This document shows positions 1 through 64,000 of a DNA stretch of 64,000 bases, one piece after another (within the stretch, counting starts at the first letter, position 1; each line of letters begins with the position of its first letter). The notes beneath the pieces were generated by a model. It saw only the letters and a program-made list of their open reading frames with translations. It was not told where the DNA came from and did not search any database. Made by a program: the position numbers and the translations under genes. This DNA is from Chiloscyllium plagiosum (taxonomy: Eukaryota), in contig NC_057727.1 of assembly GCF_004010195.1 (NCBI RefSeq), forward strand, positions 38,343,944-38,407,943. The letters are read 5' to 3'.

Positions 1-364
1 GCCTGTAGATAACTCCCAAGAGGGTCTTTTTACCCTTAGAATTTCTCAGCTCTATCCATACTGACTCTACATCACCTGATTCTAGGTCCCCCGCGCAAGG
101 GACTGAATATCATCCCTTACCAAAATGGCCACCCCCCCTGCCCGTCAATCTATCCTTACGATAGCACGTGTAGCCTTGAATATTCATTTCCCAGGCCCTG
201 TCCACTTGAAGCCACGTCTCAGGTATCCCCACAATATTGTATCTGCCAATTTCCAAAAGAGCCTCAAGCCAATCCATCTTATTTTTAATGCTTCGTGCAT
301 TCATATATAGTATTTTTAATTTGTTACTGCCCTCACCCTTCCCATCAACTCCTATTTCACTCAA
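1..364 (-). mobile_element. CR1 LINE fragment, ORF2 endonuclease N-terminus
   Basis: LKILYMNARSIKNK...ETWL...YRKDR..GRGGG are AP-endonuclease motifs. Confidence 0.85.
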
Positions 365-831
365 CCTTACTCATAGCAATAGCCTCCAATATCTTTTAAA
401 TAACATTTGCTGTGAATCCTGAGATCCTCTTGACCCCCTCGGGGCACAAGCTTTTCTCTGCCTTTCTACCTCCTCCACTAGGAGCTCAGTTCAGCATTTG
501 TAAATGAGGCATACCACTCTTTCCAATCCCAAAGCACTTCCTCTTTAAGTGGTGCCCTGTTGGGCCAATGAGCAGCACAGTTAGCACTCGGCTGGACATG
601 GAGATCCATTAAATGAGCAGGCAGCTCATTACGAGATTGGCTAATTACTCTTTGCAAGATTTGGCCTCCATTTTTCAGAGATTGTCCAATTTATGCCCTG
701 ACAGCCTTCATGTTTCTACCAAGCTAATTCCAATGAAACACATTTCTAAGATTATTAGGAACACAAATATCCTAATCTGTAATACTTCAAACTGAAAATA
801 TCATCATCATATATAGTTATAAAGGACTTAC

Positions 832-1052
832 TTTTTTGGTGGTTGCAGTTTTGGCTTCCTGGGAGGTGTCTTTCTGGTGCATGCCTTTTGGCAGATTTCC
901 ATACATCTGGTATATTTCAAGATTAGGTACAGGCCATAGGCAAAGAGGAGAGCCAATAGGATTGCCAACAATGTAAGAACGAAGGGGATGTACCAGGCAT
1001 CTGGATTGTAAGTATTCACAGCAGAGTTGATAACAGTTAATCCTTTTCTGTT
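832..1052 (-). CDS. CDHR3: CDHR3-like transmembrane exon (NRKGLTVINSAVNTYNPDAWYIPFVLTLLAILLALLFAYGLYLIL...PPK)
   Basis: Hydrophobic helix followed by Cys/basic juxtamembrane residues; cag acceptor, gtaagt donor; 221 nt, phase 0 to 2. Confidence 0.92.
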
Positions 1053-4000
1053 CTGTTTGAACAAGACAGGAAATTCATTACCTTGAGATTACTATAAGAT
1101 AAAATAAATACATTTTTTTGCAAGGGTCTGCTATTTTTAATTGGTACACCTAGATGAAGGACCAACGCAGTGGTGCAGACTACTTCTTAGGTTTGAGATA
1201 CTTGGGTGAAAGAAATTTGTTTCTGCAAAATGAACTGGCACAGTGACTGGACCATGCTGATCTGTGCCAGCATGAAGCCTAAGCAGATCACAATTTGCCA
1301 TTCAGGGAGGATGGAAATTGCCAGGCTCTCATACAAAGCAGGCTGACAAATCAGTGGCCAATGGGGGATTACAGCCTTGAACATGCAATTATATAGCACC
1401 CTTTTAAAAATGAAATTAAGAACTTTTTTCAAAATTGGCAGCACAAGACATTCTGTGCTGCACATTATACATTTCATCTTACCTGACCCCTGCCTTAAAA
1501 TGGACTCCTTGCTAGTGGCTGGAGTGCACCCTGAAATTACGCAAATAACCCTTGTCCCAGAAACTCTTCCAGAGTTAAATGTAAGTCCTTGTAGCGGACA
1601 GCACCTCCAATCAATGCACTTCGCCAAAGTCATTAGCAAATGATTGGATTGAGACACAAGAGCAGAATCTCAGATCTTTTCGCTTCCACTCTCTGCAGGA
1701 GTCTCTCAACTGCTGTTCCAGCAGAGATTAGCTATCTTAGCACAGACCACAAGAATCAAATTGCAATGTTTCTCCTTTCTATGACTCCACAGTACAACAG
1801 GCAGTGCATTTTGCTGCTAAGGAATTTATTTATGGAACTTTTACATTCAAATTTAATTAACCATTCCCAAGTGCGGCAAAACGTTAGATAAAAATCTTTT
1901 ACCCTACTAATCTGTTTCAGCCATGTTTTAAATTTCTGCTGTAGCTGAAATGATCTGTTTGAAATTGTACCATTACATAAGATACTCACATAAAAGGATG
2001 TTGTTGTTGGAGTAGTTGTTCTTGTCTGAACTACTGTAATATCAATCACTACAGTTCCTGTACTTGGCTTTATCCTCTTAATATTGTCATCAATGATGTT
2101 GACAATGAGATGAAACTGCTGCTGAATGTCTGTTTTACCCTCATAGCCAAATGGAGTTTTGATTATTAGTTTCGGAGCAAATGAACCACGGACAGGGTCA
2201 AAACCAAAATGATTGTTCACATTTCCTGTAAATAAAATGCATTTGAATGAAGTGACACACTGCAAGGTGAATTGACAGTTTATCATCATTTTCATCATAA
2301 TGGAATGACAGTAAAAGCAACTAAGGGCAGGATTTTCCCCATGAGTTTCAGGACCACACCATCAGGCTCAAATGGGGATCAGAAGACCACACGATGTGGG
2401 GAACACTCACTTGAGATTTTTCCCAGATTCACCAGACGATACACTTGCTGCCCAATTAGGGAACAAGAATAACTAGACTGCATTATAGTACCAAGTACAG
2501 TTCTGGGCACCACACCTTAGACAAGATATAACACAGAAGTCTTGAAAGTGTTATACCTGTAGTTCAAATCTGCAAGAATGTTAATGGGGCTCCAAAAAAT
2601 GTTATAGGTAAGGTTTACAGAACCCAAGTTCTATATTTCCTGGAGTTTAGAAGGTTAAAACTTGTTTGTTTTATAATTTTGAAAGGGGAGATATAGAGAA
2701 ATGTTTTCTGCTGATGCAGGAGCCTAGAAGGAGGGGACATAACTTTAAAATCTTCAGGAAAGGCTTAAGGAAATACTCATAAGGTTCTAGAAGTGTGGAA
2801 CTCTCACAGTTAGTTTATGGAACTACAAAAAGCAGTAGAAGCTAGATGTATTTATAATTGTAAGTTGGTTATCAATAGATAAACAAGGCAAAAAATGGAT
2901 ATGAATCCAGGGTGATTGATTTACAAATCAGTCATCATCACTCTGAATTGGGGTCATGATTTGGAAGTGCCAGTGTTGGATTGGAGTGTACAAAGTTAAA
3001 AATCACACAACACCAGGTTACAGTCTAACAGGTTTATTTGGAAGCACTACCTTTCGGAGCACTGCTCCTTCATCAGGTGGTTGTGGAGTATAAGATTGTA
3101 GGACACAGAATTTATAGCTAAAGTTTACAGTGTGATGTAACTGAAATTATATATTGAAAAAGCCCTGGATTGTTTATTAAATCTCTCATCTTTTAGAAAG
3201 GGCATGTTGGCCCATTGTTAAATGGCACCTGTTGTTAAAGTTCACTTGAGAATGTAACTTTAAGAAAGTTCTGCGATTTACATATGAAAGAACTAAAATC
3301 AACATGCCCTTTCTAAAAGATGAGAGACTTAANNNNNNNNNNNNNNNNNNNNNNNNNNNNNNNNNNNNNNNNNNNNNNNNNNNNNNNNNNNNNNNNNNNN
3401 NNNNNNNNNNNNNNNNNNNNNNNNNNNNNNNNNNNNNNNNNNNNNNNNNNNNNNNNNNNNNNNNNNNNNNNNNNNNNNNNNNNNNNNNNNNNNNNNNNNN
3501 NNNNNNNNNNNNNNNNNNNNNNNNNNNNNNNNNNNNNNNNNNNNNNNNNNNNNNNNNNNNNNNNNNNNNNNNNNNNNNNNNNNNNNNNNNNNNNNNNNNN
3601 NNNNNNNNNNNNNNNNNNNNNNNNNNNNNNNNNNNNNNNNNNNNNNNNNNNNNNNNNNNNNNNNNNNNNNNNNNNNNNNNNNNNNNNNNNNNNNNNNNNN
3701 NNNNNNNNNNNNNNNNNNNNNNNNNNNNNNNNNNNNNNNNNNNNNNNNNNNNNNNNNNNNNNNNNNNNNNNNNNNNNNNNNNNNNNNNNNNNNNNNNNNN
3801 NNNNNNNNNNNNNNNNNNNNNNNNNNNNNNNNCATCACACTGTAAACTTCTGCTATAAACTCTGTCCTACAATCTTATACTCCACCATGACCTGATGAAA
3901 TAGCAGCTCTCCGAAAGCTAATGCTTCCAAATAAACCTGTTGGGACTATAACCTGGTGTTGTGTGATTTCTAATGTAATTGGGGAATAGCTTGGTGGGGC

Positions 4001-7000
4001 TGAATGGTCTATTTTTATTCCTATGAAGCTTTTCTCTTGCCTCCATATCTGTCACGCTTGAGATAAAATAGTTCTGATCTGGTACATCAAAGATGTTGCA
4101 TTCTAATTTCCATGGAAACTTTAATATAGAGTCTTGCATTTGCAAAATCAGTCTGCAAGACAAAAGTATGTTATTTAAACAATGAATGGCAAGCTGCATC
4201 ATACATATGAAAGCACACAATGTCAACAGTCATCATTGTGCTTGACAGCTGCTATCTACGGTATGGTTATCCTGATTAGATTGTGTCATAGTTGATTCCC
4301 CTATTTATAAGCATTAATTGTTTCAAGCACTTGGATAAGCTAAGTATCTGTATATGCAAGCACATACATAAGTTTCCAATCTATGAAATCAGTCTTACTG
4401 TCTTTAGTTTTATACCAACAAAGCTGGTATTCAAGCCTTTCTTGGTACATTAAAAAAGATCTAGAATTACTTGTGTTCGTGTTATTTTAAGTCTTCCTTT
4501 AATAACTTTGTAATATTTTCTAAATCAAAAGATTATATATTTATTTTACAAAATGTAAATTATAAAGTGGTGATAAGAGAAAGCTCAAAAGGCCTCCACT
4601 GAAAAAATGATAATGTTACCATGTTTGTATTTGCAGGTTCATATATTCCATTTATCTCAATGCTATGAAAAGTGCTGCAATTTTATCAATGTGGGACATC
4701 ATTTTCCTTTGAGTCTATCTACTTCACTCATTTCACCTTCGACCCGAAGCTCTGGAGTTCTTTTTTGAATGTCTCTGCCCTTTCACCATTTAATATGGTC
4801 CTTGAAACCCATCTTTTTAGCCAAGCTTGCTGGTCACCTCTCCTAATATCTCTTTCTGTGACTTAGTATCTGATTTTGTTCAATAACATCCTGTGGAATA
4901 CCTTAGGGCATTTTAATAGATTAAAGGCATTTCGTAAATGCATAGTGATATTGTTGTAGTGAAAGTCAGATTCAGAATAAAATACAAACCCATTGAAACT
5001 TTAATTACTTTAACATGCAATACAGCTAGCAAAAGAAGACAAAGATAATCCCATAGTTTTTCCTCCAAAACTAATGATACCAGTAATAAAAATGCTAGTT
5101 TTAGCCCCATTTATATATAAAATTAGACATACAGTCACAATTATTATTGTCATTTTTTTCTTACATTTATCTTTGTATAATTGCTTTGGAATAATTCTGT
5201 ACTTTACCCTGCTATGCAACTTGATGAGTAAAAAACATACCTGATACAATCTCAAACCGCATCTCATTGTCCAGCGAATCTTTGTCTCGACAGTTCAATC
5301 TGAAACTATTAACATTAGTCCCAACAGCAATGTTATCAGGAATGCTTGCTTTATATGACAATGGAATACAAACTGGTTTTTCATCATTTTCCTCTAATAT
5401 ATTGATGATGACCTAACAGAGGACATATTTAAAATAGGGAAGAAAGGCAAAGATTAATAAATAATTAAAATGGAAGATGACAGTAATATTTGCATCAGTT
5501 TTGGCGAATATTTGCATCAATGCTTTTCAGAAAGTGGTTTAAATGAAGCATTTACACACAGTATAAACCATGTTATCACATTAATACACAGCCCATAGGG
5601 AAGTATTTTAGTATTGTACTTGGAAATATGCAGCTAATCCAGTCTATTTCATATTTTAATAGATTGTTCTTTAATTGTTCAACCCATTAGAGATGCATTT
5701 TGTCCATATTTTGTAAGAGATCCTGACATATCCTAAAAGTTTTAGCTATTAATTCTTTCCCATCCATCTCACCATACTTATCAAACTGCCACATCCAGTT
5801 CTCATGGTCACCAATATGCCACCACTCCCTCCATCCTGGTACCAGAGTCAGTATTCTCTTTATCTTTAATCGCTGAAGAGTTGGTCACGCTGTATAGGAT
5901 GGTCTCAAGTGGAACCAGTTGAGCCAATAAATTCAATTAGGCACACTGGTCATAAGTGAAACCAGCTTGACTGCTCAACTAGGGACAAATCAACTGGCCA
6001 TCTGGGAACTGAGGGCACCTCTCTGGTCAATTTAGGTCCTATTCCAAGTTCCACCATAGTGAAACCATGGAATGAGTTTGGATTCCTGGGAAATCAGAGC
6101 CAGTGCTTTATTTCTGATTGAAACATGTGCCTATGTGTGGTGGCATTAATGTACAATACCAACCTACTGAAGGTAGCCCAGTAAATCCTGAGATAGAATG
6201 AAATGTGTTTTTGATTATACTTTATATAATTTTAACCAGCATTTGAAAACCTCAGCAAAAAGTATGGTAAAGCTTTTTACCCTACTGTAAAAAAACCCTA
6301 GTAATAATTACAAGCCTAAGATTACAAATCCAAATTTTATGTAGACCTTACCTAATAAAGCCAATTGTGTTTAGTCCTCTATTGCATGGTACTATTCTCA
6401 GCTTAAAGTAGCAATACAAATGTATGGCAAACAAAGAAAATTTATCATCTTACATATAATGAATGGCAGCAATGATTTGAAACTGCAGTCCAATCTTGTG
6501 CTATAGACAAGGTTTTTATACTCAATAAATACTCCTGAACCCTCAAGCTATATTGCAACAATTACAACAACAGTTTTATTGATTTTTTAACATGCTGAGG
6601 GATAGCTGTAATCCCTGGTCATGCCATATGTAGACTGCGTGACCAGCCCTGAATCAATATGACTTTGGAGGCGTTTGTAAAGTTTCTGAGACCAAGAACA
6701 TTATTGAAAGCTGGCTCCTTAAATTTGGCCTTTCAGCTCTTGTTTATTTTTGAGACTGGAATTTTGACACAATAAATTTTAATTTCTTCTCTAAACTGTT
6801 TGAGATTTCTATCTTTCTCACTTTTATCTTGTCCCTTAAAAATCAGGTTTGGGCTGAAAATATTGGAAAGTTTTCCAATCTGCAAAATTTTCTCTAGTGC
6901 TGTACATTTTCCTCTTCCTTGGGTTACTGTTGGTTCCTCACTGTAAAGCTGGACATCAGTCATTTAACAGCAACACCCACCCAAATGCAAATTTCTTTCA

Positions 7001-10000
7001 ACATTTGAACTCACACCCATGTAGTCAAAGAATGACAGAAGGATTGAAGGATCTACAAAGAAAAATCTTCCCCATAGTCTGATGCATGTCCTGGACTGTC
7101 AAATTATTCCAAAGCTCCTCAAAATATCTGACTTCCATTTTTTTTGGTATGTTTAAACTTCATATGCATGATAATTTAATGTGGGACCTATATGGTTCAG
7201 TTATTTACTATATAACCTCTAAGCTGTTGCAATTTGCAACATACATCTCTATTAACAACAATCTGGCGGATAACAAATTATAACAACTCATGCCTAATTT
7301 TCTGAGTTAGTAGCTCTATTAGAATTTTTCACTTTCCAGGATTGCAAATCAGTAACTCCAGCACAGTTCTATCTCTGCAGAAACAGGCAATTACATCTGC
7401 TTTCCAGGCCACTGAAATGGAATTCTTGCCAGAACTGGTTTTGAAAAAATTCTCAATGTACTCCATAAATCCATGTTTAATGTTTTCCCCAACTTACAGA
7501 GAGCTCACAGCGTGACTTATTACACTATCTATGTTGAGTAGTTTATTTTTACCATGGCTATCGTTGCCTTTAGTGTTCAAAATCATAATTAATTATGCAA
7601 AAAACAAGTCTTCTGGTGAACTTTCACAGCAAGATCCCCGTTTTCAGCTCCAGGATAGACAGCCAGGATTATTCAAAGTGCCCAAAGGAAGCAGGAGAAC
7701 AGTGAAGCAAGATAAACCATGGTTTATTTATGGAACATTGCCCTTTTGGGTTGAGATTTGCATTTCTCACATTTAAAATTACATAAATCAAAGAATTAGT
7801 GATGGTCAGTAATGTAACAAAGTAGCTATAAAAATGTAACATTTTCAGTACAATTTTGGATGATTCTTTTTTCAAAACCTTATACAAATTCAATTTGGAA
7901 TCCAGATTGTAATGCTGAATCTGTTCAAAAACATTATTACTCTGAAATCAGAACCGAGTCAATGTGGACTGACAACTGATATAACCCTGAAATAGCCTGG
8001 TGACATTTCTGCCTTATAAGTGTACGCACTTCTTAACATTATGTGATTAAAGACCTGCAATTTGTCCTTTCATTGCAGTTACCCCACAGGCAAGCTACAG
8101 TCACCATGACATTGTGGATAGAATAAATGTAATATTTATGGAAACTTGAGACGCAAATATAGTACATAAACACTGCTAAGATACTGCTCCTAATTTTGAA
8201 TTGACACCTAGCTTTTCTGTCAGTTATTTATCAGAAGTATGTATTCTCACCCGGGTCACTGCAGTTTTGGGCTGATTAGGATCACTGTCAATGGCTTCCA
8301 CAGTGAGGTTATATTGTCGAACAGACTCATAGTCTGATTGGGTTATCAGCTCTATGGTTCCTTCTTTTGGATCAATCCAGAATAGTTTTATAATTTGTGT
8401 GTCTCCAGAAATTATTTTGTAAGTTACTGCGTTCAATGGATAATCATCATCTGTGGCGATAACTCTCCCAATCTTCTGTTTTGCTAGATAAAGTAATTAA
8501 AAATAGATATTTCAGAGATGCTTGTTGGCATCTATAACAAATCAGAAGTTAAGTAAATAGTGGAATCATTTTACAAAGACACATGCCTGGCATGAAGTTA
8601 GAGGAATGCAGATATGACAAATGCCTTGTTCTAGATTTTGCAGTTGTTCTAAGAGCAAAATGATCAACACTTGCAATCATTCCATCAGGAAAGCAATGTT
8701 TGGAACCCACACATGCAGAATTAAACATGAAACTCTTGAAGTTTCTGTTAACAGTGAAAGGTCACATTCCTGAAACATATCTCTCTCCACAGATATTATT
8801 GGATCTGCTGAATAATCCCAGCCATTGAGGGTAAAGTAAAAAAGAATGTTATTCAGAGTGATTGAAGGTGAGATGTGGTGTTTCACAAGCATCAGCGCTG
8901 GAACTGGTTGTTCACAATTTAAAGTAATATTGAAAAAAGACATATTTTGTTGAAACATTTTGTCTTGCATCCGTCAGAACAATTGCTAATACAGCAGTGT
9001 CTGAGAAGAGTGTGGTGATTGGTTGGCAAGTGTTTTCCTATTAGTGGAGCTATTGCTATGGAGAATGCACCAATGATGACTGACAGTCAATTACTGATCT
9101 TCGTTTGAATTTGACTGGATAGGTTGATTCGGATTTCACAAGGCAATGCCCTGAAGAAAGTTATTTTGCATGCAGAGACACAACGACGCACCCTATAAAG
9201 CTTAGCTTAATTTATTTACACTCACTGACTTTGCATTTACTTAAAGGTTCTGAACATGTCTGATTGTATTAATTTTTAGCACAGACAGAAAGGCAGACAG
9301 CTTGTCACAGTGGAGAGCACTGAACTGTCACAGGAGTGAACATAACACCATACACCACTGTGCTTTGTTAATGTCATACCCACAGTATGTGACAGGAGCT
9401 GACATGGCAAACATGTTACACTTGCTTCAAGCAAATGTGCATGCCTGCAAGTCAAAGGAAACCTGTTGTTTGTAGGATTAAAAGGGACTACGTCTTTCAG
9501 GGTGTACTGTTGCCCTCAATCAGTCAGATACTTGGTGTTACCAAAGTGCAGGTATCTGTGTCCTTGCAGTACAGGGGTACAGTTGAGGTCAACCCTGCAG
9601 ATCAAGAGCAACTAATCCAGGAATACACATAGGTCAGTTGAAGTGCAGTAGTACATCAGTCTAGGTAGTGGGCCATGGTCGGTCAGATCTACCCTATCAA
9701 ATAGGATTGCTATGGAAGTCAGTCTTACGGATTTGGATAATAATGGACAAGGGGCTATCAGGGGCCAGGCCATGTTGTCCTGAGGAAAAAGGGCAACTAA
9801 AATCTGGGGATGGGGTCTATTGGACTGGGTAATTGAGGAAATGAATACAATGAAAGGGGGCAATTCAAGGTAGAAGGGCAGAATCGCATAGACAATAAAG
9901 GAAATGGGAGCTCTGAGAGGGGAGTTGGCCCAGCTAACTATCGGTCTGGCCCCTCCATTTTAAGGCCAAAATCGGCACATGAATTCACAAAGTCATGAGC

Positions 10001-13000
10001 TCTGAGGATAAAGCAGGGAAATTAATAAAGAGGCTCAACAGAAACAGAAGCTGACAGGTCATAGGGGTCACAGGGACAGGAACACCAAAGGAAACATGAC
10101 GATGGGGACAGCATTCTGCATCTCAGGTCACTCATTAAGGTACAAAATTGGATCATTGCCATTTCAGATTGAAAGTTGACTGGGTGATAACTGCACAAAA
10201 TAACTGCACCATGTGGGTGGAATAAGTTACTCTTTTTCTCTCTTTGGGGTGGAGTGAAACTCTCAGGATTTGAGGCAGATAGAAGATCGAAAATCATGAT
10301 TGTAGTGATTCAATAATGTCATTCATCTGCTTCAATTTACACTTCATTGGCAGGTCTTTCTATGTCCAAGAATGCACATGAAGAATTACGGCTTCAAGAA
10401 TGATGATCATGACATTGTACTCACCAATTGCTTCCTTATCTTGTCAGTTAAACAAATGTAATCAATCAGTTGTACTTAAAAGCATCAACTGAGCGTCTCA
10501 TATCAGAAACAAAGGAAACATAGAAATTAAAAGTAGGAGTAAGCCATTCAGCCTTAAAGCCTGTTCTGCCATTCATTACACTCACGGCTGATCCTCTGTC
10601 TCAATGCCATATTCTCACTTTTTCCTCTTACCCCTCAATGTCTTTAAAATCTAGAAATGTATCTATCTTTTTCTTGAATACATTCAGAGATTTGGCTTCC
10701 ACAGCCTTCTGTGACAGAGAATTCCTCAGATGCATTCCCCTCTGGGTGAAGCAATTTTTCCTCATCTCAGTTCTAAATGGTCTATCCTATATTGTGAGAC
10801 TGTGTCTCCTGGTTCTAAATTCCCCAATAGAAAGGATACCTGTCCTGGAGCTATCCAGTCCTGTTAGAATTCTATATGTTTCTATGAGATTCCTTCTCAT
10901 CCTTCTAAATGCTAGTGAATACAGGCCCAGTCAAACAATCTTTTCCTCCTAGAACAACCTTGCCATCCTTGATATCAACCTAGTGATCCTCCACTGCACT
11001 CCCTCTGAGACAAGTATATTGCTTCTTAGGTAGGGAGACCAAAGCCACATGCAATATTCTAGTTGTGATCTCACCAAGGCCCTATATAACTGAAGTAAGA
11101 CAATCTCCATCTGAACTCAAATCCTCTTGCAATGAAAGCCAATATATCATTTGCCTACCTAATTGCTTTCTGCACCTGCCTGTCTACTTCTCTTGACTGG
11201 TGTACAAGGACACCAATATAAACACTTCCCAATATGTCACTATTTAAATAATATACTTCCTTTCTGTTTTTCACACTGAAGAGTACAACTTCACATTTCG
11301 CCATGCCATACTGTATCTGCCATGTATTTGTCCACTTATTCAACTAACCTAAATGAGCCTTCAAGACTCATTGTATCCTCTTCACAACTCACACTCCCAC
11401 CCAGTTTTGGGTTGTCAGCTAACTTGGACATATTCTATTTGGTTCCCTTACCTAGGTCATTTATATTTCATGAATAACTGGAGCCCAAACAGTGACATTG
11501 CAGTAATAGTCACTGACTGCCACTTGGGAAATGATTCATTTATTGCCACTCCCACTTTCCTGCCTGTCAACTAATTCCTGATCCATGCCAATGCATTATC
11601 CTTATCACATGTGCTTCAACTTTGCCTACTAACCTCTTATATAGAACCTATCAATCTGAATATCCACATACACCACATCCTTTGGACCTCCCTTATCTAT
11701 TTGACTTGTTACTACCTCAAAATACTTCAGTAGATTTGTTAAACATGATGTGCCTTTTATAAACCCAAGCTGGCTTTGCGTAACCCCATTGATGCTTTTC
11801 AAATATTTTGTTATCATATTTTTTACAATAGACTGTATCATTTTCCCCACCATTAATGTTTGGCGAACTAGTCTGTAATTTTCTGTTTATAGTCTCTCTC
11901 CCTTTTTAAATAGTTGGATTACATTTGTCGCTCTCCTATCTGTAGGAACTGTTTCAGAGTCTATACAGTTTTGGAAGATGATCATCAATGCATTCAATAT
12001 TTCCAGGACCACATCCATTTTATTCTGAGATACATATTACCAAACCCTAGAGATTTGTCAGTCCTTAATCCCATTAACTTGCCCAGCATCATTTTTCTAC
12101 TAATACTAATTTCCTTCAATTCCACTCTCTCACTGGACCTTTGGTTCCCTAATATTTCTGTGAGATTATTTTGTGTCCTGTTTGTGAAGACCAATGAATC
12201 TACGTGTTAATTCTTCTGACATATCTTTGTTCGCCATTACAATTTCTCTAGCTTCTGACTGTAATGCATAATAAGGTCTGGAAGACAATACTTTGCTGTT
12301 GCCACATTCACATACAGAACTATAAGGATGTAAGGATCGAAAAATGTGGTGCTGGAAAAGCACAGCAAGTCAGGCAGCATCTGAGGAACAAGAGAGTCGA
12401 CGTTTCGGATATAAGTCCTTCATCAGTTCGGATATAAGTCCTTCATCAGTCAAAAGCACATGAAACTGATGAAGGACTTATATCCGAAACGTCGACTCTC
12501 TTGTTCCTCAGATGCTGCCTGACTTGCTGTGCTTTTCCAGCGCCACACTTTTCAACTCTGATCTACAGCATCTGCAGTCCTCACCTTCTCCTATAAGGAT
12601 ATAAGGGTATGGCTTGTGTACAGTGCACGGGTGTATGTGCAATGTCGTTTCCCTTTAAATGGCCTCACATCAATAGATCCTACAGCCCCTCCCTTGTATC
12701 ACTTACCCTGCTCAGTCCAACTTTGGTTGCAGCCATTTACTTTCCCGTTGTGTATTTTTGATTCAGTATGATAGAAGGTAATGTTCAATGCTTTTCAATT
12801 AATGGCTTGCAGCCTTCGATTCTGTGTCAGTGATACTCAAAGCTCCAAATCAACCTTCTTGTAGCCCCTCACTTAAACCCTAAAGGCTTTACACCTCTCC
12901 ATAGGTAGGGACCCAACCTGTTTACATCAGCATGCAACTATTCACCTGCCCTCCCCCAGGCCCTTGAACACTAGGTGACATACCAAGTGAGGTCATACAC

Positions 13001-16000
13001 TGTCCCCAACTTGAAGCCAAAGTTCTCCTGAACATGGATGAAGCCCCTGCATCATAAACCCCTTCCCATCCATGCTTTACTTAATACCCCTTTGCAGATA
13101 CTGTTGCCCTTTTTACAGTTGTCATCCTACCTTCCCCCAGCCTGTATGCCCCAGTTCCGAAGCATAGCTTGCTAAGATGCTTTCCAAAGTAGTAGCCCCT
13201 TTCTCACCCCCACGCTGGTGGATCAAGTAAGGTGCCATGATGGTCATCAGAGGTTGCCAAATGCCAGGTACCAATGTCGGTGGATAAAGGATGTATGTGA
13301 CTGATGCCTGTGGATCATGCATCCAATATTTCCAGGACCACATCCTTTTTATTCTGAGATACATACTATCAAACCTGAGGGATTTGTCAGTTGCTGTTTG
13401 GAGTGGAGCCGCATGGAGCTTTGACACAGCCAGCGGTGAGCTGAAGTCACCAGCTTCATGATTTCCATGTCAATAATTCTTGATGTTGAGCTTGTTTGGT
13501 GCATTTGGTTAAATAGAAAGCTGAATATTAATAAGGAGGGTTAGGATGTTAACGAGAGGTTTAGCAAGCTATTGTTTCCTCCTTAATTGAAAGCTTGCCG
13601 CTGCCCAGTGAGAAACTTTGTAAAAAGCATAAATGGTGCAAAGAGATACTCACGACATCCAGATGTGCCTTGACAGACTTCTCATTCCCATTCTGTCACA
13701 CATCTCGGCATAGCCATGTGACTTCGACCCCTAGGAATCCAGCACTGAGTAACTCACCTCCTGACTCTCCAAAGCCTGTCCATAATCTACAAAGGCAGAA
13801 GGCACAAGTGCGATGGAATACTCCCCACTTGTCTGGATGGGTGCAGCTCCAACAACTCTCAAGAAGTTTGACACCATCCAGAACAAAAGAAAACCACAAG
13901 CATCTACTATTTCCACCACTGACACTCAGTAGCAGCAGTGTATACTCTCTACAAGATGCACAGCAGAATTTCACCAAAGATCCTTAATCAGCACCTACAA
14001 AATCCATAGCATCTACCATCTAGAAAGACAAGGGCAGCAGATACATGGGAACACCACCACCTGCAAGCTCCCCGCGAAGCCACTCACCATCCTGACTTGG
14101 AGATGTAACACCATTCCTTCAATGTTGTTGGTCAAAATCCTAGAATTAGTTTCCTTGGGCGTTGTTGGTCCATCTACAGTACATGGACCATTGTGGTTCA
14201 AGAAAGTAGCTCACCACCACTTCTCAAGGGAACTAGGGTTTAGTAATAAATGCTGACCCAACCAGTGATACTCACAACTCCTGAGTTAATTTTTCAAAAG
14301 GATCTGCAAGCCCTGGCACATTAGGCATTACTTGGTAAAACATTTCAAATGAAAATGGGAAAATTCAGCCAAGTGACTCACATGCCGTTGACTCAAGGAC
14401 ATCAAAGATATAAGGATCCTTCTCAAATATGGGACTAAAGTCATTCACAGGTGTAATTTCTACAAACACCGTAGCAGTTGCTGTTGGAAGCAATTAGAGG
14501 AAGTTATTCCTTTACAAGTGTCATTTTATGGTCTTGCCTGTAATATGCAAAAACACAACACAACTCTGAACATAATTTTCTTTGGTTCATTTCATGCTGT
14601 ACTCAGCTCAAAGATCATTACTGCTTGACACAATCAATGCCTGGCATTTTGAATCACTGAATGGCAATGATTCCACTCTAAGCCCTAAATATGTACATGT
14701 TACCATAACAGTCACTTTTCAGGCTAATGGTAAGTCCATGACCTGAAGATTACATTTTAGTCATTATATAGCAATGAAACTGCAAACACCAATGGTACAA
14801 GAAAAGTGAAGGAGCTTTTCTTCCCAAACATTGCATAGGAGAAATTCCAACTTTTTTAATAGCTTGACCAATTTTATAAAGTGAATCACATTGTGAGGAA
14901 TTTTATGGGGAATTGTTGAAAGCATAAATCATTTATTTCCATAAAATTACACACTTCCCTGTAACAGATTATATTTGTTTCTTACAGCCAAATTTTCAAA
15001 GTTGTATTTTTAGACCATCAAGAGGAGACCACAGCACAATAACCAAAGTAGTTCTTTGTAATTCACATAATGAAATAATATGGTCTGCTTTGTCATTTTT
15101 GTTTACTAAACCGCAAGCATAGTGTTAAATAAAATCTGCAAAATTTAGCAGTAATGAGTGTGAGTGTGCTATTAACAAGAGACATAATTGCATGGTACAA
15201 GAAATTGCTTGAAACTGCTCACTGTGTTGGCTTTGTAGGAGGCTTGGCAAACAGCAGTAAAAAAAAACGACTGAAGGAGGCCAGCAACATCTTAATAAAA
15301 TGGGCAGATTGGCTGTAGATGCAAGTAATGTGGAGGAGTGTGGGAGGAAAATCAAGGAATGGTAGTTTATAATTAATGGAAAGAAGGGTGTGGATAAACA
15401 TAGGGTTCAAAGATGTAATTCATTGACAGTGGGAGTGCAGGTGGGTAACGCCATAAAAAGGTCAAAAGTACTTGGCTTTCAGAAATAGAGGAAGAAAGTA
15501 AAAGAACAATCAGTAGTTTAAGTAAAATAGCTTATGCCATGATAGTCAATCGTTTGCTGTAGTAGCTCTTTTCAAATGGTTTAGTAATCATGGATACACC
15601 TTCCCCATCTACATGATGACACCATATAATTGAAGGCAGACTAGATGATTTGCATCAGGAGGATAGACAACTTGAAATTGAGAATGGGAGGCTCCTTCAA
15701 GATATTAGGAGAAAGTGAGGGCTGCAGATGCTGGAGATCAGAGCTGAAAAATTTGTTGCTGGAAAAGCGCAGCAAGTCAGGCAGCATCCAAGGAGCAGGA
15801 GAATCGACGTTTTAGGCATAAGCCTGAAGAAGGGCTTATGCCCGAAACGTCGATTCTCTTGCTCCTTGGATGCTGCCTGACCTACTGCAGTTTTCCAGCA
15901 ACACATTTATCAGCTCCTTCAAGATACTGAAGAGGAAAAATCAAGCCTGCAAACTATAGAGGAATGAAAACGATTGCCAGAATTTCACAAAGATGGAATA

Positions 16001-19000
16001 TTCTCTCTGACCTTTAAAAAATGCAGTTGATACTCCAACGCTGAAATCTTCCCTCCATTTCCAATAACTAATTATTTCCAGGAAGGCGAGGGAGAAGTGC
16101 ATGAATCACATAAGAGGGTCATTTTGACTTAGTGATAAGCTCAAACAGACCTAATTTTAGCTGTTCAATGGGCCTTAACCCATATTATTTGTCATGAATT
16201 GATGGGGTAGACATTCATACTCTTGATAGGTAAGTGGGGTCTGTTAAAGTGTTATAAGCTGAAGTATTTTTTAAATCTCCCACCCTTGAAACATGAAAAA
16301 CATTAGGCTTAAACTATCAGTGACAGTTTGAAGAAAACACTGTCTGCTGAACCGCATTATTTGAGAGGGTATTGGTATAAGTTACAAAGGAATTGCCAAG
16401 TGACCATGCAGTTTTAATAAAGAGTTTTGTTGACATTTCCCCAAGGGTTGGTCATTATGAATATTTGGCTGAGTTTTAAATTCTACAGTTATCCCAATGG
16501 GAAACTAGATTCATAGTTTGAATGCTAATTTGTACATGTTATTAAAAGATTAGCTGTCTTTGATGTGTCTACTGAATAGAAGTTTGGTATCATAAAAAAT
16601 TAACCACTTGAGATTTCAGTGCTTTGAATTTGAATTTGCTTTGAATGGTTCTGGGCTGGAGAGATCACAGTGTCTAGAATAATCATGATGAACTCCTAGA
16701 GAAGCAAGGCAAGCCTTCTAACCAGCCTGCCTTGGCACTTGCCCACACCAATGGTCCCAAAGGATCTATTTTCAAGGCCATTGCCTCCAATTCAATACTC
16801 CAACATTGCCATGATGACCCGAAGAGGCTATTAAAGGTTTAGCTTTGATGTGACTACTGAATAGAAGTTTGTTTTCATAAGAGATTAATCACTTGATACT
16901 TTAATGCTTTGAACAGGTTGCTTATAACTCCATCTGCCCACTTCCCGAGAGTGAAACCACTCCTAACCAAGCCCTTTAAACTCAAATGGGTATGCTCTGT
17001 AGGGCTAATGCTCTCCTGACCTGAGTTGTAAGCTTCAGTAGCAAAGGCCTGGCCCCCATTTTGTCTTCTAGTACCAAGTTCAGTTCAAAACTTAGCAACC
17101 AGTATTAATTCACAGTGTCAACAGTATACAAGGAAATGTTTCACTCACCAGTGTGTGTTGAATCAGACGCTGCTATTGTCATTTGATATGTATGCCCCAC
17201 AGCAGCAACATCTGCATCTTCATAATCCAGGTCTTTGAGTCCCACCTAAGCACCAAACAAAGCTTGACAGATAGCAGTAATACATGTGCCAGTAAAACAA
17301 GCAATACAACTCTTATTGTGGTTTTTCATTTCTTGTTTGTTCTGAGTGTGTATGCAATGGAAACCTCTAAGAAAAGGCTGCCAGGTAAAAAACTTAAAAG
17401 ATAGAAAATCTGGGAAGGACTGTACGATTATTTGAGAAAGGACAGTGTAGTGATTGTAACAATGTCAGGCAGGTGGACTTCGAAGAATATAAGTTCTCTG
17501 ATTGGGGCTGCTAATCTGGTGCAATCAGAGAGCCCTGGCTGACAGATATAAATAGGAGTGTCCCCCCTCCAACTCTATTTTGATTTAGTCCCTCCCCTCC
17601 CCTTCACTGTTTTGATCACACAGCATTGTCCTTTTATGTGAAGGGCAGTGTTTGTCACTGGCCACTCGGGTATTTTCCTATCTTCCTGGTAGTGGAAATT
17701 GAATAAATATTCATGCACTTTGTGTCTTTCACTGTGTCTCACACCTGCAAAAAGAAAAAGAAAAAAAATAAAATAAATAAATAAATAGGAGTGTCAGAGG
17801 TTCTGCTCATTCTAGGAGCCAACTCTGAGGGAGCTGGATCAGTGTCAAGAACTCTCCACTTGTAAATAAAGGGTGACTTGGTGACAGGATACCAGCTTCT
17901 GCGGAGTGATTTCCGTTGGGAGTTCTCAATGTAAAAAATTCTGAGTTTAAACATTAACCTAAAACACTGATGAACTTTAGGAAGGCAGAGATTTCACCTT
18001 AAAACCGAAGAGGTGATTAGTCAAAGACCCAGACTGACTGCACTTCGCTACTAGAAACTCAAAACAATATCCTGCAACTACAAGAGATTGGGCTGAAAAC
18101 CTTTATCAAGCTGAGACTGAATTAATTTTAAAAATCTTCATTCCCTGCAGGGGAACAGAATTATATTTTTTTTGAGTTATTTCTTACATCTTTGGAACTT
18201 TCATGTTGTGTGGATGGATTGTTTCTGTACTCTCAGCTAGCACAGGAAGTATTGAGCTTAATGGCTTAAAGCTGGGTGGAAATCCTAAGGTGGACCATGA
18301 ATGATCTCAGCGATCTCCCTACCAAATAATCCCACCTTCACTACCTAAAATGTTACCTGGATTAGGGGGAGATGCAATGTGTGAGCTGAAGTGTCTCCCT
18401 TTACCAACATTTCCACCTCACATCAGATTCTAAATGTAAATTATGAATCCATCATTTGTCACAAGTACATAATCATTCTGCCTTTCCTCACTTGCCGAAT
18501 CAGGTTCTTGCTCTATGCTATACCAGCAGGCGTTCTTTGATAACAATAAGTATTAATGAAGATGTAGTTGATGAAGAATAAAAGATCCAATTTTCTTTAG
18601 TAATTCTTGAGCTTCTGGCCCTCCCCATACAACACCATAGTATGATGGAAAAAAATCTGCAAGTATAATAGTTATAGTGTGCAACTATATAATTTAAACC
18701 AATCTTGACACATTCTGAGATGACTCAAGTGTCTAACCAGGAGAAAAAGAGAGACCAAAAAAATAAATGTACAGGTTGCTAAAAGATATGGCAGTAAAAC
18801 TGCAGAGCACAGTGCAGTGTATCCATTAGATTCATGTTAGAATCAATTACCTCCAATCAAAATCAGGGAAATCAGAGTGCATTACCACTCAGTCTGGGTC
18901 TCTTGCCTGTAAGATGAAGAGTGCGTTAAAGGATTTTTCCTCTGGAACTCCGAGCACTTTTCATCTAATTTTCCAAGTGGCCATTACCTTTGATTTTACA

Positions 19001-22000
19001 TCCATCAATTGGTGTAATTTTTATACAATTACATGCTATTCTCAAAAACATACTCACTCCAGTAATGTACAAGAAACTCCAGATACAATATACTCAATCA
19101 ATAACTCCAACCTGTATGACGTTATCTGCGCCAGTCTTTTGCTTAAATATCATTCCAGGCCCAAGGGGACCACTTTGAGGAACATACGTTAATGCATCAC
19201 GTGGAGTGTCAGAGTCTTTACAGATTAAAACAGCGACTACTGTATCACGAAGGAGTAGTTCAGGAAGTGTAGTTCTAAAAGCAAATTAAAAAGCAGTCAC
19301 TGGGTACATTTCAACGGGCATCTTTCACACTGGTATGATTTTTCTAATCCACCTTCTTCATTACTATTACTGGTACTATTACTACTACTAACATTATTTC
19401 AAATAATGGTTCAGCCTGAACAATGCAGTAGTCCAAAAATATTTAGAAGTTCAAATTAGCTGATATTTTGCATAATATATAGCAACTATTTGTTGAATTC
19501 ACAACTATTCACATGTTTGCTAAGATTGCATTCTGTTGCAGAACATTGTGAGGGAAAATTTTGATAAGGCCTGAAAATGTGTTGGTCACTATACATGTCT
19601 AATGGAAACCTTTGTGTTCCAATGATTTGGAGGAGTCGGTGTCAGACTGGGGTGTACAAAAGTTAAAAATCACGCAACACCAGGTTATAATCCAACAGGT
19701 TTAATTGGAAGCACTAGCTTTCAAGGTGCTGCCCAATCAAAACAACAGCAGTTTTAAAAGGGAGAAGAACAGACAAAGGAAGCACATGGTGAGGCCATTG
19801 CAGGAGAGAGAGAGAGAGAACCTGTACAGTTACTACCTTTGATGTTTGAAGTCATTTATCGCTGGACATCGGAGTGCATCTGGGAAAATTATCAAATAGT
19901 GAAATTCACAACTGATCTTGGAGGAATTGTTGGGTGAAGTTCACAGCACAGGATCAGATAAGTTAATCATTGTTTTAAGTGTGGCCTACAGAGAATCAAC
20001 AGTAGTGAGTAGAGTGGGTTCTTTCTTGATTAAATGTTTTTAGAGATATATCTTTTGATTAAACTTAAAATATAAGCCATAACTATTAATTTAACCTGGG
20101 GCAGTGTTTGTAGAGGAATAAGACGGTGTCATCTTCTGGGTCTGTAGACTGTGAAGGAGCAAAAATGGCCTTTAATAGAGTGATATGTACTTCTTGTCAG
20201 ATGTGGGAGTTTAAAGAGAGTTTAAGGGTTACTGCAGATTATATCTGCCATAAATGCTGCTGGCTGCGAATCTTATCAGATCAAATGGATCGGTTGGAGA
20301 AACAGTCAGAAGCAATGTGAGGTTTGCAACGGCAACAGTACATGATGGATAAAAGGTATAGAAAGGGGGGAAAGTCTCAGATATAGTCACATAGATGGGT
20401 TAACTCTCGGAAAGGTAAGAGAGGTAGGCAGCTAGTGCAGGAGTCTTTTGTGGATATACCCATTTCAAACAGGTATGCTGTTTTGGAAAATGTAGGGGGT
20501 GATGGATTCTCAGGGGAACATAGTACGAACAGCCAAGTTTCTGGTATTGAGACTGGCTCTAATGCAATGAGGGGTACATCGGGTTCCAAGAGATCAATTG
20601 TGTTAGGGGATTCTCTAGTCTGAGGTACAGACAGACGTTCCTGTGGCCAGCAGAGAAAAAGCAGAATGGTGTGTTGCTTCCCTGGTGCCAGGATCAAGGA
20701 TGTCTCAGAGAGGGTGCAGAATGTTCTCACGGGGGAGAGGGGCCAGCAAGAGGTCATTGTCCATATTGGAACCAATGACATAGGAAGGGAAAAGGTTGAG
20801 ATTCTGAAGGGATATTACAGAGAGTTATGTAGAANNNNNNNNNNNNNNNNNNNNNNNNNNNNNNNNNNNNNNNNNNNNNNNNNNNNNNNNNNNNNNNNNN
20901 NNNNNNNNNNNNNNNNNNNNNNNNNNNNNNNNNNNNNNNNNNNNNNNNNNNNNNNNNNNNNNNNNNNNNNNNNNNNNNNNNNNNNNNNNNNNNNNNNNNN
21001 NNNNNNNNNNNNNNNNNNNNNNNNNNNNNNNNNNNNNNNNNNNNNNNNNNNNNNNNNNNNNNNNNNNNNNNNNNNNNNNNNNNNNNNNNNNNNNNNNNNN
21101 NNNNNNNNNNNNNNNNNNNNNNNNNNNNNNNNNNNNNNNNNNNNNNNNNNNNNNNNNNNNNNNNNNNNNNNNNNNNNNNNNNNNNNNNNNNNNNNNNNNN
21201 NNNNNNNNNNNNNNNNNNNNNNNNNNNNNNNNNNNNNNNNNNNNNNNNNNNNNNNNNNNNNNNNNNNNNNNNNNNNNGGATAGCATTACAGCTGTGCTGA
21301 GGGAGGATATTCCTGGAAATACATCCAGGGAAGTTATTTGGGTGGAACTGAGAAATAAGAAAGGGATGATCACCTTATTGGGATTGTATTATAGACCCCC
21401 TAATAGTCAGAGGGAAATTGAGAAACAAACTTGTTAGGAGATCTCAGCTATCTGTAAGAATAATAGGGTGGTTATGGTCGAGGATTTTAACTTTCCAAAC
21501 ATAGACTGGGACTGCCATAGTGTTAAGGGTCTAGATAGAGAGGAATTTGTTAAGTGTGTACAAGACAATTTTCTGATTCAGTATGTGGATGTACCTACTC
21601 TTGACCTACTCTTGGGAAATAAGGCAGGGCAGGTGACTGAGATGTCAGTGGGGGAGCACTTTGGGGCCAGCGACCACAATTCAATTAGATTTAAAATAAT
21701 TATGGAAAAGGATAGACCAGATGTAAAAGTTGAAGTTCTAAATTGGAGAAAGGCCAATTTGGACGGTATTAGGCAAGCACTTTCAAAAGCTGATTGTGGC
21801 CAGATGTTCACAGGTAAAGGGACGGCTGGAAAATGGGAATCCTTCAGAAATGAGATAACGAGAATCCAGACAAAGTATATTCCTGTTAGGGTGAAAGGAA
21901 AGGCTGCTAGGTAGAGGGAATGTTGGATGACTAAAGAAATTGAGGGTTTGGTTAAGAAACAAAGAAAGCATCTGTAAGGTATAGACAGGATAGATCGCGT

Positions 22001-25000
22001 GAACTTAGAAGAGTATAAAGGCAGTAGGAGTATACTTAAGAGGGAGATCAGGAGGGCAAAAAGGGGGCATGAGATAGTTTTGGCAAATAGAATTAAGGAG
22101 AATTCAAAGAGTTTTTACAAATACATTAAGGACAAAAGAGTAACTAGGGAGAGAATAGGGCCCCTCAAAGAACAGCAAGGCAGCCTTTGTGTGGAGCCGC
22201 AGAAAATGGGGGAGATACTAAATGAGTATTTTGCATCAGTATTTACTGTGGAAAAGGATATTGAAGATACAGACTGTAGGGAAATAGATGGTGACATCTT
22301 GAAAAATGTCCAGATTACAGAGGAGGAAGTGCTGGATGTCTTGAAAAGCATAAAAGTGGATAAATCCCCAGGACCTGATCAGGTGTACCCTATAACCCTG
22401 TGGGAAGCTAGAGAAGTGATTGCTGGACATCTTGCTGAAATATTTGTATCATCGATAGTCACAGGTGAGATGCTGGAAGACTGGAGGTTGGCTAACGTGG
22501 TGCCACTGTTTAAGAACGGTGGTAAGGACAAGTCGGGAAACTATAGACCAGTGAGCCTGATGTCAATGGTGGGCAAGTCGATGGAGGGAATCCTGAGGGA
22601 CAGGATGTACATGTATTTGGAAAGACAAGGACTGATTAGGGATAGTCAACATGGCTTTGTGCGTGGGAAATCATGTCTCACAAACTTGATTGAGTTTTTT
22701 GAGGAACTAACAACAAGAGGATTGATGAGGGCAGAGCAGTAACTGTGATCTATATGGACTTCAGTAAGGCGTTCNNNNNNNNNNNNNNNNNNNNNNNNNN
22801 NNNNNNNNNNNNNNNNNNNNNNNNNNNNNNNNNNNNNNNNNNNNNNNNNNNNNNNNNNNNNNNNNNNNNNNNNNNNNNNNNNNNNNNNNNNNNNNNNNNN
22901 NNNNNNNNNNNNNNNNNNNNNNNNNNNNNNNNNNNNNNNNNNNNNNNNNNNNNNNNNNNNNNNNNNNNNNNNNNNNNNNNNNNNNNNNNNNNNNNNNNNN
23001 NNNNNNNNNNNNNNNNNNNNNNNNNNNNNNNNNNNNNNNNNNNNNNNNNTGGAGTCGCAGGTAGATAGGATAGTGAAGAAGGTGTTTGGTATGCTTTCAT
23101 TTATTGGTCAAAGTATTGAGTACAGGAGTTGGGAGCTCATGTTGCAGCTGTACAGGACATTGGTTAGGCCACTGTTGGAATATTGTGTGCAATTCTGGTC
23201 TCCTTCCTATCGGAAAGATGTTGTGAAATGTGATAGGGTTCAGAAAAGATTTACAAGGATGTTGCCAGGGTTGGAGGATTTGAGCTATGGGGAGAGGCTG
23301 AACAGGCTGTTGCTGTTTTCCCTGGAGCATCAGAGGCTGAGGGGTGACCTTACAGAGGTTTACAAAATTATGAGGGGCATGGATAGGGTAAATACACAAA
23401 GCCTTTTCCCTGGGCTTGGGGAGTCCAGAACTTAGGGCATAGGTTTAGGGTGAGAGAGGAAAGATATAAAAGAGACCTAAGGGGCAACTTTTTCACACAG
23501 AGAGTGGTACATGTATGGAATGAGCTGCCAGAGGAAGTGGTGGAGGCTGGTACAATTGCAACATTTAAGAGGCATTTGGATGGGTATATGAATAGGAAGG
23601 GTTTGGAGGGATATGGGCCGTGTGCTGGCAGGTGGAACTTGACTGGTTTGGGATGTCTGGTCGGCGTGGACGGGTTGGACCGAAGGGTCTGTTTCCATGC
23701 TGTACATCTCTATGACTCTATGACCCTAAGATGGTTGAAGGAGCCAAAAGCTAGTGCTTCCAAATAAACCTGTTGGACTATAACCTGATGTGGTATGATT
23801 TTCAACTTTGTGTTCCAGTACAGGCAGCAAGCAAATGTTGTGCTCCCTACCTATTTATGTGATGCAGACTACAGACAGCACCATGCATGCTACTGAGAGA
23901 TTGCAGTTCAGAATAGGAAAATTAAGAGTTAAAGCTAATTTGTGCTTCTTAAAACAAGTCTGCATCTCTTAAAGGGGATGGGCTGCATTTTGGCTGGAAC
24001 CCATGCTGAATTTCACTACAGAAGTGAATTGAATCTACATAACAGAGTGAAACTCCAGGCTTTTTGGATGCAGCCCTGGAGGTCATGGTGCAGAGGTGGA
24101 CAGAAGAAGAGACGACCACTAAAAACAGTGTGGGAGGAAATCCTTGAGACAAATACTAGGGAGGCAATAATAGCAGTAATAATAGCAATAATAGCAGTCA
24201 GATGTTCAGGTTAGTTTGGCTCCAAGGGCTTGGATGTAATGCCAAAAGATGTGGAATGATTTCACATGAATATCAAGGTCTTCAAATGATATATCCCATC
24301 AAGTATATTACTAATCTCTATATTACTAATCTCAGAAACTGCTTTCTACATCACATCACTATAAAGTACCTACCAACACCATGTATCAATCACAATTCAT
24401 ACTTACGACACATAGTATTATCTCCCTGCTTGCAGTTTCATGTTCACAGTTCACAATGTGTAAATACCAGCGACTCAATTAACAGCCATGTAACCGAAAT
24501 ATATTGCGCTACATTTACTGCCACATTTCCCTCTTGCAGGACAAGAGGTAATAGGAACTAGTCAGCAAGACATATGGGAAAAGTCACTGGATCTGAGTGG
24601 CTTGCTGCTAGGCCAGAGAAAGGTAGCACAGGAGCCAGGAAAAGAAAAGTTGCGAATGGGTTTCACGGTAGAGGACTCAAGTGAGGAGATCAATGGGTGA
24701 CATTCAGAAATGGGCATGCAAAATGAAAAGTTCAGTTTGACGGAGGGTCTAACAAAAAACCTGCCCTCACTGCCAATAAGGAATCAAGCACCAACTTGAT
24801 ATAAGACTTCATGCAGAACTTAAAGTCAGTTCTTTCTAGTGTAAAACTGACGTCCAACTGGATGGAAAAATTTGTGAGCACAACTATGCTGCAGCATCAG
24901 ATGGCTTTTTTTTGTAAATATATTTATTAGCAAATGTATTTATTAGCAAAAAAAGTTTATTTTGATTTTACAAAAAAATGAAGTTATTGAAAATATAATA

Positions 25001-28000
25001 AATACCAGTATAATAACAAGAAAAACATAAATTACAATACAACTACTGTCTATTAACTACTAACCTATCCTATAATACCAAACAAAACCAAACACTGTGC
25101 AAAACAACACTGAAAAATAAGTAAGTGATTAATAAAACCAAAAAAAACACAAAAGAACACAAAATAACGATGCTTGGTGTGAAGCTCCCAAACAAAAAAA
25201 GGGAGTGTCATATATATTCCGTTTACTCAGGAGTCCCCTCTTCAGGGCCCAGGGCTCAGCAAACCTAACCATCCTGGTTAAACAAATGCCCTAGTTAAGA
25301 TAGCAGACAAATCTGTGTCTAAATAACTCAGAAAAGGCTACTATGTCTTGTAAAAAAAGATCTGTTGTGTCATGCACCATATTTGTGAAAAAATCCAAGG
25401 GAATGTGCTCCATAGTTAATTTCCGCCATCCCAACAAGCCCAGTGGGTTCTTAGACACCCAATTCATCAGAATATTCTTCTGTGCAGAGTAAGTAAGAAT
25501 ATTAAATAGTTTCTTCCCATGCCTGTCTAAAGATGATAACGTCGGTAAACCTAGAAGGAGAAATATCAGGTCCACTTTAACTTCGGTCCTCAATACCCTC
25601 CCTATCTCTCCCGTCACAACGTTCCAATAAACATGGAGTTTGTGGCATGTCCAGACTCAATGGGTAAAAGTACCTACACACATTTTACATTCGGGGCACA
25701 TTGGATATGCCCCTTTTTTAAACTTCGTCAGGTGCCAGATGAACCCTATTATAAACTGACATCTTTCGCACATTCTCCCATATGTTCTCCCACATTTCAG
25801 AAGAGATCTCCATTCCTAGATCTTGCTCCCAAATCTCACATAACTTGTTAATATCCTGCCAGGCTCCACCATACAGCGGGCGACAAGGCACTAATCGAGA
25901 GGATGCTTGTGGCACATAGCAACAACCTCTCTGTATCAGGCTTATAGGGCTTGGTGAGAAGCGTAGTCTTCTTCTGGATGAAATCCCCAACCTGAAAAAA
26001 AACGGAAAAGACCTCTGCTGGGCAGCCCATATTTGCGGCTCAGTTGCTCAAAAGACATTATAACCTACCCCTCAAATAAGTCTCCCAAACTGGAAACTCC
26101 TCTTGCTGCCCAAAGTTTTAACCCTGGGTCCATCATCCCTGGTCAGAACCCCAGCAGACCAACTATGGAGGTGAGTGGCAAAGGTTTGGATAAGCAACCC
26201 TCACTCTGATGCATCACCCTCCATGCCTTGACCATACTAATAACAATAGGGTTCCAGCAACGGTCCATAACTGTCCTCATCTTATCCATCTTATCCATCT
26301 TAGTTTAAAATTTTACAGAACACATATTTGTTCATATTTGGGAGTGGGAAGGATGCCAAAGGGAAAAGGATTGAGCAAACAGCAGCAGGAAGGACACTTT
26401 CCTGCAGCAGCAGGCATACCACAGACAACAGCAACAGCAGCCTGTCCTGAACCCCCCGGGAACCTGACAGACACACAGGAATTGGCTGCAGCGATGGAGG
26501 GACTTACCTTGCAAGTTGGGGCTATGATTGAGGAGATCCGTGGGGAGATTCGTGCCCAGGTCCAACCTATCACATCCATGCTGCAGAAGCATGAGCAGGA
26601 GATCCAGGGGCTAGGGGAGCGGCTGGAGGAGGTGGAGGGTCAAACTAAGGCCTCGGAAGTTGCGATGGAGTCCTCATCCAGTCGAATCCAGGTGCTGGGC
26701 CTTACTAGACCATACTGACGACATCGAAAATTGAGGTCGGAGGATAAATCTCCGAATTGTCAGGCTCCCTGAAGGTGAGGAAGGTGAGCAACCAGTCAGT
26801 GTCTTTGAAAGCTGGCTGCCGAAGTTTTTGGGCCTTCACGTCGAGTCCAGCAGGCTACAGATGGAAACGGCTTATCGGGTTACAGTGCACAGGTCAGAGC
26901 TAGTGGAGTGCCCCCGCCCGGTTCTAGTGCATTTCCACTCATATAAGGACAAGCAAAAAGTCATAGAAGCTTCTAGATTACTGGAAAATGATCCGCAGGC
27001 ACTGCTGTACAATGGGTCAAAAATCATGTTTTTCCAGGATTTCTCTGCAGCTTCAATTCGAAAGAGGAAGTCCTTCAATGAAGTAAAAAAGAGGCTGAGG
27101 AACCTGGGCATCCAGTACTCCATGAGATACCCCACAGTGTTTCGTTTCAGACACGAGGACTCAGTTTATACATTTGACTCAGCGGATAAAGCTAAAAACT
27201 TTGTCGACATTTTAAAATAGACGGATTGGCCTCAAGAATATGGTTAATGTTTGTTCTCTTTTCTATCTTTCCCCATGTTTTCTCTTCCTTTTTTTAAAAT
27301 TCCTTTCTTTCTCCTGAATAATTTCCTTTTTGGAAAGGGGGAAAAAGACCTTGGAATAAGTTATTCCTTTTTTTTTAATAACTGGATTTTTTGATGGGAA
27401 ATCTTTGGATGTTCTTTGTTGTCTCTCCCCCCCTTTTTTTGTTTGTTCTGTTTCTCTTTTAGTCACAAGTAGGGGTGACATGAAGCCAGGGATGGGTGGT
27501 GTTCTCATTCTGACTTTGTCTTTTTTCTGTTGATTTAAGGATCATCTCCTTGTTTTTTTTTTTCTGGTCTAAGGCTGGGGCACAGTCCAGGTTTGAAGGA
27601 GCTGTGAAGGAGGGGATGGGTAGAGTGAGTGCCCCCTATGACAGGGGAAGAGTCTTCCATTCAAGGTTTTATAGTTGGTTTTCTTTGTAGTTTTTTGGTA
27701 GTAATAGTTGTTTATAGTTATGATAGAGTAGTTTTTGTATATATAGTTCTTCGGCTCTATGAGTCTTTATTTACTTGCGCTCGGAACGTTGTAAGCAGGG
27801 TTTTCTCTCTGAGGAGTTCAAGGGTCTATGAAAGGGGATATGGCTTAGCGAATTATGGTTGCCATTACAAAAGAGAAAGTGCTAGAAAAGCTAAAAGGTC
27901 TTAAAATTGATAAATCTCCTGGCCCCGATAGGCTACATCCTAGTGTTCTGAGGGAGGTGGCTGAGGAAATAGCGGAGTCATTGGTTGAGATCTTTCAAAA

Positions 28001-31000
28001 GTCACTGGAGTCAGGGAAAGTCCCGGATGATTGGAAGATCGCTGTTGTAACTCTCTTGTTCAAGAAAGGATCAAAACAAAAGATGGAAAATTATAGGCCA
28101 ATTAGCCTAACCTCGGTTGTTGGTAAAATTCTAGAATCCATCNNNNNNNNNNNNNNNNNNNNNNNNNNNNNNNNNNNNNNNNNNNNNNNNNNNNNNNNNN
28201 NNNNNNNNNNNNNNNNNNNNNNNNNNNNNNNNNNNNNNNNNNNNNNNNNNNNNNNNNNNNNNNNNNNNNNNNNNNNNNNNNNNNNNNNNNNNNNNNNNNN
28301 NNNNNNNNNNNNNNNNNNNNNNNNNNNNGAAGTTTGCCGATGATACGAAGTTAGGTGGACAGGTAGGTAGTACTGAGGAAGTGGGGAGGCTGCAGAAGGA
28401 TCTAGACAGTTTGGGAGAGTGGTCCAGGAAATGGCTGATGGAATTCAATGTGAGTAAATGCGAGGTCTTGCACTTTGGAAAAAAGAATACAAGCATGGAC
28501 TACTTTCTAAACGGTGAGAAAATTCATAAAGCCAAAGTACAAAGAGATCTGGGAGTGCTAGTTGAGGATTCTCGAAAGGTAAACGTGCAGGTTGAGTCCG
28601 TGATTAAGAAAGCAAATGCAATATTGTCATTTATCTCAAGAGTGTTGGAATATAAAAGCACCGTTGTGCTACTGAGACTTTATAAAGCTCTGGTTAGGCT
28701 CCATTTGGAGTAAAGTGTCCAGTTTTGGTCCCCACACCTCAGGAAGGACATACTGGCACTGGAGCGTGTCCAACGGAGATTCACAAGGATGATCCCTGGA
28801 ATGGTAGGTCTAACATATGAGGAACGGCTGAGGATCCTGGGATTGTATTCATTGGAGTTTAGAAGATTAAGGGGAGATCTATTAGAAACTTACAAGATAA
28901 TACATGGCTTGGAAAGAGTGGACGCTAGGAAATTGTTTCCGTTAGGCGAGGAGACTAGGACCCGTGAACACAGCCTTAGAATTAGAGGGGGCAAATTCAG
29001 AACAGAAATGCGGAGACATTTTTTCAGCCAGAGAAGTGGTGGGCCTGTGGAATTCATTGCCACAGAGTGCAATGGAGGCTGGGACGCTAAATGTCTTCAA
29101 GGCAGGGATTGATAAATTCTTGATGTCACAAGGAATTAAGGGCTACAGGGAGAATGCAGGTAAGTGGAGTTGAAATGCCCATCAGCCATGATTGAATGGC
29201 GGAGTGGACTCGATGGGCCAAATGGTCTTACTTCCACTCCTATGTCTTATGGTCTTATTATTAAATGGTGCACCTGGAACATTAAGGGAAGTCTGTTAAA
29301 AGGGAAAAAGTGCTTTCTAGTCTTGAGAGGACAAGGGTTGATATCGCTTTGTTGCAGAAACCCATCTTGATGATGTGAATACCTGAAATTACAACAGGGG
29401 GGTTATGACCAAGTATGCTTTCCATTCTTTACTACTAAAAGTAGGGGAGTGACGGTACTTATTCAGAAAAATCTTCTGTTCACATTATTAGAGGTGAAAG
29501 ATGAGCAGGGAAGGTTTATGATACTTAAAGCCCTGATACATGGGGAGGTTATGGCATTTTAAATGTCTACTATCCTCTTGCGCATCCCCTCAAACATTTG
29601 ATTAGTGCATTCTCTAAGTTGAGTGCTTTTGGAACATTACACATTATTATAGGGGGGCGTATTTTAATTGTCTTTTGGATCCGACAATGGACAGGATGCC
29701 TTGTGGGCCCCCAATTATTTCTTCGCAGGCCAAGCAGGTAGTTGACTTATGCGAGGAGTTGGGGCTGGTGGATATTTGGAGATGTCTTCACCCTACTGGC
29801 AGGGACTTCACCTTTTTTTTCAAACCCACATAAATGTCACACAAGGATTGACCTCTTTCTGGCTCCGTCGGCCCTTCTGGATTCGATTATGGGTTGTAAA
29901 ATTGGGAATGTAGCTATCTCTGATCACATGTTGGTTTATTTGGAGGTTAAGGCCAAGAGTGAAGGGCTAGGTTTGTGGCACTGGCGTTTGGACCCTTTTC
30001 TCCTTAAGGATTCCAAATTCTTTTTGAAGGAGTTTCAGGAATTCTTGACTATCAACTCAGGCACGGCTAGTAGTCCGTCTATGCTATGGAAGACTGCTAA
30101 GGCCTTTGCTAGCGAATTAGCTATTTCGTATTCAGCTAGCCAGAAACGACAGAAGGAGGAACAGCAGCGTCTACTTGAGACGCAGTTGAAAGCCACTGAG
30201 GCGGCACATTTTACATGGCCTTCAGTGACTAAGCTACAGCGGATCACGGCTCTCCGTGCTGCCTTGAATTCAATACTGACACAAAACGCAAAGAAAGAAC
30301 TTGCTTTTGTGAGACAAAGGCTCTTCGAATATGGGATAGGCCAGGGAAGTATTTAGCATACCTCACTAGGAAAAAGCGTGCTCCCCAATCCATTATTGCA
30401 ATCAGAGACAGCACCGGGGTCCTTACATACGATGCTAAAAAGATTAATGAGGCTTTTCGGAGCTTTTACCCTGAATTGTATTGGTCTGAAGGTTGCGAAG
30501 TCAGGAGAGCTAAAATGGAGACTTTTTTTAAGAACCTGGATCTCTCAGGAGTAACGTTGGAACAGGCCTCTCTCCTTAATGCCCCCTTGACAGTTCAGGA
30601 AATACAGGAAGCAGCTGGGCAACGTCAGAGTGGGAAAGCAGCCTAGCCCTGACGATCTTCTAGGTGAGTTTTATAAGGAGTTTATAGGGATTCTGTCAGG
30701 GCCAATGTTGGAGATGTACAATCACTCATATATGCATGAATGCCTACCACTATCTTTGAGAGAAGCTAATATTTCCTTAATTCTTAAGAAGGGAAAGGTT
30801 CCTGAGGATTGTGCCTCATACAGGCCCATTTCTCTATTAAATTCAGATTTCAAGATTCTGTCCAAGATCCTGGCGCTGAGATTGGAAAAGGTGTTGTCCC
30901 ATATTGTTAAAGAGGACCAGACAGGCTTTATAAGGGGGCCGTAGGTCCTCTAATAATATTAGAAGGTTGCTGAATGTGGTCCAAGTTTGTCAGCAACAAT

Positions 31001-34000
31001 CAATTCAGGGGTTGGTGATTTCCTTAGATGCAGAGAAAGCATTTGACGCGGTGGAATGGCCTTATCTTTTTTATGTCTTAGAACAGTTTGGGTTGGGTGG
31101 GGTCTTTGCTAGGTGGGTGGAGGTTTTATATCGCCACTCTCTGGCCGCAGTCATCACCACCAACGGGGTGAAGTCTGGGAAGTTTAGGATTGGTAGGGGT
31201 AGTCGGCAAGGCTGCCTCCTCTCACCATTGTTGTTTACGTTGGTGATAGAGCCGCTGGCAGAGGCCATTCATCAGAACATTCACATTACCACTCCAGAAG
31301 TGGGATCAAGGGCACACAAGATTACACTGTATGCAGATGATTTCCTTCTGTTTTTATCGAACCCGATGACCTCAGTACCCCATTTGATACAATGTTTGGG
31401 ACTATTTCAGGATATAAGATCAACTTTGCAAAATTGGAGGCTATGCCTTTGGGGAACCTTAAGGATGTGCCAGAAGTTGAAGATGGCCTTAAGTTCCCTT
31501 TTAAGTGGTCACAGGCAGGGTTCCAATACCTAGGCATTTTTATTACCCCCAAGTTTGATCTGTTATTTTGGACTAACTTTGCTCACTTGCTCGACAATAT
31601 TAGATGAGATCTCCAGAGATGGGAGGCTCTTCCAATCTCATGGCTGGGCCGAATATCTCTCGTTAAGATAAATGTTCTTCCTCGTTTGCTTTATCCCATG
31701 CGTATGCTCCCTATGTTTCCCAGCTCAACGCTGCAAAAGCTTATGGGATGGTTTGGTTCCTTTGTCTGGCATTGTGGGCGGCCCCTTATCAAACTTACTA
31801 AATTGCAGTTGCCTCGAGGGGGAGGAGTTGATTTCCCAGACATCAGGAGGTATCAACTGAGTTCCCTGCTGTCCTTTGTCTGTGATTGGGTAGGAAACGA
31901 TCCAAACTCAATATGGCTGGATATTGAGGCCTCCCAGGCAAAGTGCCCTCTTATTAACCTGTTGTTCATGGATAAGATGAGGACAGTTATGGGCCACTGC
32001 CAGAATCCCATTGTCATTAGTACAGTCAAGGCACGGAGGGCGATGTGACAGCGTGAGGGTTTTTATCCAAGACTTTGCCACTTACACCTATAGTTGGCAT
32101 GCCAGGGTTCCGACCAGGGGTGATGGACTCAGGGTTCAAACTATGGGCAGCGAGAGGAGTTTCTAGTTTGGGAGACTTGTTTGAGGGGAAGGTTATGATG
32201 TCTTTTGAGTAACTGAACTGCAAATACGGGTGACCCAGCAGAGACCTTTTCTGTTTTTTTAAGGTTAGGGATTTCATCCAGAAGAAGACTACGATTCTCA
32301 CTAAGCCTTATAAGCCCGATACACAAGCACCCTCTCGGTTAGTGCCTCTCTATCGCCTGCTGGGTGTCAGGGCCTGGCAGGATATTAACCCGTTATGTGA
32401 GGTCTGGGAGCAAGAGCTAGGAGTGGAGATCTCTTCTGAAGCATGGAAAACATACGGGAGAGTGCTCGAAAGATCTCAAGCTGTAATAGGACATGCACTA
32501 CGCAGTTAAAAGTTCCGCACAGGCCTCATCAGGCACCAGACCGTCTGGCAAAGTTTAAACAAGGGGCATCTTCAGTGTGCCCCAAATGTAAAATAAGTGT
32601 AGGTACTCTTACTCATTGCTTCTGGACATGCCACAGGCTCCGTGTTTATTGGAGCGCTGTGGCGAGAGAGATAGGGAGGGTATTGAGGACTGAAGTCAAA
32701 GTAGACCCGATATCTCTCCTCTTATGTCTACCGAATTTACCATCTTTAGACAGGCATGGGAAGAAACTATTTAATACTCATGCATACTGTGCACGGAAGA
32801 ATATTCTGATGAATTGGGTGTCTGAGAACCCACTGGGCTTGCTGGGATGGCAGAAATTAACTATGGAGCACATTCCCTTGGACTTTTTACAAACATGGTG
32901 CACCAACAACAGACCATTTTTATAAGACATGGCAGCCCTACTTGAGTTATTTGGATGTAGATTTGTCAGTTATCTTAACTAGGGTATTTGTTTAACCAGG
33001 ATGGTTAGGTTTGTCAAGCCCTGGGCCCTGGAGGGGGTCTCCTGAGTTAATATGGGTATATACACAATGCTCCCGTTCCTTTGTTTGGGAGCTTTGCGCC
33101 GAGCATAGCTGTTCTGTATTTTGTTTAGTTTTGGGGTTTTTTTTGCTTTGTTTTATTTATTAGTTATTTACTTATTTATTAGTTTGCTTTGCACAGTGTT
33201 AGGGTTTGTTTTGTATTATAGGGTAAGTTAATAGTTAGTAGACAGTAGTTGTATTGTAATTTGCAGGGTTTTTTCTTTTTATTATACTGATATTTGTTAC
33301 TCATTGTATTTTTCAATAATTTTATATGTTTGTAAAGTGAGAAAATTTGCTAATAAATATATTTACAAAGAAAAAGGCTATTTGGCCCAACAACTAAATT
33401 GGAAGAGCCTCCCATTTCTGGAGATCCCGCCTAATATTGTCGAGCAGGTGAGCAAAGTGAATCCGGAATAACCGATTGAACATGGGGGTAATAACAATAC
33501 CTAGGTATCGGAAACCCGCCCGTGACCACTTAAAGGGGAACCTAGGGCTACCTTCAACCTCTGGCACTTCCTTGAAGTCCCCCAAGGCATAGCCTCCGAG
33601 TTTGCAAAGTTTATCTTATATCCTGAAATAGCCCCAGATGAATTAATACATTGTATCAAATGGGCTACAGAGATAATTGTGTCTGATAAAAACAGTAGGA
33701 CATCATCAACATACTGTATAATCGTGTGTGCCCTCGATCCCACTTCCGGAGTGGTTATGTGGATGTTCTGATGAATGGCCTCTGCCAGCGGTTCTATCAC
33801 CAACGTAAACAACAATGGTGAAAGGGGGCAGTCTTGACGACTACGCCTACCAATCATAAAGTTCCCAGACTTCACTCCATTGGTGATGACTGCGGCCAGA
33901 TGTGGTGATATAAAACCTCCACCCACCTAGCAAAGACCCCACTCAACCCAAAGTCTCTAAGACATAAAAAAGATACGGCCATTCCACTGGGTCCAATGCT

Positions 34001-37000
34001 TTCTCTGCATCTAAGGAAATCACCAACCCCTGGATCAATCGTTGCTGACAAACTTGGACCATATTCAGCAACCTTCAATTATTATTAGAGGATCTATAGC
34101 CCCTTATAAAATCTGTCTAGTCATCTTTGACAATATGGGGCAACACCTTTTCCAAACTCAGCACCAAAATCTTAGATAGAATCTAAAACTCTGAGTATAA
34201 TAGAGAGATGGGTCTGTCTGGGGCACAATCCTCAGGAACCTTCCCCTTCTTAAGATTGAGGGAAATATTTTCTCAAAGACATTGGTAGGCATTCATACAT
34301 ATAGGAGTGATTGTACATCTCCAACATCGACCCTGACAGAATTCCTATAAACTCCTGATAAATCTCACCCGGGAGACCATCAGGGCCAGGCTGCTTTCCC
34401 ACTCTGAAGTTGCCTAGCTGCCTCCTGTATTTCCTGAACTGTCAAGGGGGCATTAAGTAGAGAGGCCAATTTCAAGGTTACTCCCGGGTGGTTCAGGCTT
34501 GTAAAAAAGGCTTCCATCTTGGCCGTCCTATCCTCGCAACCTTCAGACTGATACAATTCAGAGTAAAAACTCCAAAAAGCCTCATTAATCATTTTGGCAT
34601 CGTGTGTAAAGACCCCAGCGCTGTCTCTAACTGTAGTAATGGATTGGGGTGCATGTTTTTTCCTAGTCAGATACGCTAAATACTTCCCTGGCCTATCCCC
34701 ATACTCAAGTTCTTTCTTTGTGTTTTGCGTCAGTATTGAATCCAAGGCAGCCCAGAGGGCCGTAATCCACTGTAGTTTGGTCACCGAAGGCCTTGCAATA
34801 TGTGCCACCTCAGCAGCTTTCAGCCGCGTTTCAAGTAGCCGCTGCTGCTCCCCGTTCTGTTGTTTCCAACTAGCCGAATAGGAAATAGCTAATCCCATAG
34901 CAGAGGCCTTAGCAGTCTCCCATAGCATAGATGGACTATTAGCCGTGCCTGAGTTGATAGTCAAAAACTCCTGAAACTCAAAATATATTCCACAAATTTG
35001 GAATCCTTAAGGAGAAAAGAATCCAGATGCAAATGCTGCAAACTTAGCCCCTCACTCTTGGCCTTAACCTCCAAATATACTGTCAAATATACATAGATAG
35101 CTATGTTCCCAATTTTACAACCTGTAATCAAATCCAGAAGGGTTAAGGGAGCCAAAAAAAATCAATCCTGCTGTGACATTTATGAGCGTTTGTAAAAAAA
35201 AGGTGAAGTCCCTGCCAGTAGGGTGAAGACATCGCCAATATCCACCAGCTCCAACTCCTCACATAAGTCAATCACCTGTTGGCCTGTGAAGAGATAGTCA
35301 GGGGCCTACAAGTCATCCTGTTTACTGTCTGATCCAAAAGGCAATTGAAATACACCCCTATAATAATGTGTTCTAAAGGCACTCAACTTAGAAAAAGCAA
35401 ATCAAAATCAAAATCAAAAATTTGAGGGGATGCGCTGGAGGACAATAAACATTTAAAATGCCATTCACCTCCCCATGTATCAGGCCCTTACGTATCACAA
35501 AATGCCCTTGCTCATCTTTCACCTGTTCTAATAATGTGTACAAAGATTTTTCTGGATAAGTACAGTGACAGCCCTACTTTTAGTAAAGATTGAAAAGAAT
35601 ACCCAATCATGACCACCCCCCAGCCCCCATCCCCCCACACCCGTTATGGCTTCAGGTTTTCCCCATTGACAAGATGGGTTTTCTGCAACAGGGCAATATT
35701 AACTCTTTCCCTGTTAAGGCTAGAAAGCACTTTTCTTTCCTCTTAAAAGGCAAATGACTTCCCTTAATGTTCCAGGTGCACCATTTAACAAGACACTTAG
35801 CCATATCCCCTTTCAGAGACACTCAAAGCCCCGGGAGAGAGAATCCTGCCTGCAATGCACCAAGCACAAGTAAATGAAGACTCATAGAGTCACAGAATTG
35901 TGTCTACAAAAACCACTCTATCATAATTACAAACATCTATTGCTACCAAAAACCTACAAAGAAAACCAACTATTAAACCTTGAATGGGAGACTCTCCCCC
36001 TGACTGATTTGGAGCACTCACCCTACCCATCCCCTCCTGCACAGCTCCTTCAGGCCCGGACTTAGGCAAGGAGGTGATCCTTAAGTCAACAAAAGAAGAC
36101 AAAGTCAGGATAAGCACTCTGCCCATCCCCGGCTCCATGTCACCCCTCCTTGTGACTAAATGAAAAAACGAACAAAAAAAAGGGAAAACAATAAAGGGCA
36201 CCCACAAAATTTCCCATGATAAAATCCAGTTATAAAAATATAATAGAAACAACATACTCCAATTTTTTTTTGTTTTTCTTATATTATTAGGTAAAGAGAA
36301 AAAAGGTAAAAAGGGAAAATACAGGGAAAGAAGGAAGAGAAGACGAAGATTAAATCCGTCTATTTTAAAGTGTCTACAAAGTTCTTGCTTTATCCACTGA
36401 GTCAAATGTATAAACTGCGTCCTCATGGCTGAAATGGAGCACAGCTGGGTACCTTATGGAGTACTGGATGCCCAGGTTCCTCAGCCTCATTTTAACTTTA
36501 TTGAAGGACTTCTTCGTTCGAATTACAGCAGCCGAGAAATCCTGGAAAAACGTGATCTTTGACCCTTGTGCAGCAGTGCAGTGGGTCTTTTCCCAGTGAT
36601 CTGGAGGCTTCTATCACTTTTTGCTTGTCCCTGTATGTGAGGAAGTGCACTAGGACCAGGCAGGAGAGTTGTACCAGCCCAGACTTGTGCACTCCAATCC
36701 GATAGGCCCTTTCAATCTGCAGCCCTCCAAACTCAATTTGAAAGCTCAGGAACTGCGGCAGCCAGTTTTCTAAGAAGCTGACTGGCTGCCCACATTCTTC
36801 ACCCTCTGGGAGCCTGACAATGCGAAGATTCGTCCTCCGACCTCGATTTTCGAGGTTATTGATCTGGTCTCGTAAGGCCCACACTTGCTGCTCCAGAACC
36901 TGGATCCGACCAGAAGAAGACTTGATTGCTGCTTCCGAGGCTGTGGTTTGACCCTTCACCTCCTCCAGCTACTCCCAGAGGACTTGGAGCTCCCGTTTAT

Positions 37001-40000
37001 GCTTTTGCAGCATGGTCACAATGGGTTGGACCTGGGCACGGATCTCCTCAATCGCAACCTCAACCTTCACAGTAGGTCTCGCCATCCCATCGCCAATTCC
37101 TGTGAGTCTGTCAGGCTGCTGCAGCCTATAGCATACCCGGTGCTGCCAGGGAGTGTCCTTCCTGCTGTTGTTTGCTCGCTCCTTTTCCCTTTAGCATCTT
37201 TCCCACTCCAAATTATCAACGAATAAGCGTTCTTCAAGTTCTTATATTAACAATTCCTATATATAAGTTGGCCAGGGATGGCCAGGAGCAGGAATAAGGC
37301 TTATGCTACTATTAGCCTGTTATGCCATTCAATAAGATTATGCATGATCTTCTTCCTCAAGTTCACTTTTTCATTTCATCCTGATGTCATTTTGAATCCA
37401 AACCTCTGTTGGTCTATCAATGGGAGTATGTAATGGTAGCTATAAAAATAATCTTAAACTACTTTTCATCACACAGTGAGAGAGAACAAAAATACTTTAT
37501 TGTGTCATTTTAAACAGTCACTACAAGCATTGTAGGCTGCAATCCCTGAATCTTAGAATGATGTGTCTTTACTTGGAAAAAGTTATGACAAAATCAGTAA
37601 AAAGGAACATTTGGTGCATCAAAATGGTAGTGTGCTCAATGAACTATCTTCATTCAAATAAACCTCACATATTTTTGTATGTCTTTTAAAGTATTTACAC
37701 CAAGATTGCAGAAAAAAAGAGTTTTCACGTACAGGTTAACGACATTAAGGCAACTCTGTAATGCAGGGAAGGGGAAAAATTCAGCCCTCATGCTTTTGAA
37801 TTAAGTAGCAAATCCACCATGCTGTGAATCTTTAAAACCGCACAACACAATGTGGATGTGGAAATATTGTAGAATTCATTTGAACAATTAGAATAGAATG
37901 TGGAAGTTATTGCTCGGCCATGACGGTCTAGTAAAGACTCGTACACCTGTAAGCAACTTACCTGTAAACAGATGGATAACAAAACGGAGCGTTGTCATTA
38001 ATCGGAAGGATGGTGGCTCTGACAGGAATATCTGCGCACATCTTGTTCTTGTCACATGCTTTAACAGAGAATGTTTGAACTGATTGAAATCTATATGAGT
38101 CTCTATCCATTTGGGATAAAATCATAACACTTCCAGTATCTGAAAAGTAAGCAAAGTTGAAACTTTGGTTTCTTTTGACAACCATGACAAATGTAATCAG
38201 TGAGATACCAACACCTCCTGGATTACTACCAGGCAAGTAAAGGACAGAATGTAAACAAGTTCTCTGTCCAGTTAAAACACAATGACTTATAACAGGGTTG
38301 ATGTAACTGATTTTATTCACATTCCAAAATTTGTTACTTGCTGATTGAAAATTGCCTTTTTCAAAGTTGCTACTGACTACCACAGAATTCCTGCTGTGCA
38401 AAAAGAAGCCATTCAGCCCATCAAGTCTGCACCAAACCCCTAACAGCATCCCAACTAGACCCGACCTCCTAGCCTATCCCCAATATCCCCCTGCTTACCA
38501 CAACCAATCCACCTAGCCTTCACATCCCTGGAAACTATGGGTTAATTTAGCATGGTCAAACCAGCCTCAGGTGACTGTGTGGAGTTTGCATATTCTCCCC
38601 GCATGTGTATGAGTTTCCTCCGGGTGCTTTGGTTTCCTCCCACAGTCCAAAGATGTGTAGGCTAGGTGGGAAATGCAGAGTTACAGGGATGGAGTTGGCT
38701 GTGGGTGGGATGCTCTGTGGAAGGTTGGTGTGTATTTGATGGGACAAATGGCCTACTTCCACACTATTAGGTTTCTATTCTATGAGTCTATGACACTGTG
38801 CAAATAGGGACATGCAACTAACTCATGGATTGGACGGGTAGCATCTCTGGGATACATTATCCTTACTCACTCTGACCTATCTGGATTCTCACAGTATCCT
38901 AGTCTTGCATTGCTTTGCCTTGTCTCTTTGTACTTTGGCCCCTCAGCCAGAGACACCAGGCTCATAGTAATGTGATCTTGCTGTTTAGTGCAGATGCAGA
39001 GCCAGGAAGGTCACAGTTGTCAGCAGGCCTGAGTCAAGTCAAGACTTCACTTAGGAGATCCCAGCACAGTTGGTTATGGGCAGTGTCTGATTACCAGTCC
39101 AGCATGGACACAGTCAGTCAGCCACTTGGGGTGGACTGAGTCAGAACACTCTCCACATAAAGGGTGAGGAGCCAAGTATCAGGTAGCCTACAACCCATCT
39201 GGATACATTTTGTCCTACTGTAAGCTGTTTGACTCTTGGAATGAGAGGCAGGTATTACCGGAGATGAAAGTGAATGACACAGCTGTTACTAATGGTGCAG
39301 GACAAGAGGTGCCCTGAGCAAATGAAGGCATATAAAGTTAGTGGTATCAGGGCATGGGGTGAGAGTGAGTGGGGAACATGTTGCCTGCAATACTGAGAGT
39401 GGTAGAGCATGAGCCTTGGTGGGAGGTGGGGACAGTAACAGAGACTGTGTAAGAGTGAAATATCAGAGAGAAAATGGTGATACTTACATGGGTGGGATGG
39501 AGAGGGGTCATTCTGCTACAGTTATGGGCATTGCTGCAGTCAGCTACACTGATTCCAGTGGCAATGTCAGACAAGGCTGCTGTGGTACGTTGCCATGGCT
39601 TCATCTGCTGCCCTCAGAGAAGAGGATGTCCCATGTTTGCAACCCTAGGTCTACCAGATTCCTGCCCACAAAGCGGGCACCAAACTGTCCTTGTCTGTCA
39701 TGCCTGATGCAAATGTCAGGAATTATGCCAGTCAGCTCCTGGATAATGCTGCTTGTACAGGTATACAAAAGTAATTTTAAAGATGATGCCAGTGATAAGG
39801 ATGCCAGTCAATTCCAGATATTCTGACAGCAGTGTGTTGTTCCAGTGCATAGTAAGATGCTGCTAGAATTGGACTAGACAATGGCATTAGGGGTGAGGCA
39901 GGTAATTAATGAGAAGATACACTGAATTAAACACTGGATGGGCACTTGAGTGACCAGCAGCAGGACTTCCCCAGGATTACACTTACCTGAGGCATCAATC

Positions 40001-43000
40001 CCTTTCGTGCTGCCCATCCTCAGAGGCTAGCAACTGTTGGCAGTGTCACTGGGAGTGGTCATGCTTGCCAACATTGTGCCTAGGGAGAGACTCAGGATAG
40101 TCATGGGCCTCAGGTCACAGAGGAGTGAGGGCAAGATGGGTGTTGTGCGTCTCAGTTTGATTGAGAGGGGAGAAGTATTGGCAGCAAGATTAACAGGATG
40201 GTTCTTAATGACTTGTACATTCGATATTCCAAGAATCTCAATTGGACACTGTGCCTTATTATGAAGGACCCGAGGAACATTCAAGCAAATAAATACAGAT
40301 CAGAGGCTATGAATTCTACAGTTAGTAACTCACTTCCTGACCTCCCAAAGCTTGTCCACCATCAATAAAGCATAATTCAGAAGTGTGATTGAATATAATC
40401 TAGTTACATGGATGGGTGCAGTTCAAGAAGCCTAACGACATTTGGGATAAAGTAACGCATTTGATTAGCAACCCAACCAATACTTTAACCATTTAATTCC
40501 TCCATCCCAGTACACAATAGCACTTTATATGTGATGCACTACAGCAATTTATCAAGGCTCTTTCAACAGCATCTTCCAAACACACAATGTATTCTACCTA
40601 GAAGGACACCGGCAGCAGATGTATAGGAATGCTACCACCTGCAGGTTCCCCTGCAAGGCGCGCTCTACACTGGCTTGGAAATATCATACCTTTCTTTCAC
40701 TGAATCTTAGAACTCCCTTCATAACAGCACTATGGGTGTTCCTATACTGTAACGACTGCAATGATTCAACAATTCTGTTCATCATCACCTTCACAACGGC
40801 AATTAGGGATAGACAATAAATGTTAGTCTAACCAACCATGCCAATATCTCAATAAATTAAGTCAACAGGGCTCGCTTTTGCAATTCCTGTAGGGTGACTA
40901 TCATATCCAATGCTGACATACCAGCCACAATACAATGAGGCTCTTAAAGGAATGTGAGTTGCTCATTTAAAGATCTCAATTAATAAAGGGGCAGTATGGC
41001 CACCTTCGAATCGACTCCTTACCCGTCATCCTCCAACCCAGGTAAATAACTCCCCACTTTAAACACATCTCAGAGGAGGGAATTGAGTTTCACCAACATG
41101 TGTGACTATCTCCATCATTACTGCTGGGTCACAGTTAAGGGGATGGTCAGGAGAAAAGAGGATTAAACAACATAATGTATAAACATCATTATTGTACCAG
41201 GCATTGGTGAACGAGTAAAATGAAAATTTTCATTTATAAATGCACATTTTATGTAAAAAGTTACTTAGCACAGATTGTACATGTAACTATTGTTCTTAGA
41301 ATGCTAATCAGTACTTTTAGACCACAAACCCAAATTCAGAATGGCAATCATCAATTACTGGCATAACTTACTTTTATCAACGGCAAAATAATTGCTTGCA
41401 GGTTCGAGTTGGTAAGTGATGTCACCCATATCATCAGCATCGGTAGCTATGCAAGTTGCAATGACTGTTCCAACTGCAAGCTCTTCATCTAAGTCTATAA
41501 TTGCTGTCTGCCCCGTGTCCGATGTTTCTCCAAAATCAGTTTCTTTGCCATTAATCCTATTTTTGAAACTACATAATATAAAGTTAGTCAGACTGCAACA
41601 AAGGAAAGCACGGCTCATTTTAAAGCCGCATATTAATACACGATGTTTTTAATTTTTCACCACTCTGCAACATGGTCCATGATAAGCCTCAATGATAATA
41701 TCAATCCCTTAGACCATATACTGGGTTTACTGATTTAAAAGATAAAATAGTGTACAGAGGAACCTTGATGATCTGGCATTCGATTATCCGAATATTGGAT
41801 TATCCAGCAAGATCCCAAGGTCCCGATGCTTGGCTAAACTGTGTTATCCGGCATTCGATTATCCAGAATTCAATTAACCAAACAAAATACTCCCCGCCCA
41901 TGTCCTTCAGATAATCGAGGTTCCTCTCTACATGAAAACTAATCTTGACTATCTGCATGCAATGCATTTTCAGAACCAAATAATAAATTGACTTGATACA
42001 CAACTGTTCTTTGCAGTTTGTCTCTTAGAAATTAACCATAAAAGGTAAAGTCACTATGGCCCTATTAGATAATATGGCTTGTCTTCAATTAGAGGGAGAT
42101 GACTGGTGGTGGTTTAACCTGAAGATCACCACACCTCAGACAAGGGAGGGGTTAAGAGGGAAGTCCTTCACAGTAACCTCAGCTATTGCAGGATTGAACC
42201 CATGCTATTCGTGTCACTTTGCCTCGCAAACCAGCTGGCCAGCTGAGTGACTTAACCTGAGTGAGGCAGGAAATTTTGCTGGCAATTTAATTGCTCAGTT
42301 TCCAGCAGAAGACTGAGGCCGCCTTTGGCCCCCAATTGCACTCTGCCTCTCAGCTTCCCTACTTTTCCAAAAAAAGTTTACAGATTGCAAATACAGGTAG
42401 TTCTTCTATAACACAATGGTTGTGTTCTTGTGCGACTTCGCATACAAAAATCGAATTTTAGAAACAGCACTTAAAGTGTTGGCGATGTAATCGTCTTACA
42501 GCCAACACACGTTTTAAAAGTTTGTACTTTAGAAACAGTGTCGCCAATTTGTCAATCATGTTACAGTGAATTTGCATTAACAAAACACATGTTATAGCAC
42601 CATGCCTGTACCAGGCTTGGGAGAATAGGGCAGCTGATGGTTACTCAATAAAATTTCAATTTGTGTGCAGATAAGGTTTAGAACAGTGTTTCACAAGAGT
42701 AAAGGAGAGTTTAGGTCAAACATAAACTTCCCTTCTCTTCTTGCCCATACCATCTCACCCTCAGAAAGGGAAGTGAAAACTTACTGTCAAAGGCCTCTTT
42801 AGTTGCGAACCCTATTGTGAAGGATTTCACCTGAAAGCAAAGGTGACAGGACCCAAATCTGTATACTTAATGACTCCGCCAGATTTGGATTGCTGGCTTA
42901 GCGATTTGCTCAGAAATATTATTAAGAATCAAAAATCTGAGGAATCAGATAGCACAAGTCATTTAAATGAACTTTAATTAATTACCGAGCCAGTTTCTGC

Positions 43001-46000
43001 CAAGTGGGCAGAATTAAAATTCACACTGAGGTGATTCTAGAGATAAGAAGAAGGCAAGGGATAAGTCAAGCGAATAATTTGTAGTGAATCACATACTGTA
43101 CCTGAAGAGGCTGGAATATTATCCCTGAGCCTCAAACTATGCCAACCATCATGCTGCACAGTCTCCTATCAAATCCAGGAGAGGTGGTGACTGTCAATGA
43201 GCTCTGTCCCACAGTAAACCATGTCCTTCAATGCACTATTGTCTCCCAACCTTATATATTGAGCTGCTCCCCTTTTACAATTATTGTTCCCTCTGCATCC
43301 CAGCATGCTGTTTCCAACCCCACACTTGACCTGCACAACTTCTCTCCACTGCAGTGGCTGATGCTAAATTCCAATTCCCAGGATTTACCATGGGCCACAC
43401 CCCTGATCGACTTGGATGGACAGCCCCAGTTGAGGAGTGGCTGGGTCCTGACTGATATCTGTGTAGTTTTGACTGAAATAACAAATCCCCATACTGGTTG
43501 CACTGGACCTGCAGACTGTGTCCTATTCCCTGGAGTGCAGTAGTACAGACTCCCTGGGGCTAAATGTTCCAAGTGGCTAATTGACAATATCAGACAAGCC
43601 CGTATTCTGAGATCAGACATTGCCTTTGTTGCACGAGTAGCTCTTGATTGAAGGCTGTTTTGCATGACATGACTAAGGATTACTCCTTTTTGACTTTGAA
43701 ACACGGCCACATGGCTGATTCGCCTTCAGTGTGTTTATTGTGTAAACACCAATATCCTATAATCAAATTTACAGATGATACTGAAATATGTGACAAAGTA
43801 AGCTGCAATAAAGGAACAGACATTTATAATGGATATAGATCAATTAGGTGAATGGACCAAAATTTGGCAGATACAGTTTAACGTGGATTAGTGTGAGGTT
43901 AACCATTTTGATCAGAATAATAAAAAAGGTAATCATCATTTAAATAGAAAGAAACTTCAAAATGTTTTGGTACAAGTGGATCTGGGTGTCCTTGCCCATG
44001 AGTCACAGAAAGCTAGTATGCAGGTACAACAGGCAATAAGGAGGACAAATGGGAATTTTGGCATTCATTGCAAAGGGAATAGACATAAAAATAGGTTAGT
44101 ATACAAAGCACTCATAAGATTGTATCTATATCAATGACATGCTTCTAGCATGTGTTGGGAATCCTGATTATGTCCAAAACAGCAATTCTCCTGCTCCTCG
44201 GATGCTGCCTGACCTTCTGTGCTTTTCCAGCACCACACCCTCAACTCTAACCTCCAGCATCTGCAGTCCTCACTTTCTCCTCCTGATTCCCATTGTGAGG
44301 CAATCTAAAACGAGAGGTTATAATTTTTGGCTAAAGGAAGGTAAATTTAAACAGAGATTAGGATGAATCACTTCTCTCAAAGAGTTGTGAATCTGTGGAA
44401 TTCACTACTCAAAGGTGCAGTGGATTCCAAGACATTGAATAAAATTAAGGAAGAGAGACAGATTTTTAATTAGTTATGGGTTAAAGGACTATGGGGAGCA
44501 GGCACGCAGGCAAGTGGAGTGGAGGTCAAGATGAGGTCAACCATAAGTGCATTAAATGGCGGAGTAGGTTCAAGGGATTGAATTGCATTATACTATTCCT
44601 ATATCTTATGTTCTTCTGTAAGGCTTCAGCACATGCTAGAAGCATGACATTGATGTAGAACTGCGCCATACAGCAACATGTCTATCCATTTGACCGATCA
44701 CTGCTGACAGTTAAGACAATCTAGGAGAAAGTGAGGACTGCATATGCTGGAGATCAGAGCTTAAAAATGTGTTGCTGAAAAAGCGCAGCAGGTCAGGCAG
44801 CATCAAAGGAGAAGGAGAATCGACGTTTTGGGCATAAGCCCTTCTTCAGGAATGAAAACGTCGATTCTCCTTCTCCTTTGATGCTGCCTGACCTGCTGCG
44901 CTTTTCCAGCAACACATTTTTAAGCTAAGACAATCTGCTTGGTTTTGAGTCTGCACTCAATCGTTCAGCAAGATAGAAGGACTGTGAGCCTTTAAGCTCT
45001 GCTGGAGGGTACAAATGCAGAAGAGGTAAAGGCAAGGCAGAGTTACTACAAACATCCCAGCGGGCACAAAGTGAGTGGCCATGAAGCGAGCAAGCGAGGA
45101 GTGCTGAGATGTATCCTGGTCTAATTCATGAAATGGGCAGTTGTCTCCTGGTAGTTGAGAGTGTGGTGCTGGAAAAGCATAGCAGGTCAGACAGCATCTG
45201 AGAAGCAACAGAATTGAATTTTTCGGCATAAGCCCTTCATCAGGAACGAGGCTTGTGGGCTGAGGGGCTGAGAGATAAATGGAAGGGGAGTGGGATTGGA
45301 GGGAAGGTCGCTGAGAATGCAATAGGTAGATGAAGGTGAGGGAGAAGGTGATAGGTCAGAGAGGAAATAGAGTAGATAGCTGGGTAAAGTGATGGACAGC
45401 TCAGGAAGGTGGTGCTGAGTTGGAGGCTTGGGACTGGGATAGTGGTGGGGGAGGGAAACTGTTGAAATCCACATTGATCCCATGTGGTTGCAGGGTCCCA
45501 ATGCGGAATATGAAGCATTCTTCCTCCAGGCATCGGGTGGTAACGATTTAGCAATGCAGGAGGCCCAGGACCTCTCATTGGGAGGGGGTGTTGAACTGTT
45601 CAGCCACAGGGCGGTGGGGTTGCTTGGTGCGGGTTGCCTCCTAGCAGTAGCATTACAATGAAAGGGTATTTCCCTCCAATATGTGATACTGAAGTAGAAA
45701 GCCGTTAGTGGGTCAGGGATGTGCCATGATGAAGTGGTGAGGCTGGTGCACATCTGATGTCAACTTCTATTGAGAGGGCTGTTGCAGGTATTCACTGCCT
45801 GTGTGGAGCATGCCCTGAGATGGTTGGAACTGCTGTCCCAGATGGAAGCTCAGAGGAGCAAGCAGTGAGCTGCATTGTCACTTCTGATTTCTATCCAGCG
45901 CCTGGGAGAATAGCAAAGTTTATATCAGAGGTGAGATTAGGCACTAATGGCATGCCAATGTTTATTTTTGCTGCTCACTAGTGCGATTTTCACCTCACCA

Positions 46001-49000
46001 TTCAAAATTTGATTGCAGAAAGGCATTTGGTATGCTTTCCTTTATTGGCCAGAGCATTGAGTATAGGAGTTGGGAGGCCATGTTGCGGCTGTACAGGACA
46101 TTGGTTAGGCCACTTTTGGAATATTGCATGAAATTCTGGTCACCCTCCTATCAAAATGATGTTGTGAAATTTGAAAGTGTTCAGAAAATATTTACAAGGA
46201 TGTGCCAGGGTTGGAGGATTTGAGCAATAAGGAGAGGCTGAATAGGCTGAGGCTGTTTTCCCTGGAACATTGGAACTGAGGGGTGACCTAATAGAGGTTT
46301 AAAAAATCATGACAGGCATGGATAGGATAAACTGACATGGTCTTTTCGCTGGGGTGGGGTAGTCCAGAACTAGAGGGCATAGGTTAGGGTAAGAGGGAAA
46401 TATATAAATGGGATGTATGGGACAACATTTTCACGCAGAGGATGGTGCATGTATGGAATGAGCTGCCAGAGGAAGTAGTGGAGGCTGGTACAATTACAGC
46501 ATTTAAAAGACATCTGGATGGGTGTATGAATAGGAAGGGATTAGAGAGATATGGGCCAAGTGCTGGTAAATGGGACTATATTAGATTAGGATTCTGCTCG
46601 GCATAGACGAGTTGGACCGAGTTGTACATCGCTATGACTGTATGACTCTAATTGCATTTTTCTCAATAATAAAAATCTAATTTTTCCAATTTCATCATAT
46701 TTTCCCAACTGTCTCATCGTTTCCCATATCATTCAAATCTGGGAAAATGTGACTCTATGATGTTTTAACAAAATTATTATTTGTGTTCATTGTCTGCAAT
46801 CCAGTGAGGGTTTAGACAAAGCAGAACCCAACATGCCATTACTTACTGGAACCTCCTCCAGCACCACAACTCTCTGACATAAAAAATATAAATTACTAGA
46901 GAAATTCTATAGGTCTGGCTCTATCTGTGGAGAGAAAGCAGAGTTAATATTTAGGGTTCAGTGATCCTTAGTCAGAACTGATTGTAGCTAGGAAAAGGTT
47001 GGATATATGCTGAAACTGGGGTGGGGAGAGAGGGCAGGAGTAACTACTAGGTGGAGATGGAGCCCAGAGAGAGAGAATAGCAGTTGGGCAGAAAAAGCAC
47101 TGAGTAATGGTCAGCCTGCTTCTTGTGCATGCACAATTATATTGCTTTATCATTGATTGGAATGGCTTGTCCACAGAGCTCCTGTTCTGTATCTTTGCTG
47201 CTCTTAATCCCTCAGCCTATTTTAAGATGCTCCCTAAAGGATTCTTCATGAACCAGCTCAGTGGTTAACATTGCTGCCTCACAGCGCCAGGAACAAATGT
47301 TTGATTGCAGTCTTGTAGAACAGTCTGTGTGGAGTTTGCACATTCTCCCTGTGACTGCATGGATTTCCTCCAGATACTCCGGTTTCCTCGCACAGTCCAA
47401 AAACATGCAGGTTACATGGATTGGTCATGCTAAATTGTCCATAGTGTCCAGGGATGTGCAGGCTAGGTGGATTGCAGGGTTACAGAATCTGGGTTGGATA
47501 CTCTTTAGAGGGTCACTGTGGACTTGATGGGCTGACTGGCCTGCTTCCACACCGTAGGGATTCTATGATATGAAGCAAGTTTTTGGCCAGATGCTCTAAT
47601 TTCATCTTAAGTGCCTAGGTATTACATTGTTCTTTACAGTGCTCCTATGAAGTACCTTGGAACATTTTCTTACATAAAAGGGACCACATAAATTAAAGTT
47701 GCTATTGAGACCTTGATAATTCATCTGCTCCAGTATAAATTTAACATAAAACTTAAAAACATTTGGTGCTAAAGAGAACTTGAAATTTTACTCCCTGATA
47801 AAGAGAAGCACCCCAGCAGCAAAAACCAGGCACACAAAACTTCTTGTGATTTGATGAGATAAACAAATTAAACACTGCCTGGCTGCAGAGTGGACCAGAA
47901 CGCAATCCTCTCAGCCAGGAAGAAAGATGATTCAAAGCTTATATGCAATGAGTTTTACATAATAGTCATTAGCTGCAAGACAAAGCCACCCAAAAGCTCA
48001 ATGTTCATTAGTATTTGAATGTTACAAGGAGTATTCAATTGTGTATAATTATGAAACATGGGATTTGCTTTGGCCATGTATTCAGCATGTTCTTCTGAGA
48101 TTGTGTGATATGAACATTATTAAGCTGGCATGGGTTAAACTTCATCTTACCTCTAACCAGAGCTGTAATGCGTTTGGGAAATCTGGATACAAAAAAGTTG
48201 GAGAATTTTCAATGCTCAGCACAGCCATTCTTCATTTTAACCAGAACAAAAGAAGAAACATCCTCCAGCTTAAAATGTAACTAAATAGACTATTTGCTAA
48301 CTTGAGACTTATCATCAGAACAATGACCAGTTGAAATTTCAACATTGAAAGCTCATGGGAATTTCCAAAATGTTTAACCTCAGTCATTCTTAACCAAACA
48401 TGTTTCTCCTTATTCCAGTTGAAGGGATAATGGGGCCAATTTTGACACAGCAGTCCTGCCACCAGCCAGCCTCGCCAGTTAACTTGAAAATTTAGGTGCA
48501 AACTGCAGACTGTGTCCACATGATTAATTTCAATGGTAGGCAGCACTTGAACTTCTGAAACATGCTATTGTTCAATCATTTTGCTTTCCAATAGTACAGT
48601 CCAGTAAAATACACCACAATATGCAATGCAGTTCATAAATTAATTGGACACTTACATGCACGACAATACTGGAGTATTGTCATTGACGTTGGTGATGAAC
48701 ACTTTCACAGTTCCAACAATGAACAAAGCATTTGTGTCCTCCACCTTCACTGATAACAAATAGCTTCAAATGATAATGACTTGCATTAGTTATACAGAAA
48801 TGTGGTTAATAATCGATGTAGAGTAATTGGCATTTGAGAATAGTATTGAAATACATATTAATGTTTATTTCTACTTGTAGCGTTCTCTCTCTCTCGAGAG
48901 GTTGTCCCAATCACTCAGCATGTCTATTTTTTTTGTAAATTCTTGCTCCTATCTGCTCAGCACGTTGAATATGGATGTACAATTGTATTCCTTTGTCCAC

Positions 49001-49027
49001 GTTCTTGAGATACAAGGAATAATGCTG

Positions 49028-49097
<70 letters not shown>

Positions 49098-52000
49098 CAG
49101 CATTATTCCTTGTATCTCAAGAACGTGGACAAAGGAATACAATTGTACATCCATATTCAACGTGCTGAGCAGATAGGAGCAAGAATTTACAAAAAAAATA
49201 GACATGCTGAGTGATTGGGACAACCTACACCAGATATGATTTGGAGATGCGGTGTTGGACTGAGGTGTACAAAGTTAAAAATCACACAACACCAGGTTAT
49301 AGTCCAAAAGGTTTAATTGGAAGCACTAGCTTTCAGAGCGGCGTTCAGGACACCACCTGATGAAGGAGCGGCGCTCCGAAAGCTAGTGCTTCCAATTAAA
49401 CCTGTTGGACAATAACCTGATGTTGTATGATTTTTAACTTTGTACACCAGATAAGAATCAATGTTGAGAAGTGTAATGTACTTTTTGCTCCAAGAATTAC
49501 AACAATATCTTCTTAATGGCAGTAGATTAGGAACTGTAAAGGAGCCAACAGATTTGTGTATCTCAACAGATAATCCCAGAAAAATATCTTACAATATTAA
49601 AAGTCATCAAAAGTGTAATAAACCTGTCTTTGGAGTGGGGACCTGGTGAGGGTGCATCATGAAAATCAGCTTCCTGAAGTTCATCTCAGAATGCTGGTGC
49701 CTCTGGAACAACAAGTGCTGTCAGGGAGCAGAGAATGGGAAACCCTCTCACCAGGGTGATAAATTCCTTAAGGAAATTGTTAGTCTATTCAATGGATATT
49801 CGAGTTCATAGTTTCTTTTACCAAATCCAATAGTCTAGTGCATAGCTGTCAGGCTTACCACAGGGTCAAAAAAGGTTTATAGAGTCATAGAATCGTCAAG
49901 TCATAAGTTTTCCAAAATACACTAGTCCCACTTGCCTCTAATCCTCTAAACCTTTCCTATTCATGTACCTGTTCAAAAGTTTTTAAAAATGTTTTAACTG
50001 TAACTGCATCTACCACTTCCTCTGGCAGTTCATTCCACATACAAACCACCATCTGTGTGGAAAAGTTGCCCCTCAGGTCCCTTTAACATCTTTCTCTTCT
50101 CACCCTAAAAAATGACCTCTAGAATTGAACTCCCCTACCCTCGGAAAAATAAACCTTTGCTATTCACTTTATCTGTGCCCCTCATGATGTTATAAGGCTC
50201 TATAAGGTCATCCCTCAAATTCCTACAATCCAATGAAAAAAGGTTTCAGCCTATCCATCCTCTCCTTATACCTCAAACCCTCCAGTCCAGGCAACATCCT
50301 TGTAAATCTTTTCTAAATCGTCTCCAAGTTAATAATACAAATGATTTTGATGGGCCAAATGACTCCAGACAGATGCCTACTTTAGTCCCTGTTTCTGGGA
50401 GGATACTGGCATGTCCCAATGTAGCTACCACCTGCCTTTGCTGCTGACAGCAGACAGTCAGTTCCTGCCTCCTGTAGGAGCTTGGCGCCACTCACTGAGT
50501 ACCAAATTTACCTCCTGACAGATTTGAACATTTAAATTTTAAAAATAACATTGCAAGAGTGCCACAGTTGAGGCACTAGCTTATGACCTGGAGTTCACCC
50601 AGGTCTTTGGTTCCCAAACACACTATGAAAATGTGACCCATAAAATGTTGGCCTTTATTTCTTAGCATGCAGCATTAAATAAAGAGAAACGTCCTGTCGT
50701 ATCAGTCCTATGATATTCCCCAAGTATGAAGTATTATAGCAAGGAAGCCAACTATTTTATAACCTGTTGACAAATTTTTTAAATATTTCCTTGATACTTT
50801 GCTTTATTTCCAGCAAAGCACTATCTGTCAACAAAATTAACCAGACTTTTGTGGGAAAGTATTCAGGCAAACAAGGTTTACAGTTTACCATTATTCAAAC
50901 AACATAAGCTAACTATCATGTCCACACAGAGCATTATACTGTAGCTGACAAGGCCTTCAACATTCATCTAGACATTACTAATCAAGTAATGCATTCTTTT
51001 CTGCATGTCCTCCGGCAGATTGCAAAGATTGCCTTCACTTCTTGTCTATATTTTCTCCCACAACTACTCAACATGGTTATTCTCTATCTCATAGAGGCAT
51101 TTCTCTGTTTTCTCACCCCAAATATAGGAGAGAGAAGCAATTCGCAACCATCGAGTACTCTAGTATAATGTCAGTACAAGCCTTCCAAATTTTGTTTTGA
51201 GATCTACAGCTTCCAAGCTACTCTAGACGCTATGTTCCAGGTGAAATCATGCACTGGAGTTCCTTTCTGATGAAAAATTATATTTGAAACATAACACATT
51301 GGGCAAGGTTTTGGCTTTGGAATCAGGACTGCAATTTGAAACCAACTGGGAGATCCTTGCCTACACAAAATATATCTCCCACCATCCTCTGGATTTATCT
51401 CCTCATGTCACTAAAAATCTTGCCCATTATTTCACTACATAGAAACTGATTAATCTGCTGAGTATTTTCTGTATTCCTTTCTTCTTGTTTTAGATTTATA
51501 ACATTTACAACATTTTTGATTTTGCTCCCCTTCACTATAAACCATTATATATTAAGTTGGGTAGAATAGAACATCAGAAATTTGCCCTTTACACTCAGTT
51601 TTCAATTTCACTTCATTAAAATTGAACTGTTATTAATTTTTGCCCTTGTTCAGCTTTATGGAAGCAAAATAAACTTGATTCAAATTGTTGACATTCTTCA
51701 TTTTAGACTGAACTACACCAAATGATCTTGTGAGCAGGTTAGAAACAGAGATGTCATTGATTTAAAGTTAAATAGAAAGCAGGCTAAAACTTGAATCAGT
51801 TTCACAGCTATTAATTTCAATTCTTGAATAAATGACAATAGAGAAATTAGAATGGAAACGACTCTAGCCTATGCACTAAGTGTGTGGGTGCAACCCTTTG
51901 TCTTTGTGACTGAGCTCACTCCACTTCTTCTAAGTATCTCTATTAATTTCAGCATGCAATATCTCCGTCACATTACTCCATGAAACCATGAATTTAAATA

Positions 52001-55000
52001 GATAGTTAATGTTTAAGATATCTTGTAGAAACTATGATAAGATGTTTATGAATATAAATTCATTTTTATATAAAAACAAATCAAAGTAAATCATATTAAA
52101 TTATACTCAGTTTACCTCCTTGTTGAATTTTCATAATCAAGAATGTTGGCTACAGATATTGAACCAACCAAATCTATCTGAAAGTCTGTGATGCCTGAGA
52201 GTGAATACTGTTGAAAAAAAAGTTAACATTTCTGAAAGAAAGAAATTCTGAAACATACACATTAACTGTCTTAAGTAAAACTAGTTCACAGATGCAGAAA
52301 AAATATGAGGGGTGGAAGGTTGGAAAATAGGCAAGTAGAAGGTTACTTTGGAGGAGGCTCCGTGCAAATATTAAGTGAAAGGTATTTCCGTGGCATATAT
52401 AGCTGTAGGCTGCACTCTCAGTGTTAGTCTTGTTCTTCAATGGCATTATCTAGGAGAAATCCAGATGCTGTCCTTTCTGCATGGGAGCTAGTTGCCTTCA
52501 TGTTTCAGAGGGTATCAAAATGGATTTGTCTTTAGTTTGGGGTATGGAACGGGAAGGAATTGTCAACATTTTTACTTCAACATGAGAGGAACATCTGATT
52601 TCAATTCAGCACCTTTCAATTTTCAGGCCTTTCTCCTGTTTGCATGTCTTCTGTTATTTTTTCCCAATATTTGCTAAATTATTCTCACTTCTGGAGATTC
52701 ACATGATCTTTCCATTGCCTGAAATTACATCCAAGCTAACAGGCACTTGATTTGTTTCCTGAGACATTTGCTCAGATCTTTTCATTTTTGGCAATCACTA
52801 TTTTCCAAACTTTTATTAATATATACTTTTATTATTCATGTGTTTTATAGGATTATTTCTCTGTGGGTCATATTTAGCCATGGTTTCAGTTGTCAACCTG
52901 TGCCCTTTTTTTCGTATGGGTTAACTTTCTTCCCAATTTTGATTACAGGGCTATATATGTTGCTAATTTTGTCTGAGATCTTTGTGCTTCTTGAATAGTA
53001 TTATTTTCTGTTGCAATTATCCAGAGCTGATTTGGTATTTATTACGATTGACAGGATGTCATGGAGTGCTAGATAACATCACATTATGCTACAGCACCAT
53101 CTACAGATGCAGTAACTTCCAAAACTAGTTGCCATTTTAATACATTAAGTCATTAAATACAGGAAACCCTGCTTGAAGCTATTACAATTAGATTTAAATC
53201 TTTTTTTTAAAATGACTTGCATAAACATCACAATCTGACAACAGATGAAATGCCCAGTGTTTATTTGTAAAATAATCTTAATATCAGCATTGTGGTCATG
53301 ATTAAAAAAATCAGTTGTTAGTGTTGCAATATTTTGCATTATTATTCAAGTCATAGCTTTTTAAAATAAAATGCAGTTCAGCTATAATTTCAGAATTAAA
53401 AAGATGAAGTTGTTCTGCAGTCTTTTAGATTTATTTTGTCCCTAAATCAGGAAGGAGGGAAGTAATTGTGAAATGATGGGACTGTTCGTAGCAGTCTATT
53501 TGCCCACCAATTTGATGTTGACACTTCCTTAAGTTGGGAAACTGCTCCCTTCCTCAGGGCTTGCAACCATACCCTAATAGGAAAAACATTTTTTTAAGCA
53601 AACAATATTCTGACTTACTGTTAATGCATCATTTTCGTCTGGATCCTTTGCTGCAACTTTATATATTGGTGTATTGACAGCAGTGTTTTCTGCGATGTAA
53701 ACCTCAACATCTGCAACATAGAATGAATTTCAAAGCTTGGAAACATAGTCTTCTCTGTTTAGGAGCACAGGGAAGATATCTCCTGTGTCACAACATCATT
53801 ATTAGGTTTTGTTCCAAATATCTTTGTTATATATATATATGGAGCACAAGGAAGCAATCTTCCTTAAGTATCAGTTATGGTTTTCTGGTTTGTCAACAGT
53901 AGCTGGAAAGTTCCCTGTGAAATATTAACAGATGAATGCTTAACCTATACTTGCATAAGATTCTTTTGTCTACTATCAACAATCCGTTTACATTAAACAG
54001 GTCAATCTTTCTATTATGTGTGGACAAATTAATTTGATATAAAAATGTGATGCAAGAAAATGGTTGAGTTGATTAATATCCACACATTTTAGACAGGGTT
54101 TTGTTTAATGCACTGCTTAATGTAGAGTTGTTTTATTACTTTGATCTAAAAAAATTCTGACTTCAGTAAGCTATGGGATGTAATATTTATGTAGCTAGGA
54201 TAAAAATTGTCTATCTTTTTCACCATTCCTCGTTTCCACAAACAGGACTTCTTGTTCTGCATATTATTCTCAGGTTGAATTGATGGACTGATGAACTGCT
54301 CCCAGCCATTGTCAATGCCACTTTGTAAAAACGTTGCTAGGAAACACTGAAAAGCCACTGGCTGTAAATCACTGTCCTGTGTAGGTGTTACGTGACTTAT
54401 ACTTGATAATTTGACTAATAATCTGACTGTGGCATTTTTATGATTTTTTGATATATACTTTACAGGGTTAATGTTTGCAAATTTATGGTCATGATGGAAG
54501 TCTTTAGTAAGCAGCTTACGGGATTGTTATAACCTCTTTCTGGACTGCATTTCCATTTAGCAAGCATTACACTTAGAGACCAACATACTACTATATTGTC
54601 CTCTAAATGGGCATTCAGGCATTCCTGTACTTCCATACATCAATATTCTGTGAAATCTTTTACAGAGCTCATTTAATTTTTGTTTTCATTTGCTGATAGT
54701 AATGAAAAATGGAGCAAATCTTTATTTATAAATACATTTTGGCATCACAACGCTTCTTGAGCCAGTTTTATTGGTTGCACATTTTATTGGCATATTGATA
54801 AATCTCTGAGCTGTTGCCACCTTTTCACTTCTGTTCATGTATTTTTGATAGGTACAGGTTTAAAGGCATATTGAGCAAAGCTCTGGGATACAGGCTGAAG
54901 GGAATAAATGGCTTACACTTATTGCTATGGTCTTATACTCAACTTATATAAAAATTCTTCTCCAACATTCACTTCTTAGTCAAAGTAGTCCATTCTGGAT

Positions 55001-58000
55001 GGCAATTTCTTCTGGTCAAATTTGTTGCAAAATCACAAATGAACAATTATGATTTTATTACAGCTAGCAAATACTTTTAGTAGAGTCTCAGATTGACCGC
55101 TCAATCATTTTTTAAGATATAAATCAACTTTCAAGAAATTGAGAGGTATTCCCACTGACATTAGGACCCATTAAATTCTCTAGCCAGCTACTATTATTAT
55201 CACAAACCATAGAGTTGAAAATTTGAAATGGTTAGTAAATTAAACAGACATAAAATGAAACACTGACTGAAACAAACTAAAATGAAACACTTCGCACAGA
55301 AGGGCAGGTCTCTAGCTCACACTGGACCAGGCTGCAGTGCAGATTTGCTCACTCACTCTCCTAGCACGCATTCACTTAGCACTTACCTAGATGCTCACAG
55401 CCTTGCATTGACTTTTGCACTTTATCCTCTCAGCCACAGTTTAAAAGATCACAGTTCTGTGTTGCTATTCAGTGCAGACACAAAGCCAGGCAGTTTGTCA
55501 TTGCTAGTCTTTCACCATCCACCAAGGAAGGGGACATCTGCTGTCCAGCAGATTGCTCCCTCAATCTCACAGCTGCAACGTGTACCAGCAGTTTATGCAG
55601 CAAACACACTGTATGTGTAATAAACAAATGACATGTTTTAAAGTCTAAGGGGAGTGGTCCTCCTTGAGGTCCAGGGAAACACTTGTTGGTCAGGTGGTCC
55701 TGGCATAGTATGACATCAGTCCTGAGGCTTGGACAAGGTCATTTGGTCACTTTGGGCAATCAGGTTCAATATCCTTCCTTTTTAAAGTAGTGGTGAGTAT
55801 TTCCAGCTACATTGAGTGGAAAAAAATGGATTTGCATCAGACAAGAAGGCTGCCATAAGGGGGTGATGGGTAGTTAGTGGCATGTGTTTGAGATGATTAT
55901 GTGTGAAAATTCACTAGGACTCTCAGACAGAAATTTTCCTTGAAGCTCAATGAAAATTATGCTTACCCTGCAGATGAACACTTTAACAGCATACAAAAAA
56001 AAATGTACTCCTACAAAATATCATTTTGGGTGATATGAATTAAGCTCCTACAACAAATATCTGCCCTGAATTTGCAGCATTCTGTAGTAATCTTCCATCT
56101 GCAATACACGTCTTTAAAATGGAAAGAAATTTCCAGAAATTATGATGTCAGTGATGTGAACAATTATTAACAATAATGTGGATACAAGGTAACATCATTT
56201 CTTGAGACTTTTTCACTACATCACCTTGCCAAAAAGGTTGGAAATCTAACTGTTCTATCTCCTTCCCATTAAAATCAGTGGTGAGATTGAGTTTACTGAA
56301 ATAACATCAGTGATCACCACAACCACTCAGACCTTTACAGGATGATGCTGAAGGGCTCAGAACCAGTACTCAATCACTCAGTGGGTTGCCTGAGGGCTAA
56401 ATTTGTTCTTGGAACTTAATTGGAATCTTAAACCTCAATTAAGCAATGAAATAAATGTTTTGACAGGCAGACATGATCTGGTTTTCTGCCAACCACTATT
56501 TTTCTAATGTAATTTATTGAACTGTTGTCCTGATGGGGTTTGTGAATTGTAAGTGGCAAAGAAATATGGCTGAAAATTACAGACAGTGCATGAAATAATC
56601 CTCTGCACATGAATTTATTCTTCATATGATGTATATATTTATATTGTTTTAATAAAAACTCAGTGAAATTAATCTAGCCTCACTGTTCAATCCATACAGA
56701 CTGCAACTCATCCATATGTTATCTGGTCAAAGTCATTGCTCCCAAATACATCTCTGTTTAGAAACCTGTTGTTTATTCTGTGTCAGGTCATGGTATCTCT
56801 GATATTCTATTGGATATGAGGAACATCACACCCAATTTGCTACTGTGTTTTTTTGTATTGTATTTTAACCACTTGTGATATAAATTTTCCATTGTAATAT
56901 TGGGCAGCACAACCATTTAATTTAAAGCATTCTTCACTGACATTATTACTGCAATGAATTCCAAGCCATTGTAATGTATACCTTTTTCAACAGGCTGTCG
57001 TTGCTAGCTGAGACAGATTTACCATAGATACTTCGAAATACATATATACCTTTTTCACCCAAAGGTCCCAGAAAGACAGGCGGTTCATTTACATCAAGAA
57101 TATTTATTATGATGGTCTGAGAGGCAGAGCTATCCTTTTCATCTTTAACAAGCAATTGAAGGGTGTATCGTGAAGTGGTTTCAAAATCCAGCTTTGGACT
57201 GTTGGTTGTCACTAACTATTGAAAAGGAAAAGCATAGCAACAAAAAATAAATCAGTGCATAATGCAGAAGGATCGAGTAATTATCTACTTCACCACTAAA
57301 GATTACAGACAGTCACTCCTTCTGATTAGTTAACACAATTTAGAAAATCTCTGATGTTGTCAGTTTGTCCTCTGTCTTCCTATTAAAGCTTCATGGCTTC
57401 ATTCTCTAACTCTCAATTCTAATTCTTCGATTTTTGATCATTTAGTTAGAATATTTCCATTTTGATTCAGATAGGAATTGAGGTGCAATGGCAAAATAAT
57501 GGCTACCAAGTGGCATGGCCAGAAATCCTAATGTTGGGAGAATGAACATGCTTTAATCAGTCCCCCTCCTATTAACAAAGTCACTATTTTCTGTGGGAAT
57601 TTCATTAACAGGCCATCTCTTGAACATTTTCTAATTTGTGCAATATATGTAGCTGTCAGGCTTTTTATCCGTTGCATGGAAGCATGAAAGAATTTTAGAA
57701 GAGATGTAACTTACAAAGTACTTTTGTTTGCTTTAATGTTTTCAATTTAGCCATCTGTGAAATTTGTAGTTTTAAGGTCAAATTGTTTATATGGAGGATT
57801 TATGGGCTCTCGAATACAATTAAGCCAATTTTTTTATAGTAGGACTTGTGAGTTCATATTTTCACAAAGTCAATAATGGATGGAAGATAGAGAATGGAGA
57901 GTGGACGATAAACGAAAGGGTTGGGTGGGGAATAGTTTGGGTGGGAGGCCTGGGTGGGTGAGAGGGATGGGGTGAAAACATTTTTTTAACACATTCATTC

Positions 58001-60149
58001 TTTCAAATTAATTTAAATGCATTTTGAGGCCTTCTCAATACAGCTTAATGTTTGAAGTTTATCCATGAGGAAATCAAGGATCATGTACTTAGGAATGGAG
58101 GAAGACCTTTCAACTTGCCCACTCTAGAATTATCCCATCTCCAATTCCACCTCAGGTTTACTCAATTGGGTCCAGGACTCACATTCTGGTGAATTATGAC
58201 CATTGACATCACAAAATCACAGTCCCCCAGAAGTCTGAAGATGCAATCCCAATTCCCCACTTCCAGGGGAAAATTGGGCCATCAGTCTTAGTTTTCCTAC
58301 TCTCTAACTTTCAGTGCTACTCTGTATACTCTCGAATGATTAATCCCAATTTCTGTATTATCCAGCTATCATAGAGGTATTTTAACTTTTCAAACCCACT
58401 GAAAGTTGGGCAGACCTATTAGAATGTAAGAATCTCCTGACAGGTTTCCCAACTCTGAAATCAGCCTAATTGATAGTTTTGGCTTCCAGCCAGGCAGGGA
58501 ATAGTGGAGAAGAGGTATCACTATCAGGCAGATTCAGACACAAATCTGGAGTAGGAATTCTGACCATGAATACCATTTCCTGATCTCAAGGAAGGATCCA
58601 ATTCTTGATTCCATAGAGTCTGGTCAGAGGCTATGTGCTGTTGTGTTGCACCACGTGATTCAATCACCTTGATACTGTTCCCTAAGGACTGAACATCACT
58701 CTGTGAAGTTTATTGGCAGATGGGGAAGTCAGTAAATAGAACTAACTTTGGTTTTGATTTTATTCATAATTTTTCTATATTGATGTGCATTGTATAAAAT
58801 CTCAAAATTGCATGAAAATCTTAGATTTAGTTTACTTTTATTTGTGATCCACCAGTCACCTTTCTTGAATGAGAGAGCAGCTCTATGGCGGTAGGACTAA
58901 TGTGACTTTATCTTTACCTAATCGTTGGGTCAGTATAATTATTTAATGTTTCTTGTTGTGATCGATCTGCAGAAACACGATATACACATATTGTTTCAAC
59001 CTTCCTTTCCTTTAAATCTTGCATTTCTCTTTAATATTTAAGTTATATCATTTTGAGCTATAGGGAGAGGCTGAATAAGCTGTGACTATTTTCCCTAGGG
59101 CATCAGAAGCTGAGGGGTGACCTTACAGAGGTTTATAAAATCATGAGGGGCATGGGTAGGATAAATAGACAAAGTCTTTTCCCTGGGGTGGGCGAGTCCA
59201 AAACTAGAGGGCATAGGTTTAAAATGAGAGGGGAAAGATTTAAAGGGGCAACTTTTTCAGGTAGAGGGTGTTGTGTGTATGGAATGAGCTGCCAGAGGAA
59301 GTGGTGGAGGTTGGTACAATTACAGCATTTAAAAAGCATCTGGATGGGTACATGAATAGGAAGGGTTAAGAGGGATATGGGCCAAATGCTGGCAAGTGGG
59401 GCAAGATTAATTTAGCAAATCCGGTCAGCATGGATGAGTTGCAATGAGGATCTGTTTCCATGCTGTACATCTCCATGACTCTACTTGTGTCACTATGAAA
59501 CAGAAGTATCTTACCTGGCTCTTGGTGATACTGATATGCAACTTAGATCAATGTAATAATATTTCCAAACTGTGAGGAAATGCCATGTGATCACACCTCC
59601 AAGAATACATCAGACAAGAGTTCACAATTCCAAATAACCAGGAGTCAGAATGACACTGAAGAAACTGGGAACCAGACTGAGACTGAACAAACTGTGGAAA
59701 TTCATAACTTCAACAAACCTGCAGCATTTCTCCAAAGTATTTCTATGAAAGTAAAAAACCGTACTAAATATCATTTTATCTCTCAGATTATATTTTAATG
59801 TTCAAATTTGTAAGCAATTATTGCTCAGACAAATAACTAAAAAGATACATAAATTTATATTCTTAAAGTCTTGCTTTTTAGATTCTGCAATTTTATAAAG
59901 TAATCTATACACAGAAACTCTAGAAAGTAAGTGCTTTAAAACTTACATCCCACATATTTGTTGTATTTGGAATTATATCAAATGGATATTGAGCAGGATC
60001 AGCATTAATGATTACTGGACCACCAATTAATTTATCTCCTGCAGGCAAAGCAACTGTAATTGTAGTGAGTAGATGATGGATTTTTGCATCTTCTTGAAGG
60101 TTAAGATTCAATGGGTTCACACCAGAAATAGTTGGTGCACAATGAGTAC
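832..60149 (-). CDS. CDHR3: Cadherin-related family member 3-like gene, multi-exon; 14 coding exons in window (about 748 aa), 5' and 3' ends not found
   Basis: Exon lengths 203,166,92,92,108,185,178,163,97,99,233,172,236,221 splice GT-AG in one open frame. Cadherin motifs present: LDFE/LDYE, DxNDNxP, AxDxD. Segments EENDEKP, GNVNNHF and Y-x-P-x-AWY(I/V)PF before the TM helix match human CDHR3 as I recall it. Orthology versus a CDHR3/CDHR4-type paralog is not proven. Confidence 0.85.
1990..2225 (-). CDS. CDHR3: CDHR3-like exon, EC6 C-half plus Thr-rich stalk (GNVNNHFGF...TRTTTPTTTSFY)
   Basis: Within ORF 1756..2298; cag acceptor, gtgagt donor; 236 nt, phase 1 to 0. Confidence 0.92.
2956..3976. 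mobile_element. Penelope-derived inverted-arm element, family 2, spanning an N-gap
   Basis: Arm ~2995-3209 is inverted against 3300-3332 plus 3832-3972; aattgggg TSD at 2946-2953 and 3977-3984; hammerhead cores in both arms. Confidence 0.75.
3045..3079 (-). ncRNA. Minimal type I hammerhead motif; stem III palindrome mutated (AGGU)
   Basis: Minus strand reads CAC-CUGAUGA-A-GGAGC AGU GCUCC-GAAA-GGUA-GUG. Confidence 0.65.
4740..4945 (+). mobile_element. Old L2-type LINE/SINE 3' tail
   Basis: ccttgaaacccatctttttagccaagc...ctgtggaataccttagggcattt...taaaggc; similar to 47195-47705. Confidence 0.45.
5241..5412 (-). CDS. CDHR3: CDHR3-like exon, EC6 N-half (VIINILEENDEKPVC...LNCRDKDS...EIVS)
   Basis: EENDEKP motif as in CDHR3; tag acceptor, G|gtatgt donor; 172 nt, phase 0 to 1. 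Confidence 0.92.
8251..8483 (-). CDS. CDHR3: CDHR3-like exon, EC5 (SKQKIGRVIATDDDYP...FWIDPKEGTIELITQSDYES...AVTR)
   Basis: ATDDD, FWIDP and DYE motifs; tag acceptor, CGG|gtgaga donor; 233 nt, phase 1 to 0. Confidence 0.92.
10511..12290 (-). mobile_element. Decayed 5'-truncated CR1 LINE (RT and 3' end)
   Basis: ORF fragments SQLGFIKGTSCLTNLLKYFE...DVVYVD and WQIQYGMAKCEVV; CR1 tail at ~10511-10600. Confidence 0.85.
12336..12590. mobile_element. Penelope-derived hairpin element, family 1, with hammerhead cores on both strands
   Basis: Arms ~12343-12428 and ~12464-12549 are near-perfect reverse complements; 16-bp TSD ctataaggat(g/a)taagg at 12320-12335 and 12591-12606; CTGATGA..GAAACGTC at 12466-12493. 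Confidence 0.8.
13700..14290 (+). mobile_element. 3' end of a CR1/L2-clade LINE of a different family from the main CR1
   Basis: Decayed MEYSPLVWMGAAPTTLKKFDTIQ; tail aataaatgctgacccaaccagtgat; second copy at 40310-40860. Confidence 0.65.
14382..14480 (-). CDS. CDHR3: CDHR3-like exon, EC4/EC5 linker (ATATVFVEITPVNDFSPIFEKDPYIFDVLESTA)
   Basis: PVNDFSP motif; cag acceptor, gtgagt donor; 99 nt, phase 1 to 1. Confidence 0.9.
15705..15912. mobile_element. Penelope-derived hairpin element, family 1
   Basis: 14-bp TSD gctccttcaagata at 15691-15704 and 15913-15926; inverted arms; CTGAAGA-A-GGGC TTAT GCCC-GAAACGTC at 15824-15851. Confidence 0.8.
15823..15852 (+). ncRNA. Hammerhead catalytic core intact; stem I reduced to 1 bp
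   Basis: CUGAAGA, stem II GGGC/GCCC, GAAA, palindromic ACGU, GUC cleavage triplet. Confidence 0.6.
17149..17245 (-). CDS. CDHR3: CDHR3-like exon, EC4 (VGLKDLDYEDADVAAVGHTYQMTIAASDSTHT)
   Basis: DLDYE motif; tag acceptor, G|gtgagt donor; 97 nt, phase 0 to 1. Confidence 0.88.
17446..17913 (+). mobile_element. Probable solo LTR interrupted by a poly(A) retro-insertion
   Basis: Starts TG; CCAAT-like (gattgg) and TATAAA motifs, AATAAA at ~17865; split at a 15-bp duplication. Confidence 0.5.
17563..17780 (+). mobile_element. 5'-truncated non-LTR 3' end with A-rich tail
   Basis: AATAAA then A-rich tail; TSD ataaataggagtgtc at 17548-17562 and 17781-17795. Confidence 0.7.
19112..19274 (-). CDS. CDHR3: CDHR3-like exon, EC4 N-half (RTTLPELLLRDTVVAVLICKDSDTPRDALTYVPQSGPLGPG...VIQ)
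   Basis: PE and CxDxD motifs; tag acceptor, CAG|gttgga donor; 163 nt, phase 2 to 0; translated by hand. Confidence 0.85.
19622..23805. mobile_element. Family-2 hairpin element whose two arms (19622-19732, ~23735-23805) enclose a CR1
   Basis: 12-bp TSD ctttgtgttcca at 19610-19621 and 23806-23817; arms match the element at 49237-49442. Confidence 0.75.
19735..23724 (+). mobile_element. Near full-length, disabled CR1 LINE (ORF1 zinc finger/zipper plus SGNH esterase; ORF2 APE-RT)
   Basis: CTSCQMWE..YICHKC; IVLGDSLV, FPGA, HIGTND; DFNFPNIDW; SDH; KSPGPD; NYRPVSL; QHGFVRGKSCLTNL; (TATGACTC) tail; two N-gaps. Confidence 0.92.
24906..26290 (-). mobile_element. L1 element A, 3' part (ORF2 C-terminus, 3' UTR, poly(A))
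   Basis: Poly(T) at 24906; reverse complement aligns to element B 31965-33375. Confidence 0.85.
26295..33375 (+). mobile_element. L1 element B, full length but disabled (ORF1 ~26353-27220; ORF2 from ~27840, split by CR1)
   Basis: ORF1 MPKGKG...PRPVLVHF...FFQDFSA; ORF2 WNIKG, ISDH, YRPISLLN, DAEKAFD, GSRQGCLLSP, YADD, CPKC..H..C; AATAAA and A tail. Confidence 0.92.
27857..29257 (+). mobile_element. 5'-truncated CR1 inserted into L1-B ORF2
   Basis: KSPGPD, NYRPISL, FADD; tail tatgtcttatggtcttat; L1 sequence resumes at tattaaatggtgcacctgg. Confidence 0.9.
33376..37276 (-). mobile_element. L1 element A, 5' part (ORF1 ATG ~37197, ORF2 ATG ~35804)
   Basis: LENRGRRTNLRIVRLPEGEE..IERAYR; MAKCLVKWCTWNIKG; SRQDCPLSP; QYVDD. 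Confidence 0.9.
37962..38139 (-). CDS. CDHR3: CDHR3-like exon, EC3 C-half (NTGSVMILSQMDRD...PINDNAPFCYPSVY)
   Basis: DRD and INDNAP motifs; cag acceptor, AG|gtaagt donor; 178 nt, phase 1 to 2. Confidence 0.9.
38378..38795. mobile_element. Two HE1-like V-SINE fragments in opposite orientation (minus ~38378-38558, plus ~38560-38795)
   Basis: V-domain gtgtggagtttgcatattctccc...tttcctccgggtgct..ggtttcctcccacagtccaaaga; CR1-like tails at both outer ends. Confidence 0.7.
40310..40860 (+). mobile_element. CR1/L2-clade LINE 3' end, same family as 13700-14290
   Basis: agtaactcacttcctgacctcccaaagc...tggatgggtgcag...caataaatg. Confidence 0.6.
41372..41556 (-). CDS. CDHR3: CDHR3-like exon, EC3 N-half (MINGKETDFG...DEELAVGTVIATCIATDADD...YFAVDK)
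   Basis: EE and ATDAD motifs; tag acceptor, gtaagt donor; 185 nt, phase 2 to 1. Confidence 0.9.
41755..41928. mobile_element. Tc1/mariner-type (Tigger-like) MITE
   Basis: TA|CAGAGGAACCTTGAT...ATCGAGGTTCCTCTC|TA; internal repeats of cattcgattatcc. Confidence 0.75.
42045..42255 (-). mobile_element. tRNA-derived SINE
   Basis: Minus strand has ctcagctgg (A-box-like) and gggttcaatcc (B-box); same tail seen on + at ~58850-58918. Confidence 0.55.
42394..42608. mobile_element. Tc1/mariner-type MITE
   Basis: TA|CAGGTAGTTCTTCTATAAC...GTTATAGCACCATGCCTG|TA, imperfect terminal inverted repeats. Confidence 0.65.
43750..44615 (+). mobile_element. Decayed CR1 3' fragment with internal deletion
   Basis: KFTDDT (FADD-like), WQIQFNV, ctgtggaattcact, tail tattcctatatcttatg. 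Confidence 0.75.
44170..44280 (+). mobile_element. Single-arm family-1 Penelope tail
   Basis: TSD tcctgatt at 44162-44169 and 44281-44288; decayed hammerhead 3' half. Confidence 0.65.
44723..44925. mobile_element. Penelope-derived hairpin element, family 1
   Basis: 11-bp TSD taagacaatct at 44712-44722 and 44926-44936; arms ~44758-44828 and ~44855-44926; minus-strand core CTGAAGA..CCC-AAAACGTC (G12 to A). Confidence 0.8.
45152..45640 (-). mobile_element. Penelope-like element 3' fragment: GIY-YIG endonuclease C-terminus plus pseudo-LTR with decayed hammerhead
   Basis: Hand translation gives QPHRPVAEQFN...CLEEECFIFRIGTLQPHGINVDF, typical of a PLE ORF end; followed by a pyrimidine-rich tract and CTGATGAAGGGCTTATGCCGAAA at ~45221-45243. 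Confidence 0.8.
46015..46650 (+). mobile_element. CR1 3' fragment, same family as 23050-23724
   Basis: KAFGMLSFIGQSIEYRSW..LYRTLVRPLLEYC; tatgactgtatgactc tail. Confidence 0.88.
46881..47120 (-). mobile_element. Decayed Penelope pseudo-LTR, family 3
   Basis: Minus strand gttCTGACTAAGGATCACTGAACCCTAAATATTaac looks like a degenerate hammerhead with GTT/AAC stem I. Confidence 0.45.
47255..47571 (+). mobile_element. HE1-like tRNA-derived V-SINE inserted in an L2-type tail
   Basis: gctcagtggtt A-box, V-domain, ttctatgatatg tail. Confidence 0.75.
48656..48763 (-). CDS. CDHR3: CDHR3-like exon, EC2 end (SYLLSVKVEDTNALFIVGTVKVFITNVNDNTPVLSC)
   Basis: NVNDNTP Ca-binding motif; aag acceptor, gtaagt donor; 108 nt, phase 2 to 2. 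Confidence 0.88.
48899..49226. repeat. Perfect ~330-bp palindrome centred on (CT)n(GA)n
   Basis: About 130 nt of unique sequence is duplicated in exact reverse complement; the ORF track gives near-identical peptides on both strands. Confidence 0.95.
49237..49442. mobile_element. Penelope-derived hairpin element, family 2
   Basis: 11-bp TSD tacaccagata at 49226-49236 and 49443-49453; arms ~49264-49345 and ~49366-49448. Confidence 0.82.
49354..49388 (+). ncRNA. Intact minimal type I hammerhead ribozyme motif
   Basis: CAC-CUGAUGA-A-GGAGC GGC GCUCC-GAA-AGCU-A^GUG: stem I CAC/GUG, 5-bp stem II, palindromic AGCU, CUA cleavage triplet. Confidence 0.75.
49880..50330 (-). mobile_element. CR1 3' fragment
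   Basis: tagagtcatagaatc tail; reverse complement resembles 23220-23720. Confidence 0.8.
52116..52207 (-). CDS. CDHR3: CDHR3-like exon, EC2 (YSLSGITDFQIDLVGSISVANILDYENSTR)
   Basis: LDYE motif; cag acceptor, AG|gtaaac donor; 92 nt, phase 0 to 2. Confidence 0.88.
53619..53710 (-). CDS. CDHR3: CDHR3-like exon, EC2 (DVEVYIAENTAVNTPIYKVAAKDPDENDALT)
   Basis: AEN and AxDxD motifs; cag acceptor, gtaagt donor; 92 nt, phase 1 to 0; translated by hand. Confidence 0.9.
57050..57215 (-). CDS. CDHR3: CDHR3-like exon, EC1 C-half (LVTTNSPKLDFET...DVNEPPVFLGPLGEK)
   Basis: LDFE and DVNEPP motifs; tag acceptor, G|gtatat donor; 166 nt, phase 0 to 1. Confidence 0.92.
59055..59483 (+). mobile_element. CR1 3' fragment
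   Basis: MRGMGRINRQSLFPGVGESKTRGHRF; catgactcta tail. Confidence 0.85.
59947..60149 (-). CDS. CDHR3: CDHR3-like exon, EC1 N-half (xTHCAPTISGVNPLNLNLQEDA...TTNMWD)
   Basis: ccag acceptor, GAT|gtaagt donor, phase 1 to 0, 203 nt; lies within ORF 59920..60177. Confidence 0.85.
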
Positions 60150-60574
60150 CTGGATGAAGGAAAAATTTCAAAGTCAAATTTCACAGAGAATATGATATTT
60201 TTTAGGGTTAGCAACTTAATTCTAAAAATATTTCTTTTTCACTGATTTCATGAATTGGGTTAGGATTACAGGTCATGTATTGGGTCATTAGGTTAGGATG
60301 ACATGGGAGAAAGGACATTGAATAACAGCTGTGTGGGTGAGGAAGTAGAGTGTCAGCTGGTCAAGGTGGGAGAATGGTGGATGGGTGAAGCAGGGGAGTG
60401 GCAGAAGGATCAAGGTCGTGTGACAAGTGGCGATGGGTTAGGGTGACAGTTGGGTGCATAAGGAAATAGGATGGCAGGTGAGTAGAAAGACAAGGTGGCA
60501 AGTGGATGGGTAGATTATAAGTTGGGTCAGGGAGTTAGTTGTGTTGTGGTGGGATGTGATCAGGTCAGGACATA

Positions 60575-61120
60575 TTAGGAACAGAGGAACAGGAATATTC
60601 CTTTCAGCGCCTCAAGCCTGCTCCAATATTCAGTGAGGTAATGGCTGATATGTGACCTAACCCCACATACCTGTCTTAAGCCAATATCCCTTTTCTTAAC
60701 AAAATCTGACCTATCTCAGATTTAAAATTAACAACCAAACTAGTCTCCATTGCCATTTGTGGAATAGACAAGAAGCGCTGGAATCCAAGGTAGACAAGCA
60801 GGAGACTGGACGAACACAGCAAGCCAGGCAGCATCAGGAGGTGCATTTTGTGGAAGAGAGTTCCAAATATCTACCACCTCTTGTTATAGGAGTGCTTCCT
60901 ACCATCTCTCTTTAACAGTCTGGCCCTAATTCTCAGACTATGTCCCTGAGTTCAAGAATCCCCAACCAGTGGAAATAGTTTATCTTCATCTACCCTGTCT
61001 TTTCTTGTTAATATCTTGACGACATTGATCAGATCATCCCTTAACCTTTTAAGTTTTAGAGAGAACAGGCCTAATTTGTGTAATCTCTCCACATAGCTTA
61101 ACACTGAAGTCCAAGTGTCA
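60575..61120 (-). mobile_element. CR1 3' fragment containing an ~80-bp insert (60765-60846)
   Basis: LSYVERLHKLGLFSLKLKRLRDDLI; insert flanked by tttgtggaa duplication and resembling Penelope tails (cacagcaagccaggcagcatc). Confidence 0.75.
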
Positions 61121-62150
61121 TTGGGTACTTGAGGGGATATTTGAGAGTGTAGTTGGATGAAGCTGGTGGGTTGTCCAGTCATGTCAGTGTAGTAAAGTGT
61201 AGGGAGCCAAGTTGCGCTCTGAGGCTTAGTCGTGTGGGAAATGTCAGTTTGGGCCATCAGTTAGGTAGGGTCAGTGGGTAGTTGTGGAGTTGGGAGATAA
61301 TTTGGTCAGGGGTTAGTTAGGGGAGGGAGCAATCAGTTCAGGCAGCAGTCAGACAGTGTTCAGTCTGGAGTCAGGGAATTCAGAATTTTAGTTAAACATG
61401 GTTTTTATCTATCTAATTTTCCTGAGTAGCCACGCATATACATGAGTTAGAAACCTCAAAAGCCTTCAATTCTAACTCAAAGTTAGAGGATATTTGCTCA
61501 TGGGATTTGTTTGTAAACTCCCAGACAATTTCCACTGTCCATGCATTAAGACTACTATATGGTCTCAATGCACATCTTTGGGGGCATGCCCAGTCTCCAA
61601 CCATCAGGAGACCAGAAGATCTGGTCCCTTATTATCTATTTCCTAACAATATCTTTGAATTATTTAATAAGCATATCATTGCAATAAATAATTAGTATGC
61701 AGCTTTCACCGGGAGATCAACTGAAATGTATTGTTAAACGTATTGCATACAGCAGCTAGAGTAAAACAAGGGAATCAAGTTATTAAAACCTTTCATAAAT
61801 TGTAAAAAATCATTGTCCTTTTCTGTTGCTTGAAACATAATCCTATTACCTAAGGCACTTTAAAATCTTTATACTATTTTACCATTTTAAATAATTATTA
61901 CTGACATATGTATCGTGCTCCATATATGTTCCATTTGTTAATTTTTTTAAAATGGGTAAAATATTACATCTTAATTTGTTAGAAACGCTAACCTGTCAAT
62001 GATTCAAATAAAAAGAAGACAGACAAAGTTTTCCACATTTTCTTCAAAGTGTGCGGGATAGAGCAGCAAATGACTTTTGCTCATGAAGTTTGTAGTTTCT
62101 CTCCTATGAGGACGTATGTTTGATAGCTTTGTTTGGAATTCAAATCTTAC

Positions 62151-62213
62151 CTCGTCTCCAGGTGTCCAACACAAACATTGACTGGTTACACCTCCAAAAC
62201 CTTACAGTGACAT
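62151..62213 (-). other. Candidate 63-nt upstream exon (coding phase 1-1 or 5' UTR)
   Basis: Acceptor atttctgctttccacag, donor GAG|gtaaga; open in the frame that joins the exon at 60149; not a signal peptide. Confidence 0.35.
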
Positions 62214-64000
62214 CTGTGGAAAGCAGAAATTCAATCACGGACTTATAAAAGCTACCTTATTTGCGTTCAGCCTAAACGTAATTCAATCCATGTGTTAAGA
62301 AATATGATATTCCAAACCGCAGCATTTTCCATGCTTCCAACCATACTCCAATGTCTGATTTATACACCTCAAATCTGTTACAGCTTTTTCCCAAACTGCT
62401 TGAAGAGGAAACATGACAAGCTCAGAAAAGATCACATTTAAGAGGGGATTTTCTTAAAGCTATGGACACCAGTGTAATGAAATGCAACAGATTTCCTGAT
62501 TGACAATTGACATAGTAGTGCAGGAGGTGGTGGTGAGAGGTGGTTGGCTTCTATAGCCCTGCAAGAATAGGAAACATGATGAGTAGGGCCACTGAATGAG
62601 GGGGGAGCTGAAATGTGATCCTTCTGATGACAGGTTGAGAAGCAGAGATTCAGGCAACGTTGTGTTGTGGCATAAATCAGGCTTTATATTGTACTGTAGT
62701 GGATTCCCTCTTGTGTTTTTTTTATTATTGTAAAACCATTTTTAAAATTCAGTCCACCTTCAAGATCAGGTTAGTGGTGCACAAGGTTTTTGTGCACCTG
62801 TTTGACCAATGTTCAAAAGTAGCTCAATTTGAGCATACCTTGTCAGAAAAATTAGGCTGTATCATTCTTTAGAGGGTTACAGCCTTGACGTTTAGCAAAA
62901 TTAACACCTCTTCTGAAGAAGTATTTTCCTGCTTTGCCCTTCCATTGCTTCATTATGATGCTGTCGGGTCTAATGAAATACAGGTAAGGATAAAGAGTTG
63001 AAAAGTTTGAGTTGTTTTTCATCAGACAGGAACGTAAAGTTACAGGAGTAAGTCAGAAATGTGAAAATGTGAAAAAATTGAGGCAGATGGAAACAAATTG
63101 GTCCCTGTGGCAGAGTCCACGACAAGAGGCCATAGATTAAACAGACTTGATTTTCAGCTGAAGTAAGATTTGTCCAGCCATCCACAGGCCCATTGTGCTG
63201 AAAATGTATTCTTTATTTGCTTCGAATAGGAGAGATGTTGATTTGACTGAATTGACAACTTGAAAATTCTGAAGGGTTGATGAAGTACATGCAGTTAAAA
63301 TATTCACCTTTGTCATAGAGAAATAAAAACTGGCCAAGGCATTGCCCAAAGCAGAAATGGTTAGAAATTTTCAAGAAGTGCAATATGTCAGGAATTGGTT
63401 GGGTAAATCTAACTTATTTTTAAGAGAGGAATAAGAAAGACATTGGAACTTAAGTATAAAATGGCTGTATAGCTTTGAGATTTTGTAAAGGAAATTGCAC
63501 ACTTTTTAGAAAGCAAACAGTGTATTTAGGATGATGTATATTGATCTTCAAAGGAACAAAAAGGAAAAGTTAAGAGAAGTATTGACAAGTACTCTTGTCA
63601 GTGTACTGTAATGCAAACTAGTCTTGATTTTGAAGTGAAAAGAACTCACATCAACTCAGAACTATATATTGTAACTGTACAGTATTTTGATAAACACATT
63701 TGAATTCCACTTCATATGTCTGTCATGGTTTAAATAAAGTCAGCAAATCTGCTGTGAAAATGACTTCCTCAGAAGTTGATCACATAGTATCAGTCTCCAA
63801 TTGACTTGGCAAATTTTAAATGCATTCACTGTCCCAGAAGAGCTAATCTTCTGCTACAAGAACACCTCTGGCAAAAGGAAATTGCTTGACATCAATCATT
63901 CTTATCCCTGAGCAATTGCCCAGAAAAGCTCTCAACATTAGAGCAAAATCATATCCTTCAATTCCTCCACAATGATAACACATAAAGTAACATGTACATT

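Follow-up and report, generated by a model that had tools for sequence, protein, structure and literature searches.

Hammerhead-bearing pseudo-LTR stubs of Penelope-like elements in a shark genome and the limits of their inverted arms

Short elements with inverted arms and flanking target site duplications (TSDs) look like MITEs, and several of them, associated with a hammerhead ribozyme (HHR) motif, lie within the 64,000-nucleotide stretch of Chiloscyllium plagiosum DNA analysed here (the window; NC_057727.1, positions 38,343,944 to 38,407,943). This raises the question of whether they form a class of their own or are products of a larger element, and of what determines where their arms end. 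A sequence-only reading had listed six of them from two families (here F1 and F2), together with a decayed third family (F3); the coordinates of all six stand and each has exact flanking repeats, although the HHR is not intact in every one. Arm positions are given on a scale in which 0 is the first C of CUGANGA and +27/28 marks where the HHR cuts.

Insertions in the window and their parent element

2956..3976, no strand assigned: F2 two-armed insertion; TSD AATTGGGG (8 bp) at 2946-2953/3977-3984; tail arm 2956-3210 (sense on -, HHR core at 3076), joint at about 3210-3222, sense arm 3222-3976 (+) broken by a 500-N gap at 3333-3832; arms of at least 250 nt
12338..12591 (listed as 12336), + strand: F1 two-armed stub, tail at right, centre with stem II duplicated; TSD 10 bp exact, or imperfect at 15/17 (about 17 bp, 2 mismatches; 12321-12337/12592-12608)
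15705..15912, - strand: F1 two-armed stub, tail at left; TSD 14 bp; + arm with intact core at 15824
19622..19734, - strand: tail arm of a split F2 stub; TSD copy at 19610-19621 (12 bp)
19735..23730, + strand: LINE of about 4 kb in the centre of the split stub, outside the Penelope-like element (PLE); presumably of CR1/L2 type, to go by its translation
23738..23805, + strand: short arm of the split F2 stub; TSD copy at 23806-23817
44170..44281, + strand: F1 one-armed stub (+12..+126), beyond the earlier list; TSD TCCTGATT, 8 bp
44723..44925, - strand: F1 two-armed stub, tail at left; inner ends -7/+18; TSD 11 bp
45153..45700 (upstream boundary approximate), - strand: 5'-truncated F1 parent copy with endonuclease (EN) C-terminus, 3'UTR and HHR (core 45243), stopping at the internal start site
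46882..47118, - strand: decayed one-armed 3' end of F3, an older PLE family, spanning -143..+94
49237..49442, - strand: F2 two-armed stub, tail at left; inner ends +9/-7; TSD 11 bp; minimal HHR intact on the + arm (core 49357)
60765..60846, - strand: F1-related one-armed stub, beyond the earlier list; TSD TTTGTGGAA, 9 bp

Some of the listed elements needed correction. The insertion at 2956..3976 is really about 560 bp without the 500-N gap that inflates its length, and that at 19622..23805 is a stub split by the LINE, with CUGANGA absent from both remnants. Stem II GGGC/GCCC with GAAA, given for family 1, has exceptions in the stub at 12336, where GGAC/AUCC is among the private changes common to both arms, and in that at 44723, where GAAA is mutated to AAAA. 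The third family, placed at about 46881-47120, is present as the decayed F3 copy, albeit with one arm only, and no TSD was found for it. The layout of one full tail and one shorter inverted arm was recovered in all six, the tail arm ending at +122..+127 and its partner some 35-40 nt short.

The families were also correctly said to differ in their flanks and to keep the core: among the F1, F2 and F3 majorities, 11/12 core positions match versus 5/24 flanking ones (63/72 ORF-linked copies parsed, all pre-picked by a core regular expression). Stems I and II are paired in all three although their bases differ; the count of pairs comes from an anchor-based alignment (MAFFT shifted F2 by one column), and per-copy core mismatch was discarded because the copies had been selected on the core. 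Downstream of the cut site F1 and F2 displayed no similarity, 410/500 shuffles scoring equally well. An Rfam scan yielded no hammerhead match, only sub-threshold miRNA-hairpin matches, and the monomer folds of four HHRs were no more stable than shuffles, as is expected for minimal motifs. In a hairpin stub the antisense arm is predicted to pair with the ribozyme, which would be a passenger of the finished insertion.

The same HHR and tail end copies that carry an ORF with reverse transcriptase (RT) and EN, and the EN C-terminus sits upstream of the HHR both in the window and in a genome sample; within the window, the copy at 45153..45700 is the link between the stubs and the autonomous element. 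The parent has a single ORF, upstream of this HHR and tail, in which the RT is followed by a C-terminal YIGET/CCHH-type domain that we take, from its motifs, to be a GIY-YIG-type endonuclease. RT motifs are accompanied by Pfam RVT_1 matches (E 6e-6 to 1e-8; 1/3 above the curated cut-off), whereas Pfam gave no GIY-YIG match (four EN fragments, 0 families) and a PDB sequence search no relevant match. RT and EN are connected by a CX2-5CxxC linker (CHRRNCKTC in F1, CHGRRCKTC in F2), which defines Neptune and is also present in Nematis (PMC8557442). One 3.4-kb ORF copy is TSD-flanked and possesses the same inverted arm and tail, and a pseudo-LTR (pLTR) lies directly upstream of the ORF, as a partial tandem, at 9/30 F2 and 7/30 F1 loci; the ORF starts at the tail end in F2 and 40 nt past it in F1. 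Judged by sequence, F1 and F2 are the pLTR ends of Penelope-like elements with RT, GIY-YIG domain and Neptune-type linker, and not MITEs, as the sequence-only reading had held; RT-EN ORF, partial tandem pLTR, inverted arm with one-sided tail and minimal HHR, all features of EN+ PLE insertions, appear together.

Abundance, outer ends and joints

In 1 Mb of unselected genome, in which long palindromes are under-assembled (N gaps), 219 insertions were found, 86 of them two-armed, corresponding by extrapolation to about 0.3 million two-armed copies genome-wide, so that the suspected abundance was confirmed. Most insertions are short (148/197) and 27/197 reach past -200, the sizes forming a continuum. 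Every copy in the window, like the 86 paired copies of the sample, has its arms arranged head-to-head. The distribution of outer ends is bimodal (93 of 221 F1/F2 arms at +80..99 and 104 at +120..127), and 73/81 pairs combine one tail end with one internal end. Direct repeats of at least 8 bp flank 44/81 sampled two-armed copies versus 3/405 mismatched flank pairs; exact repeats of at least 10 bp measure 11-17 bp in F1 (23/29) and 12-15 bp in F2 (21/29), with modes of 15 and 12 and an overall range of 8-17 bp. Descent as MITEs from a DNA transposon, which short elements with long inverted repeats and TSDs might suggest, is refuted by this variable TSD length, already noted in the window, by termini that are asymmetric owing to the one-sided tail, and by a parent that encodes an RT and a GIY-YIG-type EN but no transposase.

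Among the 51 clean joints (22/73 were not clean) 48 are distinct, and most are asymmetric; that nearly all differ indicates that the hairpins were made afresh and not copied from hairpin masters. The commonest recurrent joint (+9/-1, that of the stub at 15705) was seen in 3/51 unselected copies and in 23/30 top matches to that stub, and could be taken to reveal a few hairpin masters, that is, the distinct mini-element class or recurring system that had been proposed. However, it occurs in four subtypes and with the tail on either side, with arms that match (diagnostic sites agree in 16/19 copies with both arms readable), and overall within-copy arm likeness exceeds the between-copy median in 38/40. 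Short and long copies are moreover found in all five F1 subtypes (coarse typing). Masters are therefore largely refuted and hardly credible, and a separate class is not supported. A G>A change perfecting a 7-bp hairpin at this joint (22/23 copies) was rejected as proof of a master, because it recurs in four subtypes.

This change and the palindromes at some joints could instead reflect a self-priming fold-back, an idea put forward in PMC3846280, by which a single strand snaps back and copies itself. Yet most joints are not symmetric, and in 30/45 copies the tail-less arm extends further 5' while the other arm holds 35-40 nt absent from the first. The arm reaching further is the internal one in 30, the tail arm in 15 and neither in 2 (n=47), and since either arm may reach further, a one-strand fold-back cannot give this pattern; we consider it very improbable.

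Inner ends and the putative template

The fold point does lie near the ribozyme, as had been noted, but 5' of the core and not at the cut site. Tabulated against the cleavage site, inner ends pile up ahead of it: the longer arm stops at -10..+5 in 51/73, the per-base stop rate is 0.052 in the pile-up versus 0.002-0.006 downstream, and few inner ends fall at +25..+31 (4/102). Tail arms have a median inner end of -4 and internal arms one of -2, near-equal values which indicate that the stop follows position, not length, and is independent of the priming start site. Three candidates were rejected: a template formed by the 3' product of HHR cleavage, as the arms hold the whole core and ends around the cut site are few; a fixed cDNA length, as two start sites share one stop; and a spliced first exon at -4, as neither a common filler (by eye) nor an AG in F1 or F2 was seen.

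The stubs are pLTR-end insertions, probably derived from twin-primed reverse transcription that ran off a predicted RNA 5' end some 4 nt ahead of the HHR core. Both nicked target strands would prime RT at two fixed positions, separated by about 35-40 nt, near the RNA 5' end, both cDNAs would run off this end, and the two would then be joined with 0-3 nt overlapping or with a small number of filler bases. We infer that the pile-up marks the template 5' end and hence a candidate transcription start, the stubs resembling retroviral minus-strand strong-stop DNA, a short cDNA running off the RNA 5' end. In L1 twin priming, two primers from one target site produce an inversion; unlike in these two systems, both cDNAs here would copy the same RNA segment, with no tRNA primer and no poly(A) priming. 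An initiator-like consensus, YYANWYY, matches many copies of F1 and F3 at -4 but does not match F2, and its bases double as HHR stem I. The start site of D. virilis is some 120 nt upstream of helix I (46 nt plus a 75-nt intron; PMC2377424 with PMC4209133), which counts against an RNA start at -4. According to PMC11167929, both target strands are cut and extended by the PLE protein, which initiates at two internal sites delimiting the tail.

For long and tandem copies the template would have to extend past -4, be it as a circle cut by the HHR and ligated, by read-through of tandems or by strand transfer. A single full-length F1 copy has its beginning exactly at -4, but the upstream pLTR ends in 16 ORF-linked tandems range from -316 to +96 (2 within -10..+5, 6 past -10), and this spread implies that a simple start at -4 does not hold for long copies. 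An alternative that requires no RNA 5' end is ordinary 5' truncation on the 3' pLTR, again with twin priming, where an RNA fold or a bound protein would stop RT strongly at the HHR 5' edge; it would accommodate these six upstream pLTRs, the size continuum past -200 and the coincidence of the stop with helix I in all three families. A fold should nevertheless halt RT on its 3' side (+20..+31), where ends are scarce, and a per-arm barrier should also halt the partner arms of long copies, yet these pass -15 in 21/26 ORF-length copies, found via ORF queries and thus selected for processive events, versus 4/73 sampled two-armed copies (hand tally; Fisher p 4e-13). This alternative appears unlikely.

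Single-cell poly(A) reads from a related species, not C. plagiosum, bear on the other RNA end. Poly(A) begins at about +58-60 of the F2 pLTR in 852/2877 placed reads (related species, copies regardless of context), below an A(A/U)UAAA hexamer that most F1 subtypes do not have, and above both start sites, so polyadenylated F2 RNA would carry start sites only at its front end. The raw reads contained no spot of many molecule starts, and no adapter-marked 5' end was present among 6 listed of 51 loose-end rows; both observations are neutral on the start site.

A SINE-like cycle is also conceivable, in which stubs with an internal promoter yield short RNAs from about -4 that are trans-mobilised, the hairpin being rebuilt at each insertion; it is compatible with run-off and differs in the loci that supply the RNA. 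The predominance of short insertions agrees with it, as do the private changes shared by the arms at 12336, whereby a variant copy was the template, the internal promoter of Penelope (PMC2377424) and the proposal that retrozymes are non-autonomous PLE derivatives (10.64898/2026.07.22.740005). Against it, short and long copies co-occur in every F1 subtype under coarse typing, and the F2 poly(A) site would cut RNAs above the start sites; we regard such a cycle as decidedly unlikely.

Known systems and a possible replication cycle

The anatomy and its HHR are already published. As described by Craig et al. (2021, PMC8557442) and Arkhipova et al. (2013, PMC3846280), EN+ PLE units consist of an inverted 5'-truncated copy, a 30-40 bp one-sided tail and a TSD, and likewise share the head-to-head inverted pLTR, the 35-40 nt tail with minimal HHR, TSDs of 8-10 bp or longer, partial tandems placing a pLTR before the ORF, and joint palindromes. 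What differs here is that a stub of about 200 bp dominates and that inner ends pile up, neither of which is described in the cited parts of these two papers. Metazoan PLE minimal type I HHRs (Cervera and De la Pena 2014, PMC4209133) are alike in CUGANGA, the extra base before stem II, G10.1-C11.1, the short helix I and the palindromic helix III region, and pairs of HHRs on opposite strands, separated by 100-700 bp, were tied to truncated PLEs; in the part of that paper cited, sharks are not named, nor are joints and TSDs analysed. In Poseidon-Ac of Anolis (Frangieh et al. 2024, PMC11167929), as here, two fixed outer ends delimit the tail, both target strands are extended and RT start sites lie in the pLTR-ORF junction; insertion does not need HHR cleavage, the ORF begins at stem II, unlike in F1 and F2, and the main text does not treat inverted stubs and their inner ends. 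Animal non-LTR retrozymes (PMC7229834; 10.64898/2026.07.22.740005) are also short, non-coding, related to PLE pLTRs and equipped with a type I HHR, but are head-to-tail tandem repeats yielding circular RNAs, whereas the stubs are head-to-head single insertions with unique joints, and no head-to-tail tandem HHR units were found in any window copy or the 86 paired sample copies.

More tentatively, and with rather more doubt than confidence, the stubs, some 300,000 in number, may be the fossil record of a whole PLE cycle. Linear RNA would start at helix I and be polyadenylated above the RT start sites, leaving the front pLTR as the sole place for priming. If the linear RNA stayed uncut, both cDNAs would run off at -4 and give strong-stop stubs; full-length and tandem copies would arise only once the two HHRs within a single RNA had dimerised, cleaved that RNA and closed it into a circle or, alternatively, following an LTR-like strand transfer over the -4..+59 repeat.

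MITE-looking sequence amounting to as much as about 2% of this genome ought to be annotated as PLE. Each of the hundreds of thousands of stubs records an insertion independently, and together they show a sharp inner limit, outer ends fixed at two positions and a candidate poly(A) site. They bear on how PLE pLTRs, tails and inverted arms arise and on what the hammerhead does, questions raised in PMC11167929 and PMC4209133, and the fuller cycle, if true, would assign the PLE hammerhead a role in vivo and bring pLTRs, tails and inverted arms under one scheme.

Hairpin insertions within the window

All six inverted-arm elements proposed by the sequence-only reading are present, each with exact flanking direct repeats, and in each the tail arm ends at +122 to +127 and the inverted arm near +82 to +93 (signed positions count from the first C of CUGANGA, which is 0). 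The hammerhead (HHR) said to be common to them is no longer intact in three, owing to loss of CUGANGA or mutated cores, while the decayed third-family copy does exist but is one-armed, with no TSD found. Extra family members occur at 44170, 45153 and 60765.

Inverted-arm elements of the window
2956-3976: exact flanking repeat of 8 bp; includes 500 N
12336 element: exact repeat of 10 bp, extending to 15/17 matches; core mutated
15705 element: exact flanking repeat of 14 bp
19622-23805: exact flanking repeat of 12 bp; split by a LINE, CUGANGA lost
44723 element: exact flanking repeat of 11 bp; core mutated
49237-49442: exact flanking repeat of 11 bp

Retroelements, F1 copies among them, repeatedly sit mid-hairpin (window 19735-23730; L095:7026-7299 and L234:8524-9170, L-numbers being other stretches compared). 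At 24923-37233 two LINE copies in opposite orientation, 74-82% alike and both presumably L1-like judging from their translation, are interleaved, with a CR1-like piece at ~27850-29250. A perfect palindrome at 48899-49226, whose 160-bp arms meet around a (CT)n/(AG)n tract, abuts the left TSD of the 49237 insertion; it may be an error of assembly or the trace of a recent fold-back.

Penelope-like parentage and the ribozyme core

A Penelope origin of the three families (F1, F2 and the third family, F3) was borne out by the linkage of coding sequence to ribozyme ends. In the window, the F1 ribozyme on the - strand at 45243 is preceded by sequence for the C-terminus of a domain that we take, from its motifs, to be an endonuclease, as are F2 and F3 ribozymes elsewhere. 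Longer copies carry reverse transcriptase (RT) motifs, then a linker of the form C-x4-C-x2-C, then a YIGET domain. Pfam gave the endonuclease-like domain no name, and its RVT_1 matched in 3/3 F2 frames, one above the curated cut-off. This domain order is that described for Neptune/Nematis Penelope-like elements (PLEs) in PMC8557442. Protein searches of the genome returned 96,860 and 37,158 first-look candidates, which are not copy numbers. L175, which is 3.4 kb long and flanked by a 12-bp TSD, combines an inverted arm with ORF, HHR and tail and displays the anatomy of the short insertions at full size, and in tandem copies a pLTR precedes the ORF, its tail ending at the ATG in F2 and 40 nt before it in F1. 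At L299:2300-2900 the F1 ORF carries, ahead of the N-terminal part of the RT, a long insertion rich in Thr, Pro and Ser; F2 is without it.

In the HHR alignment (63/72 copies parsed, only 4 of them F3), 11/12 core positions are common to the majorities of the three families versus only 5/24 flanking positions. Stem I differs (AUUC/GAUU in F1, CAC/GUG in F2, AGUU/AACU in F3), in both F1 and F2, 90-100% of copies pair the first four positions of stem II, and these two families are unrelated downstream of the cut. Thus, the core is conserved above its flanks, and neither fixed TSDs nor symmetric TIRs were found, as the earlier reading anticipated. Since the motif of the finished insertion 49237-49442 lies inside a predicted hairpin (-114 kcal/mol, z -15.9), its conservation presumably reflects selection on the parent elements. 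The hairpin anatomy is unchanged in another F3-like family whose stem II is longer and whose core is non-canonical, UUGA(U/C)AAA versus CUGANGA (L216:6923-7145; L220:1326-1544).

Abundance, joints and the inner limit

In an unselected sample of 100 10-kb stretches, taken from large contigs at round coordinates (968,624 non-N bases), 219 insertions remained after duplicate removal (131 F1, 40 F2, 48 F3), 86 of them two-armed stubs, in which inverted copies of the pLTR end (HHR plus tail) meet at a joint. Extrapolation to ~0.78 million insertions, 0.31 million two-armed (0.24-0.38 million), with old copies undercounted, confirms the suggested abundance. Two-armed copies are also undercounted because some seemingly one-armed stubs open with 7-25 nt of an inverted second arm (L074:1361-1445; L225:5946-6058; L227:7133-7232). 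In the edge- and gap-free subset (197 insertions, 81 two-armed), direct repeats of at least 8 bp flank 44/81 two-armed copies versus 3/405 mismatched flank pairs. Outer ends are bimodal, at the tail end or 35-40 nt short of it, with one of each type in 73/81 pairs; 148/197 insertions stop short of or at -30 and 27/197 extend past -200.

Of 73 pairs with abutting arms, 22 were dropped (low score or gap >15 nt), and 48 of the 51 clean joints left are distinct. Arms are more alike within copies (mean 0.90) than between them (median 0.84), the within-copy value being higher in 38/40 testable copies, and short and long copies occur in all five F1 subtypes. The most frequent joint, +9/-1, which is that of 15705, is found in three sampled copies, which between them show both orientations with respect to the tail; among the best 30 matches to 15705 it is carried by 23, spanning four subtypes, whose arms at diagnostic sites match in 16, differ in 3 and are unreadable in 4. 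Descent from mini-element masters is therefore disfavoured, and single-arm RNA gives rise to a new hairpin at every insertion. The stubs are real, abundant PLE products of already known anatomy, and the proposal of a separate ribozyme-bearing class is not supported, given this and the distinct joints. At the +9/-1 F1 joint, a G>A change perfects a 7-bp hairpin in 22/23 copies whose tail lies on the same side (window 15810-15835; L001-L030) and is absent from both sampled copies of opposite orientation, a pattern suggestive of snap-back when the arms are joined.

The longer arm ends at -10 to +5 in 51/73 pairs (41/51 among clean joints), at a per-base stop rate of 0.052 versus 0.002-0.006 over +6 to +50. 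Median stops are -4 for tail-primed and -2 for internally primed arms, despite their 35-40 nt length difference, and only 4/102 inner ends fall at the predicted ribozyme cut (after +27 in F1, +28 in F2). The joints in related-species contigs and reads include -1, -2, -3, +4 and -13, and loose ends occur there at -4 and -7. Of ORF-length copies that have an adjacent inverted partner, 14/16 in F2 (30 loci) and 7/10 in F1 (60 loci) have that partner extending beyond -15; the remaining loci showed none within 1.5 kb. In the unselected sample the partner goes that far in just 4/73. Although these loci were selected for long products, such partner arms favour a limit inherent in the template molecule over a barrier that stops each cDNA separately. 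A simple transcription start at -4 is opposed by the scattered upstream pLTR ends of 16 tandem copies (-316, -158, -107, -89, -45, -15, -4, +4, +14, +17, +31, +43, +56, +64, +74 and +96) and by the D. virilis start, which lies ~120 nt upstream of helix I (PMC2377424, PMC4209133).

Proposed route of insertion and its meaning

Frangieh et al. (PMC11167929) show that a PLE protein cuts the two target strands and extends each of them, starting at two internal sites that delimit the tail. Our counts fit a route with one primer per internal site, in which the target cut is staggered, mostly by 11-17 bp, the cDNAs run off near -4, and the two are joined with short overlap or filler. Priming on both target strands is well supported and very probable. 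Run-off at the transcription start is somewhat favoured, while a circle or strand transfer as the source of long copies is speculative.

In ~2% of a single-cell poly(A) run from a related species, 2877 reads, untraced to individual copies, match the F2 pLTR-ORF junction, and 382 + 470 (852) have poly(T) loose ends. These map at ~+58-60 (L275:2295-2302), 13-15 nt below A(A/U)UAAA at +40 to +45, and no A-rich genomic stretch was found there in the F2 pLTR. The run gave no signal of RNA 5' ends, for which this type of library is not designed. Host genes may acquire poly(A) signals from F2 copies.

In the literature covered, with subscription journals, Repbase and Dfam outside its scope, no paper was found whose subject is hairpin stubs of shark PLEs or the clustering of their inner ends; the genomic ends shown in Fig. 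S2 of PMC11167929 and the supplements of preprint 10.64898/2026.07.22.740005 may bear on this. The stubs constitute a testable record of PLE replication.

Follow-up and report, generated by a model that had tools for sequence, protein, structure and literature searches.

A hammerhead-bearing hairpin insert in a Chiloscyllium plagiosum intron as a probable integration product of a Penelope-like element

The hairpin insert at positions 49226-49453 of a 64,000-nucleotide stretch of Chiloscyllium plagiosum DNA (hereafter the window) is probably a one-off integration product of an endonuclease-bearing (EN+) Penelope-like element (PLE), consisting of head-to-head 5'-truncated copies of its pLTR, for which both target strands would have been primed from two RT start sites. 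The original prediction had described an insert of ~205 bp with an 11-bp TSD, two inverted arms and an unpaired extension at one end, and all of these parts are present. The exact 11-bp TSD copies (49226-49236 and 49443-49453) are separated by 206 bp, and the arms (49264-49346 and 49366-49448) differ at 7 positions over 83 bp. A TSD match of at least 11 bp was seen in 0.14% of random flank pairs. Inside the TSD are two head-to-head 5'-truncated pLTR copies, one tailed and one tail-less. Judged from its sequence, the insert resembles, and has the testable anatomy of, an inverted-pLTR insertion of an EN+ PLE, minimal hammerhead included: inverted and 5'-truncated pLTR copies in head-to-head layout, a one-sided tail (28-34 nt in the focal insert) and a short TSD of variable length (8-16 bp among the hairpins of the window).

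Both boundaries of the insert are ambiguous. On the left, A49236 is the last base of the TSD and also fits the start of the tail of its family (family A), which occupies 49236-49263 on the minus strand and is 28 nt long, or up to 34 nt given the ambiguity of its right end. This tail ends 120 nt downstream of C3 of the hammerhead, as do two other family A arms, the end of the family A tail lies ~112 nt past stem II, and 25 of the 34 nt of the focal tail are A or C as counted by hand. The left arm (49264-49346) is a pLTR copy that is sense on the minus strand and is truncated inside stem II, without the CUGANGA core. It meets the other copy at a complex head-to-head junction (49341-49351), which has more than one parse and differs from that of the other family A hairpin. 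The right arm (49352-49448, plus strand) is a tail-less pLTR copy that starts ~5 nt before C3, so that only one focal arm keeps the hammerhead core. This arm continues into the right TSD (49443-49453), whose first 6 nt are identical to element sequence, and an identity of 6 nt at the tail-less end would be expected at ~2e-4 at a fixed register, a post hoc figure. We infer that these 6 nt at the right TSD suggest priming microhomology. No tRNA gene was found, hence no tRNA-derived SINE head was detected. A perfect palindrome (48899-49226) with 160-bp arms, 0 mismatches and the centre (CT)14/(GA)18 adjoins the insert, its right edge coinciding with the base at which the focal TSD begins. It looks much younger than the focal insert and is probably an assembly turn-around at a self-complementary microsatellite.

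The minimal type I hammerhead layout proposed for 49354-49388 on the plus strand was confirmed base by base from the sequence and with a script. It consists of a stem I of only 3 bp (C49354-G49388, A49355-U49387 and C49356-G49386), the core CUGAUGA (49357-63), an extra A between core and stem II (49364), the 5-bp stem II GGAGC/GCUCC (49365-69/49373-77), GAAA (49378-81), the palindromic AGCU (49381-84) and A49385 as H17, after which cleavage is predicted. This strict layout occurs once in the 64-kb window and in none of 300 dinucleotide shuffles, and the bare core pattern has 8 matches in the window versus 0.82 expected; thus, the layout is not a product of chance. The covariance-model search that had been proposed as a check did not recover it, as Rfam gave 0 hammerhead matches in the whole window at the gathering score and none among 10 weak matches in 49200-49500. 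In addition, bacterial and archaeal genomes were scanned for the exact pattern, with 0 matches. Of the three family A copies in which the core is complete, two have an identical stem II and one a broken stem II, and the stem of a second family (family B) has one G-C to A-U double change, which adjoins a broken pair. A lone hammerhead-like core at 51267-51293 (+), which has a 4-bp A-U stem II, a non-palindromic centre and no homologue in the window, is either from a decayed third family or due to chance.

The extra A after A9 is tolerated in the plus-strand hammerhead of CChMVd. The focal motif has the features of the metazoan PLE minimal hammerhead, namely CUGANGA, the extra nucleotide, G10.1-C11.1, GAAA, a palindromic 15.2-16.2 and UH. 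The available text of PMC4209133 counts the extra nucleotide among the features that PLE hammerheads conserve, so that the extra A is expected and is no oddity. According to the same excerpts, the known motifs are, like the focal one, of type I, with an extra nucleotide between 9 and 10.1, G10.1-C11.1 and a palindromic 15.2-16.2 without loop 3, and occur, like those in the window, as dispersed single motifs and as opposite-strand pairs, the pairs being sometimes found 100-700 bp apart in pLTRs of metazoan PLEs (Cervera and de la Pena 2014, PMC4209133). In coelacanth and Xenopus a genome contains thousands of them, and shark is not among the organisms named in the excerpts. The differences lie in the stem I/II lengths (3/5 bp in the focal motif versus 4-5/7-8 in Schistosoma and 2/6 in D. 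virilis) and in the core, which is kept in only one of the focal arms. The focal hammerhead is the normal pLTR motif of PLEs. As a ribozyme it is unremarkable, since minimal hammerheads are standard in PLE terminal repeats and number in the thousands in genomes of fish and amphibians.

There are five TSD-flanked hairpins of two families in the window, and a tail end is paired with a tail-less end in all five. Their TSDs are 8, 11, 11, 14 and 16 bp long, and the inserts measure 203, 206, 208 and 255 bp, the fifth being long and gapped. Counted from C3, the 3' ends of 15 arms fall at +120 to +127 in seven (the tail) and at +80 to +92 in another seven, the remaining one being an internal fragment; the 5' starts are at -7 to +21 in 11 arms and far upstream in three, besides the fragment, and no arm begins at the cleavage site (+28/+29), all of these being local-alignment ends accurate to a few nucleotides. 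This bunching of arm starts in the hammerhead or immediately ahead of it is the surviving lead; the arms may stop there because the transcript starts there, because structure causes stalling or because strands anneal through stem II. Family A has three loci besides the focal insert. The first is a longer hairpin (2956-3973), whose tail is on the left and whose arms extend upstream of C3 by 133 nt or more; it has damaged hammerheads at 3076 (-) and 3892 (+), an 8-bp TSD-like repeat and a 500-N gap inside. The others are a solo arm with tail, truncated at GAAA (19622-19723, minus strand), and a solo tail-less arm (23744-23811, plus strand), so that the sample from this one 64-kb window holds two family A hairpins, one of them containing a gap. 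Judged by arm symmetry, the gap (3333-3832) probably hides only ~40 bp of actual sequence. Within the window family A lacks an ORF and is linked to no sequence of an RT or endonuclease; an antisense 45-codon frame had no Pfam or Atlas match and was treated as spurious.

Family B has no BLAST similarity to family A, yet it has the same hammerhead layout and the same hairpin-plus-tail anatomy. In the window it is represented by three TSD-flanked hairpins, two solo arms and one fragment (12339-12593, 15706-15916, 44168-44281, 44722-44926, 45153-45640 and 60806-60840). The hairpin at 12339-12593 has a 16-bp TSD with one mismatch, and at its centre an exact 23-bp tandem duplication (12404-12450) has doubled the hammerhead core and stem II; that at 15706-15916 has a 14-bp TSD and 4 nt of microhomology at its tail-less end, and that at 44722-44926 an 11-bp TSD. 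We take the tail of this family (12570-12595, 15704-15730 and 44720-44745) to resemble a 3' splice site, with a branch-point-like motif, a pyrimidine tract and an end just before A/AG. A 33-bp flank occurs twice in opposite orientation (44125-44157/44627-44659) and encloses a solo arm of family B together with adjacent repeat DNA, possibly as a small inversion. The solo copy at 45153-45640 (minus strand) contains the broken C-terminus of a GIY-YIG endonuclease (45640-45407), a UTR and a damaged hammerhead (45243). Its broken upstream frame aligns with the C-terminal part of a protein from whale shark (54% over 85 columns, E 1e-18), in which Pfam places RT and GIY-YIG domains. An HMMER protein search gave four matches, two of which (P0019 and P0021) are homologous, the other two being repetitive and set aside. 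With the 48-aa endonuclease piece, none of 13 candidates passed in a word-based protein search, and the sole Pfam match (E 0.14) was irrelevant; a PDB search with P0023 gave 0 matches. In addition, the terminal peptide of a zebra-shark gene model belonging to this family would fit a read-through into the family B hammerhead, and P0022, a relative of family B, has a Cys-rich linker between RT and EN, which is suggestive of Neptune according to the accessible text of PMC8557442. Homology at the protein level thus identifies family B directly as a PLE, and anatomy together with the analogy to family B supports the same assignment for family A. As for the claim that Penelope machinery mobilised the insert, the PLE-type anatomy supports it, and the endonuclease link holds for the sister family B only and not for family A.

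It is known, as far as excerpts of the sources go, that PLE insertions are 5'-truncated, often with an inverted copy, a one-sided 30-40-bp tail and short TSDs (PMC8557442, PMC3846280, PMC8969392). The inverted truncated copy, the head-to-head layout, the tail at one end (30-40 bp in the described cases) and short TSDs (8-10 bp in those cases) are common to the focal insert and the inverted-pLTR insertions of EN+ PLEs, although those described in the available parts usually enclose an ORF or a tandem unit, while the focal copies are 85-125 nt long and meet in the hammerhead (PMC3846280, PMC8557442, PMC2377424). The purified PLE of Anolis carolinensis (Poseidon, PAc) nicks and extends both strands, as proposed here, and starts RT at two sites that flank the tail, in an AC-rich stem-loop lying 111-118 nt past stem II. 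It uses uncleaved RNA, hammerhead cleavage is dispensable for insertion in vitro, and the ribozyme is protein-assisted (PMC11167929). The distance from tail to stem II is similar in PAc and the focal family (111-118 versus ~112 nt), and both tails are AC-rich. However, PAc is reported to initiate without homology to the target (PMC11167929), in contrast to the 6 nt at the proximal end of the focal insert, and its ORF begins at stem II, while in family A the corresponding frame stops after 8 codons. We assume that the enzyme of the element might make staggered nicks 11 nt apart and that both 3' ends would be extended on uncleaved element RNA, one cDNA starting from the distal site (the tail end) and the other from the proximal site, where 6 nt of primer-template homology could have helped priming at the focal insert. 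Both cDNAs would end in the hammerhead region and then be joined via short self-complementary segments there. More tentatively, and with rather less confidence than in the origin of the insert itself, the hammerhead region may mark the template's 5' end or the joining point, and the hairpins may be a large fossil record of two-strand priming from two start sites. In D. virilis, according to the available excerpts, the transcript start lies 46 nt before an intron (PMC2377424), and the intron end maps to helix I (PMC4209133).

Similar arms would also be compatible with fold-back copying or gene conversion, and self-priming has been proposed for PLEs (PMC3846280, in excerpt). It is nevertheless unlikely that a PLE primed only once and that its cDNA then primed itself or folded back at the hammerhead stem, the second end being joined by microhomology. 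Such a course would account for private variants common to the arms of one hairpin, for hairpin centres that fall in a self-complementary region and for tail-less ends with microhomology, which is 6 nt (focal), 4 nt and 1 nt at the resolvable ends; fold-back copying does fit the hairpin at 44722. The divergence between arms is 5.1% within hairpins versus 17.5% between loci in family B, and only 7.2% versus 9.2% in family A, a weak signal for the focal family. What speaks against it is the position of the core, since in two of the four resolvable hairpins (the focal one and that at 15706) the tail-less arm holds an unpaired core that is absent from the tail arm; a simple fold-back of the tail-bearing cDNA would thus be excluded for both, and a tail-less cDNA could not have templated the tail of the other arm. 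Furthermore, the tail-less ends are narrowly clustered (+80 to +92), and tail-less arms also occur alone (23744 and 45153).

The focal insert is intronic. A CDHR3-like cadherin gene on the minus strand (867-62038, ~15 exon matches) spans nearly the whole window, and the insert lies between its exons at 52207-52121 (upstream) and 48765-48658 (downstream). The host exon is most similar to cadherin-related family member 3-like proteins, the best being those of Chiloscyllium and Stegostoma (89-96% identity). Within one CDHR3-like intron there is a large inverted LINE pair (24923-37233), whose copies share 74-82% identity, contain RT and ORF1-like frames and are presumably L1/Tx1-like, and dispersed repeats occur at 23079-23729, 46020-46651, 49943-50317 and 59052-59483 and at 38505-38785 and 47325-47573, presumably LINE 3' ends and a SINE-like family; the solo family A arm at 23744 directly follows the first of them. 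With the motif on the plus strand and the gene on the minus strand, the intact hammerhead lies in antisense relative to the host pre-mRNA; on its minus strand the insert contains no CUGANGA. In the folding model, stems I and II form in the isolated 35-mer with probabilities of 0.84 and 0.98, but the probability of stem I falls to 0.08 with the whole right arm. In the full-element RNA the hammerhead fold costs 32.9 kcal/mol, with a stem II probability of ~1e-6, and this probability stays below 0.01 while the transcript elongates across the motif; the folding energy of the focal hairpin is -128.7 kcal/mol (z -20). These values are from an equilibrium model that ignores protein chaperoning, though the Anolis ribozyme needs it. 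As a duplex between two stem II segments is favoured over the AGCU dimer in a free two-copy cofold, dimer activity has no model support even for the isolated motif. The nearest same-strand partner of the focal hammerhead is a damaged copy 45 kb off (3892), whose stem II is broken. Excerpts of two studies report that PLE pLTR hammerheads are inactive as monomers and weak as dimers (PMC4209133) and that one of nine Xenopus retrozyme dimers was cleaved in vitro (bioRxiv 2026.07.22.740005). The claim of a working ribozyme is therefore not supported, as the motif lacks a tandem partner, runs antisense to the host gene and is hidden within the hairpin, and given the 32.9 kcal/mol penalty, the core-less minus strand and the host gene on that strand, the ribozyme at this locus is most likely an inactive passenger.

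The insert had also been taken for a non-autonomous propagating unit of ~205 bp. It is very unlikely that such a hairpin has a working ribozyme, is transcribed in its own right and is copied by PLE proteins in trans, even though three of the five hairpins have inserts of 203-208 bp, since a similar size also follows from two fixed start sites together with ends in the hammerhead. According to the accessible text of the sources, pLTR sequences are able to mobilise unrelated DNA in trans (PMC3846280) and PLE derivatives of this kind exist (PMC8557442; bioRxiv 2026.07.22.740005), and a minus-strand transcript of the host intron would leave the sense tail unpaired. However, a propagating unit should keep its centre, and the centres differ in all four same-family pairs, a small sample; both families have longer parent copies (2956-3973 in family A), the ribozyme is sequestered in the hairpin according to the folding model, and none of the 15 arms starts at the cleavage site. 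Equally improbable is a more elaborate version, in which shark PLEs would yield ~205-bp hammerhead-centred hairpins, some of them now self-propagating as non-autonomous 'inverted retrozymes' that are transcribed from introns with the RT start tail unpaired, the antisense arm locking the ribozyme off so that the template stays uncut. Non-LTR retrozymes, as described in excerpts of PMC7229834 and bioRxiv 2026.07.22.740005, share with the insert their non-coding nature, a type I hammerhead and kinship to pLTRs, and are present in the sole chondrichthyan sampled, but they are head-to-tail tandems whose same-strand ribozymes can dimerise and give circles, whereas the focal arms are an inverted pair. 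No array of the retrozyme type (head-to-tail with at least two same-strand hammerheads) is found among the nine tandem-repeat rows of the window, and the absence of tandem units and the inverted arms speak against this identity. Least probable of all, and largely refuted already, is a MITE-like DNA transposon, a miRNA-like hairpin in which the hammerhead pattern is incidental, or an artefact of assembly comparable to the adjoining palindrome: to the long inverted arms with a TSD, an Rfam match to MIR845_1 at 46 bits (a generic hairpin that matches both strands, below the gathering score of 81) and the 0-mismatch palindrome abutting the focal TSD are opposed asymmetric ends with a one-sided tail in place of symmetric TIRs, TSDs of 8-16 bp in place of a fixed length, solo arms, a hammerhead core conserved in two otherwise dissimilar families, arms that differ at 7 of 83 positions and an anatomy that recurs at four other loci.

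No paper specifically on PLE hairpins of sharks was found in a search that missed most of the subscription literature, and repeat databases (Repbase/Dfam) may well contain families A and B already. The value of the focal hairpin is mechanistic and concerns PLE integration and the role of the hammerhead, since short TSD-flanked hairpins show, for each single event, both start sites, how far apart the nicks were and where synthesis stopped. A genome-wide count of such hairpins could probe two-strand priming in vivo and why the arms avoid the ribozyme cut site. For the host, PLE hairpins of this kind insert long double-stranded hairpins into its introns.
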